Assembly: GCA_001724265.1 (NCBI GenBank)
Contig: MEDY01000069.1
Coordinates: 62,001 to 126,000, forward strand
Length of the DNA: 64,000 nucleotides
Reading direction: 5' to 3'
Source: Rhizaria sp. SCN 62-66
Taxonomy: Eukaryota
The notes under the pieces were generated by a model. The model was not told the origin of the DNA, searched no databases, and saw only the letters and a list, made by a program, of their open reading frames with translations. The position numbers and the translations under genes were made by a program. Within the stretch, counting starts at the first letter, position 1; every line of letters begins with the position of its first letter. Positions 1 through 64,000 of the stretch are shown piece by piece.

Positions 1-59
1 TGCGAGCATAGTCGATATGAGTTGTACTTATGCGGTAAACATCGTTGATTTGAGCGTAC

Positions 60-3000
60 CTGGTGATCGGAGGAGTCGAGTCCGCGGACATAGGCCTCAT
101 ACTTGGACCTGCTCTGGCAGCGGAGCCGAAGCTTGTCGATGGAGCGGTCACCGGAGACGATGTACTCGGTGTAGTCGTCCGTCGAGCGGTCGGAGCGCGA
201 GTAGATGTGCGCGGCGATGTTGGAGCTGAGGTACGACTTAGAAAGTTGGCGGTACGAAGAGTCCGTGACGCGGGGCGCACGGTACTTCTTGCCCGTGCGC
301 GCGCACTCGGCCTTGCGCTCAGCCTCGACACGCTCGACTTCGGCCTTGGCAGCGCGCGCCGCGGCCTTGATCTCAGCGTCGGCCGCATCAGCCGCGCGGC
401 GCCACTCGTTGTGCTTGATGATGTACGTCATGAAGCCGTCGACGCGCACGCACAGACGCACGACGTAGAGCAGAATGGCACTGCTGCGGGGCGAGTACTT
501 GCCCGTGTCGAGCTCGAGCGCGAGCGTGAGCAGCGAGGTGATGCACTTGACGATGCCATGCGGCGCCTTCTGCAGCTCGTTGAAGAGCAGACCGCACGGC
601 GTGCCCAGGTGAGTGCGGTTCGGCGCCGGCACGACCTTGGGGATGTACGTCGCATACGCGTTCTGCCACAGGTCGGGCTCGAACAGAACGTAGTCGAGCA
701 GCTCGCGCAGCTCGGGCGCGCCGAGAGCGAGGATGCGCTCGGGCGTGGCGAAGAACTGCAGGATGAGCGGGATGCGCATGTACGGCACGGTGAGGTATGA
801 CGCCAGCAGCTCAGACTCGCGCTGGCGCAGACGGCCGCCGAAGTCGGGGAGCTTGGAGACGTGCAGCACGTCCTCTTCGTCGTCGATCTCGGCATTGCAG
901 TACAGCGACGGGTCAGCGCCGGAGTCGGACTTGGGCTTGAACGTGGTGAAGATACGCTTGATGCGGCTGAAGAAGCCCTTGTTAGCAGTGGCGATCTTGT
1001 CAGACTTGGCGTTGGCCTTGTTCTGGTCCTTCTCCTGCTGCGCGGCGTCGGCGTCGGCACCGGTCTTGATGTCCAAGTTCTTGCCATTGCCGTCCTCGCT
1101 GTCACTGTCATCGTCGTCAGTCTCCTCACCCTCGACCTTGACCTTCTTGGGATCGAAGCAACGCAGGCGCTTGAGGCGGAAGCCGGCGACGTTGTAGCGG
1201 CCGCGGATCATGTGCTTCTGCGCCGCTACCTGCACTTTTTTGCCGTTCTCCTTGGGCTTGCGCTCGTGCTCAGGGCGCCACGACCACGCCAGCGTGGCGT
1301 CGTTGTGTGTCCACGCACGCAGATCAGGCAAGTGCTCCGACGTCGGGTTCATCAGGTACTTAAACATGAAGATGATATCACGGAAGTACCCGAGCTCTTT
1401 AAACAGCGACATCACCTCGGGGTCCTCGCCGGTGAAGTAGAGCGGGAGCCGCTTCTTGTCGGCGTTGAAGCCGATGTCCCAGGCGAGCTGCTCCATGAGC
1501 TGCTGCATGTTGCCCAGCTCCATGGTGCGCTCGAAGGCCATGATGAAGTGGTCATCGCGAATCATCTTGCGCTGCGCGAAGAAGTAGTCGAGCACCTTGG
1601 TACGGCAGAGCGCAAGCTCAGGCTGCGTGAAGATCATCGTCTCAGACTGCTCCGCGAAGTGGCCCATGTCGATGCCGAACGGCAGCAGGTGGAACCGCGG
1701 GTTCGGCGGCGACCGGCCTGCCATGTGCAGCGAGAAGAGCGACGGCACATCGCACGCAACCGTGCGCACTACGTTGTCGGCCATAGTCGCGATCACGGAC
1801 ATAACGAGGATGCGCGCGGCGTCGAACGAGCGCGTGGCCTTAAGCGACAACGAGCAGGCAGCGAAGTGGCGCGAAACCTGACGCAGCGAGTGCAGAATGT
1901 CGATCTGCGTCTCGTAACGCATCGGCTTGGACCACAGACACTTGTCTTTGTGCTTCGAGTCGTGCGGCAGCGGGACGGGGATAACGTTGGTGAACACGTG
2001 CTGGATGAACGCGGCGCGCAGCGGGTACGTGTTCTTGATCACGGTGCCCTGGTACATCATCAGCGTGCACATCTGGTCGCAGTAGCGCAGCGCGTTGCGC
2101 ACGTCGGTGTAGTTGGTCACCGGGTCCGGCACCAGCGTGAACTCGATCGGCCGGAACATCGGCGGGATCGCGGCGGGACCAGCAAGGCCCTCGACCGAGT
2201 CGTCGCGGCGCAGCGACTCAAACCCGGGCAGCGGCGAGAAGGTGATGAGCCCGTCCTGGGAGACGTTGTGGGCCTGCGCGGGGCACTCGCCCTGGAAGGC
2301 CACCGCGGGGGGCGCGCAGGGTTGGTTGATCGAATCGAGCGGGAGCGCGGCCGCGGCGCGCTCGATTGCAACAGTGAGCGCGAAGACCTCGCGCAGCTGC
2401 GCGGTAGACGTCACGGCGTTGTCCATCTGCGCGCAGAACGCGGCCGTGGACGCGAGCTGCTTGGCGGCGTGGGACACGGCGAGGCGCTCGCCGGCGCGCA
2501 GAGAGCCAGAGGACAGCAGATCGGTCTCGACGAGACGCATCATCTGCCACTTAAGACACATGGCCAGGTGTTCCACGCGCGGCGCCGTGAGTCCGTAAAG
2601 CCACATGAGCAGCTTGCACGAAGCCATGAGCGCCAGCGCGCCCGAGGGGTCGCCACCGACGGCGCGGGGCCCCCAGAGAGGCTCCTTGTCCGTGGCCGTC
2701 GCGTAGGGTAGCTGCGGGGCGCACGCGCGCTGGATGCTCGCGGCGTCCGTGTCGGTCGACAAAGGGACGATGCAGTTGACGTTGATCGTCGCCTGCAGCG
2801 GCGTGTCGTTGAGGAACGGCAGGATGACTTCGTAGAGCATCTTGGCCGTGTTGGCGTCGTCGGGGAACACCTGCATGCGGAGCAAGAAGAGCCAGAAGGC
2901 CGTGTCCTGCAGCTTGGCGGCGTTGACGTTGTCGAACAGCAGCGCGAGTTGGTACTGCGTCGAGGGCGCCTTGTGCTCGGTGTTCTTGTTCAGGTTGTGC

Positions 3001-4580
3001 TGCACGCGCACGGGGTGGTACTCGAGGCCGGCGTTGGTCGACACCACGGCGAACACGAACGCGCCCTTGCGCTTGAAGACGCAGTAGATGACAGACTGCA
3101 GGTCGTCCTTGTCCTTGCTGAGCCAGCCGCCGGGCACGATGACCATCTCGCCCTCTGTCACCGAGTGTACGCGCGCCGTGATGACAGAGATCGCGTCCAC
3201 CAGCTTCTGCGGGTCCTCGCTCGCGCCAGGCACGCGGCCGGCGATGACCTTGGCGTGCGCGAGCGCGTCCGAGACGGCGCGCAACACGCCCAGGTCCGAG
3301 GCCGGGCACACGGAGGTCACGGACTCAGGGTTCCGCGCAACTACCGCCTCAGCCGTGAGCCGGAACAGCTCCAGCGACGTCAGCAGACGCTCGTTGGTGG
3401 GCTTGGCGCGCGTCACGGGCGCGCGCGCGCCGGCGCCGGTACCCTCCGCGGGGCCCGCGCCGGGGTAGAGGTCCGCGGCGACGGCGGCGTCGGAGTAGCA
3501 GTGGTCCGCGAAGACCGACACGAAGGCAGGCGAGCGGTAGATGGCCTGCTCGCCGAAGGTGAGCCCGGCGCCGCGGTAGCCTGCGCTGCCGTGCGCGCCC
3601 GTCAGCGAGGCGTCGGTAACGCCGCGCGCGATGGCCGGCAGCAGCGAGCCCGCGTCCGCGGCGGCGGCGGCGGCGGCCGCGGAGGTGTAGGTCAGGCCGG
3701 GGGGCGCCATCTCGGGGTGTGCAGACATGTACACGTCAAACGGCGAAGCGGCGGGCGTCTGCACCGCTGGGTTCGCGGGCTGCGCGCGCGCGCCCGTTAC
3801 CGAGGTGACCGAGAGCGCGGGCGGCGCGTTAGCGTTGGGCACGAACGGCGCGTTCTGCTGAAACTGTGGCTGTGGCTGCGAAAGCGGCTGCGCCTGGATG
3901 AAGGCCCCGGAGGGCGACGCGGCCGAGAACGACGGCGACGGTGGCGGACGCTGCGGGGCCGCCGCGGGCGCGCTGGCGGCGGGCGCGGCGCCGAGCGCGG
4001 GGTTGCCCGTGAATGAGTTGTACATCTTGGCGCCCGAGATGAGCGTGGTGGCCTGCACGCCGCCGTAGGGCGTGTCCACAGTGACACCCTGGACGGCCGA
4101 GGGCGGGACGGCGGCGAGCACCGAGGCCGTAGTGTTGGCCGCGGCACGGGCCTGCTCGGGGGTCATGGTGACGCTGTGGCCTGTGCTTGTCGTGAACGTC
4201 ATACCACTGCTAGAAGAGCCGCTGTTAACGGCGTTGGAGTTGCTGTTGGGCGCGGCGGGGGGCGCAAAAGCAGAGGACGGCGGCGGCGGTGGCGGGGGCA
4301 GCGTCGACGGACGGCGGAACTGGTCGCTGCCAGCGCCGGCGCCGACCGGAGGCGCGGGGGGCGCGGAGCTGGGCGGCGGCGGCAGCGGGCGAGAGCCGCC
4401 GCCAACTGGCGGGAGCGGTGCAATGGGGCGCGAAGTCGAGTACATGGGCTGGTAACCAGCAGCCGGAGACGCGCCGGGGGCGGCGCCGTCCTGGCCCTGG
4501 GCCATGCGCGAGGAGACATTTTGCAGCGCGGCGGCCAGGTTGGCGTTGCGCTGCGGCGGGGTCGGCGGAGGAGCAGACAT
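60..4580 (-). CDS. Large hypothetical protein, first exon (1507 codons); continues beyond the window after an intron. Tentatively the N-terminal part of a giant protist DUF3638/DUF3645-type protein
   Basis: Stop-free minus-strand frame from ATG at 4580 (MSAPPPTPPQRN...) to a CAG|GTACGC donor at 60/59. It is absent from the ORF track because it runs off the edge. Strong GC3 bias. Globular segments include VPGGW...AGLEYHP, FWLFLLR...LYEVILPFL and ESELLASYLTVPYMRIPLILQFF. The family assignment is from memory and tentative. Confidence 0.75.
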
Positions 4581-5338
4581 CCTGAGTGGTGGAGGGGGCG
4601 CGGGGGTGCGGGTGCAAGCGCTGCAAGCGGGACGTCACGCCGCGGGTGCAGAGCTGTGCGAGATGGAGAAGACCGACTCGGGTTGTAAGTGAAACCCGAA
4701 CGTCTTCGCGAGCGTGCAGAGGTAGATAGAAAGCAGGGCAAGTGATAGGATGTGTGTGGTCAGCCGATGAATCTTCAGGTTTAGCGGACAAAATACAGAA
4801 TCATGGTAAAATCCATATGTACTAGGACACGTTATAATCGCTCCGATGCGATTCGATACCAAAGGCATCGATAACACTCGCAATTTGGAAGCCCTAGACG
4901 CTCGAGGCAGAGAATCTCCGAGCCTTCGTCATGATTGAGTGGGGATGTTTCGGCGATTGAGATCCCCGAGCACACAGTTATTGTCGTTGTCTTGGCAAAT
5001 TGCAATCATAATGACACAGTCATGCCAAGGCACGTCTAAGTCAGAATTAAATTAGAGCGTTTGTGTGTTTGGGCGCATCGGATTTCACTCGAGAAAAGTC
5101 AACCCCAGAGGGCTTCGTCGCTCGCGAGAGCCACGAGGCGGTCGGCCAACTTTTTTGCGAACGAGATAGGCTCGTTCTGGGAGTTCGATTTTTTGGGAAG
5201 ATGTGGCCCCTATCTCGAGGTCTGATTCCTGCCATTTTGCGACGTCATTGGGCTACGTCACACTACTTCCACGACAGAACCCCTTTTGAGTCACATTATA
5301 TTTCTGCAGCGTCACGGCTCCGACCCACCGCCACTCGC

Positions 5339-6610
5339 ATGGTATCCCTGCGATTCGCCCTTGTGCTCGCTTGGGCAGCAACTGCAATCTTGACTCTGCT
5401 GGCGACCGCCCCGGCGCCAGTGTCTGCCGACATCGCCAACGCCTTCAACGATGACATGTTTGCGGGCACCCTCTTTCCGTCCGAATCTGCGCCCGGCGGC
5501 GAGGTCCTCACCTCGCGTGGTCTCGAGGGTCCTGTGTCATGCGTGACGCCCGACCCCTCCCGTCTCTCGTTCTGCTCCCGCCACGTCACCTACCCGGTCT
5601 CGTCCACGCTGCTGCGCGAGCTGGAGGCGCGCGACACCGCCGCACACCAGGGCGTGCTGAGCACGGACGACCGCCCACGATGCAAGTTCTACGCAAACGC
5701 GCGCTGGCAGTGCCGCAAGCACTTCCCCCCGTGCATCCAGAGTTCGCGCCGCGTCGCCGCCGCCGTCGCGGCCGCGGTCGCCACGAGCTCCGAGCCTGAC
5801 GCCGCGCCGCTGCCGATCCCGGACATCCCGATGCTTAAGATCTGCCGCTCCGTGTGCGAGTTTGCGCCTGTGTGGCAGAACGGCGTGTGCCGATTCTTCT
5901 CTGCACAATACTTCGCACAAGAGTGCGCCAACGACGCCTTCTACTCCTCCGACCCGCTCTTCTGCGAGGACATCCGCGAGCCCAGCGACATGCCACGCTC
6001 ATACGCCTGGCGCAACTACGTCGCCGTCGTCTTCGCGGCTTTCGGCGCGCTCATGGCGCTGCGCTTGCTCTGGAGCTGGTGCCGCGAGCGCTCTTACCGT
6101 AAGAAGCTCGCAGCCGACCTCGACAGGGAGCGCAGGGACTTTCAGGCCGCCGGCGCGCGGTCTGCGCTGGCCCTGCTGAAGGACTCGCTGTCCGAACGCG
6201 AAGCAGTGTACTTTGTCTCGCCTAACCAGCGCCAGCTCTCGCGCAGCACCAACAGCAACAGCAACAGCAACAGCATCAGCAACAGTAACGGGGCGAGCTG
6301 CAATAACAACAGTACGAACAGCAATAACAGCAGTGCGAATAAGCCTGCGATCACGAGAAGTGGCAACAGTGATAGCTCGGCCGCTGCTGGTGATGACGCT
6401 GCGACACTGCGTCAGCGCAATACTAACGCCACTGCCACTGTTGCTCCTGCTGCCTCGGACAAGAGTAACAGTAGCCGCGCTGAAGCTAAGAGCGCTGTCA
6501 CGACCCCGGCCAAGAGCAAGAATAGCGGTGCGAGTGCCAGCGCCAGCCCGAAGACTGCCACGACCGCGACGCCTGCTGCGGGCAGCGCGCGCTCCCCTCA
6601 AAAGGGTTGA
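5339..6610 (+). CDS. Type I membrane protein with a cysteine-rich (Frizzled-CRD-like) ectodomain, 423 aa
   Basis: Signal peptide MVSLRFALVLAWAATAILTLLA. Cys pattern FC..HVTYP / C...WQCRKHFPPC / ICRSVC. One TM helix (YVAVVFAAFGALMALRLLW) and an N/S/A-rich tail. TGA stop. Confidence 0.7.
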   Translation: MVSLRFALVLAWAATAILTLLATAPAPVSADIANAFNDDMFAGTLFPSESAPGGEVLTSRGLEGPVSCVTPDPSRLSFCSRHVTYPVSSTLLRELEARDTAAHQGVLSTDDRPRCKFYANARWQCRKHFPPCIQSSRRVAAAVAAAVATSSEPDAAPLPIPDIPMLKICRSVCEFAPVWQNGVCRFFSAQYFAQECANDAFYSSDPLFCEDIREPSDMPRSYAWRNYVAVVFAAFGALMALRLLWSWCRERSYRKKLAADLDRERRDFQAAGARSALALLKDSLSEREAVYFVSPNQRQLSRSTNSNSNSNSISNSNGASCNNNSTNSNNSSANKPAITRSGNSDSSAAAGDDAATLRQRNTNATATVAPAASDKSNSSRAEAKSAVTTPAKSKNSGASASASPKTATTATPAAGSARSPQKG

Positions 6611-7324
6611 GCTTAGCGCGTTGCTTTCGCAGCCGTGCCGCAGTTCCAGCCGTCCTGATTACCGCACACGAGCTATGAGCGCAACAACAAGTGCTGTGTA
6701 AAGTACAGTGCGAAATTTATTATGTCTAAGGTTATCAATTGATTGATTTGCATTATTATGTCTCAGTTTGGTTTCTTATAGGTGTGTTTTGTAGCGATAT
6801 TTTTGTTCACAAACGTTTGCAATCCTGACTTGTATATTTTTTAGCGAGACTTGAATAGTCACTCATTATCTATTCTATATTGGTTATTTAGCACTTTGAT
6901 AGTATTACATGTATGTTTGTCCTTGTTTGTTAGTTTGTATTCTTTCTTCCTCGTCATTGCCATCGCTGTCCTGTCACGTGTCACGGTCACTTCGTCGCAG
7001 CTCTCAGATGAATGAGCTAGCTCTTTTGCTGTGTAGTGACTTTGACTAACTTCGATGTACTACGGGGATACGCAACCGCTACCGTGTGCCGTATTCATGT
7101 TATATATTATGATCGTACTAATACCATCACAAGTTGCTGTATTCAGGCCCAATATCTAGATATTCGTGGCCCACTTTTAAAGATAATGTGGCCTCTTCAC
7201 AGTGTGAAATACACACCGTTTCTTTCAAACAATACGTGATGATATCCAACACAATCATCATTATATAAGCAACATGGTCTTGTGCTTGTAGGATCTTTCT
7301 TTGTTATTCAGCGATCAAATTAGC

Positions 7325-10300
7325 TCATCCCAGTGCGCTCGCGCTCCCGGGTCCGTGATGCCCCTGGCCCTGCCCCTGTCCTTGCCTGCCGGCGCCAGCG
7401 CCCGCAATCTGCACGTCTTGCAGCACCGGCCTGGCCGCGATGGCATCTGTACTCACCACGGGCGCAGTGCCCCACGCACTGGTGCCACTGCCGGGCCCGT
7501 ACATAGGGCCGCCGACAGCGCCGTTGTCGCCGTCGGCGTTGTCGCGACAGCTGCCGCTGGTGCCGCCGTTGCTGTAGATGTCGCTGTCGTCAGAGCGCGG
7601 GCGCGCGCGCGGGCGGGCACCAGCCCCGGTCCCAGTGTTTGCGTCTGCGTTGCCATCGTCGCCACCAGTTTCGCCGCTGATGTTGCCGACGTTGCTGCCG
7701 CCACCACCGAAAGGCCGTGCGTCGTCTCCACCACGCGACTGTGCATCTCCGTGCAGCTTGTAATACTCCGCAGCGGGCGGCTTGTAGTCAGCGACGTAGG
7801 GCAGCGCCACCGCAGCGCGGCGGTCGGCCTCCGCCGCGGCCGCCGCGGCGGCGGCGTGCGCGCGCGGCTGCAGCGTGGGTGGCGCAAGGATTGCAATCGC
7901 GTCATCGTTGGCCGCCGCGGCCTCGGGCAGCGGCACGCCAGTCGCGGCCATCGCGTCCTTGAGCGTGGAGACCTGGTGAACCAACGCGTCCACGAGAGAC
8001 GTCTGCCGGCGCCGCTGCGAGCGCAGGGAGCGGTTGTCCGCCGCGAGCGCCAGATTGCGCGCGAAGAAGGCCTTGTTAAGCGCGACGAGCTGGTCAATGC
8101 GGCTGTGCATGTTGGCCAGCGGGCCCGAGATGTCTTCCAGAGTCTCCTCCAGAAGCGTCGCAGCGGCCTCGGGGCGCGTCACGGCCTCCATAACGCGCGC
8201 GAGCTGGTGCTGGTACCGCGCAGACGTGCCCTCGATCGCGGCGCGCTGCGACGGCGGCAGCGACGACAGCGGCGCGCCGCCCGTGGGTCGCAGCACTGAC
8301 TGCAGCACGGGGCCCAGCGCACGGTGCACGCGCATCATGCGCCGGTGAATCAGCTGCCGGTGCGACAGCGAGTGGCCGATCACACGCCGCATGAGCGTCA
8401 GAAACGACTGCCGGTGCGCGGCCGCGGTGGCTTCCTGCTGCTGCAGCTTCTCGGTCAGCCGGTCGCGGTTCGCGTGTTCCTCGAGCAGTTGCCGCGTCAC
8501 GTGCACTGCGCGCGCCTCGGCGTTGCGCACGCGCGCGGTGCCGACGGCGAGCTGCGACGTGAACTGCGAGTGCATGAGGCGGGACGCGTCGACGTGCGCT
8601 GTGAGCGCCGCGCGCAGCCGCGCTGTCTCGTCCTCGAGCTCGGCCGCGCGCGCCTGCGCGGAGGCCGCGAGCGAGGCCAGGAAAGCCGCGGAGGCATCCG
8701 ATGCAGCGAGAGTCGCTGCGATGGCCACCGGGGGGCGCGGGGGCTCAACTGCAGCGGCAGCAGCAGCGTGGGCAGCGACGGCAGAATGGTGCAGAGAGTT
8801 CCGGGGCGAGATCGCGATGCCAGTGGCTGTGGCGCGCTTGCTGTTGCTCGCGCTCACGCTGAGGTTGTTGCTGGGGGAGATCGGGGGACTGGTGGGGCCG
8901 TTGCCCTGGCCGGTGCCGTGGCTGTGGCTGCCGGGAGCGCCGGCGTGCGAGTGCAACAGCAGTGACGGCATAGGCGAAGGCAGACGAGTCCCAGGCACAC
9001 CGTTGCCGCTGTTACCAGCCCCAGCATTTGCATTGTTACTGTTGTTCGCGTTGGCCTGGGCAGACATGGGAGGCGACGGGGGCGCCGAAGGAACCATCAT
9101 GCCGCGGGGCGACACAACGAGCGCCGGCGCGCCGCCGCTGGAGCTGCTGGCGGCGCTGTTGCCCGGAGTCTTCAGCTGCATCTTGCCGCCACTGCCCGCG
9201 CCGGCGTCAGTCGCGCTCGCGCCGCCGACTGTGCCCGACGCAGCGCCGGCATTGCTGCTCGCGGCAGCGTTTGCGTTGGCGCTGTTGGGGGCGGCGGTGG
9301 CCGCAAGCGTGGGCGACTGTGTCGCCGAAGATGCGCCGCGCTTCTGCTTCTGCTGTTGTTGCTGTTGCTGCTGCTGCTGCTGCTGCTGGTTTGACGCTGT
9401 AGGGCTGACGACGCGCGGCTGCATTGCAGGCGTCGCAGCGGTAGATGTAGGCGCAGGCGGCGTCGCAGCAGTCGTCGTTGACGCAGTAGCAGCAACAGAG
9501 ACGGCAGCGGGCTGAGCCATGGTCGTGTTTGATTGCGACGGCGATTTGGCGGCGGCGGACTGGGGCTTGGCGGAGGCTGTGGTGGCGGCTTTGGGAGCGG
9601 CGTCGGCCTGCTTGTGCTCCAGAGACTGCTGCTGTTGTGCCTGCTGCGGCTGCAACTGCTGCTGCTGGTGCTGCGGAGTGCTAGGACGAGAGAGGCGGAA
9701 CCTCGGGGCAGCGACCGTCGCTGCAGAAGCAGCCGCAGCTGCAGGAGTCGTCGCCTGCGCCTGCGAAGGGGGCTGGTCCGATGCAGTCGCAGGGGTAGGG
9801 CTTGTCGTAGTGTTCGCCGTGCTTGCAGATGCAGATGTCGCAGTCGATGGCGCGCCGGCCGCGGGCTGCTGAGCAGGTTGACTAGCGGGTGCAGGCGCAG
9901 GAGTAGGTGCCGTGGCGGTTGTTGCAGTCGCGGTGGTGGGAGCAGCTGTCGCGGGGCCACTCGGGCCGGGTGTGGGAGCCTTGGTCGAGACCAGCAAGCG
10001 CGGGCGCGAACCACGGCGCACGATGACGGGGTTCCCCTCGGGGCCGGCTGAGTCGGCGGGCGCTGTGTCGGCCTGGAACTGCGCCGGGGCGGCTGCAGGT
10101 TGCGGTTGCTGCTGCTCCGGTTGCCCCTGCTGTTGCTGCTGCTGCGGTTGCGGGGTCGATGTTGAGGCGGGTGGTGGGTCAGAGGGGGCGCTTCCACTGG
10201 CGTTGGCGTCCGTCGCCTGAGCCGACGACGGGCGCAACAAACGAAAACGCGACTTTGAGGAGGAAGAAACCATCGTGGAAGAGTCGGTCGGCATAACGTC

Positions 10301-10369
10301 AGCGCCACCGGCCGCGGGCGAGGCTTCGGGGCGCTCTGGCCCAACAACGACAGCCTCTGGCGTTGCCAT
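7325..10369 (-). CDS. Hypothetical low-complexity/coiled-coil protein, about 1014 aa
   Basis: Long ORF from ATG 10369 flanked by AT-rich spacers. A/Q/P/S-rich N-terminal half and a heptad-like helical region (AAELEDETARLRAAL...RDRLTEKLQQQ). TGA stop. Confidence 0.75.
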   Translation of the reverse strand: MATPEAVVVGPERPEASPAAGGADVMPTDSSTMVSSSSKSRFRLLRPSSAQATDANASGSAPSDPPPASTSTPQPQQQQQQGQPEQQQPQPAAAPAQFQADTAPADSAGPEGNPVIVRRGSRPRLLVSTKAPTPGPSGPATAAPTTATATTATAPTPAPAPASQPAQQPAAGAPSTATSASASTANTTTSPTPATASDQPPSQAQATTPAAAAASAATVAAPRFRLSRPSTPQHQQQQLQPQQAQQQQSLEHKQADAAPKAATTASAKPQSAAAKSPSQSNTTMAQPAAVSVAATASTTTAATPPAPTSTAATPAMQPRVVSPTASNQQQQQQQQQQQQQKQKRGASSATQSPTLAATAAPNSANANAAASSNAGAASGTVGGASATDAGAGSGGKMQLKTPGNSAASSSSGGAPALVVSPRGMMVPSAPPSPPMSAQANANNSNNANAGAGNSGNGVPGTRLPSPMPSLLLHSHAGAPGSHSHGTGQGNGPTSPPISPSNNLSVSASNSKRATATGIAISPRNSLHHSAVAAHAAAAAAVEPPRPPVAIAATLAASDASAAFLASLAASAQARAAELEDETARLRAALTAHVDASRLMHSQFTSQLAVGTARVRNAEARAVHVTRQLLEEHANRDRLTEKLQQQEATAAAHRQSFLTLMRRVIGHSLSHRQLIHRRMMRVHRALGPVLQSVLRPTGGAPLSSLPPSQRAAIEGTSARYQHQLARVMEAVTRPEAAATLLEETLEDISGPLANMHSRIDQLVALNKAFFARNLALAADNRSLRSQRRRQTSLVDALVHQVSTLKDAMAATGVPLPEAAAANDDAIAILAPPTLQPRAHAAAAAAAAEADRRAAVALPYVADYKPPAAEYYKLHGDAQSRGGDDARPFGGGGSNVGNISGETGGDDGNADANTGTGAGARPRARPRSDDSDIYSNGGTSGSCRDNADGDNGAVGGPMYGPGSGTSAWGTAPVVSTDAIAARPVLQDVQIAGAGAGRQGQGQGQGHHGPGSASALG

Positions 10370-10788
10370 TCTGGAGACGCGAATGCAAGCGTAGATCAAC
10401 AGAAATTAAAGTGTGCGAAATAAATATGACGTAATCGCTACATATTCTACTATATTTCACCATTGGCATTTCAAATGACGGTTTCTATGAGCGGTGCGAG
10501 GGAGTAACTGACGTCCCTTGATCGAGACATTTCTCACAGCCAACCACAAAACTCGCACTGTATGGCGACAGCCCTGCTGGAGAGCACTTTTCAGTACTGT
10601 TTCGAGTTAAAATTACACGTTGTGCTGGAAATAATCTTTTGTATGTAACAAGTGCAACGTGGCCATTCGTAATTTAGTACTCGAAAATAAATATACTGCC
10701 ACCATTGTACCTTAAAGTGCATCCTCACACTGCTGCTTAACAGTATCAATCCTCTGTGTTGGAAACGTCACCCAACTTGCATCAGCTC

Positions 10789-13700
10789 TCAATCATAGCT
10801 GAGCGAGATAGCGTCAAGCCGAACAAGCACCTGACTGCCGTCCTCACCCTCCACCGGGTTCCCGTCGCCGTCCACGAGCGCCGTGATGACCTTGCGCTGC
10901 GAGACGACGTCGGTGGCGAAGACCGCGAACGAGCCCAGCGTCTCGCCAGTCTCCGCGGGCGGCTTGTCGGGCAGCGAGATCTTCCCGCCGCGCACGCGCT
11001 CCTTGTACATCTCGAACTGCTTGTGGAACGCCTGGTTCACGTAATCGACGTTGACGCTCTCGACGTCGAGCAGCATGATCGCGAACTCGGCCGACGGCGA
11101 CTCGGGATAGTACTCCAGCACCAGCTGCTGCGCGAACACAGGATTCCCAACCTCGGCCAGACACTCCGTCGTCTGCCCGCTGAACTCCCAGCCGCCGTCC
11201 GCGCCGCGCCGGTACACAAACGCGATCGGGTTTGCGTACCGCGCCGCGATCGTGACTTCTTTCGCGGTCGCGGCCGCGGCCTCGGCCGCCGCCGCAGCCG
11301 CGGCAGGGTCCATGGCGCGCAGGGGGAGGTTGTGGCACGACAGCTGCACGGTGAGCAAGTGCGTGCCCTGCCCCGACGGTGCCGGCGCGAGCCCGGAGTC
11401 GGCGTCGTACGTGTGTTGCGCGGCCTGCGCCGCGGCCCACTCCCCGGGGAAGGCCTCGCCCAGGCCGGGGCCGAGCGGACCGGAGAGGCCTGGAATGCTA
11501 GAGCGCCGTTGCCGCTCAAGCTGCTGCTGGATCTGCAGCAGGTTCTGCGCATGCAGCAGGTTGTTCTGCATAATCTGCGCCTGCGACATCCCCTGAGGCT
11601 GTGGCTGCTGTTGCTGTTGCTGCTGCTGAACGGAGGCGGATGAGCCGCGGCGCATGCCTGCGCGCTGTTGCTGCTGCTGCTGTTGCTGCTGTTGGCGCTG
11701 CGTCTCGCCCTTGCTCTCGCGCAGACGCCGCAAGTCGCCGCCCTTGTGCAGGTTGTCTGTGCTGCCGCTGCGGGGCGCGGGTGTCATCGCGGGGCCCAGC
11801 GCGTCGCCGCTGCCCATGACCTGCGACGACCGCCGGCCCGAGCGCGGCGCCAGCGGGGACGCCAGCTGCGCGTAGTACGCCTCCTGCTGCTGCTGCCGCG
11901 CGCGCGCCTTGGCGTCCTTTTCGCCGGCCGCGTTGTGGCCGTGCGCTGCGGTCGACGTGGGCGACAGCGGACGGCTGCTATGACCGTCGCCGCCAGTGCC
12001 CGCGTCCGCGTCCGACAGCGCCTCGCTGTCGCCGACGGATCTAGGCTCGGGGATACCGCGTAACGGCGAGGCCGGGTTAGACGCGCGCCGCCGCGCCATG
12101 GGGGCAGCAACGCCGCCATTGCTGTGGAAGCCAGAGGCTGAGCCGGTGGGCGACGTCGAGCCGACCGGGGAGGCGCTGAAGCGGCCGCCGTCGCCGCCGT
12201 CGCCATCGCCTTGCGGGGACGACTGTGAGACGACAACGCGCGCCTTGGGCGTGAAGAGCGCGACCGTGGGGTCGTTAGAGGCGTCGCCGTGATCGTCGTC
12301 GTGCGCGGGCGGGTACAAAGCAGGCAGATGCGACGGCACGGCGCCGCCGCGGCGCGAGTGCGCGTTGGCGTTGGCGTTGGACGGCGCGCCAGAAGCTCCG
12401 GAGGGCGTGGGAGCCGGCAGGGGCGGGCGGCGGCTGGCCAGGTAGGCTCGTGAGTCCGCAGAACTGTGGTACGTCTGCTGCCCGTTGTTGCCGTAGCCTT
12501 GATCGTCGTAGTAGCCACCCTGGTCGCCGCTGCTATCATAATCACCGTATTGGCCGTCGCCGCTGCCGTCATCACCGTAGTAGTCAGGGTGCTGGTTCGC
12601 GCGGATGTCGTTGTTATTGTTGTCTTCGGGCGCAACGCTAACGGTCATATCAGGCTTGAGGTCGATGCACAGCGACATTGCAGGTGCGAGCTGGCGACGC
12701 GCGGGCGCACGGCGCCGCGGCGAGCCCCGGGTGGAGCTAGAGCCATCAGCACCCTGCTCACGGTCGGTGTCCTGGCCTAGACCGTCGTCGTGGTCGTGGC
12801 CGTGCTCGTCGTCGGAGTTGTCGTCGTTCTCGTCGGCTTCGGCGGGGTTGTTGGGCACGAAGCAGCACGACGCGAGCAACGCCCTGGCGAGCCCGACCCT
12901 GTGTCCGGGGTCAAACATCGCGTTCTGGCGGCCGTACACGCTCTTAAGCTGCGCCACGGGCAGCGACACTGCATACGCAGTCAGCGAAGGGAGGTCAAGC
13001 ACGCGGATCTCAATCGCCCACTGCGGTGTGACGAGCTCGCTGACGACCACGGCAACGTGGCGGTTCGACAGCAGCGTCTCGCCGCGCAGCAGCGTCGTCT
13101 GCGGCGCCGTCTCGCGCGCGAACAGCGAACGCATCTGTGGCAGCGACAGAGACGCATTGGGATTCAGAATGAGTGTCGTCGTGTTCTTCTTGCCGCTAGG
13201 CCCGCGCTGGTACGCCGCAGCGTTGGCGTCGTCGGCGTCACGGCGCTTTCTGCCCCCGCGTCTCCCGGCGTTGGCCGCGGCATGGAGAGCGGCTGCGCCG
13301 TGCTCACGCCGCTGCTGCGCCGCGAGCGTCGTGGTTGGGCCCGGCGCGACGGGGTCCGTGCCCGCCAGCGCGTGCCACGCGCGCGACTGCGCCGTGGGGA
13401 TGCGCGCGCTGCCGTCGCTGTGGTGGTCGCGCGCGGACGCGCCGCCGCCGCTGCCGTGCGCCTGGAGAAACTCTAGTCGCTTGCGCTGCGTGGCGTTGGC
13501 GGGCGCGACGCCGTTGCTCGTGGTTCCGCGCGCGGCCTGGTCGGCCTCGATTTCGGCGCGTTGCTGCTCGGTGATCACGCCGAAGTCGTGCAGCGCGGCG
13601 ACCGACGCGCCGGGCCCGCGCGACAGCGGGTCCTGGTACGGGAAGCGCGACGCGTTCTGTGCGCGACGACGCTTCTCCTCGGCGTGAGCGACCCACTGCG

Positions 13701-14142
13701 CGCGCGAGTGAACGGGCGGAACGGCGGCAAGGCGCTTGTAGAGCTTGAGATTGTCCTGGGTGATCTTGTCGTGGCGTTTGGCGCGCGCCACAGCATGCAG
13801 CGTGGGCGGCGGCGGCGGCGGGGCGGAGATTTCGTTCAGCAACGACGTCTGGTTCGGCGGGGGGCGCGCGGCCGTGTCGGTGGGACGCAGCAGAGAACGC
13901 ATCTTCTCGACCATCTGGATGTTTGCGCGCTGGATGCGGGCCTGTTCCTCGTACTCGGCCTGGATCTTTTTCGGGTTGCACCGCAGGTGCGGGAACTCTG
14001 GCGGCGCAGCATTGTCGATCATGGGGCGCGTGGTGCGCAGGCGCTCCTTGTGGAGGATGCGGCTGCGGTGCAGGTGCGTCAGGTCCGCTAAGGTCGGCGC
14101 GTCGCTGCTCACCGCAAAGGGGTTGCGCCCGGTGTGAGACAT
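10789..14142 (-). CDS. CFAP97 (KIAA1430/Hemingway)-domain protein with a C-terminal copine-like C2 domain, about 1117 aa
   Basis: N-terminal HKERLRTTRPMIDNAAP...NPKKIQAEYEEQARIQRANIQMVEKM...RHDKITQDNLKLYKRL matches the CFAP97 pattern. C-terminal VQLSCHNLP...NPIAFVY...WEFSGQTTEC..GNPVFAQQLVLEYYPE is C2-like. TGA stop. Confidence 0.75.
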   Translation of the reverse strand: MSHTGRNPFAVSSDAPTLADLTHLHRSRILHKERLRTTRPMIDNAAPPEFPHLRCNPKKIQAEYEEQARIQRANIQMVEKMRSLLRPTDTAARPPPNQTSLLNEISAPPPPPPTLHAVARAKRHDKITQDNLKLYKRLAAVPPVHSRAQWVAHAEEKRRRAQNASRFPYQDPLSRGPGASVAALHDFGVITEQQRAEIEADQAARGTTSNGVAPANATQRKRLEFLQAHGSGGGASARDHHSDGSARIPTAQSRAWHALAGTDPVAPGPTTTLAAQQRREHGAAALHAAANAGRRGGRKRRDADDANAAAYQRGPSGKKNTTTLILNPNASLSLPQMRSLFARETAPQTTLLRGETLLSNRHVAVVVSELVTPQWAIEIRVLDLPSLTAYAVSLPVAQLKSVYGRQNAMFDPGHRVGLARALLASCCFVPNNPAEADENDDNSDDEHGHDHDDGLGQDTDREQGADGSSSTRGSPRRRAPARRQLAPAMSLCIDLKPDMTVSVAPEDNNNNDIRANQHPDYYGDDGSGDGQYGDYDSSGDQGGYYDDQGYGNNGQQTYHSSADSRAYLASRRPPLPAPTPSGASGAPSNANANAHSRRGGAVPSHLPALYPPAHDDDHGDASNDPTVALFTPKARVVVSQSSPQGDGDGGDGGRFSASPVGSTSPTGSASGFHSNGGVAAPMARRRASNPASPLRGIPEPRSVGDSEALSDADAGTGGDGHSSRPLSPTSTAAHGHNAAGEKDAKARARQQQQEAYYAQLASPLAPRSGRRSSQVMGSGDALGPAMTPAPRSGSTDNLHKGGDLRRLRESKGETQRQQQQQQQQQQRAGMRRGSSASVQQQQQQQQPQPQGMSQAQIMQNNLLHAQNLLQIQQQLERQRRSSIPGLSGPLGPGLGEAFPGEWAAAQAAQHTYDADSGLAPAPSGQGTHLLTVQLSCHNLPLRAMDPAAAAAAAEAAAATAKEVTIAARYANPIAFVYRRGADGGWEFSGQTTECLAEVGNPVFAQQLVLEYYPESPSAEFAIMLLDVESVNVDYVNQAFHKQFEMYKERVRGGKISLPDKPPAETGETLGSFAVFATDVVSQRKVITALVDGDGNPVEGEDGSQVLVRLDAISLSYD

Positions 14143-15173
14143 CGGTGGCGACGAAGAATGACGAAGCAAGACCTTGCTTGTTCTGTGTAGGGTCTTCCCC
14201 TTCGCGTTGTTAAGGTATGTCCTTTGATGAGGTAAGACTGACTTTTGGAGTGGGTCTGGGGAAAGCTATAGAGAAAAGCAGATGCAGAAAGTGCAGTTTG
14301 AGTCTAAGTCCGCGCTAAATCTGAATTATGCAGTGCTGCATGATGTAGAGGGCGATGAGTGAGGGTCGCGAGGCGTTACTGAAATGCGCTTTGTGGGGGG
14401 TGCATCATGGCCCTACACAAAGCGTTTCACAACCTATAAAGTATATTGTTAAGTAGAACACATCACTGCTCATTGATTCATGGACGACTAGACCTAGATA
14501 ACGATGACACGACGTATTGCAGACACTTGAGATTCCTTCGTCGGTCTGTTCTTCGTTGGGTTTGCCAGATGTCTTCAAGATGAGTTCCGAAAAAGTCGAG
14601 GGGCGTCGTCTCCTGCCGCTCAAAGTGGCTTATCGTGAGTCAACTCCGTCTGCACAGAGGGCTATAGTGTACGGAGGGGAGCGCTATCAGCCGATTCGGG
14701 ACGTCATGACCTCTCGGGTGTGTTGTCGGTTTTTATGTGATTCGACAGCGGTCTAGGAACGCGTAGTTGATCCGCCATTTCCAAGGGTCTTCGTCTACAT
14801 GTCTGACGAAGGCGAGCTTCATGTTCCAACTGCGCTGTTGCGGGCCACTTTTTCGTTTATTTATGTTCGCGCCCTGGTCATTCCCTAATTAATCCCGTAT
14901 AATCTATTGTCTGTACTGCGATTGCATTCGTTGATATGCTCGTATCTTGACTCCACAGCTGTGACCACAATCGGCTTTGTGCTTCGACCGTTCGCCATGT
15001 TTTCTCGTCTCGACCCATTCCCTAACAACTCCCACTCACCCGGCGAACATTGCCGTTTTGTTATCTTGCACCATTTGTAGACTCCTCGGCCCAGCCGAGC
15101 GTAGCGTGCGTTCCTCTTCGCTTCGACTCAGACTGCCCCGCCTCTCGCTGGGACTTCCTTCAGTCAGAGCTCG

Positions 15174-15210
15174 ATTGGACTGGACTGGACTCGACTTCGA
15201 CTCCACTTCA
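15174..15210. repeat. Degenerate TGGAC/TCGAC pentamer repeat upstream of the WW-RING gene
   Basis: Visible run attggactggactggactcgacttcgactccacttca. Confidence 0.5.
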
Positions 15211-15296
15211 GTTTTTCTCTTGTCTTTTGTCTTACTTCCTAGTTAGGCTTGACTGGCTGACTCTACTTACTGCCCGAGAGAGCAACTTGTAACGAA

Positions 15297-16861
<1,565 letters not shown>

Positions 16862-17785
16862 GTTGTTACGGTGACGGTTAATGAAATAACGACTTGTTGT
16901 TCGTTTGGTTTGCTCATGTTCCCTTTGTTATGTTTCATTGTCCTCCTCTTGTGCTAATTCTTTTGTTCTAGTTTATCCAGTGTTCTTTTGTTTTCATCTT
17001 TGTTTATATCGTTATGTGCGTTGATCATATACTCGTACTTGCCTTATTGTATCTGCTGCTGTGTTTCCCGAGTAAACTTCCTTGGTGACTGGATGCTTTG
17101 TATAGCTACCTGACACTGTCAGACGGTGTGATTTGTCTATATCCTGTGATGTTGGAGCCCGCATATCTTGTTCCGAGCTGCGCGAATGCTGTCTGCGAGC
17201 AGTGTGATATACCATGTGCTACCAATGAATGCGTTGCGAGTAACAGAGATAGACACCCGCCTGAGTTCACGGAAGATGTGTGTACAGAATCAATGTTTTT
17301 GCAGAATACATGTCACTATCTTAAAGCTGGAACATACGAATATTGCATCGTTAGACGAACAATTGACTCGCGTTTAAGCGCAAACTTGCCCCAATCAAGT
17401 ACGGCACTCTCTGGCACTGGCAATGGCGTCGAGAGGCCGGTCTGCAGTCGGGACGTCGCCGGCAACAATGCTGGTGGAATTGCGATGCACTTTGTTCATT
17501 AAGATAATATTTAGCGAATTAATTGAGAGGCAACTATCTAGTTGTATTGGTTTGTACATTTCTATATCTTGGGGTTGCATACTCAGCTTATTATCTCAAT
17601 ATCTGCATCCACCTTCCCTCCGTCGACTCGTTTAGGCGCCCCAACCTTCTCCATCCAGATACCCCACCTCCCCAGAACCCCCTAGGGCCCGTTGCACACG
17701 CATTTGATTTACCACACTGTGTTGTACCTACGCCACCCACCTAAAACGCTGTCTGAGGCCGGTTGGCGCTTCCCCAGCTCTCCCG

Positions 17786-20700
17786 ATGGACACAATCCTT
17801 ACACCGTCTGTACTGGACGCTGAATACGTCCTTCAATGTCTCTACACGCCTTACTCCGTTGTTCGTAAACGCCTCGTTGTCTTCAAGGCTATCCGCGAGG
17901 TATGTGATTTACTGCGACCGCACTCACTACATAATTTGCTCTGTTATTATGGCACAATCTCCCTTTTCCCACTCTCACCACGTCCCCAAATACCCATGTC
18001 CACTGAACCTTCCTTTCCTGTCCGCTCTCTCTCTCGCACTTAGCTCATCCGCATGGTTGACGCCGGCGCCCCCGTATACGTCTACGGCAGCGGTCCTCGC
18101 TCTGTGGCGCTGCCCGGCGGCGACATCGACATCGGCGTGCTCACCCCATTCGCGCCCCAGACCTTCCTCGCAGCCTTGCAGCACACCATGTACCTCACCG
18201 CCGCCGGACAAGAGGCCACCAAGGAGGCCGCAGCCGACCGCGCCTGTGCCGCTTCACCAGCCTTCTTGCGCGCACCCTTTTTGCCGCAGCAATAGCAGCA
18301 GGTGCAGGGGCCAGCAACTCCCAACCGGGCCCTGGCCCTGGCACACGCCGCCAAAGCTGCCCCGCACGCGTCATCTTCATCCTCTTCATCGTCCGGCTTG
18401 AGCGCAGCTGCGGCCGGTCAGAACGGGCCCGCGGTGACCGTGGATGCTGACGGGGCCGTGACCGTCGCTGTGCCGCTTCCGGGAGGATCTGCTGGCAGTG
18501 GCGCTGGCAAGGCTGACACTGGCAAGGCTGCCCACAGTCACCGCTGCCCGCGCTGTTCGGGCCGCATCAAGCCCCCTTCTATTTCCGGCCTTGGTGTCGG
18601 GACTTGCTGTGAGCCGGAGACTGGGGCTGTGGCGGCCGCGGCACGGACGCTGCTGGACGGACTGGGCGTGCTGCCCTGGGCCGCCCCGCCACGGTTCAAA
18701 ACGCTCTCGGCAGCGCTGACGACCGCGATCACCAACACCTACGCCTCCACCGCCGCTGGAGCCGCTACAGCCACCGCCACGCTTGCGGTCGCCGGCGCGA
18801 CGCCTGTGGAGGGCGCGGTACTGCAGCCTCGACAGGTGCAACAGCTGCTGATGACGAACGCGCTGCTGGCGTTGCGCCGGTACCGGCTGACCCCGCAGCA
18901 GCACAAACAGGCCGCCCTTGGTATCCAGCCTAGCAGCAACAACAACAACATTAGCAGCAGCAACAATGCCCACGCGAAGCCTGTGTTGAGCCCGGAGGTT
19001 GCTGCCGCCGTTGCGGCGCTGCTGTCGCATTTGCAGGCGGCACCGGCAGGTCAGTCGTGTCATGATGAGAACCCAACCTCTTCGCTGACTGCGCCGATTA
19101 CTGTTGTGGCCGCACCTGCTGTGCCTGCTGTTGGTGGCCGGAACACGTCCGGTGCGAAGCTTTGTGGCCACGACCACGAGACCAAGTGCGACGGACACTT
19201 GGACGCTGATGACGGCAAGTGCAGCTGCAACTGCGCATGCACTACTAGCGACGCGAGTCTTGTCGTTGGCAACAGGAAAGCTGCCAAGAAGGACCGCGCC
19301 GCCGCAGATGCGCGTACTAGCGATGTCAACAGCGCCGGCGACTACGACTGCACTTGCGTTGTCAGCATTGCAGGCGGCTTACCTTGCAGCACGGACGCCG
19401 TGAACCACCGCGATTTCATGCACTGTCCCGCAGTCAGCCACGTGACGGTGCTAACGTCGTCCGAGGTCAAGCTGCTCAAGTGCCAAGTCGACGGCATTCC
19501 CGTCGACGTGTCGGTCAACACAATCGCCGGCGTCAGCGCGCTGTGCTTTCTGACACAGATCGAGGAGTGCATTGACGGCGTCACGCATGGTCCCATTGCG
19601 ACGAATACGCCTAGCTTGGCAAGTCCAGTCAGTGGCACCACAGGCGCTAACATCGACGCTCCCGTGACCGGCAACAATGACGACTTCCCCGCACTGTCCG
19701 CGGCGCCGCCGCAGCAGGCTGAAACCGGTAAGGGCAAGGGCAAGGGCAAGAATAAGCAGAACAGCAGCGCCAGTGCCTCCGCCAGCCACATCGCTGACTC
19801 AAGCCCCCGTGAGTCCGTCCCAGACGCGGCCTCCACAGCGGCGACGGCGGCTGCCGCGGCGTCACCAGTGCTGCCGAGGCACCTGCTGAAGCGCTCAGTA
19901 ATGCTCGTCAAGGCCTGGGCGCTCAAGGAGGCGCGGCTACTCGCGTCTAGACATTACCTGCTGTCGTCGTACGCCGTCGAGACAATGGTGATCTTCACCA
20001 TCAATCACTTCTACGCCGACTTGTCATACTGTTCGATTCCCTCGGCCGCGTCAACAGCGCCAGCACCAGCGCAGTCATCAACAAAGACTCCCCTCGACCC
20101 GCGCATGCTGCCGCTGTCCCCACTGTCGGTGTTCATTCGTTTTGTCGACATTTTCGCTACGTTCGACTTCTCACGCTTTGCAGTCTCGCTCGCCGGTCCG
20201 ATCCCGCTCAAGCCCCTCCCGGCCGCTGCCTACGCCTCTGCTTCCGCCTCTGTCTCTGGCCCGTCCGCGACTGAGCTTGCGACTGGTGCCTCACCGCTGC
20301 CCGGGGTCAGTCTCCACTCTCTCCGGCCCTACGACTTGACCTCCACAGCGGCCGCAATCGCCGCTGTCACTGCCACTACTAATACTAGCTCCACGGTGCT
20401 GTTGCCGTCGCGTGACGCCAACGCGCTTGACACTGCGGCCTCGTCGGGCTCGCTCTGGCTTGGCGTGCCGTACCCCACATATCACTATCTTTCCAGTAAC
20501 AATATCAACGATGACACTCCACGCTCAAGCAGCGCCACGAACGCTGCTTCGCATGTCCCCGTTCTTGGCCGTGCCAGTAGTGACTCCGAGGCCGCGCTGC
20601 CCTTCACGGCCCGCGCCGCCGCCGCACGCGCCCGCGGCGGCCCTCTGCTGTCCCAGCGCCAGCTGCAGGAGCTCATGTTTGGCAACGGCGGCCACGAGGC

Positions 20701-22731
20701 CAGCACGACGGTCGACCCTTTCACGGCCTCGGCGGCGGCGTCGGCGGCCGCGCACTCCGCGGTCTCGGCAGTCAACGCCGCGGCCGCACAGGCCGCCGCC
20801 GCCACCGCCGCAGCTGCTACTGCAGGCTCTAGTCCGACTGCGACAGGCGAGTTGAAGCGCTCCGGCAGTGAGGGCCACAACGGCGACTCCCCGGCGGCCA
20901 CGACACCGGTGGCCCAGGACCCCGCCTCTCAGACTGCAGCAGCTGCCGCCGTCGCAGCCGCCCCCAAGGCTGCGGCGGCGCTGTCCGGCAAGCAGTCGTT
21001 CGCCGAGGTCGTGTCAGACTCGCTGCACAAGGCACGGCCGCGCTCCGTCTCGGCCTCGGCCTCTGTCTCGACCTCCGCTGGCACTGGCACTGGCGTGGGC
21101 GCCGCGGGTGTTGTCGCCTCATGCCAGTCGACGTCTCCAGTCGCCGTGAACGCGAGTCTTGCGACCGCCACAGCAACGGCACCTAACGCCACACCTGCGG
21201 CCCCTGTGGCTGCGTCGGCGCGCCCGCCTCTGGCCAGCTCCCCCGACTCCTCGTCTTCGTCCTCGTTCTCGTCCTCGTCTTCGTCCGCCACTGCGGCGGC
21301 ACCCAGCGCCGGTGCGCGGCCGCCGGCGAGCGCGAGCGCACGGCTGAGCGGGAGCGTCACGACCCCCGCGGCCGCGCCTGCCCCGGTCCCGGCCCAGTCG
21401 GATCCGCTGGCGCTGCCCGCGGTGCCAACTCTGCTCGTGCCCTCGGCACCCATGCGCCGCTCGCTCACGCTCTTCGAGCACCACTATGCGGCCGCCACCG
21501 CCGCAGCCGCCGCGGCCGCGGCCGCCGCCGCCGCCGCAGCAGCTGCCGCAGCCGCTTCGGTGTCGCAGGCCGACTCTGTGTCCACCGGCACGCCCGCAAC
21601 CGCGGCTGCGGGCGCCGCTGCGACTGCGGCTTCGGCAGCCGGCGCTGCTGCGAGCGTTGCTGGTGCGATCCCGGCGGGCCAAGGCCGGCCGCCGACCCCC
21701 GCGCTGAGCACCGCGGTGGCGCCGTCCGTGGCCGGCGTGCCCGTGAGCGCGATGATGCTCAGCGGCGGCGCGGGCGAGCTGCCCCTTGTCGTCGTCGACC
21801 CGCTCGACGCCGGGAATAACATCGCGCGCGCGGTGTCGGCCTCGAGTGCGCTCCGCATCACCGCGGCGCTCGCGCGGGCGCGGGCCATCGTCGGCGAGGT
21901 CTGGGCCTCCGCTGTCTCTGTCCTCAACGCGAGCAGCAGTGACTGCAGCGCTGTTGCTGCGCTTCCCGAGGCAGATGCAGAGACTGCTGCCGAGGCCGAG
22001 GCCGCTGCCGTGCGCGCGCGTGCCGCCTTTGTCTCCGGCGTGGGCACCCGGCTCTTCAACAACACGCTCTCCAGCTACGACTCTGCGAACCCCGTCACGG
22101 GCGCCGCCGTCACCGCCGCTGCCGCCGCGGCCGCCGTTGCCGCTCCCGCTGACGCCGCGCGCGCCACGGCGGGCACGCGCCCGTCGCTGGACGCGTGGAC
22201 GTGGTCCGTGCCGTCCGCCGTGCTCGTCGAGCAGCGCGCGCGGCTGCGCGAAACGAGCAGCGCCGTCGCGGCGCTGCGGCCGACGCTGTACAACCACTAC
22301 CACAGCTACCACGCGTACATCGCCCACGCCAACGCCGCGGCCAACAACCAGGCGCGGCTGCAAGTGCAGGCGCAGGCGCAGGCGCTCTCGATGCAGCAGC
22401 AGGCGCAGTTCGCGCAGCAGCAACAGCAGCTTGCGCAGCAGGGCGGGGCGTCCCAGTCGCCGCAGCAGCCGCAGCTGTCGTTCCAGCCGCTGCCGGTGCC
22501 GCCGCAGCCCGGGCTGGTGCCCGCGCTGCCGCCGTCGTTCCCGCTGCACATCGCACCGCACGCGGTGCCCGCGCACAGCCACGCCGCGCTGGTGGCGCTG
22601 GCTGCGCACTACGGCATTTTCGTCCCGACGTTGGCCTACGCGGCGATGCAGCAGCAGCAGCAGTCGTCGCACACTGGCGGCGCGGGCCTCGGCGGCGACG
22701 GAGCGCTGCCACCCGGCGTGATGCTCATGTC

Positions 22732-22770
<39 letters not shown>

Positions 22771-23649
22771 GTCGCCGTTCGGCGCCGTGGTCTACGGCAA
22801 TAGCCCTAGCGGCATTCCACCGCCGCCCCAGTTCGCACCCCACGGCCACCCGCAGCAGCAGGCGCCGTTCGGCTGGCCGGCCCACGCCCACAGTCCCTTC
22901 GCTGCCCACAGTCAGTTCGCTGTCCATGGCCCCGCGTTCGGCCCCGGCGGCAGCCCCGGCGCACCCGGCGGCGGCGGCGGCGGCTACGGCTTTGTGGCCC
23001 ACGGCCTTCCGCACCCGCACAGCGGTCCGCACGGTGGGGGCCCGTTGCACATGCACATGTCCGCGGCCGGGCCGCCAGTGTATGGCGGCGGCGGCGCCGT
23101 GGCGATGGGCGGCATTCCCGGCTTGGCGGGGCTGCCGCCGATGCTGCCGCACGGCAACGCGCTTTACTTCACCTCCCACCAGCAGCCATATCAAGCACAG
23201 TCGCAGTCGCATGGCCAGGCTCAGGGCCAGGGCCCGCACCGCAGTCGTGGCGGCTCCCCGATGCTCGCACCCACCGGCCCCGGCGCCGGGGGCGGCAGCG
23301 CCAGCGGCGGTGTGCCCCCGCCTCTGCAGTATGGCCGCCAGACGCCGCCGCTGCTCGCCGCGCGCGCGCCGCTGCCGCCGTCGGGGCTCGCCGCCAGCAC
23401 CAGCGCCAGCGCGAACGCCAACGCTGCCGCGAGCGTGACTGTGCACAGCGGCGCCGGCGTTTTTGCGTCGTCGTCATCGTCATCCTCGCCGTCGTCTCCA
23501 CTGCAGCCGTCGCCGCATGCGGTCGCGCATGCAACCGCGACCACGGGCGCTGCGCCGGCGCCGGTGGCGCAGTCGTTCGCGTCCGTGGTCGCGGCGGCGA
23601 GCGGCTCGCCACAACTGCAGGCGCTCAACGTGGCCGTGCCCCCGCCGTT

Positions 23650-23713
<64 letters not shown>

Positions 23714-26700
23714 CAGTTGAAGCAGCAAGGTCCCAGTGTGCCAGCGGGCGCTGCGTCCCCGACGACTGGCCGCAAGGGCAAGAGCAAGACCAACACCGCC
23801 GCCGTCGCCACTGCGTCTCATGTCGGCAGCGCCCTCCCGGCTGCTGTCATTGCAACCGGCGCTGTTGCTGAGGCCGGCAGCGCTGACCCGCTGCTCAGCG
23901 GCTCTGTTGGTGATTTGCCCCACTCACGATCGCTGCCCAACGCCGCTGCAGGCTCCGCGGCCGCCACTGCCGCCGCTGCCGTTGCTGCGCCTGCGCTCAC
24001 TGCGCCCTCGACGACCGCGTCGTTGTCGGGCAACGGGTCCATCAGCAGCACCACGGGTGAGAACAACAGCACACACAGTGCGCACACGGGTGCTCCGACA
24101 ATGACCGCTGCGTCTATCATTGCGCAGTCGCTGCCGATGCGCCGCTCTAACCTTGCGCTGCTTTCCGTCGTCTCTGGCGCAGCCCCCGCCCCGAGCCCTG
24201 CTGCCGCTGCGACTGGAGCTGGAGCTGGAGCTGGGTCCGCCTCTGTCCCGGCCACCGCGGCCGCGTCGTCCGTGACCGCGCTCTCGCACGCGCAGTCGAC
24301 GTCCAGCCCGACCACCACCGAGGCCGACGCCAGCGCGGCCGGGTCGGCGTCTGCGTCTGCGTCCACGACCGCGCCGGCGCTTCCCGTGACCGCCAGTGCT
24401 GCCACAAGCCAAGCCTCCACCTCTGGCGCTGGCTCTGGCACTGGCTCTAGCAGCACTCTGGTCGCGACCGCAGCGCCCTTCACGGCCTCACGCAGCAGCT
24501 TCAGCACCACGCCCATTCTCGCTGCATTGCACAACATCAACAGCTCTGGAGGCGGCCGCAACGGCGGCGGCGGTGGCGGCAGCGCGCGCGGCAGCTTCCA
24601 GGCCCTTAACAGCAGCGGCGTCAGCGGCGTCAGCGGCGGGGGCGGCGGCGGCAGTGGGACGCCGCTGGGCCCATCCCCGCGCGTGTCGCTGTCCACGCCC
24701 GTCGCCGGCCCCATGCCGATGCACCACGGCCCTCACGGCGGCCCTCACGGCGGCCCTGTGCTGGCCACCGGCGGGCTCGGGCTTGGGCTCAGCGTCATGG
24801 TCCCCGCGCTTCCCTTCCCCGCCCTCGCGACGTACGGCGCGACTGCGCACAATGCGAACCTCCAGCCTCAGTCCCAGGCTCAGTCTCAGACCGGAGTCGA
24901 GGGCGGCCGCACCGCGCCGTTGTCGCCGGTGTCGCAGTGGCTGTCGCAGGCCGTGGGCGTGGACGACAGCGCCGTGACCGCGCTGGCGGGCGTGCTACAG
25001 GCGGCGCACTGGGAGCAGCAGTGGGCCGACGCAGTGCTGCAGCATCAGCACCAGCAGCAGCACCAGATGCAGTATTTCCACCACTACCACCAGCACCACC
25101 ACGGCCACGGACACGGACACGGACACCACCACTACCGCAGTAAGCACAACAACAATAACAACAGCGGTGCTGCGTCAGGCGGCAACGCCAGCGGTGCCAC
25201 TGATGGTGGTGGCGGCGGCGGCGGCTACGGCAGAAACGCGCACTCTGGCGGCGGGGGCGGCAACGCGCAGCAGCCCGGGAGCAGCCAGTCGCGGCGCAGC
25301 GCGAACCGTGCAAGTCAGCATGCTCAGCAGGCTCAGTTCAACCACGGCTTTGCGAGCAATCCCAGCTACAACAACAACAACAACAACAACACTGCAAACG
25401 CTCAGAGTGGTGGTGCGAGTGCGAACACAACGTCCCATCCTGTACCTGCTGCCTCTGCGGCCAGTGCCGCTGTCGCTGCGCCCGCTGAGAGTGTGGCTCA
25501 AACGGCTCCTTCGTCATCTTCGGCTGCCAATGCTGCCATTACAGCGAGCGGCGCCGCCGCTGCCCCGGCGGCTGATGCAACTGTGAGCACTGTTAACGCC
25601 TCGAAGACGACCAAAACTGCTGAGAACACTGAGAACAGCAGTAGCGCTGCGCCTAGTGCAGACGCGACTGCAGCTGCAACATCTACTGTCGAGACTTCGA
25701 CTGCGAGCGCGGCTGAGGGTAGTGCGAGCAACGATGCTAAGGCTGCGCCTGTGCCAGCCTTAGATGCTGCTTCGTTGGCGGTTGATGTTGCTACTTCAGC
25801 CTCTCGTGTGAGCTCAAAGGGCACAAAGAGCAAGAATGCTTCCGGCAAGCAGACACCAAAAACTCTACCACAGCAACAACAACAGCAGCAACCGCAACAA
25901 CAACAGCAGAAGACCGGCGCCACCAACGCTGCCAAGAAGAACAAGAACGCTGTCGCCATCAACATGAGCTCCAACGCCAACGCCAACGCCGCCGCGGCCG
26001 CCGCGACTGCGATCGCGGCGGCGAGCACGGTCGCCGCAGGCATTTCCGCCGCCACTGCCCAGGCCTCCGCCCACGGTCACCTCGCCGGCCGCGGCTCGTT
26101 CTCGCAGCCGCACCACAGCGGCGCCTTCTTTGCGCAGCCGTACCAGCAGCAACAGCAGCAGTACCAGGCGTTCCCGCCGCAGACCGCGCAGTTCCAGCCG
26201 CCGTTCGCGCCCCCGCCCGGCCCGTACCACTACCAGGCCGTGTTCGTGCCATACGCGGGCCAGCAGCCGTCACAAGCGCCGTCGCAGGCGCCGTCGCAAG
26301 CGCATCTGTCGTACCAGCAGCAGCCGCAGACACCGGCGCAGGCGCATGTGCAAGCGATCTCGCAGCTGCACATGCAGAACCAGCTGCAGCAGCAACAACA
26401 GCTGGCGCTTGCACAACAGCAACAGCAGCAGCAGCAGCCGCCTCCTGCTGCTAATCAGAACTCGCAAAACGCATCACAACCTCAACCTCACCCTCAGTCC
26501 CAGAGCCAGATGCCGCCGCAGACTCAAGGACCGGTTGCTGGTGGCAGTGCGCCGCCCTCCGTGACCGTCTCCCAGGCTGACGCGGCCGCGCAGCTGCTTG
26601 GCCACGCACAAGGGAGCCAGCCGGGGTCGATGTCACTGCCATTGTCGTCGACCGCGTCCGGGCCTCCGTCGTCACAGCCCCAGTCGCGGCCGCAGTCGCA

Positions 26701-29071
26701 GGCGCCGTCGCGCGTCCAGTCGCGCACGCAGTCCCAGGCGCAGACGCGGCCGCAGTCGCGCTCGCAGCAACAGCAGCAGCAGTCTCCGCAGCAGCCGCAG
26801 TTGCAGTCGCAGTCGCACGCGCAGGTTCTGGTGACGGCGCCGTTTCCCGGCGTCTCGGGCTCGGTGACCGCTGGCGCGACGCCGCAGTACTCGCCGCTGT
26901 CGGGTGTGTCGCGCGCGCACACGCCGCAGGCCGCCGGCGCCGCGGCCGCGCCCGCCGTGCCCGCCAGCGTGGCCGCCAGCGTAGCCGCCAGCGTAGCCGC
27001 CACCGTGGCCGCTCTGAACGTCGCGCTGGCTGCGTCGACTGCGCCCGCGTCGTCGCCGCCCACGCCCGTGACCGCGTCGCTGACCGCGGGCACCGCGGGG
27101 AGGTCGGCTGCAGACGCCGCCACAGGATCCGCCACAGGTTCTCCGCAGCCGCCGCAGCAGTCTGGGCTGACGGGACAGGGCTCGAGCAGTCGGGTGAACA
27201 CGGCCACGCCCCTTATTGGGCTTGCGAGCGCGACCGCGAACGAGCCCAGAGCCGCTTCTGCGACTACTGAGACTGCTGTATCATCTGCGCAGATCACTGG
27301 CAACGCGAAGAGCAACAGCAAGACTGCGCGTCACACCCGCACTGTCACCAGCCCAGCCGCGCCCGGCACGGCCGCCGCGTTCGCTGAGTCGAGCATCGCG
27401 CCCAGCAGCGCGCGCGGCAGCGTGAACAGAGCGCGCGGCGGCTCGCTCGCGCTCGCCGGCAGCGAGGCCGACGCGGCTACCGCGGGGCCGGGCACGGTCT
27501 CGGGCACGGTGTCGGGCCGGAGTACGCCGCAGCAGCAGTTCCGCACTGGCCCCGCGCAGAGCCAGCGTAACCGCCAGCAGATACAACAGCAGTATCAGCA
27601 ACAGCAGTATCAGCAGCAGCAGCAAGGGCACTACTCGCCGCAGCAGCCGTACGCGCCGCCACTGTCCGCCACTGGTTTCTATGGCCCTTACGGGTCTCCT
27701 TCGTCGCCGCAGCAGCCGCTGTCTCCGCTGGCATCGCAGCAGCAGCCGCAGGCGCCTGCGCCTGCGCATGCGCCTGCGCAGTACGCTTACGCCTACGCAC
27801 CGGGACCGGGCTACACGTACGTCCCTGTCTTCACTGCCCACGGTCACCCGGCCGCCCACGGTCTCCCCGCAGGTCCCGGCGGCGTCGCGGCAGCCCCAGT
27901 CTTCGCGCCCCCAGCCGCGCTCCCGGCCAGCCACTCTGCCCACGTTTCCTCGGGCCCCGGCGCCGCCGCCCACGGTCACGGCCACGGCCACCACCTGTCG
28001 CTGGCTCCGGCGCCGGGGCAGCACGGGCAGCACGGGCAGGCGGTTTGGGTGCCGGCCAGCGCCAGCGCGGGCCACCCGTCGTCGTTGCCTCCGCCGCAGC
28101 CGCACTCGCCGCCGCAGCAGCAGGTGGTGCACGTGCCCGCGGGCAGCCAGCTTGTGAGTCACGAAGGCATCGTGTACCTCGTGCCTGCGGGCGCTCATGT
28201 CGTCGCCGCTGCGCCCGCGTCAGTGCCAGCGCCCGCGTCTGTGCCTGCGCCCGCGCCTGCACCTGCGCACGCCGGCATCAGCAACAACAGCAGCGGCAGC
28301 AGCACCGAGTACTCGCACGCTGGCGCCGCGGGCGCGGCCGCAACTGCGGCTACGACTCCGCAACACCAGTACCCAGCGCAGCCGTCGCACCTCCCGTATC
28401 CAATGTCTCAGTACCTCCCCGGCGGCCAAGCGCCACCGCCGCCGACGCAGGGCCCGGCGCTGGGCCAGCCCTACGCGCAAAGGCCCTACTTGCAAGGGCC
28501 CGGGTACGGCTACCCGCACGGTCAAGCGTATGGCTACGGCCAAGCGCACAGCCACGGCCAGCCGGGCCAGCCGCCGCGCGGCAACAACCGCCAGCGGAAC
28601 AACAACAACAACAACAGCAACCATAACAAGCACGGTCGCCATGGCCAAAACAGCGCAGCCGCTGATGTGGCCGGCGCTGAGGCCGCTGCGGGCGAGAAGT
28701 CGCCCGCGCCCGCCGGCGAGCAGCCCCACGGCCAGCAGCAGTGGGGCGCGGACATGCTGGGGGGCTCGCTGCCGGCGCATTACGCGGCCGCTGTGGCGAA
28801 CGGCACGATCACGGTCAACGTCAGCAGCAACAGCGGCGTGCTCTACTCGCCCGTGCCGCAGGTGCAGCCGCAGCTGCAGTACGGCGCGCCGCAGCAGCCG
28901 TACTACGTGCCGCACCAGCAGCACCAGGGACGTTCACACCATCATCAGCATGGACAACGCCAAAGTCATAGCCAGGGCCAGGGCCATGGCCAGGGCCAAG
29001 GCCTGGGACAGGGACAGGGACAGCAACGTCAACGTCAGCCTCGGCAGAATGTCAACAAACCGAGTCAGTGA
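17786..29071 (+). CDS. Giant Pol-beta-superfamily nucleotidyltransferase (PAP/OAS1 substrate-binding-domain type), about 3713 aa; exons 17786-17899 and 18044-29071; in-frame TAG at 18293-18295
   Basis: Catalytic motif VYGSGPRSVALPGGDIDIGVL lies upstream of the TAG. Downstream in the same frame: EVKLLKCQVDGIPVDVSVN, LLKRSVMLVKAWALKEARLLASRHYLLSSYAVETMV, FDFSRFAVSLAGP and VVDPLDAGNNIARAVS. Intron GTATGT...TAG at 17900-18043. TGA stop. Confidence 0.8.
23651..23710 (+). repeat. Coding CAG microsatellite: CAA(CAG)19, poly-Gln 20
   Basis: Directly visible uninterrupted CAG run inside the nucleotidyltransferase ORF. Confidence 0.9.
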
Positions 29072-29601
29072 GGACTACACTTGGACTTCTATCTCGAACA
29101 TTTAGCTTTTATTTAGAACTTTATTATTTTACCATACATTTATTTCCATTTTATTGTCATTCATTTTTGTCACTGTTGCTTGCCGTCATGATTTGTTGCT
29201 GCATCGTTTTGTCCCACAGTCGGCATTCAATTTGACTTATGAGACTCACGCCTCGTCAAAATATATCTTAAAATAACACATCTCGAAGTTTCGCAAGTCA
29301 TCTATCATGGTTGGTCTTTTATGTAATCTTTATTTCTCATACTTGTATGATATTTTTTGTGGATTGCAACATGCTGACACCGCTGCCTCCAAAGCAGACA
29401 CCAACGGACAGGACGAATCGTTCCAAATGACCTCCCCGCGTACGCCAAATTGATCGTTAAAATGCAAAACAAACACAATTTCATATATTGCGTTGCAAGA
29501 AACTAATAATTTATATTTGATTTATTTCCGGGCTTTTGTTCTTTGTCCTTTCTCCAGTCTCTTTCACTGAGCACCTTGAAGGACTGTCCAAGGCACTCTT
29601 C

Positions 29602-31842
29602 ATGGTTGCGCCGTCCTTCACAGACTCGTCTAAGGACGTTGGCTGGTGGTGGAACCTCATTGTTCTTACTACCGTTATCATTGTGGTTCTTTTTGTCGGT
29701 GGCATGGTCTTCGAAAATGCGCCAGACTACGGTGTAAACCTCATGGAAGAGGACAGCTCCTCGTCTGTTCAGTCCATTGTCTTGCTCGATCATTCCAGCT
29801 ACGACGACGCCAAACGCGCTGCCCGCACGACGCCTAACGAGGATAACCAGCTGTACTCCCCTATTTCACACATGGAGCATGCGTAGCAGAGCGCCAAGCT
29901 GTTCAACTACACCTTCCCACCCTGGCCCGCGTCTGCTGCGCCTCACTCGCCGCCCGTCGCTGCGGCTCCGCAACAGCAACAGCAACAGCAACAGCAGGCG
30001 CAGCGCCCCCGTGCCCCCGCGGACTGCGCAGTTATTGTACAGCTTGCGTGCACCGAGCTCGGCCGTTATCTCACCGCGCAAGCGCCTCTCTGGTCTCTCG
30101 GCGTCGCCACCGCTCCTTTCGGCGTCATTCCGCCGCAGCACCGCGTCTTCTCCCCGAGCTTCGCAGTGGAGACCGTGCACTCGTACAGCATCGAGAACGT
30201 TGAGAACCGCAACGCATACTACCCATCGATCCCGCGCAACCCGGCGACGGACGCGCTGGTGGTCGCCAGGAGGCTCAGACTCACCGTGACGCTCGCCATC
30301 GCGCCGACTGCGACTGGCTTCGGATTCACGAAGAGTGGCAAGAGCACCAACAAACACAGTGGTGACGAGAGCAGCATTGAGAGGAACGGCGGTGACGCGA
30401 GTGCTGCTGTGGATCGCGATGCTGAGAACAGCACTGGCGACGACGGCAGCCAAGACGTTCGCACTGAGGCTCACCCAGATGCCGGCTCCGGCTCCGTCAG
30501 CGTGTCGTCCGTGCGCGCCGAGGCGATCGTGCAGTGCTCGTGGGACGGCGCCTGCCACGTGCACGGCGTGCTCTGGCGCTCGCCTTACCCGATTCCGCTG
30601 CGCCCGAGCCCGTCCCCGTTCTTCACGCCGCTTGCGCCCGCGCTGCCGGTCCCTGCGCACAGCTACGCACCGGACGCCCCCGTAGGGCTGGGCACGTTGC
30701 GCGTGATGAACGCGAACATCTGGAACTACAACCAGTGGCCCGCGCGGCGCCCGCTGCTCACGCAGGAGTTTTCACGCTGGCTGCCCGACGTGGTGCTGCT
30801 GCAGGAGGTCCGCGGGCGCCACACAGGCTTCCTCCGCTGGCGGTACCACCAGGCGCCGGCGCTGGCGGACGACTTCGCGCGCGTGGTCGGCGGGCCCGTG
30901 GGGTTCGTGTCCACGGCGACGGCGCAATTTGACGACGCGCACCCCGAGGAAGAGGGCGTGGCCATCCTCTCACGGCTGCCGATCCTCGACTACGGCTGGC
31001 TGGTGCTGAGTTCCAAGGGGTCGATCCACAGTGACGGGATGCCGCGGCGCGTGATCTGGGCCCACGTCGCGCTGCCCAGCGGCGACACGGTCATCGTTGC
31101 CACTGTGCACCTCACGCTCACGGCGCACGCGCGCGCGCGGCACTACGTGGAGATCGGGCAGTGGTGCGAAGACCTGCGCGCGGCCAAGGGCGGCGTGCCG
31201 CTGCTGCTGAGCGGTGACTTCAACGAGATCCTCTCGCGGCTTCCGGTGCACCCGTTCTTCAGTCGCGGTTTTGTCGACGCTGCGCAGCAGGTGTACGACG
31301 ACGAGGACGATGCGAGGGAAGCCGCTGCCTCCGCCGCTGCCGCTGCTGGTGACGGCGCTTTGGCCGGGACTGTGGGCGCGTCTGCTGAGTCGGAGTCGCT
31401 GACTGCGACCGCCAACACCAAGAGCGGCGACGGTGACAGCAACACCGCCGCGGCTGCTCCTGTGGCTGCCGTCGCTGGCTCTGACGCCGCCAAGGCCAAG
31501 AAGAAGCGCCGCCAGACCCCGTTCACGTTCCCCACCGACGCGCCGAGGAAGCTGATCGACCACATCTTCATCCACGGGCCCGCGCACGCCGTGGCGTACT
31601 CGATCGCGGGCGACAAGATGACCGGCACGATCTTCCCCTCGGACCACCTGTTTAACGTTGCGGACATTGACGTGGGCAAAGCTGAGGGGGTCAAGGAGGG
31701 CGGGTATGGAGCAGGGATCCCGCGGTGGCCTCGGCCGAGTGCCGCAACAGCAGCCGGTGGTGCCGGTGGTGGTCACGGTGCGGGGGCTAGCGAAGGAAAG
31801 GAGGAGGAGGAAGTCGGGGACTCGAAGCTCGATGAACTGTGA
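29602..31842 (+). CDS. Endonuclease/exonuclease/phosphatase (EEP) family protein with N-terminal membrane anchor, 746 aa if the in-frame TAG at 29884-29886 is decoded
   Basis: TM segment WWWNLIVLTTVIIVVLFVGGMVF. EEP motifs LRVMNANIW, PDVVLLQEV, GVAILSRLP, ATVHL, LSGDFNE, LIDHIF and PSDH. ORF-track pieces 29536-29886 and 30166-31842 share one frame with only the TAG between them. Ends KLDEL-TGA. Confidence 0.8.
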
Positions 31843-32324
31843 GATAGGCTGTGGTGCCTGATTGAATTACGCTATTTAGTTGTTGTCAGTTTGATTTCGT
31901 TTGTTTGCAGTCATCTTTAATCGTGTTGCGCTATGAGCGTTACTAATAATAGGTTATGGTTGTTCGGGATCATAATGAAGGCCTATCTGGAAGATATCTC
32001 AATAAATGATGAAAATCCAGTATTGATTTAGAATACTCAAATATTAAGAACTATTGAACTTATTCACATAAATGGTGCGTTGTAACGTAATTTTTGGTGC
32101 CGTTGGACAAGGACTCGATTGAGGGACGAAGAGTGCAACCTGGTTGACGACCCTGACATTGAATGTCTTTGTGGCATGGTAGAGTCCGTCAAATAAGATT
32201 TAGAGACCACAGCCATATTGAAAGCTCTAATTATTTCCATTTCCCTTTTTGATAATTTGCTAATGTGCTTTTGTAACTTAGGTTGGTGCTCTGATTGCAT
32301 ACGGGAGTCGAGCAAACAACTACC

Positions 32325-34399
32325 ATGACCTCGCACAGCTGCTTTTGTGCTGCGTGGGGCAGCATTGACGAGCGTCACGCCACTGAGACTTCCATCGAAC
32401 AGATTGCTACCGAAGAGAAGTGCCGCGAGACCTATGAACGCTGGATCAAGTCTTTCCCTGTCAACAGCAACACGTACGTTCACGCTGTTCACTCCCTATC
32501 TCATCTCCGCTTCATAATGCAATGACATCCCAGCAACCCATTTAGACGTTATTGACATAATTCTTATTCCAATCATGCATACACCTTCATGATCTTTTTC
32601 TGTATTTTAGCGCGACTATCTGGCGCGAGGACACGATCCACTGGATGCGTCTGGGCCTGCGCTCGCTGCCCGGCCGCATGGCTGGCCTCGAAGCCTCGCT
32701 CCCCTGGCTCTGCTACTGGATGCTCCACTCTCTCGAGCTTCTCAACGGCCTCTCCTCCATTCCCGCGCGCCAGCTTGAGGCCACGGTCGACTTCTTGATC
32801 TCGCTGCAGCACCCCACGGGCGGCTTCGGCGGCGGCCATGGCCACGCGCCGCACGTGCTGTCGACCTACGCCGCCGTGCTCTCGCTCTGCATCCTCGGCC
32901 ACGAGCTCAAGTGCTTTCCCGCCGTCGTTGCGCGCATTGACCGCGCTGGGCTGCGTGCTTTCTACGAGCGCATGAAGGTGACCGATCCTAACGACGAATC
33001 GTATGGCGGCTTCCGCGTGTGCGACGGCGGCGAGATCGACACCCGCGCCGTGTTCGGTGTCGCCATCGTCGCCTCGCTGCTCGACGTGCTCCGCGACAAC
33101 TGGGCAGACCCCGTGCCCTCGGCTGCGGCCGCCGCGGCGTTTGCGGCCACGCGCGCGGGCTCCGTCGCCGTGCTCCCGCAGCCCGCGACCGTGGGCATCT
33201 CGAGTACCACCGGTTCCCCCGCCGCCGCGGGTGGCTGCGCGCTGATGACGGGCACGGTTGCGTGGCTGTCTCGCTGCCAGACCTGGGAGGGCGGCATTGC
33301 TGCCGAGCCCGGCAACGAAGCCCACGGCGGCTACGCCTACTGCGGGCTGGCCGTGCTGCTCATGCTCGGCGCGCCCGACGCCGTGGACCTCGACGGGCTG
33401 CTCAAGTGGGCCACGCTGCGCCAGGTGCCCTACGAGGGCGGCTTCTCGGGCCGCAGCAACAAGCTAGTTGACAGCTGCTATTCTTTCTGGGTCGGCATCC
33501 TCTTCCCCTTGATTCACGAAGCCAAGGCGCAGATCGCCGACCGCCTCGCTAACACCGTGCTCGGCACCACCGTGATCTCCGGAGACAGCGCCAACTCCAG
33601 CTCCACCGCCTGCGCGGCCGGCGTGGGCATCGACGCCGCGGGCGAGGTGGAGCGCGTGGCGGCCCGCTACCGCGCGCTCGCCGGCACGCTGCCCGAGACC
33701 GAGAACGGCTGGCTGTTCGACCAGCGCGCGATGCAGACCTACATCTTCGGATGCTGCCAGGACCCCACGCCGGCCTTCGGGCTTCGCGACAAGCCGGGCA
33801 AGGGCGTCGACTTCTACCACACGTGCTACGGGCTCTCGGGGCTCTCTGTCGCGCAGCACTCGCTGTCCAGCCTGACCGAGGCGCAGGCCGCGGCGGCCGC
33901 GAAGGAACACAACGCGAACGCCGCGGCCGCTGTGGCTGCAAGCGCCGCTGCGGCCGCCGCGGCCGCGACTGAGAGCGCCAACTCGGACGGCGACGTGTAC
34001 TACGATCCCGACAACGCGGCGTTTAACCCCGACTCCGACACGGACGCCGACGGCGCCAAGAAAGCCACCGCGGCGAACGTCGCAGACGCCCACGATGACA
34101 CCGCGTCGCCGGCCACGTTCGCGGCCTTCAGCGATGGCTTCAGCGCCGGCGACGGCAGCGCGCCCGTCTCGGCCGCCGCCACGGCCTCGGCCGACGCGGC
34201 CGCGGGCGGCGCGTGCCTCAAGATCTCGGGCGCCGTGACGATCGGCGCGCCCGACAGTCTGCTGCAGCCGACGCACCGCATCTACAACGTCTGCCCCGCG
34301 GTCGTCGACACCGTGTTCGCGTACTGGGGCGAGCGGGCCGCCGCGGCGGCGGGCGCGGCGGGGGCTGCGGGCGTGGTCGTCGAGGTCGACGACGAGTGA
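32325..34399 (+). CDS. FNTB: Protein farnesyltransferase subunit beta, 645 aa, 2 exons (32325-32473, 32611-34399)
   Basis: Motifs LEASLPWLCYWMLHSL, GGFGGGHGHAPHVLSTYAAV, CQTWEGG...EAHGGYAYCGLA, EGGFSGRSNKLVDSCYSFW and LRDKPGKGVDFYHTCYGLSGLS. Intron GTACGT...TAG. Confidence 0.93.
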
Positions 34400-34460
34400 G
34401 TGAGCGAGCCAGTCAGTAAGTCACCGCCGACCAGTGAGTCAGTGAGTGCGAGCGAGTAAA
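34394..34460. repeat. Degenerate tetranucleotide (GAGT/CAGT) repeat at the 3' end of the FNTB gene
   Basis: gagtgagtgagcgagccagtcagtaagtca...cagtgagtcagtgagtgcgagcgagt. Confidence 0.5.
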
Positions 34461-34805
34461 ATGACTGCGAGCGGCAGCTCGAAGATGGAAGTGTGCCAAC
34501 TGACTGATATGGTCAGTTCAGGCACTATTGTAGGGCCATCCAAATACATATGTGATTATCTTAACTGTTAACAAAATGAAAGTTATTGTATTGTCTTTAA
34601 ACAAGGAGCAAGTCAGAATCAATGAATGGCCTTCTTTCATATCAAGTCACCGCAAATCAAGCGTAATATCACACGTGCATGATCGCAATCGTTTTGCTCA
34701 GACTGTGTGAAAGATTGTGTTGCAAGCAGAGCTCAGACTGTATGCACAAAAGAGCTGTGATGCAAGTGTTGCTCAGTCAGTACTCAGTCAGTATTCTGAC
34801 GGCAC

Positions 34806-35617
34806 TCAGACAGGGAGCAACGCGGTGAGCGGCGGAGAACCACCGTGTTTCATACCGCCCTTGCCTCCCTTGGCTGGGTACTGGTTCGTGTAGATAGCAT
34901 AGCCGATGATGGTGAGGTAGACGACGATGAACGTCGCGAGCACAAAAGCGGGCCCGTGCGGGTTGAGTCCGTCGATGGTCTTGACGTTGCCCTCCATCAT
35001 GAGCGCGCGGCGGTGGTAGAACCCGTGCAGGCCCCAGAAGACGAACGAGAACGCCGCGGCCCAGGTGAGGAGGATAATGTACATACGGTACTTGTCCGAG
35101 TTCGTAAAGTAGTTGAGCATGAAGGTGCCGATGGCGGAGATGTGGAGCGCGGCGAAGAGGTACTTGAAGAAGGTGCGCTCGTTGGTCATCAGGAGCTTGA
35201 CGTCGTACTATAGGGGCGAATCGAAAAGGAAAAACAAATGATGCACGTGGAAATACATATGTGAGTCATTGATGCTGCTAAGTATGGATCTTATATGTGA
35301 ATGAAAGTTCACAGTGAAGCTGGACACGAGATACACAAGTAGAGACAACAAAGCAAAGCATGTGCTTGCAAGTAACGAGTCACATGGAAGATGGGACGAA
35401 CCTTGTTTTGGCTGCTAGCAGGCGCAGCACGGAGCTCAAAGACCTCACCAGACGGAGTGATGAATTCGACAGTGTCGGCAACGCCAGCGTCCTCGTCGTC
35501 GGAGTCGTCGTGGTGCTTGTTCTTCTTCTTGTCCTTCTTGCGCTTGCGGACCTGGCCGTCATTCTGGTACGACGGTGCGTCGATGTCGAGCGCGACAAAA
35601 GGGTTCTCCAGACTCAT
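34806..35617 (-). CDS. DUF202-domain three-TM protein (Vtc1-like), 205 aa, 2 exons (35617-35402, 35207-34806)
   Basis: KLLMTNERTFFKYL resembles the VTC/DUF202 ANERTFLxW motif. Three hydrophobic helices follow, the last after DGLNPHGP. Intron GTTCGT...TAG is in frame. TGA stop. Confidence 0.75.
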
Positions 35618-35858
35618 TGTTATGATTGTCAATGCAGGTGTCTGGGCTGGTTAGCTAAGCTTGTGCAGGCACGGAGGCACGAGGAAAGAGACGGGAGTCC
35701 GCTCGGGAGATGAGTCGGAAGGCAGTGTCATGAGCAAACGCATAGATGAGCAAGATAGAGTCTACAAGAAATATTATAAAACGATTGAATAGTCTGTTCA
35801 TGCTTAAATGTGATGTTAAAATGCCAGAGAAATCTACATGGTTTGCATGCTACACATA

Positions 35859-35866
35859 TGACGTCA
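35859..35866. promoter_or_regulatory. Perfect CRE-like palindrome TGACGTCA upstream of the DUF202 gene (candidate promoter element)
   Basis: Palindrome about 240 nt upstream of ATG 35617. The same 7-mer core recurs in several other upstream regions (see findings). Confidence 0.3.
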
Positions 35867-36146
35867 AGTGAGCATCTCCTCCAGGCACAGCCTGACCCCC
35901 ACTCGGCCGCCACTTGCAGCCGTCACGGGTCGCACTCTTTAGTCAAATCCGTATCAACGTTGATGGGATGACAAAGGAGCAATCCGAACAGTAAGAAGTT
36001 ATATTAGAGAAAATGTATTATCATGTGAATAAAAAAACTGCGTGTCATCAAATGTGTTATCCTCCCGACCTATCAATCATCCATACGCTTGCTTGCGTCA
36101 ACATCCCAGCATTCATCAACCATCATCCATCATCAGCAAGCTGCGT

Positions 36147-39100
36147 TTACGCGGCGACAATGGTGATCTTGACGGCGTGTCCGTCAAACGAGGCTGTCTC
36201 CTGTGCAAGCACCTTGCTCTTGTCGGGCATCTCCGCCGCGGGCGCGGGCACGATCGCGATGATGCTCTCGAACACCTCCTTGGCAAGCGAGATCACCTCG
36301 GGGATCGGGATGCCCGCCGCAGCCGCAGCGCCGTCGTCCTCGGGGTCCGCGGCGGCGGCGGCGGCGTCGGCGCCCGAGAGGACCTCGTAGAAGACGGCGA
36401 TCTTGTCGCTGGGGATGAGCCCAGCGGCCTTGCGCATCATCTGCACGCGCGAGGCGATGCCGCGTGCTGTGCCCTCGGCCTGCAGCCCGCGGTCGATGGT
36501 CGTGTCGAGCGCGGTCACGATGCCGTTCTCGGACACGACCTGGATGTCACCCGAGACGTCGGCGGCGACGACCGAGTAGTTCATCTCGGCCATGGTGAGC
36601 ACGACGTCGCACACGGCGAGCTCGCCCTTGGCCACGGCGGCCATGATCTCCTCCGCCGAGAGCGCAGCCATTGCCTCCGTGACAGCGCGAAGCTTGGGGC
36701 CGAGCTTCTTGCCAAGCGCGGCCTTGTTCGGGCCCAGCACGGGGCGCACGAACGCGGTCGGCGAGGTCTCGTAGCGCACCTCGTAGACCGACAGCAGGTC
36801 CTTGACGTAGGCCTCGAGGCTCTGGACGTCGGCGATGAACGTCGGGTCCGTCGAGTTGACAGTGTAGGTGCGCAGCGGCATCTGCAGCGAGATGACGCGC
36901 GTGTTGCGCGCCTGGCGGCCCATCTCAACGACCGTCTGCATGCGGCCCACGGCGCGGTCGACCTCGGGCGCGATCAGCGAGGTGATCGGGGCCGGGCGCA
37001 TCAGGTAGTGCACCGAATCGGCCTAAACAGGTTGACATTTGCAATTGAGAAAATAAATTACAAAACATGAACAAAAAAGAGGTATGAGACGCGAATGATC
37101 AACGCGTAATTCGCGAAAGAAAGTCATCTAAGATGAGAGAGATATCATGCAATGTTGTTTTGATTTGTGTCTTATTATGTGATTTTGTACGTACCTGGAC
37201 GGAGGCGGGGAGGATGAACTTGAGGTTCTGGTAGATGACCTCGACGAGGAAGGGCGTCAGCGACGACATGAGGCGGCACAGCGTGAAGAGCACCGTCACA
37301 AGCACCGACAGCGCAGTCTTGGTGTCGGCGGGGGTGTTGCCCTGGCCCTTGAGACGGCGGCGGTTGGCCTTGACGTACCAGTTGGTGAGGACCTCGATGA
37401 AGCGGACGAGCTGGGGCACGACGGCGTAGAGGTGGTACTTGGCCATCTCGACGTCGACCTTGCCGATCAGACCCTGTTGTTGAAAGAACACAAACAAAGA
37501 ACGAAAGACAATAAAGCAAAGTGAGTACAGTCATATAGTGGTGTTTAAGAATATAATCTACTCGATCAACAAAGGAAACACACTAACAAAAATAACATAA
37601 AATACAATAAAGGAGCGGAGAGAAAACCGTCGTTCGCATGGATGCGACCTACCTGGAGGGTGGAGAGGACCCACTTGTCCATGACGTTGTCGAGCACGAG
37701 GCCCTCGCCGGAGAGGTACATCTCATCCAGTGTGAACTTCTCGCCGCTCGCCACGACCTCAGCCGTGCTGTTGTAGCGGATGACGTTCTCAACGGCGAAG
37801 CGGAAGGCGTTCCACCAAGGGCGGATGACCTTGTTGCTGACCTGCATGACGTTCTCCTCGGTGAAAGCCACCTCCTCGGCGCGCACGGCGGGCGAGTTGA
37901 TGAGGCAAAGACGGAGCGAGTCGGAGCCGTACTTGGTGATCACCTCCATGGGGTCGGGGTAGTTCTTGAGGCGCTTGGACATCTTCTTCCCGTCGGGCGC
38001 GAGGATGATGCCGTTAACGACGACGTTCTGGAACGCAGGCTTGTCAAAGAGAGCCGTGGACAGGACCATGAGCGTGTAGAACCAGCCGCGGGTCTGGTCC
38101 AGGCCCTCGGCGATGAACTGGGCCGGGAACATGTCCTTGAACTCCTCCTTGTTCTCGAACGGGTAGTGCTGCTGCGCGTAGGGCATCGAACCCGACTCGA
38201 ACCAGCAGTCGAAGACGTCGGGGATGCGCGTCATCGCCGGGAACTCGGCGCCACGCGGGTCGGGGATAGTGATGTCGTCGACGAAGTGCTTGTGAATGTC
38301 GGTGATGCCCGTGCGGCCGGAGAGCTCCTCCAGCTCGGCCACGGACCCGATGGCCTTCATCTGCGTCCCGTCGGCCGAGACCCAGATCGGGATCGGCGTG
38401 CCCCAGAAGCGTGAGCGCGACACGGCCCAGTCGCGGGCCGTCGAGAGCCATGCGTAGAAGCGGCCAGAACCGACCGACTCGGGCACCCACGACGTCTGCG
38501 CGTGCGTGGCCAGGAGCCGCTCCTTGATCTTCTCCACGGCGACGAACCATGACGGCACGGCCTTGTAGATGAGGGGCGTGTCAGAGCGCCAGCAGAAGGG
38601 GTACGAGTGATTGTACTGGTCCTGCTTGATCACGCGGCCGTTCTTCTTGAGCAGGCGGATAATGTCCAGGTCAGCGTCCTTGACGTAGCGGCCCGGGAAG
38701 TCGAGCACCTCGGCGGTGAAGCGGCCGGAGTCGTCGACGGGGCAGAGCAGGTCAGCGCCCTTGGCAGTGATGCCGCCCTGCAGGCACACGCGGTTATCGT
38801 CCTCACCGAACGCAGGCGCGCAGTGGACAATGCCGGTACCGGAGTCGTCCGTGACGTAGCCGTCGGCGACGATGCGGAAGCCGGTGGCCTCGTTCTCGGC
38901 CTTGAAGTAGTCGAAGAGCGGCTCGTAGGTGAGCCCGACCAGCTCGGAGCCCTTCATCTCGGCGATGATCTCGTACGCGTCCGTCTTAAGCGGCATGTCG
39001 GCCAGGTACTGCGCTTTGATTGCCGCAATCTGCGCCGCCGCCTCGGGGCCCGGGAGCGCGGTGTTTGCCTGCACGGCCTCGATGGCGCGCACGCGGGCGC

Positions 39101-39953
39101 CGGTGGCCTTCTTGTCGGGCCACACCTGCTCCATGCGCGACTTGGCGAGGATGTAGACGGCGTTGTTGTTCTTGAGGTCGCGCACCTTGACGTAAGTGAA
39201 GTCGCCGTTGACGCAGAGCGCGAGGTTGGACGGCAGCGTCCAGGGGGTCGTGGTCCACGCCAGCGCGGCGGCGCCGTCGGCGTCGCCCTTGATCGGGAAC
39301 GACACCACCACGGTCGGGTCGAGCACCATGCGGTAGTTGAGGTTAGACTCGAAGTTGGACAAGGGGGTCATAAGCGCCGTGGAGTAGGGCATGACCTTGT
39401 ATCCGCGATAGACGAGGCCCTTGTCGAAGATGGTCTTGAGGACCCACCAGACAGACTCCATGTACTTAAGGTCCATGGTCTTGTACGAGTTGTCGAAGTC
39501 GATCCAGCGGCCCATGCGGGTCACCGTCGCCTTCCACTCGGAGGTGTAGCGCTGGACAATGGCGCGGCACTCCTCGTTGTACTTGGCGATGCCGATGGCC
39601 ATGACGTCGTCCTTGGTCTTGATGTCAAGCGCCTTGTCGATCTCGTGCTCGACGGGCAGACCGTGGCAGTCCCAGCCGAAGCGGCGCGGGACGTGGAAGC
39701 CGGACGAGTACGCGTGGCGGGTCACGACGTCCTTGATGGTCATGGCAAGGATGTGGCCGTAGTGGGGGAGACCGGTGGCGAACGGAGGACCATCGTAGAA
39801 GGTGAAGACGGGGCGACCCTCGGAGAGCTTGTTGGAGGTCTCGAAGGCCTTGATCTTGTCCCAGTACGCAAGGACCTCCTCCTCCATCGTCGACGCCTGG
39901 GTGCGCGACTCGGGGACGTTGAGTTCCGTCGGGGAAACGAGACTCGAAGACAT
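36147..39953 (-). CDS. IARS1: Isoleucine--tRNA ligase, cytoplasmic, 1151 aa, 3 exons (39953-37653, 37473-37195, 37022-36147)
   Basis: Motifs FYDGPPFATGLPHYGH, GWDCHGLPVE, WTTTPWTLPSN, GTGIVHCAPAFGEDD, DWAVSRSRFWGTPIP, EGLDQTRGWFY and KMSKR. Two in-frame GT-AG introns. TAA stop. Confidence 0.97.
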
Positions 39954-40579
39954 CGCAGTCTGAAGATATTGTGTACGGGCGCAGAGAAGAGAGCAGAACA
40001 GAATCGGCGAAAGGCGTGTGTGGTGAGTCATGTTTGGAAGTTCTGAGAGGAGGTGAAAGGCCTATCATCGTGATAGTAGCACGTTAACAGAGTATTAAAG
40101 TTCGTATTATATCACTGAACGTTAAATAAAAGTGTGTCCGGTGCGATTTAGATAGCGAGCAGCGTATCCCGAGCACGCAAGACGTTGGCAGCCACCATGT
40201 CGATCGGCTAACAGAAACGCGCGTTTGTAGTGCACAACACGCTACATAAGAACACAGATTAGCAAAACCGACAGCAACAACACCTGTTTAATCAGATGTT
40301 TGAGTGCTACCCTTCACCGTGGCTCATATGCAGGCAGAAATGACTTGCGAATGAAGTGGACAAAGAGTCGTGGTCGTCGAATGCGGACCTCAACAAAACG
40401 AAACTTTTTTTTGCGAACCGCAACTTGCCAAGAACGCAATGGTTGAATATCAGAGCTTGATGGTATATTGTAAAGTGTATTTGAATGTATTTGGAATTAT
40501 TAATGTGAATAAATAGTTCGTTTATATGTAACCTTGGTATGTAGATGTGCATACTGGGCCAATACATGTCATATTCTGA

Positions 40580-43003
40580 TCACTTGTTCTTGTCCGCCAC
40601 AAGCGCTTTCATGACAAGCTCCATGTGCTTCGGCAAAGGCGCCGTCACAGCCATCACCCCATCCCAGTCGCCGCCGCCCGCAGTCACCGCAGCGCCGGCC
40701 CGCGCAACCGCGGCCTTGACCCGCGCGCGGTCGGCCTCGGTGGCGACGCCCTCGAAGGCGGCAGTGAAGAGCGGGTGTTGGAACGCCATGCTGCGGCACG
40801 TCAAGTGCAACGTCGGTGGAGTGGCAAGCGCACGCGCTGACGCGCCTCGCGGGACAACCGTTGCCACTGCTGTAAGCGCGGAATCGGGCAGAATGGGGCC
40901 GCGCAGCAAGCGCGCGTTGCAAGTCCTGTCATTGCTACTGAGACGCGTGCTGTCGTTGTTGTTCGGCTGCTGTTGACTCTGTGTTGTGAGTGGAGTGTAG
41001 CCCTCCGTGATCAAGTCTTCGCCCAGCAGCGGCGAAGACAGCACGGCCCCACAGTGACGGCGTAGCTGGTGTTTGCGGCCCGTCACGGGCGACATCGCCA
41101 ACAGCGACAGCACAGGCGCTGACCGAGCTGGGTCAGCGCTGTCACTACTGGCTGCGGGAACGGTCAGAGTGGTTAGCTCGGTGAAAAGGCTGAGCGCTGT
41201 CAGGTGTTCTACAGCAGCCCCGTTCGTGCCACTCTTGCCACCGCGAGAGGTGAGGGCCTTAGTCTTGCTCTTGCTCGTGCTGTTGTGTGTGCTATGGAAA
41301 GCGTGCGCTGAGCCGGTGTCGGTCGTCGCATATGTTTCAATAGTGGTAACACTGTGGAATGCCGTCGCGTGTGTGCTTCTATTCATGGTCTGAGAACCGT
41401 GCTTAAGGGGCGATTGCGCGATTGACGCCTGAACCATGCGACTCAGCACCATAACATCATCATCAGCAGCATGATTGGCTGTCGTAGTTGCACGATTCAA
41501 AGTCACGCCAGACACCTTGTTCAACGCTGACAGAGAAGGCAGCGGTGCTGAAAGCGCCCAGTATAGCTTCTTAACTTGATACACGCCGTTATTGTCTCCA
41601 TCTTCGTCATTCATATGCCTGTCATTGCGATTAGCGTTAACATTTGTGTGGTGTTTGTTAGTCGTGGATTTCGTCGTAGCGTCAACGGCAGCCTTAGTCT
41701 TGGCTGCAAACTGGTCAGTTAGCGCCTTGGCCGCGAGCCGCGTCTTCGCCACAACCAATACACCTGATGTCGCTTTGTCAAGCCGGTGGACCAAACGGGG
41801 GCGCTCAAAGCAAGAATGCGCCCACAGGGGCAGTCCGGTGGCGGGGTGAGTCTCGGGCGCAGACTGTAGCTTTGACTCAGACTGCGACTCCAATGACTGG
41901 CGTGGTTGAGAGAGCATTGCAGGTGAGTGCATGGACACAGTGTGCAACGCAGCCAAATACGTGTCGATGTGGTTATTGCTGTTGTTATTCGAAGTATCCG
42001 CCAAGTGACCATGAGCGGGGTCCTGCTGGCTTAGAGACGCAGCAGTCCCCGCGTGCACCGCCATCCCCGGCGGTTTATCGAGCACTAGCACGTGCTCATC
42101 CTAATACAGCACCCACGGCAGCAGACGGCGCGTGAGGCCGACAGCGCGGGCGTATGGCACCGACTCGGCCACCTCGTAGCCTAGCGCCGCCGAGTCGCCG
42201 CCACTCGGGGCGGCAGCGCCAGGGGCGAGTGCAGGAGTCAGCGGGCTCGGGTGGCTAGACGAGCCACTGCTACTGTTCTGACTGCCAGGCGTAATTGTTG
42301 CAGTGTTCAAATCCGTCTGCGAGAGCAAGTTCGCGACTGTCGTCGCAAGCGCCGGTGCCGCAGCCGCTGCTGCAGTTGTCAGTGCCAGAGAGTTCGTGCC
42401 GGTATGGGGCGAGGGACTGTTAGGAGCGGTTGGAGAGAATGTGTCCGACAAAAGCACCTTCGCCACGAACAATGGCAGCACAACAACGTCGCCGTGAGCG
42501 AGCTTCGACGCGATCTTGACTTTGGAACCCAAGCCAGCACGTCCTGCGCTTGCGCTCTTGTTGCCGTTCTCAGGATATGCGGCAGCAGTCGTGATGAGTG
42601 AGACGTCGGCAAGTGTGAGTGCAGATTGCGGTGCCAACGGCATCATCTGTGGGTGTGACAGCGACAGTGACGTTGCGTCATGAAGCGGGATGGCGTCATG
42701 ATCATTGTTGCTGCTACTAACGGAGATACTCGTTCCAGCAACCGTGAGAAGTGGAATCGAGCTCACAGTCACTGAGCCACCTGGGGTGGCAACAGTTACT
42801 AACTCAAGTGCGCTCGTGGTATAACTAGGTACCATCCGCGATGCGTTAATGGGTGTAACAGCTGCAGGAATGAGTGTCACTTCATTGCGTTCGATTAGCT
42901 TCCAGATCGTGGGCATGTTAAGCGACGGCACTGCGGCCTTCAGGAAGGCATCGGCGCGCAGGGCGTGGTTGCGCGAAGATACGCGCAGGCCAAGTCGGTA
43001 CAT
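40580..43003 (-). CDS. RluA/RluC-family pseudouridine synthase with S4-like N-terminal domain, about 807 aa; in-frame TAG at 42101-42103
   Basis: S4-like LRADAFLKAAVPSLNMPTIWKLIERNEV...KVKIASKLAHGDVVVLP. Motif I VLY*DEHVLVLDKPPGMAVH, catalytic LVHRLDKATSGVLVVAK, then KKLYWAL, PVTGRKHQLRRH and LHLTCRSMAFQHP. The start codon is uncertain; 43003 is the first in-frame ATG. TGA stop. Confidence 0.87.
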
Positions 43004-43279
43004 CCACCGACGCGTAATAGGACCAATAACAGCCGATGTTGCGACGGTACTGAAGCTAGTTGCGTTTATTGGGTGTAGCGCATGCGATGCAACGGATCGC
43101 AGCACTCACGCGGGAAGAGCGAACAGGAAAAGATCCATATGTGAGCCAAACACCAACCTTGCCAAATATTATTAACGTTTAATAACCAACTTTGAACTGC
43201 GTATATTGTTACAATTCTCAACTTTTATACAACGGACTCTACACTCACATACACTTCATTCCATTCAGCGCCCTCTCAG

Positions 43280-43789
43280 ATGCTCAGCACCGCCACTAAG
43301 ACGCCCTTCAAGGCCCTCTCTGTCATCGCTCGCTCCATCACCGCTGCAGCTCCGACCGCTGCTATCCGCGGTGTCTTTTCCACCGCTGCGCGCACCCCGC
43401 TCGCGTTCTCCGCCCGCGCCGCTCCCAAGGCCCTCGCCCCGCTCATGACCGTGCGCCTCGCCGTCCCTGTGGCTGCCAACGCCTTCGCGTTCGCCCCCGT
43501 GCGCGCCTTCTCCGCCGAGGCCTGCTCCACGGACCCCGCCGCCGAGCCCGCCGACGTGGTCATTCACCGCGCCCTTACGGCCGCCTTCGCACCCGCGAAG
43601 CTTGTCGTCAAGGACACCTCCGGCGGCTGCGGCGCCTTCTTCAACATCCAGATTGTGTCTGAGCAGTTCGCTGGCAAGACGCCGCTCGCGCGCCACCGCA
43701 TGGTGCAGGCCGCCATCAAGGAGAACATCAAGAACATGCACGGGCTGACTATTGCGGCGTTTGCGCCTGATCAGGTCAAGAGCGAGTGA
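43280..43789 (+). CDS. BolA-family protein (BOLA3-like) with probable mitochondrial transit peptide, 169 aa
   Basis: VKDTSGGCGAFFNIQIVSEQFAGKTPLARHRMVQAAIKENIKNMHGLTI. The N-terminal extension is A/R/S/T-rich and free of acidic residues. Confidence 0.92.
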   Translation: MLSTATKTPFKALSVIARSITAAAPTAAIRGVFSTAARTPLAFSARAAPKALAPLMTVRLAVPVAANAFAFAPVRAFSAEACSTDPAAEPADVVIHRALTAAFAPAKLVVKDTSGGCGAFFNIQIVSEQFAGKTPLARHRMVQAAIKENIKNMHGLTIAAFAPDQVKSE

Positions 43790-44510
43790 GCGCGCATGGC
43801 ACGCTGAAAACGCACAGCAAACGATAGCTTGAGAGTGAGCGAGGTGTTGATCATCGCTTGCTGGAAGCTCGATTTGCCGAATGTGATCGAGTATTGGTGT
43901 AATTATATGTAGTTGTAATATGTAAGTCTTAATACACAGTAGTCTACGAATACTAAAAGAATAAGCTTTGTATACGAGGTGGGTGGAGGGCCCGATGAAG
44001 GCCAACAAAGACAGACGATGCGACTCTGACGCTACCGCTGCCCAGCGACAGTGTTAACAACAGCGACAGAGCACGCGAGGAGGCTGTCTCTCCACTTGGC
44101 GGGCCTTATGTAGAGAGAATATGAGAATACTGTCGTATCTGCGCACGATTGCTCTCAGCTCACAATGTGAGCGGGGAAAGATGATGATACAGAATACTGA
44201 TTAAGAAAACGAAAAAGAGCAAACTAAAACAAGCGAAACGAAACAAGAGAAACAACGATGACAAACCTGAGTATCACATGGAAGAAAAAATAGACTACGT
44301 ATGAACGACAAGACACACGCATAAGCTCACAATATACAAGCGGCACGACACCCATGACGCCGAACGCAACCGATGTGACTGCGTTACGCTTCTGAGATGA
44401 TGCGGCTGTTTGTTGTTCTGTGAGAGTCTGCATACGTGCGGGTTGTGGCGAGCTTGCAATCGGCCGGAGGAAACCGACTTTGACTGCGCGGTACGCTTGC
44501 GTCAGCCCGC

Positions 44511-45661
44511 TTACTGCATCGCGAAGTAGTGCTTGGCGGCGTAGTGGCCCGTGACGCCGTGCTCGATCTGGCGCTCGACGTCGAGCAGCAGCGCGGAGGC
44601 GCCGATGCGGAACAGGTCGGGCCTGTGAATTGAAAGAAAGCAAAAGAAACAGTGATCAGGGAAGAATCATAGTGAGGGTACAGCGTCAAAAAAATTATGA
44701 AGATACAAGACTAACAGAAAAAGGTATGCAATGCACCAATATACATAAATACTCAATAAGTCGTGATAAATAATGCAAATGCAACGTACTTGGTCCACTC
44801 CTCGCCGAGCTCCTCGAGCATGAGCGAGAGGAACGAGAGGGCCTTCTTAGCGGTGCTCACGCCGCCGGCGGGCTTGAAGCCGACCTTGTAGCCGGTGCGG
44901 TCGTGGTAGTCGCGGATGGCGCGCACCATGGTGAGCGCGACGGGCAGCGTGGCGTTGACGCGCTCCTTGCCGGTTGAGGTCTTGATGAAGTCGGCGCCGG
45001 CCATCATGCACACGAGCGAGGCTTTGTAGATGTCGCGGTAGCTGGGGAGCTCACCCGTGGCAAGAATAGCCTTGAGGTGAGCCTCGCCGCACGCCTCGCG
45101 CATGGCCTTGACCTCCTCGTAGCACTCCTTCCACTTGTGGTTGATCACGAGCTCACGCGCGAGAACGATGTCGATCTCCTTGGCGCCGTTCTTGACGGCG
45201 TAGCGGATCTCCTCCAGGCGCGTCGAGAGCGGGGTCTGGCCCGCGGGGAAGCCCGTGGCGACGGAGGCGACCGGAATGCCCGTGCCCTTGAGCGCGGCCA
45301 CGGCATCGGCGACGCGGGAGGGGTAGACGCAGACGGCACCCGTGGTGATGCCCTTGTCCTCGACGTCGAGGCTCTTGACGAAGTCGGGGCGCAGAGGGGT
45401 CTTGGCCTTGGCGCAGAGGCGCTTGACGTTGCCGGGGGTGTCGTCGCCGGCGAGCGTGGTGAGGTCGATCAGGGTGATGACGCGAAGAAGCCAGGCGAGC
45501 TGGTGCTCCTTCTTGACGGTGCGGCGGGCCTCGAGGGACGCGGCGCGGCGCTCGATGGCGGACTTGTTGCACTGGACGCTGGCAACCCACTCCATGTCGA
45601 GCTCGATGCCCGCGTTGCGCACATGGCCCTCGCAGTGAACGGCGTCGGCGTCGGTGGACAT
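44511..45661 (-). CDS. DERA: Deoxyribose-phosphate aldolase, 327 aa, 2 exons (45661-44790, 44622-44511)
   Basis: Motifs IDLTTLAGDDTPGNV, AVCVYP, VATGFPAGQ, HLKAILATGEL, ADFIKTSTGK and VGFKPAGGV. The second exon encodes PDLFRIGASALL. Intron GTACGT...CAG. TAA stop. Confidence 0.96.
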
Positions 45662-46521
45662 TAGAACTGCTGGTTCTGTTTCGTGACGAAGGGGTTTGGG
45701 CAGTGAATGAGATGAGGCGAGAACGAAGAAATGGCGATTACAGAGAGGATATGTGAGTGGGAAGAGGAAGTGGTAGGAAAGCGAGCATGATTCAGGATAC
45801 TTAATTAGTGCGACAGCCCATAAAGCTTACTGAGGGTTGTGTTACTGTTGTGGTTACGGCGTTTAAGTGGGAAGAATGGGCGACGCGGCGACGCAGAGTT
45901 GAGCTCCCGTCGGACCTCGAGAGGGCAGATGATATTCGACGTCGGCGTGACATTTTAACAAATAGTGTTACTCTTCCTTGGCACTCCTTGAGTCATAGTG
46001 TGTCCCAACAGCAAATACAAAGCAGCTGACGGCCTCCCCGTGGAGATATCCTGCAGTTTAGCTCGTCCCCAGTCACCCTCGAAACCCGCGGCTAGACTTT
46101 GATCACCCAGTCAATTGACCGATCGAGTGGACCGAGACTGGCCAACCGAGAAGAGCTCTGTCTGTTCTGAACGGTCATAATGAGACGATACAACGCACTC
46201 TGCATTGACACGGGAAGACCGTCAAACCATAATTGGCATGCATGTGTGGATATAAACCTATTTAACTGTTGCATTATTCAAACAGTTATTTACAAGGTCG
46301 CGAAATACCCTCCCAATGACATCCTTTCTAGATGCACGTTACTCACTCAAAACGACTCTCTCGCTGACCACACCTTCATTGCTCCCATGACAGCCACCCC
46401 CGCTCTTCGCTGGGTTTCACAAAACAACCGAGCGTATTTGTAGTGTTTAAACACCCTAACATCTCTCTTGCCTGGGCTGCGTCCCCTTACCCCCCTCTGA
46501 CTGGGCTGCTAGTGAGGCAAC

Positions 46522-49490
46522 ATGTCTGGTACGTTACCTCGCTCCCTTCACTGCTCTGCACCACCCTCAGCAACGCTAGATCACCTTGAACGCGATCAAC
46601 ACGCTTTTGCACACATAGACACTGACAGATAGATTGTTCCCCGCCTAACTGTACTATCTTTTGCATCTGTTTAGACACGCCCGAGGATGCGACGAGGGAC
46701 GTGACCAACACGGTCGCGTTCGCCTTCCTGGACGAGATGCTCTCCAAGGGCAAGCTCAGCCAGGAAACCGTCGACCTCTGCAAGGCAAACTACCGCAAAC
46801 TCCACGAGTCCGTCGTGACGTGCTTTGCCAACGAAAAGGCACTCATGGAGAAAGCCATGGAGCTGTCGACCGTGCTCGAAGAGGAGCGTAGCAAGATCGA
46901 GAGCAAGATTGGTTCGACCCACGACATGCACACCGACATCGAGCAGCTGCAGCGCGAAGCCGATGACGTTAACGCCGTCGTGCAGACCTTCCAGAACGAG
47001 GTCTCCGTGTGCCGCTTCGAGCTGGAGGAGCTGCAGGCGACGCGGCGTGAGAACGAGGTGCGCCGCGAGCAAAACGAAGTCAAGCAGCTGGCCGAGCTGC
47101 AGCCCATCAAAGAGCGGCTCACACAGCGGCTTGCCGAGCTAGAGGCTGACCTGCTGAAACAGAAGGAGGCCAAGGAGCGCGAGGACGAGAATACACAGGC
47201 GTACCTCACGCGCATCGCGGTGCAGACGGCCAAGATCACCGAAAACGAGCGGCTCAAGCTGAGCAAGCGCGGCGAGTACACTAAGGTCATGGGCGAGCCC
47301 GAGCGCATCCGGCAGCAGTGCGCGTCGCTCGAGATTGCGCAGAAGAAGCTCCAGACAGACGTGCGCGAGGCGACTGAGGCGGAGCGCCGCGCGGAGACCG
47401 ACTACCAGGCCGCCGAGCAGGCACGCATGGAGAAGGAGGCGCAATGCGACAAGGCCGTCGCAGCCAGCTCGCAGTTGCGCGCGACCGTGTTCAAGCTGCA
47501 GATGCACGCGGACGAGCTGCAGAGCAAAAAGCTGACCGAGCGCGAGCGCGCGGAGCGTGCCAAGGACAAGACGACTTTGTTGGAGGAAGAGCTGAAGCAG
47601 CTGCACGAGATGGGCAAGAAACACTTCGAGCAGATGTCCGAGTACCAGCGGCAGTACGAGCGCGCCAAGAAGGAGTACGAACGCCAGCGCCGCAAGCGCG
47701 ACTCGCTGCAAGCGCTGGTGCCGCCGCTCAAGGCGCAGCACGAGAGCATGATGCGACTCTGGAACGAGCTCGAGCGCGAGCTCAACGACAAGAAGAAGAT
47801 TCTCACCGAGATCAAGCTCGACGAAGAGCTGTTCACTGCACAGGTGCTTAACAAGGAGGACCTGGAGCGCGAGACCAAGGCGCTGCTGCAGGCCGTGTTG
47901 GCCGAGCGCCGCGATGTCGAGGCCAAGGTCGCGCAGGCCGACGCGCAGGAGAAGGCGCTGCTCAGCGACGTCGGCAACCTCTCGGCGCAGCGCGAGCGCA
48001 TGGCGCGCGAGGCGTCGCTGGCGATGGAGCAGTACGTCGAGGCGACCAAGGAGCTTAAGGCCAAGAACATGCTGCTCATGTCGCTCGACAAGCAGACGCT
48101 CGAGACGTATCAGCGCCTCAAGGTCACCTCAGTGCAGTACGAAAAAGTCAAGACGTCGCGCAATCGGTACCAGAGCCTATTGCAGGCCGCGGTGCAGACC
48201 GTAGCAGAGCTTAATGAGAAGATCAAGCTCCTACAGAGCGAGAGCGACACACTGCGTCAGGAAAGTGGCAGTATGAACCGCACTCTCTTGGACGAGGCGC
48301 GCACTCGCAGTAACCTCGTTGCCGGCCGCGACGCCGCGCGCATTGACCACAACAAGCTGAGCTCGATCCTGTCCGACGTGCAGGAGCAAGAGCGGCAGCA
48401 CGAGACGGAGATCGTCAAGCTCAACTCGATCGTGAACCAGACCGAGATCAAGATGCTCGAGCTGCGCCGCGACTACGCCGCTGCCGTGGACAACCGCAAC
48501 TTGACCGGCATCCAGCTCATCGACCGCAACGACGAGCTGTGTATCCTGTACGAGAAGTCAAACGTGCAGCAGGCCGTGCTGGGCAAAGGCGACGCCGAGC
48601 TGCGCCACAAGGACGAGCAGATCCGCGCTCTCAAGCTCGAGATTGCAGAACTGCGCCGCCGCGTCGAAAACGCGCGCTGCAGGCTCCCGTCGCTGCAGAT
48701 GTACGCGGCGTGCACGGCGACGCTGCAGCGCCTCGAGGACCAGCTGCGGCAGGAGCGCGAAATCACCAATGCGCTCACGGTCAAGCTGGAAGAGCCCGCG
48801 GAGACTGCGGGCGCGGCGGGTGGCGAAGGCTCGCGCTGCCGCTTGCTCAAGGGTTCGGACCCGTCGCCTGAGGTGCTCAACGCGCAGATCGCGATCCTGG
48901 GCGACCGGCTCAACGCGAAGAAAGAGCAGCTGCTGGAGCGCGAGCTCGTACTGGACGAGGTCACTTCCCTCAGCGACAAGCTCAAAGTGCAGGCCGCCGA
49001 GACGCGCGGCTCGACACTGGACCTCGCGAAGCGCATCAACGATTACCAGGCGCGCATTCGCACCATGACGCGCAAGATCATGGCCGTGATCTCCGAGCTG
49101 TCGATGTACCAGGCGACGGCGATGAAGCTCGAGCAGCAGCGCGCCGAGGCCGCCGCCGTGCTCGCCACGGCCAAGGAGCGTGCGGCCCAGGGCGTGCCGC
49201 CAACGGACGACGCAGAGTACGAGTGGTACCGCATCGAGCGCGACCGCGTGCGCCGCCAGGAGGCGCTCATGGAGCGTATGGCGAACGAGAAGACGATGAT
49301 GGCCAACGCGCAGCGCGCGGCGCAGGGCATCGCGGTCAAGACCACTGCCGAGGCGCGGCCTAACCACTACTTGCCCGAGGAGCTGGCGCTGCCCAAGCCC
49401 TACGGCGCGCTGGCGCCGTTCAAGCCGCAGCAGCAGGGCGCGACTATCCGCCACGTGCGCAAGCCAGAGCCACGCGAGCTGCAGCTCTAA
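46522..49490 (+). CDS. CCDC146: Coiled-coil domain-containing protein 146-like (flagellar), 940 aa, 2 exons (46522-46528, 46675-49490)
   Basis: Long coiled coil with RNLTGIQLIDRNDELCILYEK, RKIMAVISELSMYQA and TTAEARPNHYLP..LALPKPYGALAPFKP. A 7-nt first coding exon ATGTCTG|GTACGT supplies the missing ATG. TAA stop. Confidence 0.88.
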
Positions 49491-49860
49491 GCACGCTCAC
49501 GCACAGTCTCAAAACTCGTGTTAATTTCATTTCGATAAGATTTAGCAGTCTTCTACGCACTTATGTAGGTCTGCGATGTATACAATAGCTTCCTTTTTAT
49601 GTTCTCGCAAACTTTAAGTCTTTTATCTCATCATAACTTTGCAAAGATAAACCCCATTAGTTGGGGACTGTAACTGTATTTAATGGAGATATTAAAATGG
49701 TTGCGAATACTTACTAGGTAACACAACAAAACAACACGCATACTGACCTGGAGAGGATCGCTTTCGAAATTAACTACCCATCCATCAAAAACACAACGAT
49801 ACGTGAAGCTTGAGCTCATACAACATAACTTACGTATGTCGCGTGAACAAGTCGTTCACT

Positions 49861-52587
49861 TCACGGGCGCTTATCTCCGCCCTTGTTTTTCGCGTTGCTG
49901 TTGCTGTTCTCCGCAGTGACCGGGTCCGTGATGTTGGCGCACAGATGCAGCCACGCGAGCCCGCCACCAGTGGTCTCAGCGATCTTGCGCGCCAGGTCGA
50001 GGATGACAACCGGGAGCACCCAGGCGTCGAGGGCGGCGTACGTCAGCTGCGCTGACGACAGCGGGCGACGCGACCAGTCCGAGACCTGCTGCCCCTTGAA
50101 GAGCTGCTTGCCCATTGCGATCTGCACGGCCGTGGCCAGTCCGGCGGGGCTGGTGCGCGTGGAGACAAAGCGCGCGACGGCCGAGCGCGGCACGTCGCGC
50201 AGCGCGGCGCCAGACAGCGACAGGAGCGTGCTGCGCGCGGACGCCGGCAGCGTGGCGACCGTGATCTGCGGCGAGCCCATGCCGGAGCCGGGGGACCCGA
50301 CGCCGGACCCAGGCGAGCCAAGGCCGATGCTGGTGGGCGTGCCGACGGGCAGCGGGGACACCAGCGCACCAGCATCGTCGCCGGCACCGGCGCCAGCGCC
50401 AGTGTCGGCGTCAGCGTTCGCGTCGGCATCAGCCTCAACATCGCCATCAGCATTGCCGTTGCCGTTGCCAGTGCCGGGGTTGCCGCCGCGGCCGCTGCGG
50501 CCGTTGCCGGTGGCGGCGACGAGCTCGGGCAGCGCGTTCTTGCACACCGTGCCAACGCATAGCAGCGGTGCGCAGACCGAGAAGGCGGTGATGTGGCGGT
50601 ACAGCCCCGCGAGTCCCGAAATGTCCTCGGCGAAGGCCTGGCCCAGCTTGAGCACCCGGGGGTGCGACCACAACAGGCCGATCGCAGCGTTGAGGTCGGC
50701 GACGCCGGGCGCGTCGGGCTTGGCGAACTCGGGCAGGTCGACCAGGAAGGCTGTGTTGTGAATCGAGATCTGCAGCAGGAGCGGGTGCTGCGGGCGGCCA
50801 TCGAAATTGATCGCGGACTCGGTGTCAAGCCCGATCATGAGAGGGAACCGCGCCTGCAGCAGCGCCGCCGGATCCAGCGTCAGCCCGTCGGGCGTCACCA
50901 TCTGCGGGGCCGGGTCCTCGTCGGTGGCCGCAGCGCCGGCGCCGCCGTGCGCGCTCACGGCGCTCACGGCGCTCGCAGTGCTCACAGCGCTCGCGGCGGT
51001 GCTGAGGGGCGCGCTGGTGAGGCCGCCGCCGGTACCGCTGGGCGTGGGCGTCACAACCCCAGTCATGAGCACCGCGCCGGAGCTAGAGCACGTGCCTACG
51101 CGTTCCGGCACGGGCAGCTCGGTCGCGTCGACGGCGGCGATGGCGTCCTGCGCGCTCTTGAGGAAGTGCGCCGCGGACGCAGCGCTGTTGACCATGAGCA
51201 CCTGGGCGTCGGCAGGCAGCTGGACGTACTTCTCGTCGCCGCCGCACTGCGTCTCGGCCAGCTCGACCGACGACGACGGCAGCCGCTGGTCTGGGTTGTT
51301 GGCCAGCGCGTGCACCAGCTGCTGCGGCGGCGTGATGCGGTACCGCTTGCACAGCTCGTTGGCCTCGTAGTACTGCTCCCTGCGCACGGCCATGCTGACG
51401 ACGGCGCGGACAAGCGCGACGTTGCCCTTGGTGAGCGCCTGACACAGCTCCATGGTGCGGTTCGAGTAGACGATGAAGCCGACGCTCTTGATTGCAAGCT
51501 GATACTCCAGCTCCGGGTACTGGGAGATGGGCACCTTGGCGAGGTTGAGCAGCGCGGACGCGGTCTTGGAAGCACGGTTCTGCATCAGGGCGCGCATGAC
51601 CAAGTCAAGCGTCTGGGCCATGTACTTCTCCTTCTTCGCCGCGGACGCCGTGGCGAAGAAGAGCGACATGAGCTGCGTGAACATGGACGTGTTCTCGGGC
51701 TGGTAGCACTCGGAGAAGCGGCGCACGAGGTCCGGGATGTCGACCAGGTCGACGATGCCCAGGTTCTCGATGACGTGGCGCATGTGGCGCGGGTCCACCG
51801 TGCCGTGCTTGATTGCGTTGTTGAACAGGTTGAGGCGCTGCTTCTGGCTCAGGTTGAGGTCGAAGAGGCGCAGACAAGTGGACTTGTCAAGCAGATTGCC
51901 CCCGTCGAGGCACACGAAGTGATGCAACCACGAGCACGCGGGCTCCGCCAGCGGCTGCGTGTGAAACGCTTTCGTCAGCTGGTACACCGACGGCAGCAGC
52001 GGCACGGGCGGCACTGTGTGTGGCGTGAAGGCGGGCGGCAGCGAGTAGACCACGGAGGCGGTCTTGGTGCGGGTGACGACATCGCTCGAGTACGAGTCGA
52101 TCGGGACCGTGCCGGCGGGAGGCGCGTCGGTGGGCCAGCAGGAGTAGTTGACGCTGGGAAGCGCGGTGAGGAAGACGTTTGTGATGTGGTGCGCGCGGCA
52201 GCGGAAGAGCAAGAGCATCCAGAGCGAGAAGAAGGGGTGGTCCATGCCGCGGCTGTTGGCGTGCGACACGGGCTCGAAGTGCAGACGCTCGATCGCGCGC
52301 GTCATCGCGTTGCAGACGTACGCCGCAAAGGACGGGATCGGGATGTGGGCAAAGAGCCCAGTCCATGCGGAGATCACATTCGTGCACAGAGTCTCGAACC
52401 AATCCTCGATAGTGCCCGGCAAGGGCGCGTGGGCTGGCGGGAACGCGTGCACGGAGAGATCAATCTTGTGTTTTGTGATGTGCTGCATCAGGTCCTCAAG
52501 ATGCTGCGTCGAGTACTTAATCAGCACGTCTACGGGGGGACCGGTGCTCCTCTGCTGGCGCTTGGAGCCGGCTTGCTTGGGAGGCAT
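49861..52587 (-). CDS. DEDDy 3'-5' exonuclease, EXD3/Mut-7-like, 908 aa
   Basis: ExoI IGLDTES, then LLQIS and LKLGQAFAEDI (ExoII), then KGQQVSDWSRRPLSSAQLTYAALDA (ExoIII). Long helical N-terminal region. TGA stop. Confidence 0.85.
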   Translation of the reverse strand: MPPKQAGSKRQQRSTGPPVDVLIKYSTQHLEDLMQHITKHKIDLSVHAFPPAHAPLPGTIEDWFETLCTNVISAWTGLFAHIPIPSFAAYVCNAMTRAIERLHFEPVSHANSRGMDHPFFSLWMLLLFRCRAHHITNVFLTALPSVNYSCWPTDAPPAGTVPIDSYSSDVVTRTKTASVVYSLPPAFTPHTVPPVPLLPSVYQLTKAFHTQPLAEPACSWLHHFVCLDGGNLLDKSTCLRLFDLNLSQKQRLNLFNNAIKHGTVDPRHMRHVIENLGIVDLVDIPDLVRRFSECYQPENTSMFTQLMSLFFATASAAKKEKYMAQTLDLVMRALMQNRASKTASALLNLAKVPISQYPELEYQLAIKSVGFIVYSNRTMELCQALTKGNVALVRAVVSMAVRREQYYEANELCKRYRITPPQQLVHALANNPDQRLPSSSVELAETQCGGDEKYVQLPADAQVLMVNSAASAAHFLKSAQDAIAAVDATELPVPERVGTCSSSGAVLMTGVVTPTPSGTGGGLTSAPLSTAASAVSTASAVSAVSAHGGAGAAATDEDPAPQMVTPDGLTLDPAALLQARFPLMIGLDTESAINFDGRPQHPLLLQISIHNTAFLVDLPEFAKPDAPGVADLNAAIGLLWSHPRVLKLGQAFAEDISGLAGLYRHITAFSVCAPLLCVGTVCKNALPELVAATGNGRSGRGGNPGTGNGNGNADGDVEADADANADADTGAGAGAGDDAGALVSPLPVGTPTSIGLGSPGSGVGSPGSGMGSPQITVATLPASARSTLLSLSGAALRDVPRSAVARFVSTRTSPAGLATAVQIAMGKQLFKGQQVSDWSRRPLSSAQLTYAALDAWVLPVVILDLARKIAETTGGGLAWLHLCANITDPVTAENSNSNAKNKGGDKRP

Positions 52588-53165
52588 CTTTGTAGCTGAG
52601 TGTAGAGGAACTAGTCCTAAAGGCAGGTTGAAAATCAAGGTGAAACGATGCAATTTCACAGTGTGAAAATATAATTCAAGTGCAGTTTATTCGCGTTTTG
52701 ATCTAGAAATTGAAATGTGGCGCTACTCTTGTTCTCGTTATCTATATCGAGATTCAGCTTTTCAAGCTCTTCGTGGACGGATGCTTTTCACAGAAGTCAA
52801 AAACCACTTGTGGTTGAAAACAAAGATGGCAACATAAACCGACATCAACAGCGTCAGAAGAAGATCACTCTCTGGGCATAGATAGAAATATACTACTACA
52901 TCCCACATTCAGTGGCTTTGATTCAGTTGAACTCATCTTCATGTCTTTGTATTCTCTCTCTACATCGCTGCATAACTCAGATACAGCGTCATAATCGCAA
53001 TGTACATGTACACGTACGTACATGCATAAGAACAGTGTGTTCTTCATTCTAAATCTAAGTAATAGCATTATCATATCATATCATAAACATAAACAATATA
53101 AGCATATCTCGTATGATCGGAAACAATAACACCAATGATCTCCCTCATATCAGAAGTTATGTTGT

Positions 53166-54246
53166 TTAGTTATAGTTGGCGGCGCACTTGTCAAATAGCG
53201 CGGACGCGGCGGCCTCCTTGGCAAACCAATCAGCTCCGGGGTGCGCCTGCTTAAGCTCCTCCAACACCTTGCTCAGCACGTCGTCCGCGGCGGGCGTGAC
53301 GGAGCCGCGGTGGAACATGCACACCGCCGAGTTGACCAGAGTGTCCACGGTCGCCGGGTGCCCGTTGGCGCGCGCGAGCTCGCGGGCCTGACGCAAGTAC
53401 TGGAAACCCTCGCGCGCCTTCTGCTGCAGCAGTTGCGTAACGGCAAGCAGCGAGAGCACGACGGGGGACGGCCCGGCCTTCTCGGCGACTTCGGTGAGCG
53501 TGTTGAAGGCCTCGGTGAGGGACGAGGAAGAGTGCTTGGCAATGAGCACCCAGGACAGGGCGAGCTGAGACAGTGCGTCATCGTCGTCGACGTCGCACAT
53601 CTGGCGCGCAACCTTCTCCGCGAGGTCCACGCGCTGCATCGCGAGCAAGATCTGCACCTGCGTCGCAAGCCTAGAGAGTCAAGAAGGCAAAGCAGGGGAC
53701 GTTACAGTATGAGCAAGTTGAAAAATTGATTGTACAGCGGAGAACGAGAGTTGTGATAAGACAACATCAAAGAAAATAGTCCTGGGAAAAATAAAAACAG
53801 TAATAACACGAGGTTTTAGTCTCATAAACGTACTTCTCGAGGTTGTCGGCGGCGTTAGTGGAGACGATCTGAAGGGCTTCCTTGAGGTTGCCATCGAGGA
53901 TGTAGATGCTCGCGGCCTGCAGCTGGACCGTAACATCGGCAGCAAAGTCGGCGTCCTTAAGCCAGGCCTCGATCGTGTCGAGCACGGTCTGGCGGTGCTG
54001 CGGCGTGCCGCGGTGGATGCGGTACATGACGTAGAGCTTGATGCTCTGCAGTGCGATGGGGGAGGTGGCCGTCACCACAGCGTCCAGCTGCGCGGGTGAG
54101 AGCTCGGCCAGCGCGCGGTGGCGAAAGACGTCAACAAAGGGAACGGAGGGGGGAATGTTGGCCGCCTCGGAGATGCAGGTCTGGTACTGGCCGAGGTAGA
54201 AGGCGTTGCGCACAGTACGCAAGTCATCGATCTGGTTGTACGACAT
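53166..54246 (-). CDS. COPE: Coatomer subunit epsilon, 305 aa, 2 exons (54246-53834, 53670-53166)
   Basis: DDLRTVRNAFYLGQYQTCISEA and QILLAMQRVDLAEKVARQMCDVDDDDALSQLALSWV; C-terminal HP..WFAKEAAASALFD. Intron GTACGT...TAG. TAA stop. Confidence 0.93.
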
Positions 54247-54776
54247 GCTCCTGCATAGCAAACGCGTTTCCACAAGATATCAAGGTGAAGACAAGCGTTT
54301 TGAGTGGTGTGGATAGTAAAATGTGATATTTTCCAGCAGTAAGTACAGAGATAAAGCAGTAGCATTACAAATATAATATAATTGAGCGCTGTAGGGGTGA
54401 TTCGAAGTATGTCGAGTCAGCCAAAGTGGGTCGCCTCTAGCTGGACCCTGACAGAGATTGAAATCAGCTCAGATCGGCTCAAATCGATCGTCAATGCGGC
54501 ATGAATTTTAACAATGAGTATTATATCTTCGCATCAGTATAAATATAAAATCGTCACTCTTACTTGACGTCTCTTGCCTTTCCACAGCTCATCGCCCTAA
54601 CTTGCCTGATCCCTCTCGCTTTGTCACGCCAGGATCTTCCCTCAGCACCAGCCCGTACCGCTTTCGCTCCCGGAAACTGGTCAGATTGCCTTCTCTCGCA
54701 ACAAACTCCGACCCTGGTGCACGTTGCTCTGTGATCTTTGCTAGGCACTGCGCGCTGCGCTGAGACGTCGTGATAT

Positions 54777-57347
54777 ATGATGGGTTTTCTCATCTTTCTC
54801 GGAGGTACGTCCCTCTATTCTAGTCACGCACTTCACTATAAATGTAAGCTCCTCTGTGCCACTATATTCCCACTCTCTTACCATACGCACTTGCATTGTT
54901 GACCATGCTATAGGATTGCTATTGGGCGTTGTCTTGTCCCTCGTTGCCTTGTTCTTCGCGCTGTTCAACGTGCGCCTCTTCTCCTCCGCGTCTGGCGGCG
55001 TGCAGCTGCGCTCCGCGGGCGACCACCTGCGCTCCCGCATCTCGCGCCCCTCGGCCGCGCCGCGCGGAGCCGCGTTTGCCAAGTACCCCGTGCGCTCGCT
55101 GCTCGACACTTACTTCGACGCGAACCGCGACGAAGAAGGCAACTTCTTCGAAGACCCCGAGGCGCTGGCCATCAGCAACAGCGGCACTGCCGCCGCCGCG
55201 GCCGCTGCTGCACCCGCGTTCGCCTGCTTCCTTAAGTCCTCTGTCGGCAGCGCCCCGAACGACAGCACGCCGCAGTCTCTCGACGACAACAACTCTGTCG
55301 CGGGCTCTCAAAGCAGCAGCAGTGTTGCGCATACCAACACCTCCAGCTCACTCGATACTGCCAACATGGCCGCCTCCGGCCTGGCGAGCCCTGTAATGCG
55401 CGCAGCCGACGACGACTGGGCCCGCGAGGTTGAGGCTAACTCGGTCCGTCTTAGCGTTGCCCTTGAGACGTACTTGCAGACCGCGCTGGCGGCTACCCAC
55501 CCCAACCCCGACGACGCCGACGCCGACGCCATCGCCGAGGCGGCGGCGGCGGCTGCGGCTGCCGCTGCGAGGGACCGTGAGCAGCCCGTGGCCGGCGTGG
55601 AGCCCGGGGGCGAGAGCGTGGTGTGGTTGAACCTGCTCATTCGCCGTGCGCTGCAGTTCGCCGTTGGGCTGGGCGTCGAGGTCGAGCAGTCCACGCACGC
55701 CGCCGCCGCCGCAGCCGCAGCCGCCGCGGCCACGACTGCAAACACCGGAGCTCAGAGCGAAGCGCTGGGTAGCCCAGTGTCGTCACCGCTGTCGTCGCCC
55801 CTTAGCAAGGGCAAGGGCGGCGCCGGTGTCTCAGCGCGCCCCCTAGCGACGGCCACCGGCGTGGCGAGCGATGAGTACAACATCAGCAGCAGCGGCAGTG
55901 ACCGTGCGCAGAAAGTGGACACGGTCACCACGGCCGCCGCGCTGTCGACGTCGCTCTCGCCCCGGCCTCAGCGCACCCGCGCGGCCACAGCTGGCGCCGC
56001 AGCCTCAGCCACAGCCTCAAACAACCCCAACGCCGCCAGCAATGCGGGCTCTGGCAGCAGCACTGCGAGTGCGAGCGCGAGTCGCCGTCCTGCGCCGTTC
56101 GACGCCTCGTCGTCCGTGCTCGTTCAGCTTGCCAACGCGGCTCTGGCGCGCGCGCCGCTGCCCGACCTGCTGGGTGTGACGCAGATCGAGACGCTGTACC
56201 CCGGAGTCGTGGCGCCGCTAATCCACCGTGTCGCCGTGCTGTCGGCGGAGCCCGGGGAGCCGATTGTGTTCGAGGTCGAGTGGACATACACCGGAGACTC
56301 CGTGCTTGAGGTTTCGACGAGCCTCAAGATCGACGCGTTTGGCATCAAGGGGCTCGCCTCCATGCCCGTGCAGGTCCGTAATCGCAACTGTTGAACTGAA
56401 ACGCAGAAGTGTTTACTTGTTGAATGAGTTTCTTTTTGTCATGAATTGAATCTTGTGAATTGTAATCACATTTTCATATTTTTTGCTTTTTTTCACGAGT
56501 TCATATATCTTTGTTGTTTTCTTCGCTGCGTATATAGGTCGCAATCTCGAACATTTACATCGCCGCTTGCACACGCTTCTCGCTGGCACTGACTCCCCGC
56601 GACTCAGCCCTCTCCTTCTGCCTCACTGCCCCCCCCGTGCTGCGCTTCGACCTTGCCTCAGCGCTCGGTTACTACATCCAGCTCGTCAACACGCCGCATA
56701 TCCACTCGATCGTGCACAAGCTCGCCACCGCCGCGCTCGCGAAGGCCGCCGTCGCACCCAACATTGTCTCGGTCCCCTTGCTGCGCGGTGTGAGCGACAA
56801 GCTCGTGGCCGCCGCACTCACGGTCTTCGGCCTCAAGCCCCCCGCGCCCGTGTCTGCGCCCGTGTCTTCGTCTGCGCTGGCACCTGTGCCGGCTCGCAGT
56901 GATGCCGCGGGGACGCGTGATGGAACTCGTGAGGGTGCAGCTCGTGATGCCAGTGGGCCGAGCACGCCTGCGGTCACGCGTACGCAGGCGAGGACCGGGC
57001 AGCAGCCGCAAGAGGAAGAGGAAGAGGAGCTTACTCGCGGACAGGGGCAGGGGCAGCGGGACGCCGCGTTGTCGGGCCTCCGCGTCCGCACTGCCGCGAA
57101 CAACAACACGGCCGACTCGGCCACTCGTGATAACAACATCAGTGGAATGCGTTCCCCGAACGCCACCGCGCAAGAGCAGTCGCAGGCGATGAAGTCGCCG
57201 CTGGGACTGGGCTCCGGCGCCGCCGGGCGCGGGCAGGCCGGCGCTCTCGTCAGCGCGCTGAGCGGCGCCATCGGGTCCGGAGCAAAGAGCCCGGTGCTGA
57301 GTCAGCAGCTGTGGGGGGACGACGCCAAGAAGGGCGAGTTCTACTGA
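54777..57347 (+). CDS. Membrane-anchored SMP (TULIP) lipid-transfer-domain protein, 765 aa, 3 exons (54777-54804, 54914-56373, 56538-57347)
   Basis: N-terminal TM (FLIFLGGLLLGVVLSLVALFF). SMP-like blocks ESVVWLNLLIRR, LPDLLGVTQIETLYPGVVAPLIHRV, FEVEWTYTGD and FCLTAPPVLRFDL...LVNTPHIHSIVHKL. Both introns restore the frame. TGA stop. Confidence 0.75.
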
Positions 57348-57930
57348 AGAGTGCCAGCTGACAAGCATGCACACTGACAACAGGCACAAATAATGCAGCA
57401 ACATCAGTGTCACCTGGCGTTGTGATATGTCTGTCGAGTAATGTTAAGGTATTTTATTCCGAGCAAGCTGAGTATGGTTCTCGGACTTCTGTTTGTAACC
57501 AATGTTTAGGATTTACTCGTCGTATTAAAACTTAAAGTAACGCTATCTAGGTATTTTGTATTTATGTTTATCTCTGTAACTTTCCATTGGTTTGTATAGA
57601 GTAATACAAGGTATATTTATGTCAAAGACACACAACATTGTTTTTACGCCTTCTTAAAGTTAGACAAGATCGGAACGATTCCAACTAATACAAAGAAGTG
57701 TGCGTAGTACAGATCTGGAGTGAGATAGAACAAAGTGAATTGTATGATTTCTCAGACACACCCAACAGTTGTGTGGCACTGGCCCCATATGCATACATGT
57801 ACATAACAGTATGCATACAAAACCATCACATCAGAAGCACATTCATACACGACACCATAAATCATTCGTGGAAGCACGGTATTAACAGGAGAGTTTGCAG
57901 ACACACGCATTAACACAATCCATCAAGCAT

Positions 57931-58944
57931 TCACGCCTTGTTAACAGCAGTAGTAGGAGCGGGCTTGAACTTGAGCGAGATGTCGAGCGCAGTCACCGAG
58001 TGCGTCAGCTGGCCGGAGCTGACAAAGTCCACGTTAGTCTTGGCAATCTCGCCCACAGTCTCGAGCATCACGTTGCCGGACACCTCGGTCTCCATCTCGC
58101 GGCCCTTGCTCACGGTCCCTGCGGAAATTTTAGCTGCCTGGTCCTTGAGCACGAGCTCCTGCGCCTGCGCAATGAGCGACGTGTCGATGCCAGTGGTCTT
58201 GCCGCTGCTGCCGTCCTTGACGAGCTTGGTCATGTTGTCGAACATGATACGCGTGACACCCAGGTGCTGCACGGCGAGCGCCTCAGTCACCTCTGCCAGA
58301 GAGCCCGTCTCGACCTCGATGGCGATGTTGCGCTCACGCAGCACGGGGTCCGCCTGCAGGAACGCATGGGTGTTCTCCACGGCCTGCGTGATGCCGCCCG
58401 CGGCCTCGATGTGGTTGTCCTTGATCATGACCATGTCGTACAGCCCGACGCGGTGGTTGCACCCGCCGCCGAGACGCACAGCGAGCTTATCAATCATGCG
58501 CAGACCGGGGACCGTCTTGCGCGTGTCGAGGATGCGGGTGCGCGAACCAGCGGCTGCGATGGCGTCCACGTACGCGCGCGTCAGCGTCGCAATGCCCGAC
58601 ATGCGCTGCATGAAGTTGAGCGCGGTCCGCTCGGCGATGAGGATGCCGCGCGAGAGGCCGACGGCGGTGCCGATGATGTCGCCCATGGCCACGCGGTCGC
58701 CGTCGGACTTGCTCCAGGTCACCACGATCGACGGGTCAACGCGGCGGAAAACCTCGGAAACGACGGCAAGACCAGCAACGACGCCGGAGGCCTTGGCAAC
58801 GAAGTAGGCGTCCGAGTGTGCGTCGGCAGGGATGGTGGCGTTGGCCGAGACATCGCCAGTCGCCACATCCTCGGCCAGAGCGGTCTCGATCGCGCGAGTG
58901 ATCTGCTCAGACTCGCTGACAAGGGGGAAAGTAAGCTCAGACAT
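57931..58944 (-). CDS. QPRT: Nicotinate-nucleotide pyrophosphorylase (quinolinate phosphoribosyltransferase), 337 aa
   Basis: Motifs ALAEDVATGDVS, AERTALNFMQRMSGIAT, ILDTRKTVPGLR, NHRVGLYDMVMIKDNHI, IEVE, EVSGNV and LTHSVTALDISL. Confidence 0.96.
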   Translation of the reverse strand: MSELTFPLVSESEQITRAIETALAEDVATGDVSANATIPADAHSDAYFVAKASGVVAGLAVVSEVFRRVDPSIVVTWSKSDGDRVAMGDIIGTAVGLSRGILIAERTALNFMQRMSGIATLTRAYVDAIAAAGSRTRILDTRKTVPGLRMIDKLAVRLGGGCNHRVGLYDMVMIKDNHIEAAGGITQAVENTHAFLQADPVLRERNIAIEVETGSLAEVTEALAVQHLGVTRIMFDNMTKLVKDGSSGKTTGIDTSLIAQAQELVLKDQAAKISAGTVSKGREMETEVSGNVMLETVGEIAKTNVDFVSSGQLTHSVTALDISLKFKPAPTTAVNKA

Positions 58945-59316
58945 TGTGCTTGGTAGTCTGGGTGGCGTTAGAGTGTGAGCGAAAGTGAGGGTATGGGGCC
59001 GTGAGAAGGGGGGTCCAGCAAGGGGCGATTCGAGCGACATGCATTTGAGAGGGAAAGAAAAGTGAATTGATTGCGTGAATGGATCCGATACTTGAGCGCC
59101 CTGGTTGATATGATATACATTTGAGTGTTTGAACTATTCTCCCAATTTTGCACGAGCTCATCTAGCGGAAGATGTTGCTGAAATGCCTCCTTTGTTCAAC
59201 GTGGGCTTCCTCCCAAGATTCACGCTGCCTTTCCGTTTGTGGTCGCATCAAATGTCCCTCGTCCCACTCACCTCACACTCTCATTTCGCGTCCACTTGCT
59301 TCCACAACCCGTAAAA

Positions 59317-59800
59317 ATGATTCGCCTCCTTGTCGTCATTCTCGCCATACTCCTCAGTACGTCCCCAACGCAATATACATCTTGATCTTCCGTTTACCAA
59401 CGTAGCACCGATCCCTCGCTCATATCTCCGTTTCTCTCTCTGTTCCGCGTTCCGCATCTCAACCCCACCAGCCGTCTCCGCCGAGCAGATGAACTGTGTC
59501 TACGACCCTGTCAAGGCCAAGCAGCAGGTCCAGAACATCTGGACCAAGCTCCAGGCCATGAACACGCGCATGTCCACACTCACGGGCGACGCCCTCACCC
59601 GCGAGTCCATCACCGCGGCCCAGACCGAGTACCTCACCTTCCCCATTACCTACCAGATCAACTGGGAGATCATCGACGTCAAGCCCGAGGACGCGCAAAA
59701 GGTCGCCGACTCGCTGCGCGACAAGGTCCGCGAGGCCGGTGCCACGCTCGGCTCCAACAAGCACATTCCGCGCCTCTTCAACGCCGAAGAAGAGGATTAA
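59317..59800 (+). CDS. Small secreted hypothetical protein, 122 aa, 2 exons (59317-59356, 59472-59800)
   Basis: Splicing GTACGT...CAG yields the signal peptide MIRLLVVILAILLTVSA followed by EQMNCVYDP. Very strong C/G-ending codon bias. TAA stop. Confidence 0.75.
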
Positions 59801-60223
59801 GCAAGCTCTGAGCAGACCATTGTACACGCGCTGCTGGGCACATGGTGTTTTTTCGTGTACTGTCAATGGATATGGCGTACTCCTCTGCACAGCTATAATA
59901 AAACTATAATTCCTAAACATGACATGTAGAAACTCAAAAGCTTGTACAAATGTGAAGTAACAGGCGGAAGCAAACATAAGTTGGAGCGAGAAACTAAAGA
60001 TACTTGGCTTGTATGATGTCATCAATACACAAAGCTTTGAAAAGAAATAAAACGAAAATAACAAACTGTCTAATTTCACAAACATATCTACTCACAAAGA
60101 ACCAACACAAACTCGCCCTGATCACAAAGCAGCGCTCACCCGGTGTATTCGCCTTCTGTCATGTGCGTGCGCGTGAAGTCAATGTTTGTCACTGTGCACG
60201 CGCGGTATGATATAACAGTGCGC

Positions 60224-61918
60224 TTACTCGTTCTGGCCCTCGGGGCGCATGGCGGGGAAGAGCAGGACCTCCTTGATCGAGTCGGAGTTGGTCAGGAACA
60301 TGGTCATGCGGTCAATGCCCATACCCCAGCCGCCAGTCGGGGGCAGGCCGAACTCAAGTGCCTGGATGAAGCCCTCGTCAAGGCCGGGGACCTCGTCGTC
60401 GCCGGCGGCCTTAGCCTTCATCTGCTCGGCGAAACGCTCGCGCTGAACGTGGGGGTTGTTAAGCTCGGTGTAGGCGTTGCAGACCTCCTTCTCGAGCACA
60501 AAGAGCTCGAAGCGCTCAGTGAGGCCGGGGATCGAGCGGTGCTGCTTCGCCAGGGGCGACATGATCTCGGGGTGATCCATGATGAAGCAGGGGTTGGAGC
60601 ACTGCACCTCGAGGTACTCGCCGACGAGCTTGTCGAGCAGGCGCGCAGTCGTGCGGGGTGCCTCGCACTTGACGTTGTGCTGCTTGCACAGGTTGTCGAG
60701 GAACGCGTTGGCCTCGTCCGACTCAAGAGGGAACGGGATCTTGACGTTAAGCGCCTCCTCGAGACCGGAGATCATGGAGATGCGCTTGAACGGCGGGGTG
60801 AAGTCGACCTCGACGGGGGTCTCCTTGCCGTAGGGCGTGTACTGGATCTTGTAGGTGCCGTGGATCGACTTGACCATGCCCGACACCATGCGCTCAGTCG
60901 CCTCGATGAGGTCATGGTAGTCGGCGTACGCCCAGTAGAACTAACACGTCGTGAACTCAGGGTTGTGCGTCATGTCGATGCCCTCGTTGCGGAACTGGCG
61001 GCCGATCTCGTAGACGCGGTCGAGCCCGCCAACAACGAGCTTCTTGTGGTAGAGCTCGGGGGCGATGCGCATGAACATGTCCTGCTTGAGCGAGTTGTGG
61101 TGCGTCGTGAAGGGCTTCGCGGTCGCGCCGCCGACCTCGACGGCCATCATGGGCGTCTCGACCTCGAGGAAGCCGCGCTCATCGAGGAAGCGGCGGATGT
61201 AGTTGATGATCTTAGAGCGGACGGCGAAGATCTCACGCGTCTTGGGGTTGAGCATGAGGTCGAGGTAGCGCTGGCGGAAGCGGACCTCCTGATCCTTGAG
61301 GCCGCGGAACTTGTCCGGCATCATGTGCAGGCAAGGGGTGAGCAGCACCATCTCGCGGGGGTAGATGGACAGCTCGCCCTTGCGGGTACGGCCGACGTAG
61401 CCGCGGACGCCGACAATGTCGCCGCGGTGGAGCACGGCATGAATGTCCCAGTTCTTCTCGGCCGAGCCCTCCTCGGCGACGACCTGGAGCGTCTCGCCGT
61501 CGCCCTGGACCTGGTAGAAGATTAGCTTCTTGCCCGCAGCGCGCTGCAGGTGAATGCGGCCCGCGACGGAGACCTCGATGGTGGTGTCGACGGCACCGGC
61601 CTCGATGGCGTCGAACTGCACGCGGAACTGCGGGATCGACATGGTGACGTTGAACTTGTGCGGGTACACGGCGTAGCCAGAAGCCTTGGAGTACTCCTCG
61701 AGCTGCTTCACGCGGGACGCGAAGTAGTCGGCGGCGTTGCCCTCGGAGACGACGGTGGTGACGGCCTTCTCGGGGGCAGCGGCGGCGCGCGTGGCGGCCT
61801 TCTCGGCGCGCGCGGCGGCCTGAGCCTCCTGCTTCTGCAGGCGCTTAAGGGCGTTCTTGGAGAGCGCCTGGCCATCGCCCTCGGGGGCAGGCACGGGGGT
61901 AGGGTCCTTATCAGCCAT
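60224..61918 (-). CDS. KARS1: Lysine--tRNA ligase (class II, eukaryotic cytosolic type), 564 aa; in-frame TAG at 60941-60943 (codon 326)
   Basis: Motifs [91 protein letters not shown] and [15 protein letters not shown]. The two ORF-track fragments are one frame. TAA stop. Confidence 0.95.
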
Positions 61919-63240
61919 GGTGTGCGAAACCTAATGCCGAGCAAGGTATAGTTGAGTCGGGAAGAACGGCAGGGTTGCGGGGAGAATAGAAGCGACAGCA
62001 TGAGTGAAAAATGGGAGGAAATAAAGTGTAGAAATGAAACGAGTGTGTCTTGCAAAAATAAAATGTTATATCTCGTCATAACGGTACCGGGGGCCACACA
62101 ATGACTCAGTTGCGAACGGCCCCACAAGGAGCCGAACTGAGACCGAGACCGCGACCGAAAAGAAGGCCGCCTGGAGGGTTCGCAAAAATCAACCCAATCT
62201 CGAAAAGCGGAAAATCATGCATATCTAAGTCATCATATCGCTATTCTAGTTTTGTTTTCCGGGATAGCGTATTAAACATCTGAGCAAGTTAGGACTCTTG
62301 GTTTTTTCATGTGGTAGGCTGCATATGTCATATCCATCTTTGGTGTTCGTCAGGAACGGTTTCGATGCTTACTTGACTTTAGAGCCTCTGTGAGGAGTGT
62401 GTAATCAAGCCGAATGGCGTAATTCTTACGGCATCGCCTGTATCAGTGAGTGTTCTCTTGTCAGACGCGGCATCGAATGCTCAGGTGAAGGTTGTGCGCT
62501 GCTGTGCTTCTTGGCGCTCAAGGTGGTTGCTCAGTTCACAAGATGCGCCAATCTTCATGTGACCAACCCGAATATCAATTTAAAAAAACTTAGATGGCGC
62601 ATGTTTATACAGAATCACGTCGACTTGACATCGGCAAACTTGATGTTTGGCTTGAACATGGCACGATCATCTCTGATGCAGCGTGTGACGTCGTTTCCCA
62701 GTCTCAAACGTGATTGTGGTGGCTGCAAGAAATCATGACATTTGTCAAGCATAATAGGATTTAACCGCATTCAACCAAACGTGTAGTATGTATTCAAGTG
62801 ACATCAGTAATAAAACGTTTGATATTTATATTCATGCCTTGTTCCTAGCTGACTATGCAAGATAATATAGTCTCCACCACAAACGCGTTTTTAAGTGGTG
62901 ACGTTCTCAGTCGACGCGACCCTTTTGGCACAGCGAAGGGTGAGGTTTGAACAGAACTTTTAATTTCAAGAAAACACAGTATCTAATCGCTTAATACGCA
63001 TTAAACTGCTGCAAACAGCTTTTCCAAGTGCGTTTTGGTATAGTTCCTTTTTGTTATTACGATTACAGTGCGATCAATGTTCTCTTCTTGAGCATTTACG
63101 TAGCACCACTTCGCTCACCCTCAGGCGGAAGCTCACCCTCTTTCGCCCAACTCGAACATTCCTTTAGCTCTCGCTTTCTAGCCTTAGTCTTTAGCATCGC
63201 CCTGCCGTTCTTGCTAATCTACCGCTCCCGCATTAAGACA

Positions 63241-63902
63241 ATGCGCTTTGAGCCCGTTTTCTCCGCCTTTGTGGCCGCCTTCGTCGCTGTCACCCTTGCT
63301 GGTGCTGCTGCCCCTGTCTCGGCTGCCTCGCCCGCTGCGCTTGCCGCTCCTGCAAGTCTCGCTGCAAGCGCCGAGCTCGCCACCCAGGCAATGTTCTCCG
63401 ACTTTGTCGGCACACACCGCAAGAGCTACCCGTCGACGCACTTTTTCAAGCGCTACAACACGTACAAGCAAAATCTGGCCATGATCCACGACCACAACGC
63501 CAAGCTTAAGGCCTCCTCCTCAGCCATCGAGGACAACAACAACATGCCCACCGGCATGCTTTCCGGCACCCGCGGCGGTGGCCAGCACCAGCAGCCAAAG
63601 AAAAGCTCGTTCACTCTGCGGATGAACGAGTTCGGCGACCTCACCCCCGAGGAGTTCAAGCAGCGCATGGGCCTGCGCCCCAACCCGCACCGCCTCGCGC
63701 GCGCGCGCGCCGCCGCGGCCGCAAGCCCGCACGGCAACAGCAACAGCGCCAGCGTGCGTCTGTCGTCGTCGCTGTTTGCGGGCGGGCTTGGTCGCCGCGT
63801 GGCCGAGTCGGTCCTCGCTGCCGACGACCTGAGCAAGAGCAAGGACTGGCGCGCCGAGGGCAAAGTCGGGCCGGTCAAGAACCAGGGTCAGTGCGGTTCA
63901 TG
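63241..63902 (+). CDS. Papain-family (C1A, cathepsin L-like) cysteine protease, first exon; continues beyond the window
   Basis: Signal peptide; I29 propeptide (FSDFVGTHRKSY...RYNTYKQNLAMIHDHN...MNEFGDLTPEEF); mature DWRAEGKVGPVKNQGQCGS, then a TG|GTACGT donor at 63903 splitting the catalytic Cys codon. Confidence 0.93.
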
Positions 63903-64000
63903 GTACGTTACAGCAATATCACTGGCTAACACTCAGATCACCTGAAATATCTTGCATCTTATTTAAAATATTGTGTATTCAAGTGATATCTTTCAATATT

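Follow-up and report, generated by a model that had tools for sequence, protein, structure and literature searches.

Genes and stop codons of the window

The window, a single 64-kb stretch of DNA, carries four genes that are each interrupted once by an in-frame TAG. Once this codon is read as sense, the frames on its two sides join to a single ORF in all four cases (17786..29071, 29602..31842, 40580..43003 and 60224..61918). The genes and their TAG codons are the following:

17786..29071, plus strand: large low-complexity gene, exons 17786-17899 and 18044-29071, 3,713 codons, TGA end
17900..18043, plus strand: 144-nt intron of the large gene, GTATGT...TTAG, with the boundary type of the introns seen spliced in cDNA
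18293..18295, plus strand: in-frame TAG of the large gene, context CAG CAA TAG CAG CAG (QQ-x-QQ)
29602..31842, plus strand: endonuclease/exonuclease/phosphatase (EEP)-family gene, 746 codons, TGA end, Pfam PF03372 (E 3.7e-14, residues 369-682)
29884..29886, plus strand: in-frame TAG of the EEP-family gene, codon 95, between N-terminal membrane anchor and catalytic domain
40580..43003, minus strand: RluA/RluC-type pseudouridine synthase gene, 807 codons, TGA end, Pfam PF00849 (E 9.8e-18)
42101..42103, minus strand: in-frame TAG of the pseudouridine synthase gene, codon 301, within motif VLY-x-DEHVLVLDKPPG
60224..61918, minus strand: lysyl-tRNA synthetase (LysRS) gene, 564 codons, intronless, TAA end
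60941..60943, minus strand: in-frame TAG of the LysRS gene, codon 326, at the Glu position of motif NPEFTTC-E-FY

The preliminary description of this DNA had reported one TAG in each of four otherwise intact genes, and all four are present and in frame at 18293, 29884, 42101-42103 and 60941-60943. An apparent fifth in-frame TAG of the large gene, at 18041-18043, is the 3' splice site of intron 17900-18043 and had rightly been left out of the count. GC3 and coding potential are the same downstream of every in-frame TAG. Introns over the TAGs were considered as well. For the LysRS and pseudouridine synthase sites they are rejected by gap-free alignments, and for 18293 and 29884 they are unlikely, the flanks being GC-rich, exon-like and devoid of a GTAYGT donor; use of a candidate donor at 29735 in the EEP-family gene would break the frame.

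With introns resolved, 20 curated gene ends comprise 14 TGA, 6 TAA and no TAG. This independent curation returned the figures given before for 19 ends (13 TGA, 6 TAA, no TAG) and added a twentieth, also TGA. Four further genes are the following:

36147..40031, minus strand: isoleucyl-tRNA synthetase (IleRS) gene, three exons, two AT-rich introns, TAA end; control for the TAA stop and for introns
44511..45661, minus strand: deoxyribose-phosphate aldolase (DeoC) gene, intron spliced in cDNA, TAA end
53166..54246, minus strand: coatomer epsilon gene, intron spliced in cDNA, TAA where the Pfam profile ends (289/290)
56538..57347, plus strand: additional ORF from the ORF scan, TGA end (the twentieth gene end)

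Several of the TAA and TGA ends fall where the profile or homologue ends (RING, QPRTase, BolA, coatomer epsilon, LysRS), and UAA and UGA are still stops, as had been proposed. Within the 14,353 curated codons of 17 gene models TAG occurs four times in frame and TAA and TGA not at all, a zero that holds partly by construction since TAA and TGA were used to delimit the models. Compared with Pfam profiles or homologues, the conserved genes have their full length and run without a TAA, TGA or frameshift break, in agreement with the earlier account, which had also called TAG very rare. It makes up about 0.03% of all codons and, should UAG encode Glu, about 0.7% of those for Glu. This rarity suggests that the reassignment is young or that the codon is decoded inefficiently.

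Taken alone, the absence of TAG from gene ends is modest evidence. Non-coding DNA holds TAG and TAA at 135:202, and given that ratio the lack of TAG among six TAR ends has p ~0.05; with 20 ends, TAG could still make up any share of the stops below about 14% (95%). Two unannotated ORFs do end in TAG, both of them weak, the first with a coding score of 7.6, the second antisense to the cathepsin gene. A symmetric search for stops between long open frames gave too much background in such GC-rich sequence for TAG to be compared with TGA and TAA. Scans of the 64-kb window returned no tRNA and no Rfam match, and the eRF1 gene is absent from it.

The lysyl-tRNA synthetase site in DNA and RNA

The strongest case for UAG as a sense codon is the LysRS gene. 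Its product aligns with human LysRS (6chd) over query residues 14-563 with an E-value of 1.6e-207, and codon 326 stands opposite the Glu of NPEFTTCEFY, gap-free, in the human enzyme as well as in all 10 relatives aligned. Among 120 homologues this column holds Glu in 119, and Gln or Lys in none. In structures of bacterial LysRS, this Glu is in contact with the substrate lysine. At nucleotide level, the position of the TAG is occupied by GAG or GAA at all nine related loci checked, and by GAG in the closest three, from which TAG is one G-to-T step away. These three metagenome relatives (L001 with 80% identity, L002 and L003 with 72%) were retrieved by a scan whose matches do not include the window's own contig. 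They contain no convincing in-frame TAG, so the sense reading is without clade-level support; a tRNA scan of the same three returned no tRNA.

An independent check against DNA and RNA for error, editing and splicing had been proposed in the preliminary description, and the LysRS TAG is unchanged in contigs from three other runs. The runs listed date from 2015 to 2025, with DNA (X3) from one other study and RNA-derived contigs (X5, X7) from two further studies. Record 8 of X3 spans 60560-61769 with no difference, the TAG included. Record 22 of X5, a cDNA contig of 1,946 nt, covers 60011-61932 including the TAG with neither differences nor gaps, and record 28 of X7 (polyA RNA) spans 60752-61117 with no difference listed at 60941-60943. 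The X5 data contain mRNA, because two exact GT..AG joints skip introns (44621>44789 and 53669>53833) and depth falls to about zero in intergenic bins. The TAG, identical in independent DNA and cDNA, is therefore no assembly error, and it is neither edited nor removed by splicing. This support consists of assembled contigs rather than raw reads, compared over 42000-61999, a stretch outside which 18293 and 29884 lie, and LysRS is the one site seen explicitly: the bin of 42101 is covered by independent contigs with no listed difference, while no listed piece spans 42101 itself.

These data bear directly on the view that the code is standard and the four TAGs are nonsense mutations in decaying or redundant copies, or errors of the assembly consensus. 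The contig does come from assembled metagenome data, the proteins at two of the four sites are fast-evolving and of low complexity, and the genome may carry another LysRS copy elsewhere. Yet the LysRS TAG recurs in DNA of a separate study and in RNA-derived contigs of two more, all four interruptions use the same codon, frameshifts are absent, and the conserved genes hold no in-frame TAA or TGA. In addition, GC3 and coding potential are maintained beyond each TAG in genes that are otherwise full length. We consider this explanation very improbable.

Hardly more probable is that UAG is still a stop which is read through in some contexts or at low efficiency, either with a dual meaning or as programmed readthrough, so that the full-length protein would be a fraction of the product and TAG would terminate genes elsewhere in the genome. 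As in viral and cellular leaky stops, the ribosome would pass an in-frame UAG to yield a longer protein. The extreme rarity of in-frame UAG is in line with this, as is a TAG share of stops within the bound set by the 20 ends. The codons directly 3' of the four TAGs are CAG, CAG, GAT and TTC; in the two cases of CAG the next base is thus C, and C after a stop codon is a weak termination context. Conversely, the four contexts share no motif, and none matches UAG-CAR-YYA, a known readthrough signal. TAG is found at none of the 20 gene ends. The interruptions are located in catalytic cores and not at domain junctions or C-termini as in programmed readthrough, with the TAG of the EEP-family gene in the interval between anchor and catalytic domain, and it is not evident what regulation would gain from a leaky stop at the catalytic Glu of an essential enzyme with a single function. 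The depth of the LysRS mRNA resembles that of its neighbors in two RNA data sets, contig depth being a poor measure of expression. Dual-meaning stops are nevertheless known from Blastocrithidia and some ciliates (PMC12153298, PMC11687900).

That UAG is a sense codon here, as had been put forward, is well supported by the invariant Glu of LysRS that persists in DNA and RNA contigs, by the gap-free motif of the pseudouridine synthase and by the coding frames at the other two sites.

Which amino acid is inserted at UAG

The two TAGs in conserved motifs had both been aligned with Glu. This stands for LysRS, but in the pseudouridine synthase the alignment leads to a less specific answer. Its TAG falls gap-free on a conserved strand of E. 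coli RluC (YEDDH) and RluA (YQDDH), in a variable column: 129 homologues carry E in 41, K in 35, Q in 15, R in 9, M in 8 and other residues in 21 cases, and the best homologue has K.

The remaining two sites are located in non-conserved coding sequence. The EEP-family protein has a hydrophobic N-terminus and a C-terminal KLDEL, and its gene shows positive coding potential in the same frame on both sides of the TAG, with no in-frame ATG from the TAG to residue 368. A protein search with the N-terminus returned the window's own fragment as sole match, and this TAG therefore lacks an alignable column. In the large gene, coding potential is likewise positive on both flanks and 3,591 further codons remain open after the TAG at 18293. 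Upstream of it lies a nucleotidyltransferase GS...DxD motif; 18044-18292 matches Pfam NTP_transf_2 with an E-value of 8.4e-4 and 20.1 bits, slightly below the 21-bit cut-off. Judged by known motifs, the rest of the nucleotidyltransferase fold would presumably follow downstream of the TAG. Pfam and PDB sequence searches found no such fold there, and a single-sequence AlphaFold model of this part reached a mean pLDDT of 41.5. With these searches empty and the model poor, the argument for a split nucleotidyltransferase leans on the motifs.

The context of the TAG in the large gene favors Gln. Proteins encoded in the window contain 72 other QQxQQ cases, and the central position is Q in 67 of these and E in none. 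Among the codons neighboring TAG by a single change, CAG is the commonest (708 versus 516 for GAG) and is connected to TAG by one transition. The pseudouridine synthase column admits Lys and Gln beside Glu, and its nearest homologue carries Lys. Moreover, the published UAG-only reassignments that were found are all to Gln or Leu (PMC5304391, PMC11687900). On these grounds UAG could be sense but not, or not only, Glu: a tRNA(CUA) could insert Gln or Lys, or near-cognate tRNAs could decode UAG ambiguously after eRF1 had lost its efficient recognition. Against this stands the LysRS column, which never shows Gln or Lys and has GAG in the closest relatives, and whose Glu contacts the lysine substrate in bacterial structures. 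If UAG is Glu, the cost is a cheap Q-to-E change in a low-complexity tract, whereas a Gln or Lys reading implies an E-to-Q or E-to-K change in LysRS that is probably damaging. We regard the non-Glu reading as unlikely, though clearly less so than a standard code or readthrough.

With somewhat better than even confidence, we therefore propose that UAG is read as an amino acid, most likely Glu, and that UAA and UGA are the sole stops. The Glu assignment, which had been called probable, remains the most likely one and comes from one decisive site: LysRS is diagnostic, while the other three sites give E/K/Q, a Gln-like context and no homologue. All observations on the assigned amino acid concern four sites in one 64-kb window, and a second LysRS gene may be present elsewhere in the genome.

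The mechanism would involve a tRNA of its own for UAG, with the anticodon CUA, since this is the sole anticodon that reads UAG but not UAA. Such a tRNA(CUA) could be derived from tRNA-Glu(CUC) via one anticodon change, and recognition of UAG by eRF1 would have been weakened. Both the decoupled reassignment of UAG and the argument from the CUA anticodon have precedents (PMC5304391, PMC11687900).

Known codes and the host lineage

The contig most likely is part of a GC-rich, intron-bearing nuclear genome, that of an uncultured protist from wastewater and bioreactor communities. Judged by sequence comparison, its host is probably a rhizarian allied to Sainouroidea. In a quick tree of 51 LysRS rows, a single-marker placement with the sainouroid Guttulinopsis vulgaris as the one rhizarian reference, the window falls into a clade of 16 rows (SH-aLRT 100) whose sole named member is this species.

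Few nuclear codes split UAG from UAA. They are described from a single rhizarian, a single fornicate and some phyllopharyngean ciliates, and in the published cases found UAG stands for Leu or Gln (PMC5304391, PMC11687900), as had been stated beforehand. The closest counterpart is exLh, a member of Sainouroidea with UAG=Leu and with UAA and UGA as stops, where Leu occupies 82 of 86 hyperconserved UAG positions and 384 UAG codons were reported in 71 genes (Panek et al., 2017; PMC5304391). In both organisms UAG alone is reassigned, UAA and UGA are the sole stops and decoding is predicted to rely on a tRNA(CUA); the one named member of the window's LysRS clade, Guttulinopsis, is likewise a sainouroid. 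The types of evidence used for exLh recur in the window: UAG lies in conserved intact genes and at none of the 20 ends, UAA and UGA are stops, and the LysRS UAG is found in RNA-derived contigs. The amino acid differs, with Leu in exLh and an invariant Glu position in the window, and so does usage, UAG being abundant there and occurring four times in about 14,400 codons here. In addition, the data on exLh, an insect-associated organism, are those of a transcriptome, whereas the window comes from a wastewater metagenome contig (PMC5304391).

UAG=Gln with UAA as stop has been described for Iotanema spirale (PMC5304391) and for Hartmannula sinica and Trochilia petrani (PMC11687900). These codes likewise keep UAG and UAA apart with UAA as a stop, and the QQ-TAG-QQ site would fit them, but the LysRS position is never Gln among 120 homologues, and the lineages (Fornicata, ciliates) and the genome style are different. 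UAG=Glu itself is known from Oligohymenophorea sp. PL0344, where UAA encodes Lys, UGA is the only stop and suppressor tRNAs complementary to the codon are reported (PMC10553269). The reading of UAG as glutamic acid is shared; UAA, a sense codon there, forms 6 of 20 gene ends in the window and is never in frame, and PL0344 is an AT-rich ciliate as compared to the GC-rich, probably rhizarian organism studied here. Both UAR codons are Glu in peritrich ciliates (NCBI table 30) and Blastocrithidia (table 31), the latter with UGA reassigned as well (PMC12153298, PMC11687900). What is common is a UAR stop turned into Glu; in the window this concerns UAG only. A sense reading of UAA as in these codes or in PL0344 is not found, with TAA ending LysRS, IleRS, coatomer epsilon and DeoC among six genes.

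A code with UAG=Glu and UAA retained as stop was not found in the literature, in accordance with the suggestion that it may be undescribed, and it is a strong candidate for a variant of the known class of UAG-only reassignments. We judge it an evenly balanced proposition that the window derives from a wastewater protist, uncultured and allied to Sainouroidea, with an undescribed nuclear code in which UAG specifies Glu and UAA and UGA are stops.

Public gene callers split genes of this organism at TAG, and its proteome is consequently mis-annotated in metagenome catalogues. E.g., the pseudouridine synthase is cut at its TAG into proteins of 300 and 503 amino acids, and the two halves are matched at 100% identity by the entries P0250 and P0251.

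If the proposed reading is true, Glu would be a new amino acid among the codes that split UAG from UAA, and the organism would provide a further example of an eRF1 and tRNAs that tell both codons apart. It would also imply that UAG was released from termination and then taken by different tRNAs in related lineages. With about 0.03% of codons, UAG would offer a rare view of an early phase of reassignment, and its rarity would thus make this organism a natural case to test the codon-capture against the ambiguous-intermediate model.

In-frame TAGs, gene ends and introns

We consider it very likely that UAG is a sense codon in this organism when all amino-acid assignments are combined, and the best explanation as a whole, UAG read as Glu with UAA and UGA kept as stops, appears somewhat less secure but still probable. 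The four internal TAGs of the preliminary description are all found in frame at the following positions:

18293-18295 (+), giant low-complexity protein, in the context CAG CAA TAG CAG CAG
29884-29886 (+), EEP (endonuclease/exonuclease/phosphatase family) protein, after a hydrophobic N-terminal anchor and before the EEP domain; the protein ends in KLDEL
42101-42103 (minus), RluA/RluC-type pseudouridine synthase (Pfam PF00849), in VLY-x-DEHVLVLDKPPGMAVH
60941-60943 (minus), lysyl-tRNA synthetase (LysRS), codon 326, in NPEFTTC-x-FYWAYADY

When TAG is read as sense, the flanking frames merge into single ORFs of 3,761, 746, 807 and 564 codons, respectively. The 14,353 curated codons comprise 4 TAG, 516 GAG, 64 GAA and, as had been claimed, neither TAA nor TGA, these zeros being partly built into the models; conserved genes align end to end with profiles or homologues and show no TAA/TGA interruption. 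Once introns are resolved, the 19 gene ends (13 TGA, 6 TAA, no TAG) match the earlier tally exactly. An additional plus-strand ORF (56538..57347) ends in TGA, and the TAG-ended ORFs among the unannotated ones with a positive coding score are two weak ones, one of them antisense to the cathepsin gene.

Two observations concern small ORFs. The ORF at 56538-57347 (+), with a strong coding score of 92.5, overlaps an Arg-rich ORF on the opposite strand, 56658-57404 (minus), that appears spurious, and both lack a Pfam match. The ORF at 59321-59800 (+), of at most 159 codons and ending in TAA, also combines a strong coding score with no Pfam match, and has the highest contig depth (45-66) within 42000-61999 in the RNA-Seq cDNA run X5.

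The introns are spliceosomal, about 140-230 nt long and AT-rich (about 40% GC) inside GC-rich exons, with a GTA[TCG]GT donor and a YAG acceptor (CAG or TAG). They are located at:

17900-18043, frame-preserving intron of 144 nt in the first ORF
about 35208-35330 (minus), intron
36995-37230 (minus), intron
37445-37657 (minus), intron
44622-44788 (minus), intron
53670-53832 (minus), intron

A fifth in-frame TAG of the first ORF (18041-18043) is the 3' splice site of its intron, and splice-site TAGs of a like kind are present in the IleRS and DUF202 genes. Several introns end in an in-frame TAG and are able to mimic a sense TAG.

TAGs in two conserved enzymes

In a gap-free alignment, the LysRS TAG faces Glu in human LysRS (6chd, E 1.6e-207), as it does in 10/10 aligned relatives. 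By motif matching, the column is E in 119 of 120 database matches, the remaining one being without the motif string; in bacterial LysRS structures, this Glu contacts the lysine substrate. All nine related metagenome loci checked have GAG or GAA here, and the three closest, L001 (80% identity), L002 and L003 (both 72%), carry GAG, one G-to-T step from TAG.

The window region 42000-61999 was compared with contigs from four other runs, and as these are contigs and not raw reads, minor variants would be missed. X3 record 8, a DNA contig of a separate study, shows 0 differences over 60560-61769. A 1,946-nt contig from the cDNA library (X5 record 22) covers 60011-61932, including the whole LysRS CDS, with neither differences nor gaps. 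In X5, two joints skip an intron exactly (44621>44789 and 53669>53833; GT..AG ends on the gene strand) and intergenic bins have almost no depth, so this run carries mRNA. In a third study, a polyA-RNA contig (X7 record 28, 60752-61117) spans the site with no difference listed at 60941-60943. These matching DNA, cDNA and polyA-RNA contigs exclude an assembly error as the source of the LysRS TAG and show that the codon is transcribed, and neither edited nor spliced out. It is stable across studies with run dates from 2015 to 2025. This contig-level confirmation applies to the LysRS site.

The alignment of the pseudouridine synthase with E. coli RluC (YEDDH) and RluA (YQDDH) is gap-free at the TAG. 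In an exhaustive HMMER search, the window's own enzyme appeared as two database proteins split at the TAG, P0251 (residues 1-300) and P0250 (residues 305-807). The next 148 matches include 129 with the anchored motif, in which the column is E 41, K 35, Q 15, R 9, M 8 and others 21, as counted by a regular expression that admits a few spurious matches; the best homologue has K. The proposal that both conserved-motif TAGs align with Glu is borne out for LysRS but not for this variable column. The site requires translation of the TAG without revealing which amino acid is inserted.

Candidate amino acids for UAG

At the EEP site, the reading frame has positive coding potential before as well as after the TAG, and no in-frame ATG occurs for 273 codons past it; a protein search with the N-terminus found no homologue covering the site. 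In the low-complexity gene (17786-29071, +), which encodes a 3,713-codon protein of mostly Ala/Ser/Thr/Gln low-complexity sequence, the frame runs on for 3,591 codons past the TAG. The upstream exon has a weak NTP_transf_2 match (E 8.4e-4). We take the rest of the nucleotidyltransferase fold, recognised by sequence motifs only, to lie downstream of the TAG, presumably about 450 residues of insert away from the N-terminal motif; Pfam and PDB searches gave no match for the fold downstream, and the AlphaFold model was unusable.

The QQ-TAG-QQ context of this gene counts against Glu, because in the other 72 QQxQQ cases of the window's own proteins, which overlap in poly-Q runs and are not independent, the middle residue is Q 67 times and never E. 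Glu is the sole residue compatible with the LysRS column and the plurality residue at the pseudouridine synthase column. If UAG means Glu, the poly-Q site would need only a cheap Q-to-E change via a CAG-to-TAG transition, whereas Gln or Lys would require LysRS to have altered a catalytic residue that is otherwise invariant. On this comparison, Glu is moderately favoured over all alternatives together but, with one decisive site, is not established. That UAG is sense at all is well supported by the intact LysRS and pseudouridine synthase motifs across the TAG and by the LysRS TAG in RNA contigs.

The organism, known codes and a candidate mechanism

The 64-kb window has 56-72% GC per 4-kb bin and long genes on both strands, with AT-rich DNA between them and a GC3 of 0.64-0.93 except in one doubtful model. 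Its products are LysRS, IleRS, farnesyltransferase beta, DERA, coatomer epsilon, QPRTase, BolA, a WW-RING protein, flagellar CFAP58 and CFAP97-like proteins and several very low-complexity proteins. On this evidence, the window is nuclear DNA of a eukaryote able to build a flagellum. The flagellar genes are:

46737-49490 (+), CFAP58 family
10789-14142 (minus), CFAP97 (Hemingway) family

With these genes, the organism is flagellated or capable of becoming so. Guttulinopsis, the one named relative in the LysRS clade, is an amoeba not known to have flagella.

The window sequence occurs, at least in part, in eleven metagenome and metatranscriptome runs (six studies) from bioreactors, wastewater and activated sludge; four of the eleven contain half or more of the sampled words, and one of these four is the probable source of the window. 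The nearest LysRS sequences are metagenome proteins (74-81% identity), and the best named match is EukProt Guttulinopsis vulgaris (65%). A quick maximum-likelihood tree of this single marker (51 rows, top matches only) places the window in a 16-row clade (SH-aLRT 100) with Guttulinopsis as sole named member. Guttulinopsis belongs to the sainouroid rhizarians, as does exLh, in which UAG encodes Leu (PMC5304391).

UAG-only reassignments to Leu and Gln are described in PMC5304391 and PMC11687900, and UAG=Glu jointly with UAA=Lys in PMC10553269; UAR=Glu is reported for peritrichs and Blastocrithidia. Consistent with the suggestion of an undescribed code, full-text searches of the open-access literature yielded no report of UAG=Glu with UAA kept as a stop. 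In L003 (52% GC), a TAG lies in a minus-strand ORF at the locus start (1-811), with the next TGA following five codons later; this TAG could be an ordinary stop, a hint that L003 may use the standard code.

Since UAA is kept as a stop, the UAG decoder would have to carry the anticodon CUA, an argument that follows PMC5304391 and PMC11687900. Most simply, it would derive from a tRNA-Glu(CUC) duplicate altered at one anticodon position, with an eRF1 that no longer recognises UAG efficiently; for eRF1, PMC5304391 discusses positions T32 and L69 (human numbering). The rarity of UAG (4 codons), with TAG at no gene end, TAA at six and a GC3 near 0.85, fits a recent reassignment or inefficient decoding of UAG.

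The code change, if true, would be of high interest to specialists. Gene calling with the standard code already mis-annotates this organism: 40580-43003 (minus) is stored publicly as two proteins of 300 and 503 aa.

Follow-up and report, generated by a model that had tools for sequence, protein, structure and literature searches.

The window analysed here (the whole stretch of 64,000 nucleotides, G000:C69:62001-126000, from an assembly of 34.9 Mb in 714 contigs) carries a gene for an RluC-like pseudouridine synthase in which a TAG codon lies in frame within the first conserved motif of the family, and the question raised by this locus is whether UAG is read as an amino acid in this organism and, if so, as which one. 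We consider it very probable that UAG mainly encodes Glu, at a very low frequency, and that UAA and UGA are stops, in the nuclear code of a sainouroid-like rhizarian. This meaning of UAG, which the first-pass annotation had already proposed, is the best supported one, mostly because of evidence lying outside the RluC-like site: the in-frame TAG of a lysyl-tRNA synthetase (LysRS) gene, the TAG column of the release factor eRF1, a Glu-type tRNA(CUA) and a census of stop codons. The features discussed are collected in Table 1.

Table 1. Positions of the genes, codons and domains discussed (window coordinates unless a contig is named).
Feature	Position	Strand	Basis or remark
RluC-like (RluA family) pseudouridine synthase gene	40580..43003	minus	ATG 43003 to TGA 40580, TAG as residue
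In-frame TAG in motif I, VLY*DEHVLVLDKPPG	42101..42103	minus	codon 301; column E 67/118
Motif II region with HRLD	41696..41809	minus	120-homologue profile, E 8.2e-20; Pfam
Weak S4-like N-terminal stretch	42872..42985	minus	120-homologue profile, conditional E 0.0009
Cytosolic-type LysRS, 564 aa	60224..61918	minus	TAG as residue, TAA end; Pfam, homologues
In-frame TAG of LysRS (human E339)	60941..60943	minus	invariant Glu column
TAA, terminal stop of CFAP58/CCDC146-like gene	49488..49490	plus	UAA still stop
Probable in-frame TAG 5' of Exo_endo_phos domain	29884..29886	plus	outside any Pfam match
Probable in-frame TAG in Gln run PQQ*QQV	18293..18295	plus	opens 3591-codon frame; example of Gln-rich context
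eRF1 with in-frame TAG	G000:C63:103370-103699 (L032)		single eRF1 gene
tRNA, anticodon CUA, tRNA-Glu body	G000:C84:76009-76081	minus	ARAGORN

The RluC-like gene and its TAG codon

With TAG taken as a residue, a single frame gives a product of 807 aa from the first ATG. The codons quoted by the first-pass annotation, which gave no strand, are present on the minus strand, where PWVLY*DEHVLVLDKP occupies 42118..42071 and the PPG that follows terminates at 42065. The frame is matched by PF00849 (PseudoU_synth_2, E 1.2e-17 in Pfam) and among NCBIfam models it fits rluA_subfam best (E 4.6e-23), followed by RluC (E 2.3e-15), with scores that long insertions keep far under the cut-offs. Using a profile of 120 homologues, motif I was matched without gaps over the TAG (conditional E 2.2e-11) and the motifs of the RluA family were found in the expected order on either side of it, C-terminal motifs included, so that motif I and the HRLD of motif II, the Asp of which we take to be the catalytic residue, stand on one chain. 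The order of motif I, HRLD and TGRxHQLR is the same as in the RluC/RluA family (TIGR00005, PF00849), whereas the protein differs in its 807 aa with long insertions of low complexity and in falling below all NCBIfam cut-offs. A single frame containing HRLD was thus recovered as first described; the S4-like domain that this frame was said to join to HRLD is weakly supported, as the profile match is weak and Pfam gave no S4 domain at E<=0.001. If UAG encodes Glu, this would be an ordinary intact gene with Glu301.

At the column of the TAG, 118 of the 120 homologues could be anchored; 67 of them have E, 35 R, 6 K, 5 Q, 2 S, 1 L and two others a different residue, in agreement with the earlier expectation of Glu as the commonest residue and Gln in some members, Arg being second. 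The TIGR00005 model scores Glu at 66.1 bits and Gln at 63.9, and three of six NCBIfam models (RluA, TruC and TIGR01621) place Gln above Glu. Taken alone, the RluC TAG is a weak witness that modestly favours Glu.

It is scarcely credible that the in-frame TAGs as a whole result from assembly errors (G>T damage), mark pseudogenes or splice acceptors, or are edited in RNA. Splicing had been named beforehand as one way in which this codon could be lost, and such an event appears unlikely here: the TAG can hardly be a splice acceptor, because the 150 nt 5' of it have 73% GC (five introns of this genome have 34-52%), because none of the 11 frame-keeping GT..AG candidates around it has a donor starting with GTA, and because the VLY just upstream agrees with motif I. 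The site is thus without intron features. In favour of an artefact, the contig pieces of other studies near this TAG begin, among those listed, at 42166 and 42197. The A>C change needed for GAG does not occur in the DNA contig X3 over 20 kb, of which the pieces displayed do not show cover of 42103.

UAG inside conserved genes and the residue at its columns

The TAG of the cytosolic-type LysRS gene falls in a column where all 120 homologues have Glu and none has Gln, and corresponds by offset to E278 of E. coli LysU, which we take to be a lysine-binding residue; two relatives have GAG at this codon. The gene is the sole cytosolic-type LysRS among the 8 tRNA-synt_2 matches found, the other LysRS being 34% identical. 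Its TAG is unchanged in X3, a contig of study P2 (60560-61769), and in X5, a 1.9-kb contig of study P4 (60011-61932) with 0 differences. The X5 run was flagged as probably DNA, yet its contigs omit two GT-AG introns and we read them as spliced RNA. For LysRS, an artefact is contradicted by this identity in the DNA of a second study and the spliced-RNA contigs of a third. A further contig, X7, spans the TAG with 3 differences, one of them displayed.

Both X4 and X7 have many differences in LysRS, mostly G>A, at 60440-61244 of the window, which suggests a second strain or a close species in activated sludge, where swaps between TAG and GAG might be seen. In a relative with 80% LysRS identity (L180:217-3570), LysRS adjoins quinolinate phosphoribosyltransferase, as at 57931-61918 of the window, and both genes keep the same TAA and TGA stops. 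No TAG was seen in the LysRS of relatives (80 loci fetched, 5 read), a sample with too little sequence to tell the code of these relatives. On the minus strand of L185, from a more distant relative, the first long frame has SDDED, a TAG, four codons and a TGA, and this TAG may be either a terminal stop or a Glu within an acidic run.

The census covered 864,851 non-redundant bases of 34.9 million (2.5%), partly picked for holding TAG. Twenty-five domain matches contained TAG only, and 24 of them were inspected (C390 being the remaining one): 13 are exonic and 11, which were dropped, are splice acceptors or intronic, so that artefacts of this kind are common. By contrast, 16 matches contained TAA or TGA, and each of the 10 inspected is intronic. 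UAG is thus found in frame within conserved genes and, for LysRS, within an expressed one. According to a strict codon model, a coding-like frame goes on after 13/27 TAG, 1/68 TAA and 1/50 TGA, and the median run to the next TAA or TGA is 218 codons after TAG, 21.5 after TAA and 15 after TGA. Among the 14 TAGs without continuation, 5 have no TAA or TGA within 25 codons and the 9 others, all inspected, comprise one exonic TAG before an intron, one intronic, four off-frame or antisense and three in short frames without Met.

UAA is still a stop here, and the commonest one, a codon on which the first-pass annotation was silent; TAA ends the LysRS, eRF1, GluRS and ubiquitin genes as well as the CFAP58/CCDC146-like gene of the window. 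No stop was found inside the matches to AAA (22), ABC_tran (20), WD40 (149) and GluRS/GlnRS (4). TAA or TGA as sense codons found no support, the 4 best candidates being without a Pfam match across the codon.

No other sense codon is as rare as UAG, with 46 of 155,419 codons against 7,104 GAA/GAG, or about 0.6% of Glu codons, and 46 is an overestimate since it includes some splice acceptors and since part of the loci were selected because they contain TAG. This rarity, far under the 6.5-31.8% of the codon family that UAG represents in ciliates with UAG-only changes (PMC11687900), would fit a UAG that continues to terminate some genes, through dual meaning, a strong natural suppressor on the standard code or an unfinished reassignment. 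We regard such a partial stop as highly improbable: none of the 27 TAG cases in the 864,851 bases is a clean gene end, the purine bias at +4 seen for TAA (61/68) and TGA (37/50) is absent for TAG (13/27), and the essential LysRS and eRF1 genes bear the codon in mid-domain.

As for the residue, the TAG of eRF1 lies at E107, where 117 homologues have E (106), D (10), V (1) and no Q. In a gene of Ubc6/J1 type, searched with Q in place of the TAG, the column has D (82), E (10), N (10), S (10) and at most one Q among 121 sequences anchored of 150, the position being D in yeast Ubc6 and S in human J2; in Suv3 it is D in human. Summed over 10 exonic sites, the Pfam scores are E 794.4, Q 790.2, K 789.1, S 783.6, Y 774.8, L 771.2 and W 768.6 bits, and an 11th site (UCH) passed with Leu only. 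Glu leads Gln by 4.2 bits, of which LysRS supplies 2.7, and Q or K equals or exceeds E at 5 of the 10 sites; none of the 12 sites scored is a conserved-Gln column. A kinase profile built from 18 of the organism's own paralogues placed the TAG sites at variable columns and was uninformative.

The slim margin between Glu and Gln in Pfam, together with the preference of half of the NCBIfam models for Gln at the RluC site, would also fit a UAG read as Gln or as a mixture of Glu and Gln, through partial charging of tRNA(CUA) by GlnRS or first-position wobble of tRNA-Gln(CUG). So would the neighbourhood of the codon: Gln makes up 0.159 per neighbour at TAG (0.038 at GAG, 0.184 at CAG), 6 of 41 TAG sites have at least 2 Gln neighbours, and at a codon that is CAG in six of the organism's own ubiquitin copies, a ubiquitin-like copy shows TAG. 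We nevertheless think a Gln or mixed meaning improbable, given the absence or near absence of Gln at the LysRS, eRF1 and Ubc6/J1 columns and an E/D neighbour rate at TAG (0.104) that lies between those of Glu (0.154) and Gln (0.069) codons. With UAG as Glu, new UAGs would arise silently from GAG and often from CAG by C>T transitions tolerated in disordered tracts; we read the Gln-like context as the result of such transitions at unconstrained sites, and the intermediate E/D rate is what would be expected of sites coming from both GAG and CAG.

The ubiquitin-like domain with the in-frame TAG (L117:1492-2070, G000:C681) precedes a weak match to Peptidase_S74 that does not reach the cut-off, and the locus is possibly a capture of a ubiquitin gene by a mobile element or virus. 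The ubiquitin genes themselves (L135, L136, L118 and L119, on C3, C651, C168 and C182) are divergent monomers with an MSMQIF start and a GG-HPQ-stop end. No polyubiquitin was found among the loci read, and the junction test used for Cercozoa showed just monomers and a ribosomal fusion. The frame opened by the TAG in the Gln run of the window extends over 18296-29071, is of low complexity and has no Pfam match.

The putative decoder tRNA and the release factor

The tRNA search relied on an anticodon pattern that gave 43 hits against 39 in a control, which is chance level, so that ARAGORN, run on 33 of the 43, alone singled out the one tRNA with a CUA anticodon, in single copy; tRNAs bearing introns would escape such detection. 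In the same 33 hits no tRNA with a UUA anticodon was called. The tRNA(CUA) folds as a cloverleaf with a 3' T run and sits on C84 among genes of eukaryotic type; its minimum-energy fold is not significant (z -1.53) and does not recover the D and T arms. Its UCCC acceptor end and T stem are also those of the organism's own tRNA-Glu(CUC), and it carries U11-A24, U13-G22, A46, no base 47, U35 and A37, with A in place of C36. The latter change is necessary in any amber suppressor. Judged against the Glu identity set of E. coli, which includes U11-A24, U13-G22-A46, the lack of base 47 and A37 (PMC9976931), the tRNA has the features of a tRNA-Glu isotype. Its D-arm 19-mer occurs in 39 called tRNAs, of which 37 are tRNA-Glu, and among the 19 best matches in a phage collection all nine annotated ones are tRNA-Glu. 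Its loop has C32-A38, while the own Glu-CUC has C38; in an engineered human tRNA-Glu(CUA), C32-A38 is described as raising UAG suppression more than 20-fold (PMC12204705).

The Gln or mixed meaning of UAG has some ground in this tRNA also, as GlnRS reads U35, the tRNA has G73, and insertion of Gln is possible for bacterial amber suppressors that have both U35 and G73 (PMC9976931). Against this stand its Glu-type body, with 38-41/73 identities to the own tRNA-Gln, and the human tRNA-Glu(CUA), for which about 95% Glu, the remainder being Lys and Met, is given in PMC12204705. Identity to the own tRNA-Glu(CUC) is just 47/73, and one tRNA-Thr scores 48 in a gapped alignment.

The tRNA(CUA) is up to 54/73 identical to prokaryotic tRNA-Glu, the top match being on an actinobacterial plasmid, in a best-of-many comparison with sets that held no eukaryotic tRNAs; G73 and a D arm with C9 and GGCCCA are prokaryote-like. 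An exact prokaryotic source was found in neither of two genome scans nor in one viral scan. A prokaryotic origin is a lead. A wider scenario, which we hold to be doubtful, would see a young or incomplete reassignment in which a prokaryotic or phage tRNA-Glu was refitted with the host UCCC end and C32-A38 and inserts mostly Glu and some Gln, with two or more reassignments of UAG, to different residues, among sainouroids.

Returning to UAG as Glu, the gene for a tRNA(CUA) with a tRNA-Glu body is observed; the tRNA would be charged by GluRS and would pair with UAG and not with UAA, where the C:A mismatch would explain that only UAG changed meaning.

The eRF1 protein has T32S, G57S and L124M, each unique to it at columns invariant in 117 homologues, and also T58K. 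The Ser at position 32 stands in the GTS loop, where 117/117 homologues have Thr. The closest relative, which has Val at 107, shares T58K, M34V and several other changes and retains T32. These changes form the observed part of the mechanism on the side of termination. Thr32 bonds G3 of UAG in the account of PMC5304391, and in yeast eRF1 T32A is lethal and E107A reduces readthrough (PMC4381064). T32S would lower recognition of the third-position G in UAG, and we infer from the sequence that it abolishes recognition of this codon, so that tRNA(CUA) would win there. The conservative nature of T32S, the intact E55, NIKS, L69, S70, Y125, C127 and F131 (the YxCxxxF motif) and the single tRNA copy are nevertheless what a UAG still used in part as a stop would lead one to expect. 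With UAG read as Glu, and since the eRF1 gene holds UAG at E107, full-length eRF1 would depend on readthrough. This UAG could also act as a feedback or lock-in, because an eRF1 still able to stop at UAG would cut short its own synthesis. The existence of a matching tRNA, like that of an altered eRF1, argues against the TAGs being artefacts.

The organism and its place among known codes

The sequences point to a host that is a flagellated eukaryote, because the genes include CFAP97 and CFAP58 (Pfam) and dynein heavy chains and have GT-AG introns. DNA of this organism is also present in metagenomes from bioreactors, wastewater and sludge. Among named species, Guttulinopsis vulgaris has the nearest LysRS, and in a quick tree of 47 rows, with no other named rhizarian, the query falls in an 18-row clade with this species (SH-aLRT 100). 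Because of this clade, a placement in the Sainouroidea (Rhizaria) is likely, as judged from one gene.

To our knowledge, UAA and UAG nearly always change meaning jointly. The system described here works like those of the rhizarian sp. exLh and of Iotanema, in which UAG alone is reassigned, and differs from each by the residue. In exLh, a member of the Sainouroidea and so probably of the same clade, to judge by the place of Guttulinopsis in the LysRS tree, UAG is Leu with UAA and UGA as stops, and the decoding tRNA was predicted and not found (PMC5304391). By contrast, Leu is here 23 bits under Glu in the Pfam sum, the tRNA is of the short-arm Glu type, and eRF1 retains L69 and changes T32 where exLh has L69A (PMC5304391). 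The exLh code was rejected on all three counts, Leu columns, a Leu-type tRNA and L69A.

UAG alone is Gln in Iotanema spirale, Hartmannula sinica, Trochilia petrani and Protocruzia tuzeti (PMC5304391, PMC11687900). Iotanema has UAG uncoupled from UAA and an altered Thr32 of eRF1, as here, the change there being T32G (PMC5304391). Unlike in these codes, Glu and not Gln stands at the conserved columns here, and the share of UAG in its codon family, 18.5-31.8% in two UAG=Gln phyllopharyngeans (PMC11687900), exceeds the value found here. The Iotanema type of code was rejected for want of a conserved-Gln column among the 12 sites and for the Glu-type tRNA, whereas the Gln-rich contexts would fit partial Gln. 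Other UAG-only nuclear changes are to Leu in three phyllopharyngean MAGs and to Ser in Scotinosphaera (PMC11687900).

Glu is the meaning of UAG in the ciliate Oligohymenophorea sp. PL0344, where UAA is Lys and UGA the sole stop, and of both UAR codons in peritrich ciliates (PMC10553269) and in Blastocrithidia, where UGA is Trp and UAA is dual (PMC12153298). PL0344 resembles the present organism in that a tRNA-Glu-like tRNA(CUA) reads UAG, but it has 10 CUA tRNA genes instead of one and UAA is also sense (PMC10553269). In peritrichs and Blastocrithidia UAA is also Glu, whereas here it is the stop used most often, and none of the 33 pattern hits checked gave a UUA tRNA. Neither UAR=Glu nor the PL0344 code was retained, given the stop census and the genes ending in TAA.

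In the literature searched, which left out most subscription papers and supplements, we found no report of UAG as Glu with UAA and UGA as stops and no second sainouroid code. If true, Rhizaria would gain a second code, which would belong to the clade that already has UAG=Leu and would assign another residue, and the very low use of UAG may represent an early stage of codon capture. With a candidate tRNA and a Thr32-altered eRF1 in hand, the long-open question of UAG-only release becomes testable in yeast, and a putative natural and efficient tRNA-Glu(CUA) and a putative UAG-blind eRF1 would be relevant to work on suppressor tRNAs and code expansion. Essential genes of the organism are truncated by standard annotation.

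Other loci of the assembly have particularities of their own. The locus L121 (G000:C706:4459-8903), a candidate for the same organism, carries a divergent SSU rDNA interrupted by four group I introns (Rfam RF00028), the first of which includes an ORF of 180 codons with an end rich in His and Cys, resembling a homing endonuclease. Among the ARAGORN calls, tRNA-Pro(AGG) and one tRNA-Val(CAC) (L042 and L082) show a lengthened anticodon arm, and their T arms are unusual in a similar way. Lengths above 3000 codons are also reached by several kinase and WD40 frames of this genome.

Follow-up and report, generated by a model that had tools for sequence, protein, structure and literature searches.

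An in-frame UAG at an invariant glutamate of lysyl-tRNA synthetase suggests sense decoding of UAG, most likely as glutamate, in an uncultured eukaryote

We think it probable that the organism whose DNA is analyzed here uses UAG as a rare sense codon, with glutamate its most likely meaning, and that UAA and UGA still serve as terminators. The 64-kb stretch examined (hereafter the window), a nuclear contig, comes from wastewater bioreactors and from an uncultured flagellated eukaryote whose DNA is rich in GC and poor in introns. A nuclear code that gives UAG to glutamate and keeps both UAA and UGA as terminators would be undescribed, and we regard its existence in this organism as somewhat better supported than an even chance. 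Reassignment of UAG across the genome is suggested rather than proven, because the case comes from 64 kb only and a single site is decisive for the amino acid.

Results

A TAG takes the place of the motif 2 glutamate codon in a lysyl-tRNA synthetase gene

The decisive codon lies in a gene for a class II, cytosolic-type lysyl-tRNA synthetase (LysRS) at 60224..61918 on the minus strand, recognized by its Pfam domains and by alignment with human LysRS. The gene is a single exon that runs from a start ATG at 61916-61918 to a stop TAA at 60224-60226 (minus strand) and is otherwise intact (563 codons), with one in-frame TAG at 60941..60943 (minus strand), in the motif 2 region. The minus strand at 60926-60967 reads CAC AAC CCT GAG TTC ACG ACG TGT TAG TTC TAC TGG GCG TAC, and the frame is free of stops for 329 codons 5' of the TAG and for 238 codons 3' of it. 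Codon usage is alike on the two sides: GC3 is 0.91 on either side, and the codon-usage score is 0.53 per codon before the TAG and 0.54 after it.

With X placed at the TAG, the product has 568 residues and the layout of a class IIb LysRS, in which an OB anticodon-binding domain (tRNA_anti-codon, PF01336, 3.3e-11, residues 120-196) is followed by the class II core (tRNA-synt_2, PF00152, 6.7e-92, residues 213-561). It is colinear over its full length with a solved LysRS: residues 18-567 form a single unbroken alignment with residues 13-579 of the human enzyme (PDB 6chd; E 1.7e-207). X faces a Glu of human LysRS and the alignment is gapless around it; hence, no intron fits at the TAG. Domain order, colinearity, and motifs 2 and 3 are all alike between the product and human KARS1 (PDB 6chd and 3bju), likewise class IIb, and the sole difference that we name is the TAG replacing the Glu codon.

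The same picture emerged from an alignment with other LysRS sequences (alignment A1). The C-terminus of the product, 'RPEGQNE', is the same end as that of its relatives, and the invariant columns include R314, N315, E316, H322-T328, F331, and Y332, together with G534, G536, G538, D540, and R541. Motif 2 ('FRNEG..THNPEFT..E.Y') and motif 3 ('G.G.G.DR') are both carried by the gene, and the column of the motif 2 Glu is the one that holds the TAG. In class II LysRS this Glu and the Tyr of the motif are known to contact the lysine substrate. A first-pass annotation, made from the letters of the DNA, had placed an in-frame TAG at a conserved Glu of LysRS, and the minus-strand translation, the 6chd alignment, and the homologues all agree. 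Its view that the flanks are colinear without an intron is confirmed by the gapless 6chd alignment. It had also expected a stop here to delete motif 3 and about 240 residues; termination at the TAG would indeed cost 238 codons, including motif 3 ('GWGMGIDR').

Homologues are glutamate at the site, and the sequence downstream of the TAG is constrained

We asked which residue occupies the TAG position in other LysRS proteins. It is Glu in 18 of the 18 other sequences of alignment A1 and in 124 of the 125 homologues fetched, with no Q, K, or L; the remaining homologue (P0008) fell outside the motif pattern used. The five nearest metagenome loci have either GAG (L001, L002, and L003) or GAA (L004 and L005) at the site, and none of these five relatives has an in-frame TAG there. 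The preference for Glu over Gln or Leu that the first-pass annotation had read from the motif is therefore matched by the homologues as well as by the codons of the nearest loci. One base substitution turns GAG into TAG, so that a nonsense mutation or an error would likewise fall on a Glu codon.

The LysRS protein of L001 is 80% identical to that of the window, and the two loci have in common the gene order LysRS, small ORF, quinolinate phosphoribosyltransferase (QPRTase). We split the comparison of the two LysRS genes at the TAG. Over the 325 codons before it, amino acid identity is 77.5%, and 27.4% of the identical residues are encoded by a different codon; over the 238 codons after it, the values are 84.9% and 27.7%. 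Higher identity at equal synonymous divergence indicates that the downstream part is under purifying selection at least equal to that on the upstream part, in a comparison that is blind to a very recent nonsense mutation. These identities, with a GC3 of 0.91 on both sides, are what one would expect from the earlier statement that the gene shows no decay and keeps its strong codon bias. L003 and L002 (72% relative, 52% GC) have a weak codon bias, and TAG closes one of the ORFs there.

Independent DNA and RNA contigs carry the TAG

The window is a metagenome contig from bioreactor or wastewater samples; in public assemblies the organism's contig measures ~128 kb. A queried 9-kb stretch is at least partly present in 13 listed runs from 8 studies, and contigs (rather than raw reads) from four runs were compared with the window, a comparison in which stretches without listed cover, for example 42101, count neither way. 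One DNA contig from another study (X3 record 8) covers 60560-61769, and a contig from a cDNA library (X5 record 23) covers 60058-61881; both cross the TAG with 0 differences. Contigs of X5 also join 44621 to 44789 and 53669 to 53833. On the minus strand the sequence left out at each joint is GT..AG, and the joints match the exon structure of two genes, one of the DeoC family and one for coatomer epsilon. Because these GT..AG splice joints fit the ORF structure, X5 is genuinely RNA. A polyA-RNA contig (X7 record 29) crosses the TAG site as well, with 3 differences whose positions are not listed. A second strain co-occurs in X4 and X7, and in X4 the aligned part of one of its contigs seems to end at the base adjoining the TAG.

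Public gene calls tell the same story in protein form. The 325-residue fragment that runs up to the LysRS TAG and the 221-residue fragment 3' of it each have exact matches on 6 contigs, to be read with the proviso that the 5-6 contigs with split gene calls (for LysRS and for the pseudouridine synthase described below) may partly share samples and that contigs can hide a minor allele. The first-pass annotation had named two observations that would speak against its reading, namely reads showing GAG, and an intact paralogue beside an untranscribed or heterozygous null copy. At the level of contigs, independent DNA and RNA both carry TAG. An exact look-up of the same LysRS protein with E or Q at the site found neither form in a collection of 15 billion proteins, and no full-length LysRS match above 81% identity turned up. 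The LysRS TAG is not an assembly error.

Three further genes contain an in-frame TAG, one of them firmly placed

A second firm case is found 19 kb away in an ORF for an RluA/RluC-family pseudouridine synthase at 40580..43105 on the minus strand (PseudoU_synth_2, PF00849, 1.2e-17). The ORF has its first ATG at 43003, a TGA stop at 40580-40582, and long low-complexity inserts, and three of its conserved blocks align to E. coli RluC. Its one in-frame TAG, at 42101..42103 (minus strand), stands in 'PWVLY-X-DEHVLVLDKPPG' and faces the E of RluC 'iLYEDDHILVLNKPSG' without gaps, so that an intron at this TAG is rejected. The upstream fragment that ends at the TAG is found on 5 contigs. From 148 matches we left out 26 that lacked the motif; among the 122 distant homologues scored, the residue opposite the TAG is E in 41, K in 34, Q in 14, R in 11, M in 9, and another residue in 13, with L in 2 of the 122. 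Judged by this spread, the site is a variable polar position.

A probable third in-frame TAG (18293..18295, plus strand) belongs to a 3,673-codon gene at 18053-29071, where it interrupts a QQ-X-QQ run, a hint of Gln. The coding signature of this gene (GC3 0.83) begins at 18068, 5' of the TAG, and ATG is absent for ~190 codons 3' of it. A weak match to the 'GS..DID' of NTP_transf_2 lies 5' of the TAG (E 0.0076; 0.044 on repeat), and, as no more than a lead, the part 3' of it resembles MTPAP-like_central/PAP_assoc clusters (score 0.94). A PDB search with the gene product's first 800 residues gave no meaningful match.

The probable fourth case (29884..29886, plus strand) is in the N-terminal part of an endonuclease/exonuclease/phosphatase-family gene at 29602-31842. 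An Exo_endo_phos domain (Pfam, 4.8e-14) lies 3' of the TAG, GC3 and the codon score remain positive across it, and the next in-frame ATG is ~270 codons downstream. A homologue search with the N-terminal part returned the window's own protein only, and none covers the TAG; the site is uninformative on the amino acid. Hence, the assignment to Glu rests mainly on the LysRS site, and the other three sites are weaker. Many TAG-interrupted frames of high GC3 from a first scan were dropped as antisense frames of real genes.

TAG is found inside genes and not at their ends

After antisense removal we delineated ~22 genes in the 64 kb, with 16,726 sense codons. Within these codons TAG occurs in frame 4 times, and TAA and TGA 0 times. 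The 20 terminators that we read comprise 14 TGA, 6 TAA, and 0 TAG, in a set in which several gene models are without homologues and their ends, hence their terminators, are uncertain. In Fisher's exact test of TAG versus other stops, internal versus terminal, p is 9e-5 when all 4 sites are counted and 0.004 when only the 2 firm ones are. The chance of finding 0 TAG among 20 terminators is 0.12, 0.012, or 0.0008 if TAG makes up 10%, 20%, or 30% of stops, respectively, and the absence is thus weak evidence if TAG is merely rare as a stop. Given the window's codon bias, TAG would also be the outcome of most nonsense mutations arising at random.

Four apparent TGA ends were rejected as terminators: they lie inside introns, two of them in a three-exon IleRS gene (from domain order and AT-rich GT..AG sequence) and two according to the RNA joints. 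LysRS, QPRTase, and the small ORF end at the same points as their counterparts in L001, a syntenic relative, and this marks TAA as a true stop. Taken together, UAG occurs in frame at aligned conserved positions (few sites), is not among the 20 terminators, and is present in mature mRNA, as seen in the X5 contig from a library with spliced joints; these are features of a code in which UAG is sense. The 64-kb window yielded no tRNA genes or Rfam matches and does not hold the eRF1 gene.

The organism may be related to Sainouroidea

Coding sequence in the window is GC-rich, with GC3 up to 0.9. Introns are few, AT-rich, and bounded by GT..AG; three are ~165 nt long, and the first IleRS intron is ~90-100 nt. 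The ciliary genes CFAP58 and Hemingway/CFAP97 are present. Among named organisms, Guttulinopsis vulgaris has the nearest LysRS (65% identity), and in a LysRS tree of 33 sequences the window's clade is sister (92/81) to the Guttulinopsis clade, within a clade supported at 100/99. The taxon signal of IleRS is inconsistent (Cyanophora, Pharyngomonas, Chromulina, Pygsuia, Mataza, and plants, at ~57-61%), and the taxonomy therefore rests on LysRS. A kinship with Sainouroidea, drawn from one gene and few named taxa, is a lead that may place the organism.

Discussion

Comparison with known codes

The closest precedent in its choice of codon is the rhizarian nuclear code exLh (Sainouroidea). In the accessible parts of its report, UAG is Leu and UAA and UGA are the sole terminators (56 and 15 cases, respectively); in-frame UAG at hyperconserved positions led to the discovery of that code, for which a tRNA(CUA) was predicted (PMC5304391). 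As far as it is described there, exLh resembles the window in that UAG alone is reassigned while UAA and UGA remain stops, and Guttulinopsis, a member of the sister clade in the LysRS tree, is a sainouroid. Unlike exLh, the window has its decisive UAG at an invariant Glu, with Leu in 0 of 124 LysRS homologues, and it offers no in-frame UAG at a conserved Leu (L in 2 of 122 at the pseudouridine synthase site). UAG is also much rarer in the window (4 in ~16,700 codons), and the material is GC-rich genomic DNA, not a transcriptome.

Other codes that separate UAG from UAA read it as Gln or Leu, according to the available portions of two papers. UAG is Gln, with UAA still a stop, in Iotanema spirale, where UAG makes up ~8% of Gln codons (PMC5304391), and in Hartmannula sinica as well as Trochilia petrani (PMC11687900), and UAG alone is read as Leu also in a phyllopharyngean ciliate lineage (PMC5304391, PMC11687900). 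The Gln codes share with the window, so far as those portions go, a UAG that is decoupled from UAA and used as an extra codon of low frequency. They differ from it in that Gln misfits the invariant Glu of LysRS, and in that they belong to other organisms, a fornicate and ciliates.

Glutamate has captured stop codons elsewhere, together with a change in UAA. In Oligohymenophorea sp. PL0344, UAG is Glu, UAA is Lys, and UGA is the stop, and complementary suppressor tRNA genes were found, in the part of the report at hand (PMC10553269). PL0344 as described there is like the window in reading UAG as glutamic acid and unlike it with regard to TAA, which in the window closes 6 genes, LysRS among them, without once being found in frame; in our judgement, a ciliate genome would also look different from this long, GC-rich, multi-gene contig. 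UAR is Glu in the peritrich code (NCBI table 30) and in that of Blastocrithidia (table 31), which also reassigns UGA, as given in the accessible text of two papers (PMC11687900, PMC12153298). Here, too, glutamate captures a stop codon, and these codes show that adaptation to a YUA anticodon is possible for GluRS and tRNA-Glu. On the same sources, the difference is that UAA in both, and UGA in Blastocrithidia, are reassigned, and neither is seen in the window: in-frame TAA is found at 0 of 16,726 codons, and TAA ends LysRS, as in its relatives, and 5 more genes. In the accessible parts of the relevant papers, UAG is described as Glu only alongside UAA as Glu or as Lys (PMC11687900, PMC12153298, PMC10553269). 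A search of full-text literature, of which supplements and subscription-only papers form no part, gave in the text available no report of UAG as Glu with UAA and UGA both as stops.

Alternative explanations

We consider it unlikely that UAG is a sense codon for another amino acid, most plausibly Gln, or Lys, with a LysRS that tolerates the substitution or is impaired by it. Gln is the commonest meaning to which UAG is reassigned in eukaryotes, and by weighing the site evidence against this prior we give Glu, assuming sense decoding, a chance of about three in four. The TAG at 18293 sits in 'PQQ-X-QQVQ', in a protein that has 324 Gln codons (274 CAG and 50 CAA) and just 50 Glu codons (47 GAG and 3 GAA), and the pseudouridine synthase site takes K in 34 and Q in 14 of 122 homologues. 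The UAG-only codes known from the accessible parts of two papers are likewise Gln or Leu codes (PMC5304391, PMC11687900). Against this stand the LysRS site, from which Q, K, and L are absent in 124 homologues, and the pseudouridine synthase site itself, where E is the plurality residue and L is found in 2 of 122.

Explanations in which UAG has no new meaning fare worse. Under a standard or ambiguous code, UAG would terminate some genes and be read through efficiently here, by virtue of context or of a partial suppressor tRNA, and we find this improbable. Three of the four in-frame TAGs do follow a rare A/T-ending codon (TGT, TAT, or CAA) and two precede CAG, codon contexts that resemble known context effects on readthrough, and the terminator sample is small. 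However, a stop at the catalytic residue of an essential enzyme demands near-complete decoding with the correct amino acid, none of the 20 terminators is TAG, and the residues known to enter through near-cognate reading of UAG are Gln, Tyr, or Lys, not Glu. Distinctly improbable, in our view, is a true nonsense mutation that left a LysRS null allele or a young pseudogene, backed by an allele or paralogue outside the window. One base separates GAG, the codon of the nearest relative, from TAG, a paralogue may exist elsewhere in the genome, and contig assemblies lose minor alleles. But the TAG is present on 6 contigs, in DNA from another study, and in RNA, with no intact allele on record; the part 3' of it is equally or more constrained; and an unrelated conserved gene 19 kb away is likewise interrupted, as two more probably are, every interruption being TAG and none a frameshift. 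A sequencing or assembly artefact, or RNA editing of TAG to GAG, is scarcely credible and largely refuted: we found nothing in its favor beyond the window being a metagenome contig, whereas independent contigs of DNA and of RNA cross the site without a difference and gene calls are split on 6 contigs.

A possible mechanism

If UAG is glutamate, the LysRS mRNA would be translated through the TAG, and the product would be a normal enzyme of full length whose substrate-binding position has Glu. By analogy with other UAG-only codes, in the accessible parts of their reports (PMC5304391, PMC11687900), decoding would require a tRNA with anticodon CUA, which would read UAG and not UAA. Such a tRNA could plausibly be a tRNA-Glu(CUC) with one anticodon change, charged by GluRS. 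An eRF1 with weakened recognition of UAG would be expected alongside it.

Implications

The nuclear code rarely changes, and a split between UAG and UAA is rarer still. If our reading is true, UAG as glutamate with two remaining stops, in a GC-rich non-ciliate, would be an independent added case. If, in addition, the kinship with the Guttulinopsis clade is real, it would be a second and different capture of UAG near exLh, in a lineage that may be predisposed to freeing this codon. Because public gene calls split at the TAGs, databases list truncated proteins for this organism. It turns up repeatedly in the wastewater and bioreactor data sets of several studies, so that material for a genome-wide test exists. 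Should UAG prove to be glutamate, the system would make it possible to study the adaptation of tRNA-Glu, GluRS, and eRF1, and to test whether lineages that seldom use UAG as a stop are predisposed to codon capture.

In-frame TAGs and their codon context

Public gene calls of this organism are broken or shortened at in-frame TAGs in three genes. Calls for the lysyl-tRNA synthetase (LysRS) gene (60224-61918, minus strand) are split at the TAG into proteins P0400 and P0401, and those for the pseudouridine synthase gene (40580-43105, minus strand) are split or truncated there (P0397 and P0250). For the endonuclease/exonuclease/phosphatase-family gene (29602-31842, plus strand), calls P0249 and P0404 begin downstream of the TAG.

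At three of the four in-frame TAGs, the codon directly upstream is a rare A/T-ending one: TGT in LysRS (60944-60946, minus strand), TAT at 42104-42106 (minus strand), and CAA at 18290-18292 (plus strand). TGT accounts for one of the seven Cys codons of the window LysRS, a gene with an AT3 of 0.09, and the window's TGT-TAG stands against TGC-GAG at the same place in L001, the metagenome locus of the nearest relative. This pattern could reflect a decoding context effect, or chance.

In the 80%-identical relative, LysRS, a small conserved ORF (motif 'VYDP..VW(T)KLQA..'), and quinolinate phosphoribosyltransferase are arranged in the same order as here (window 57931-61930; L001 1-4843). The relative's four genes end in TAA, TAA, TGA, and TGA; as in the window, none (0/4) stops at TAG. 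Over window 60440-61244, sequencing runs X4 and X7 (the latter polyA RNA) contain a second, closely related strain, which differs mostly at third positions, with G>A on the plus strand; one of its X4 contigs seems to stop at 60944, right beside the LysRS TAG.

Introns and other genes of the window

RNA contigs from the cDNA library X5 skip two stretches with GT..AG ends, both on the minus strand. Skipping of 44622-44788 (167 nt; also in X4) brings together the exons of a gene for a DeoC-family aldolase, and that of 53670-53832 (163 nt) joins exons of a coatomer epsilon gene, whose Pfam positions 3-134 and 134-289 fall one part per exon. The cytosolic isoleucyl-tRNA synthetase gene (36147-40061, minus strand) comprises three ORFs (tRNA-synt_1, Anticodon_1, and DUF5915) set apart by AT-rich GT..AG introns, one of ~170 nt starting with 'gtacgtac' near 37193 and ending with 'tgtttag' near 37024; ORFs 1 and 2 end at intronic TGA codons.

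A single ORF of 3,673 codons (18053-29071, plus strand) contains a great deal of low-complexity sequence made up of Ala, Ser, and Gln; its N-terminus is possibly a Cid1/TUTase-like nucleotidyltransferase interrupted by a ~460-residue insert.

The window also encodes ciliary/flagellar proteins, with a Hemingway/CFAP97 domain gene (10789-14265, minus strand; 3.7e-14) and a CFAP58 coiled coil gene (46626-49490, plus strand; 9.9e-15). From these genes, the organism is predicted to build a flagellum.
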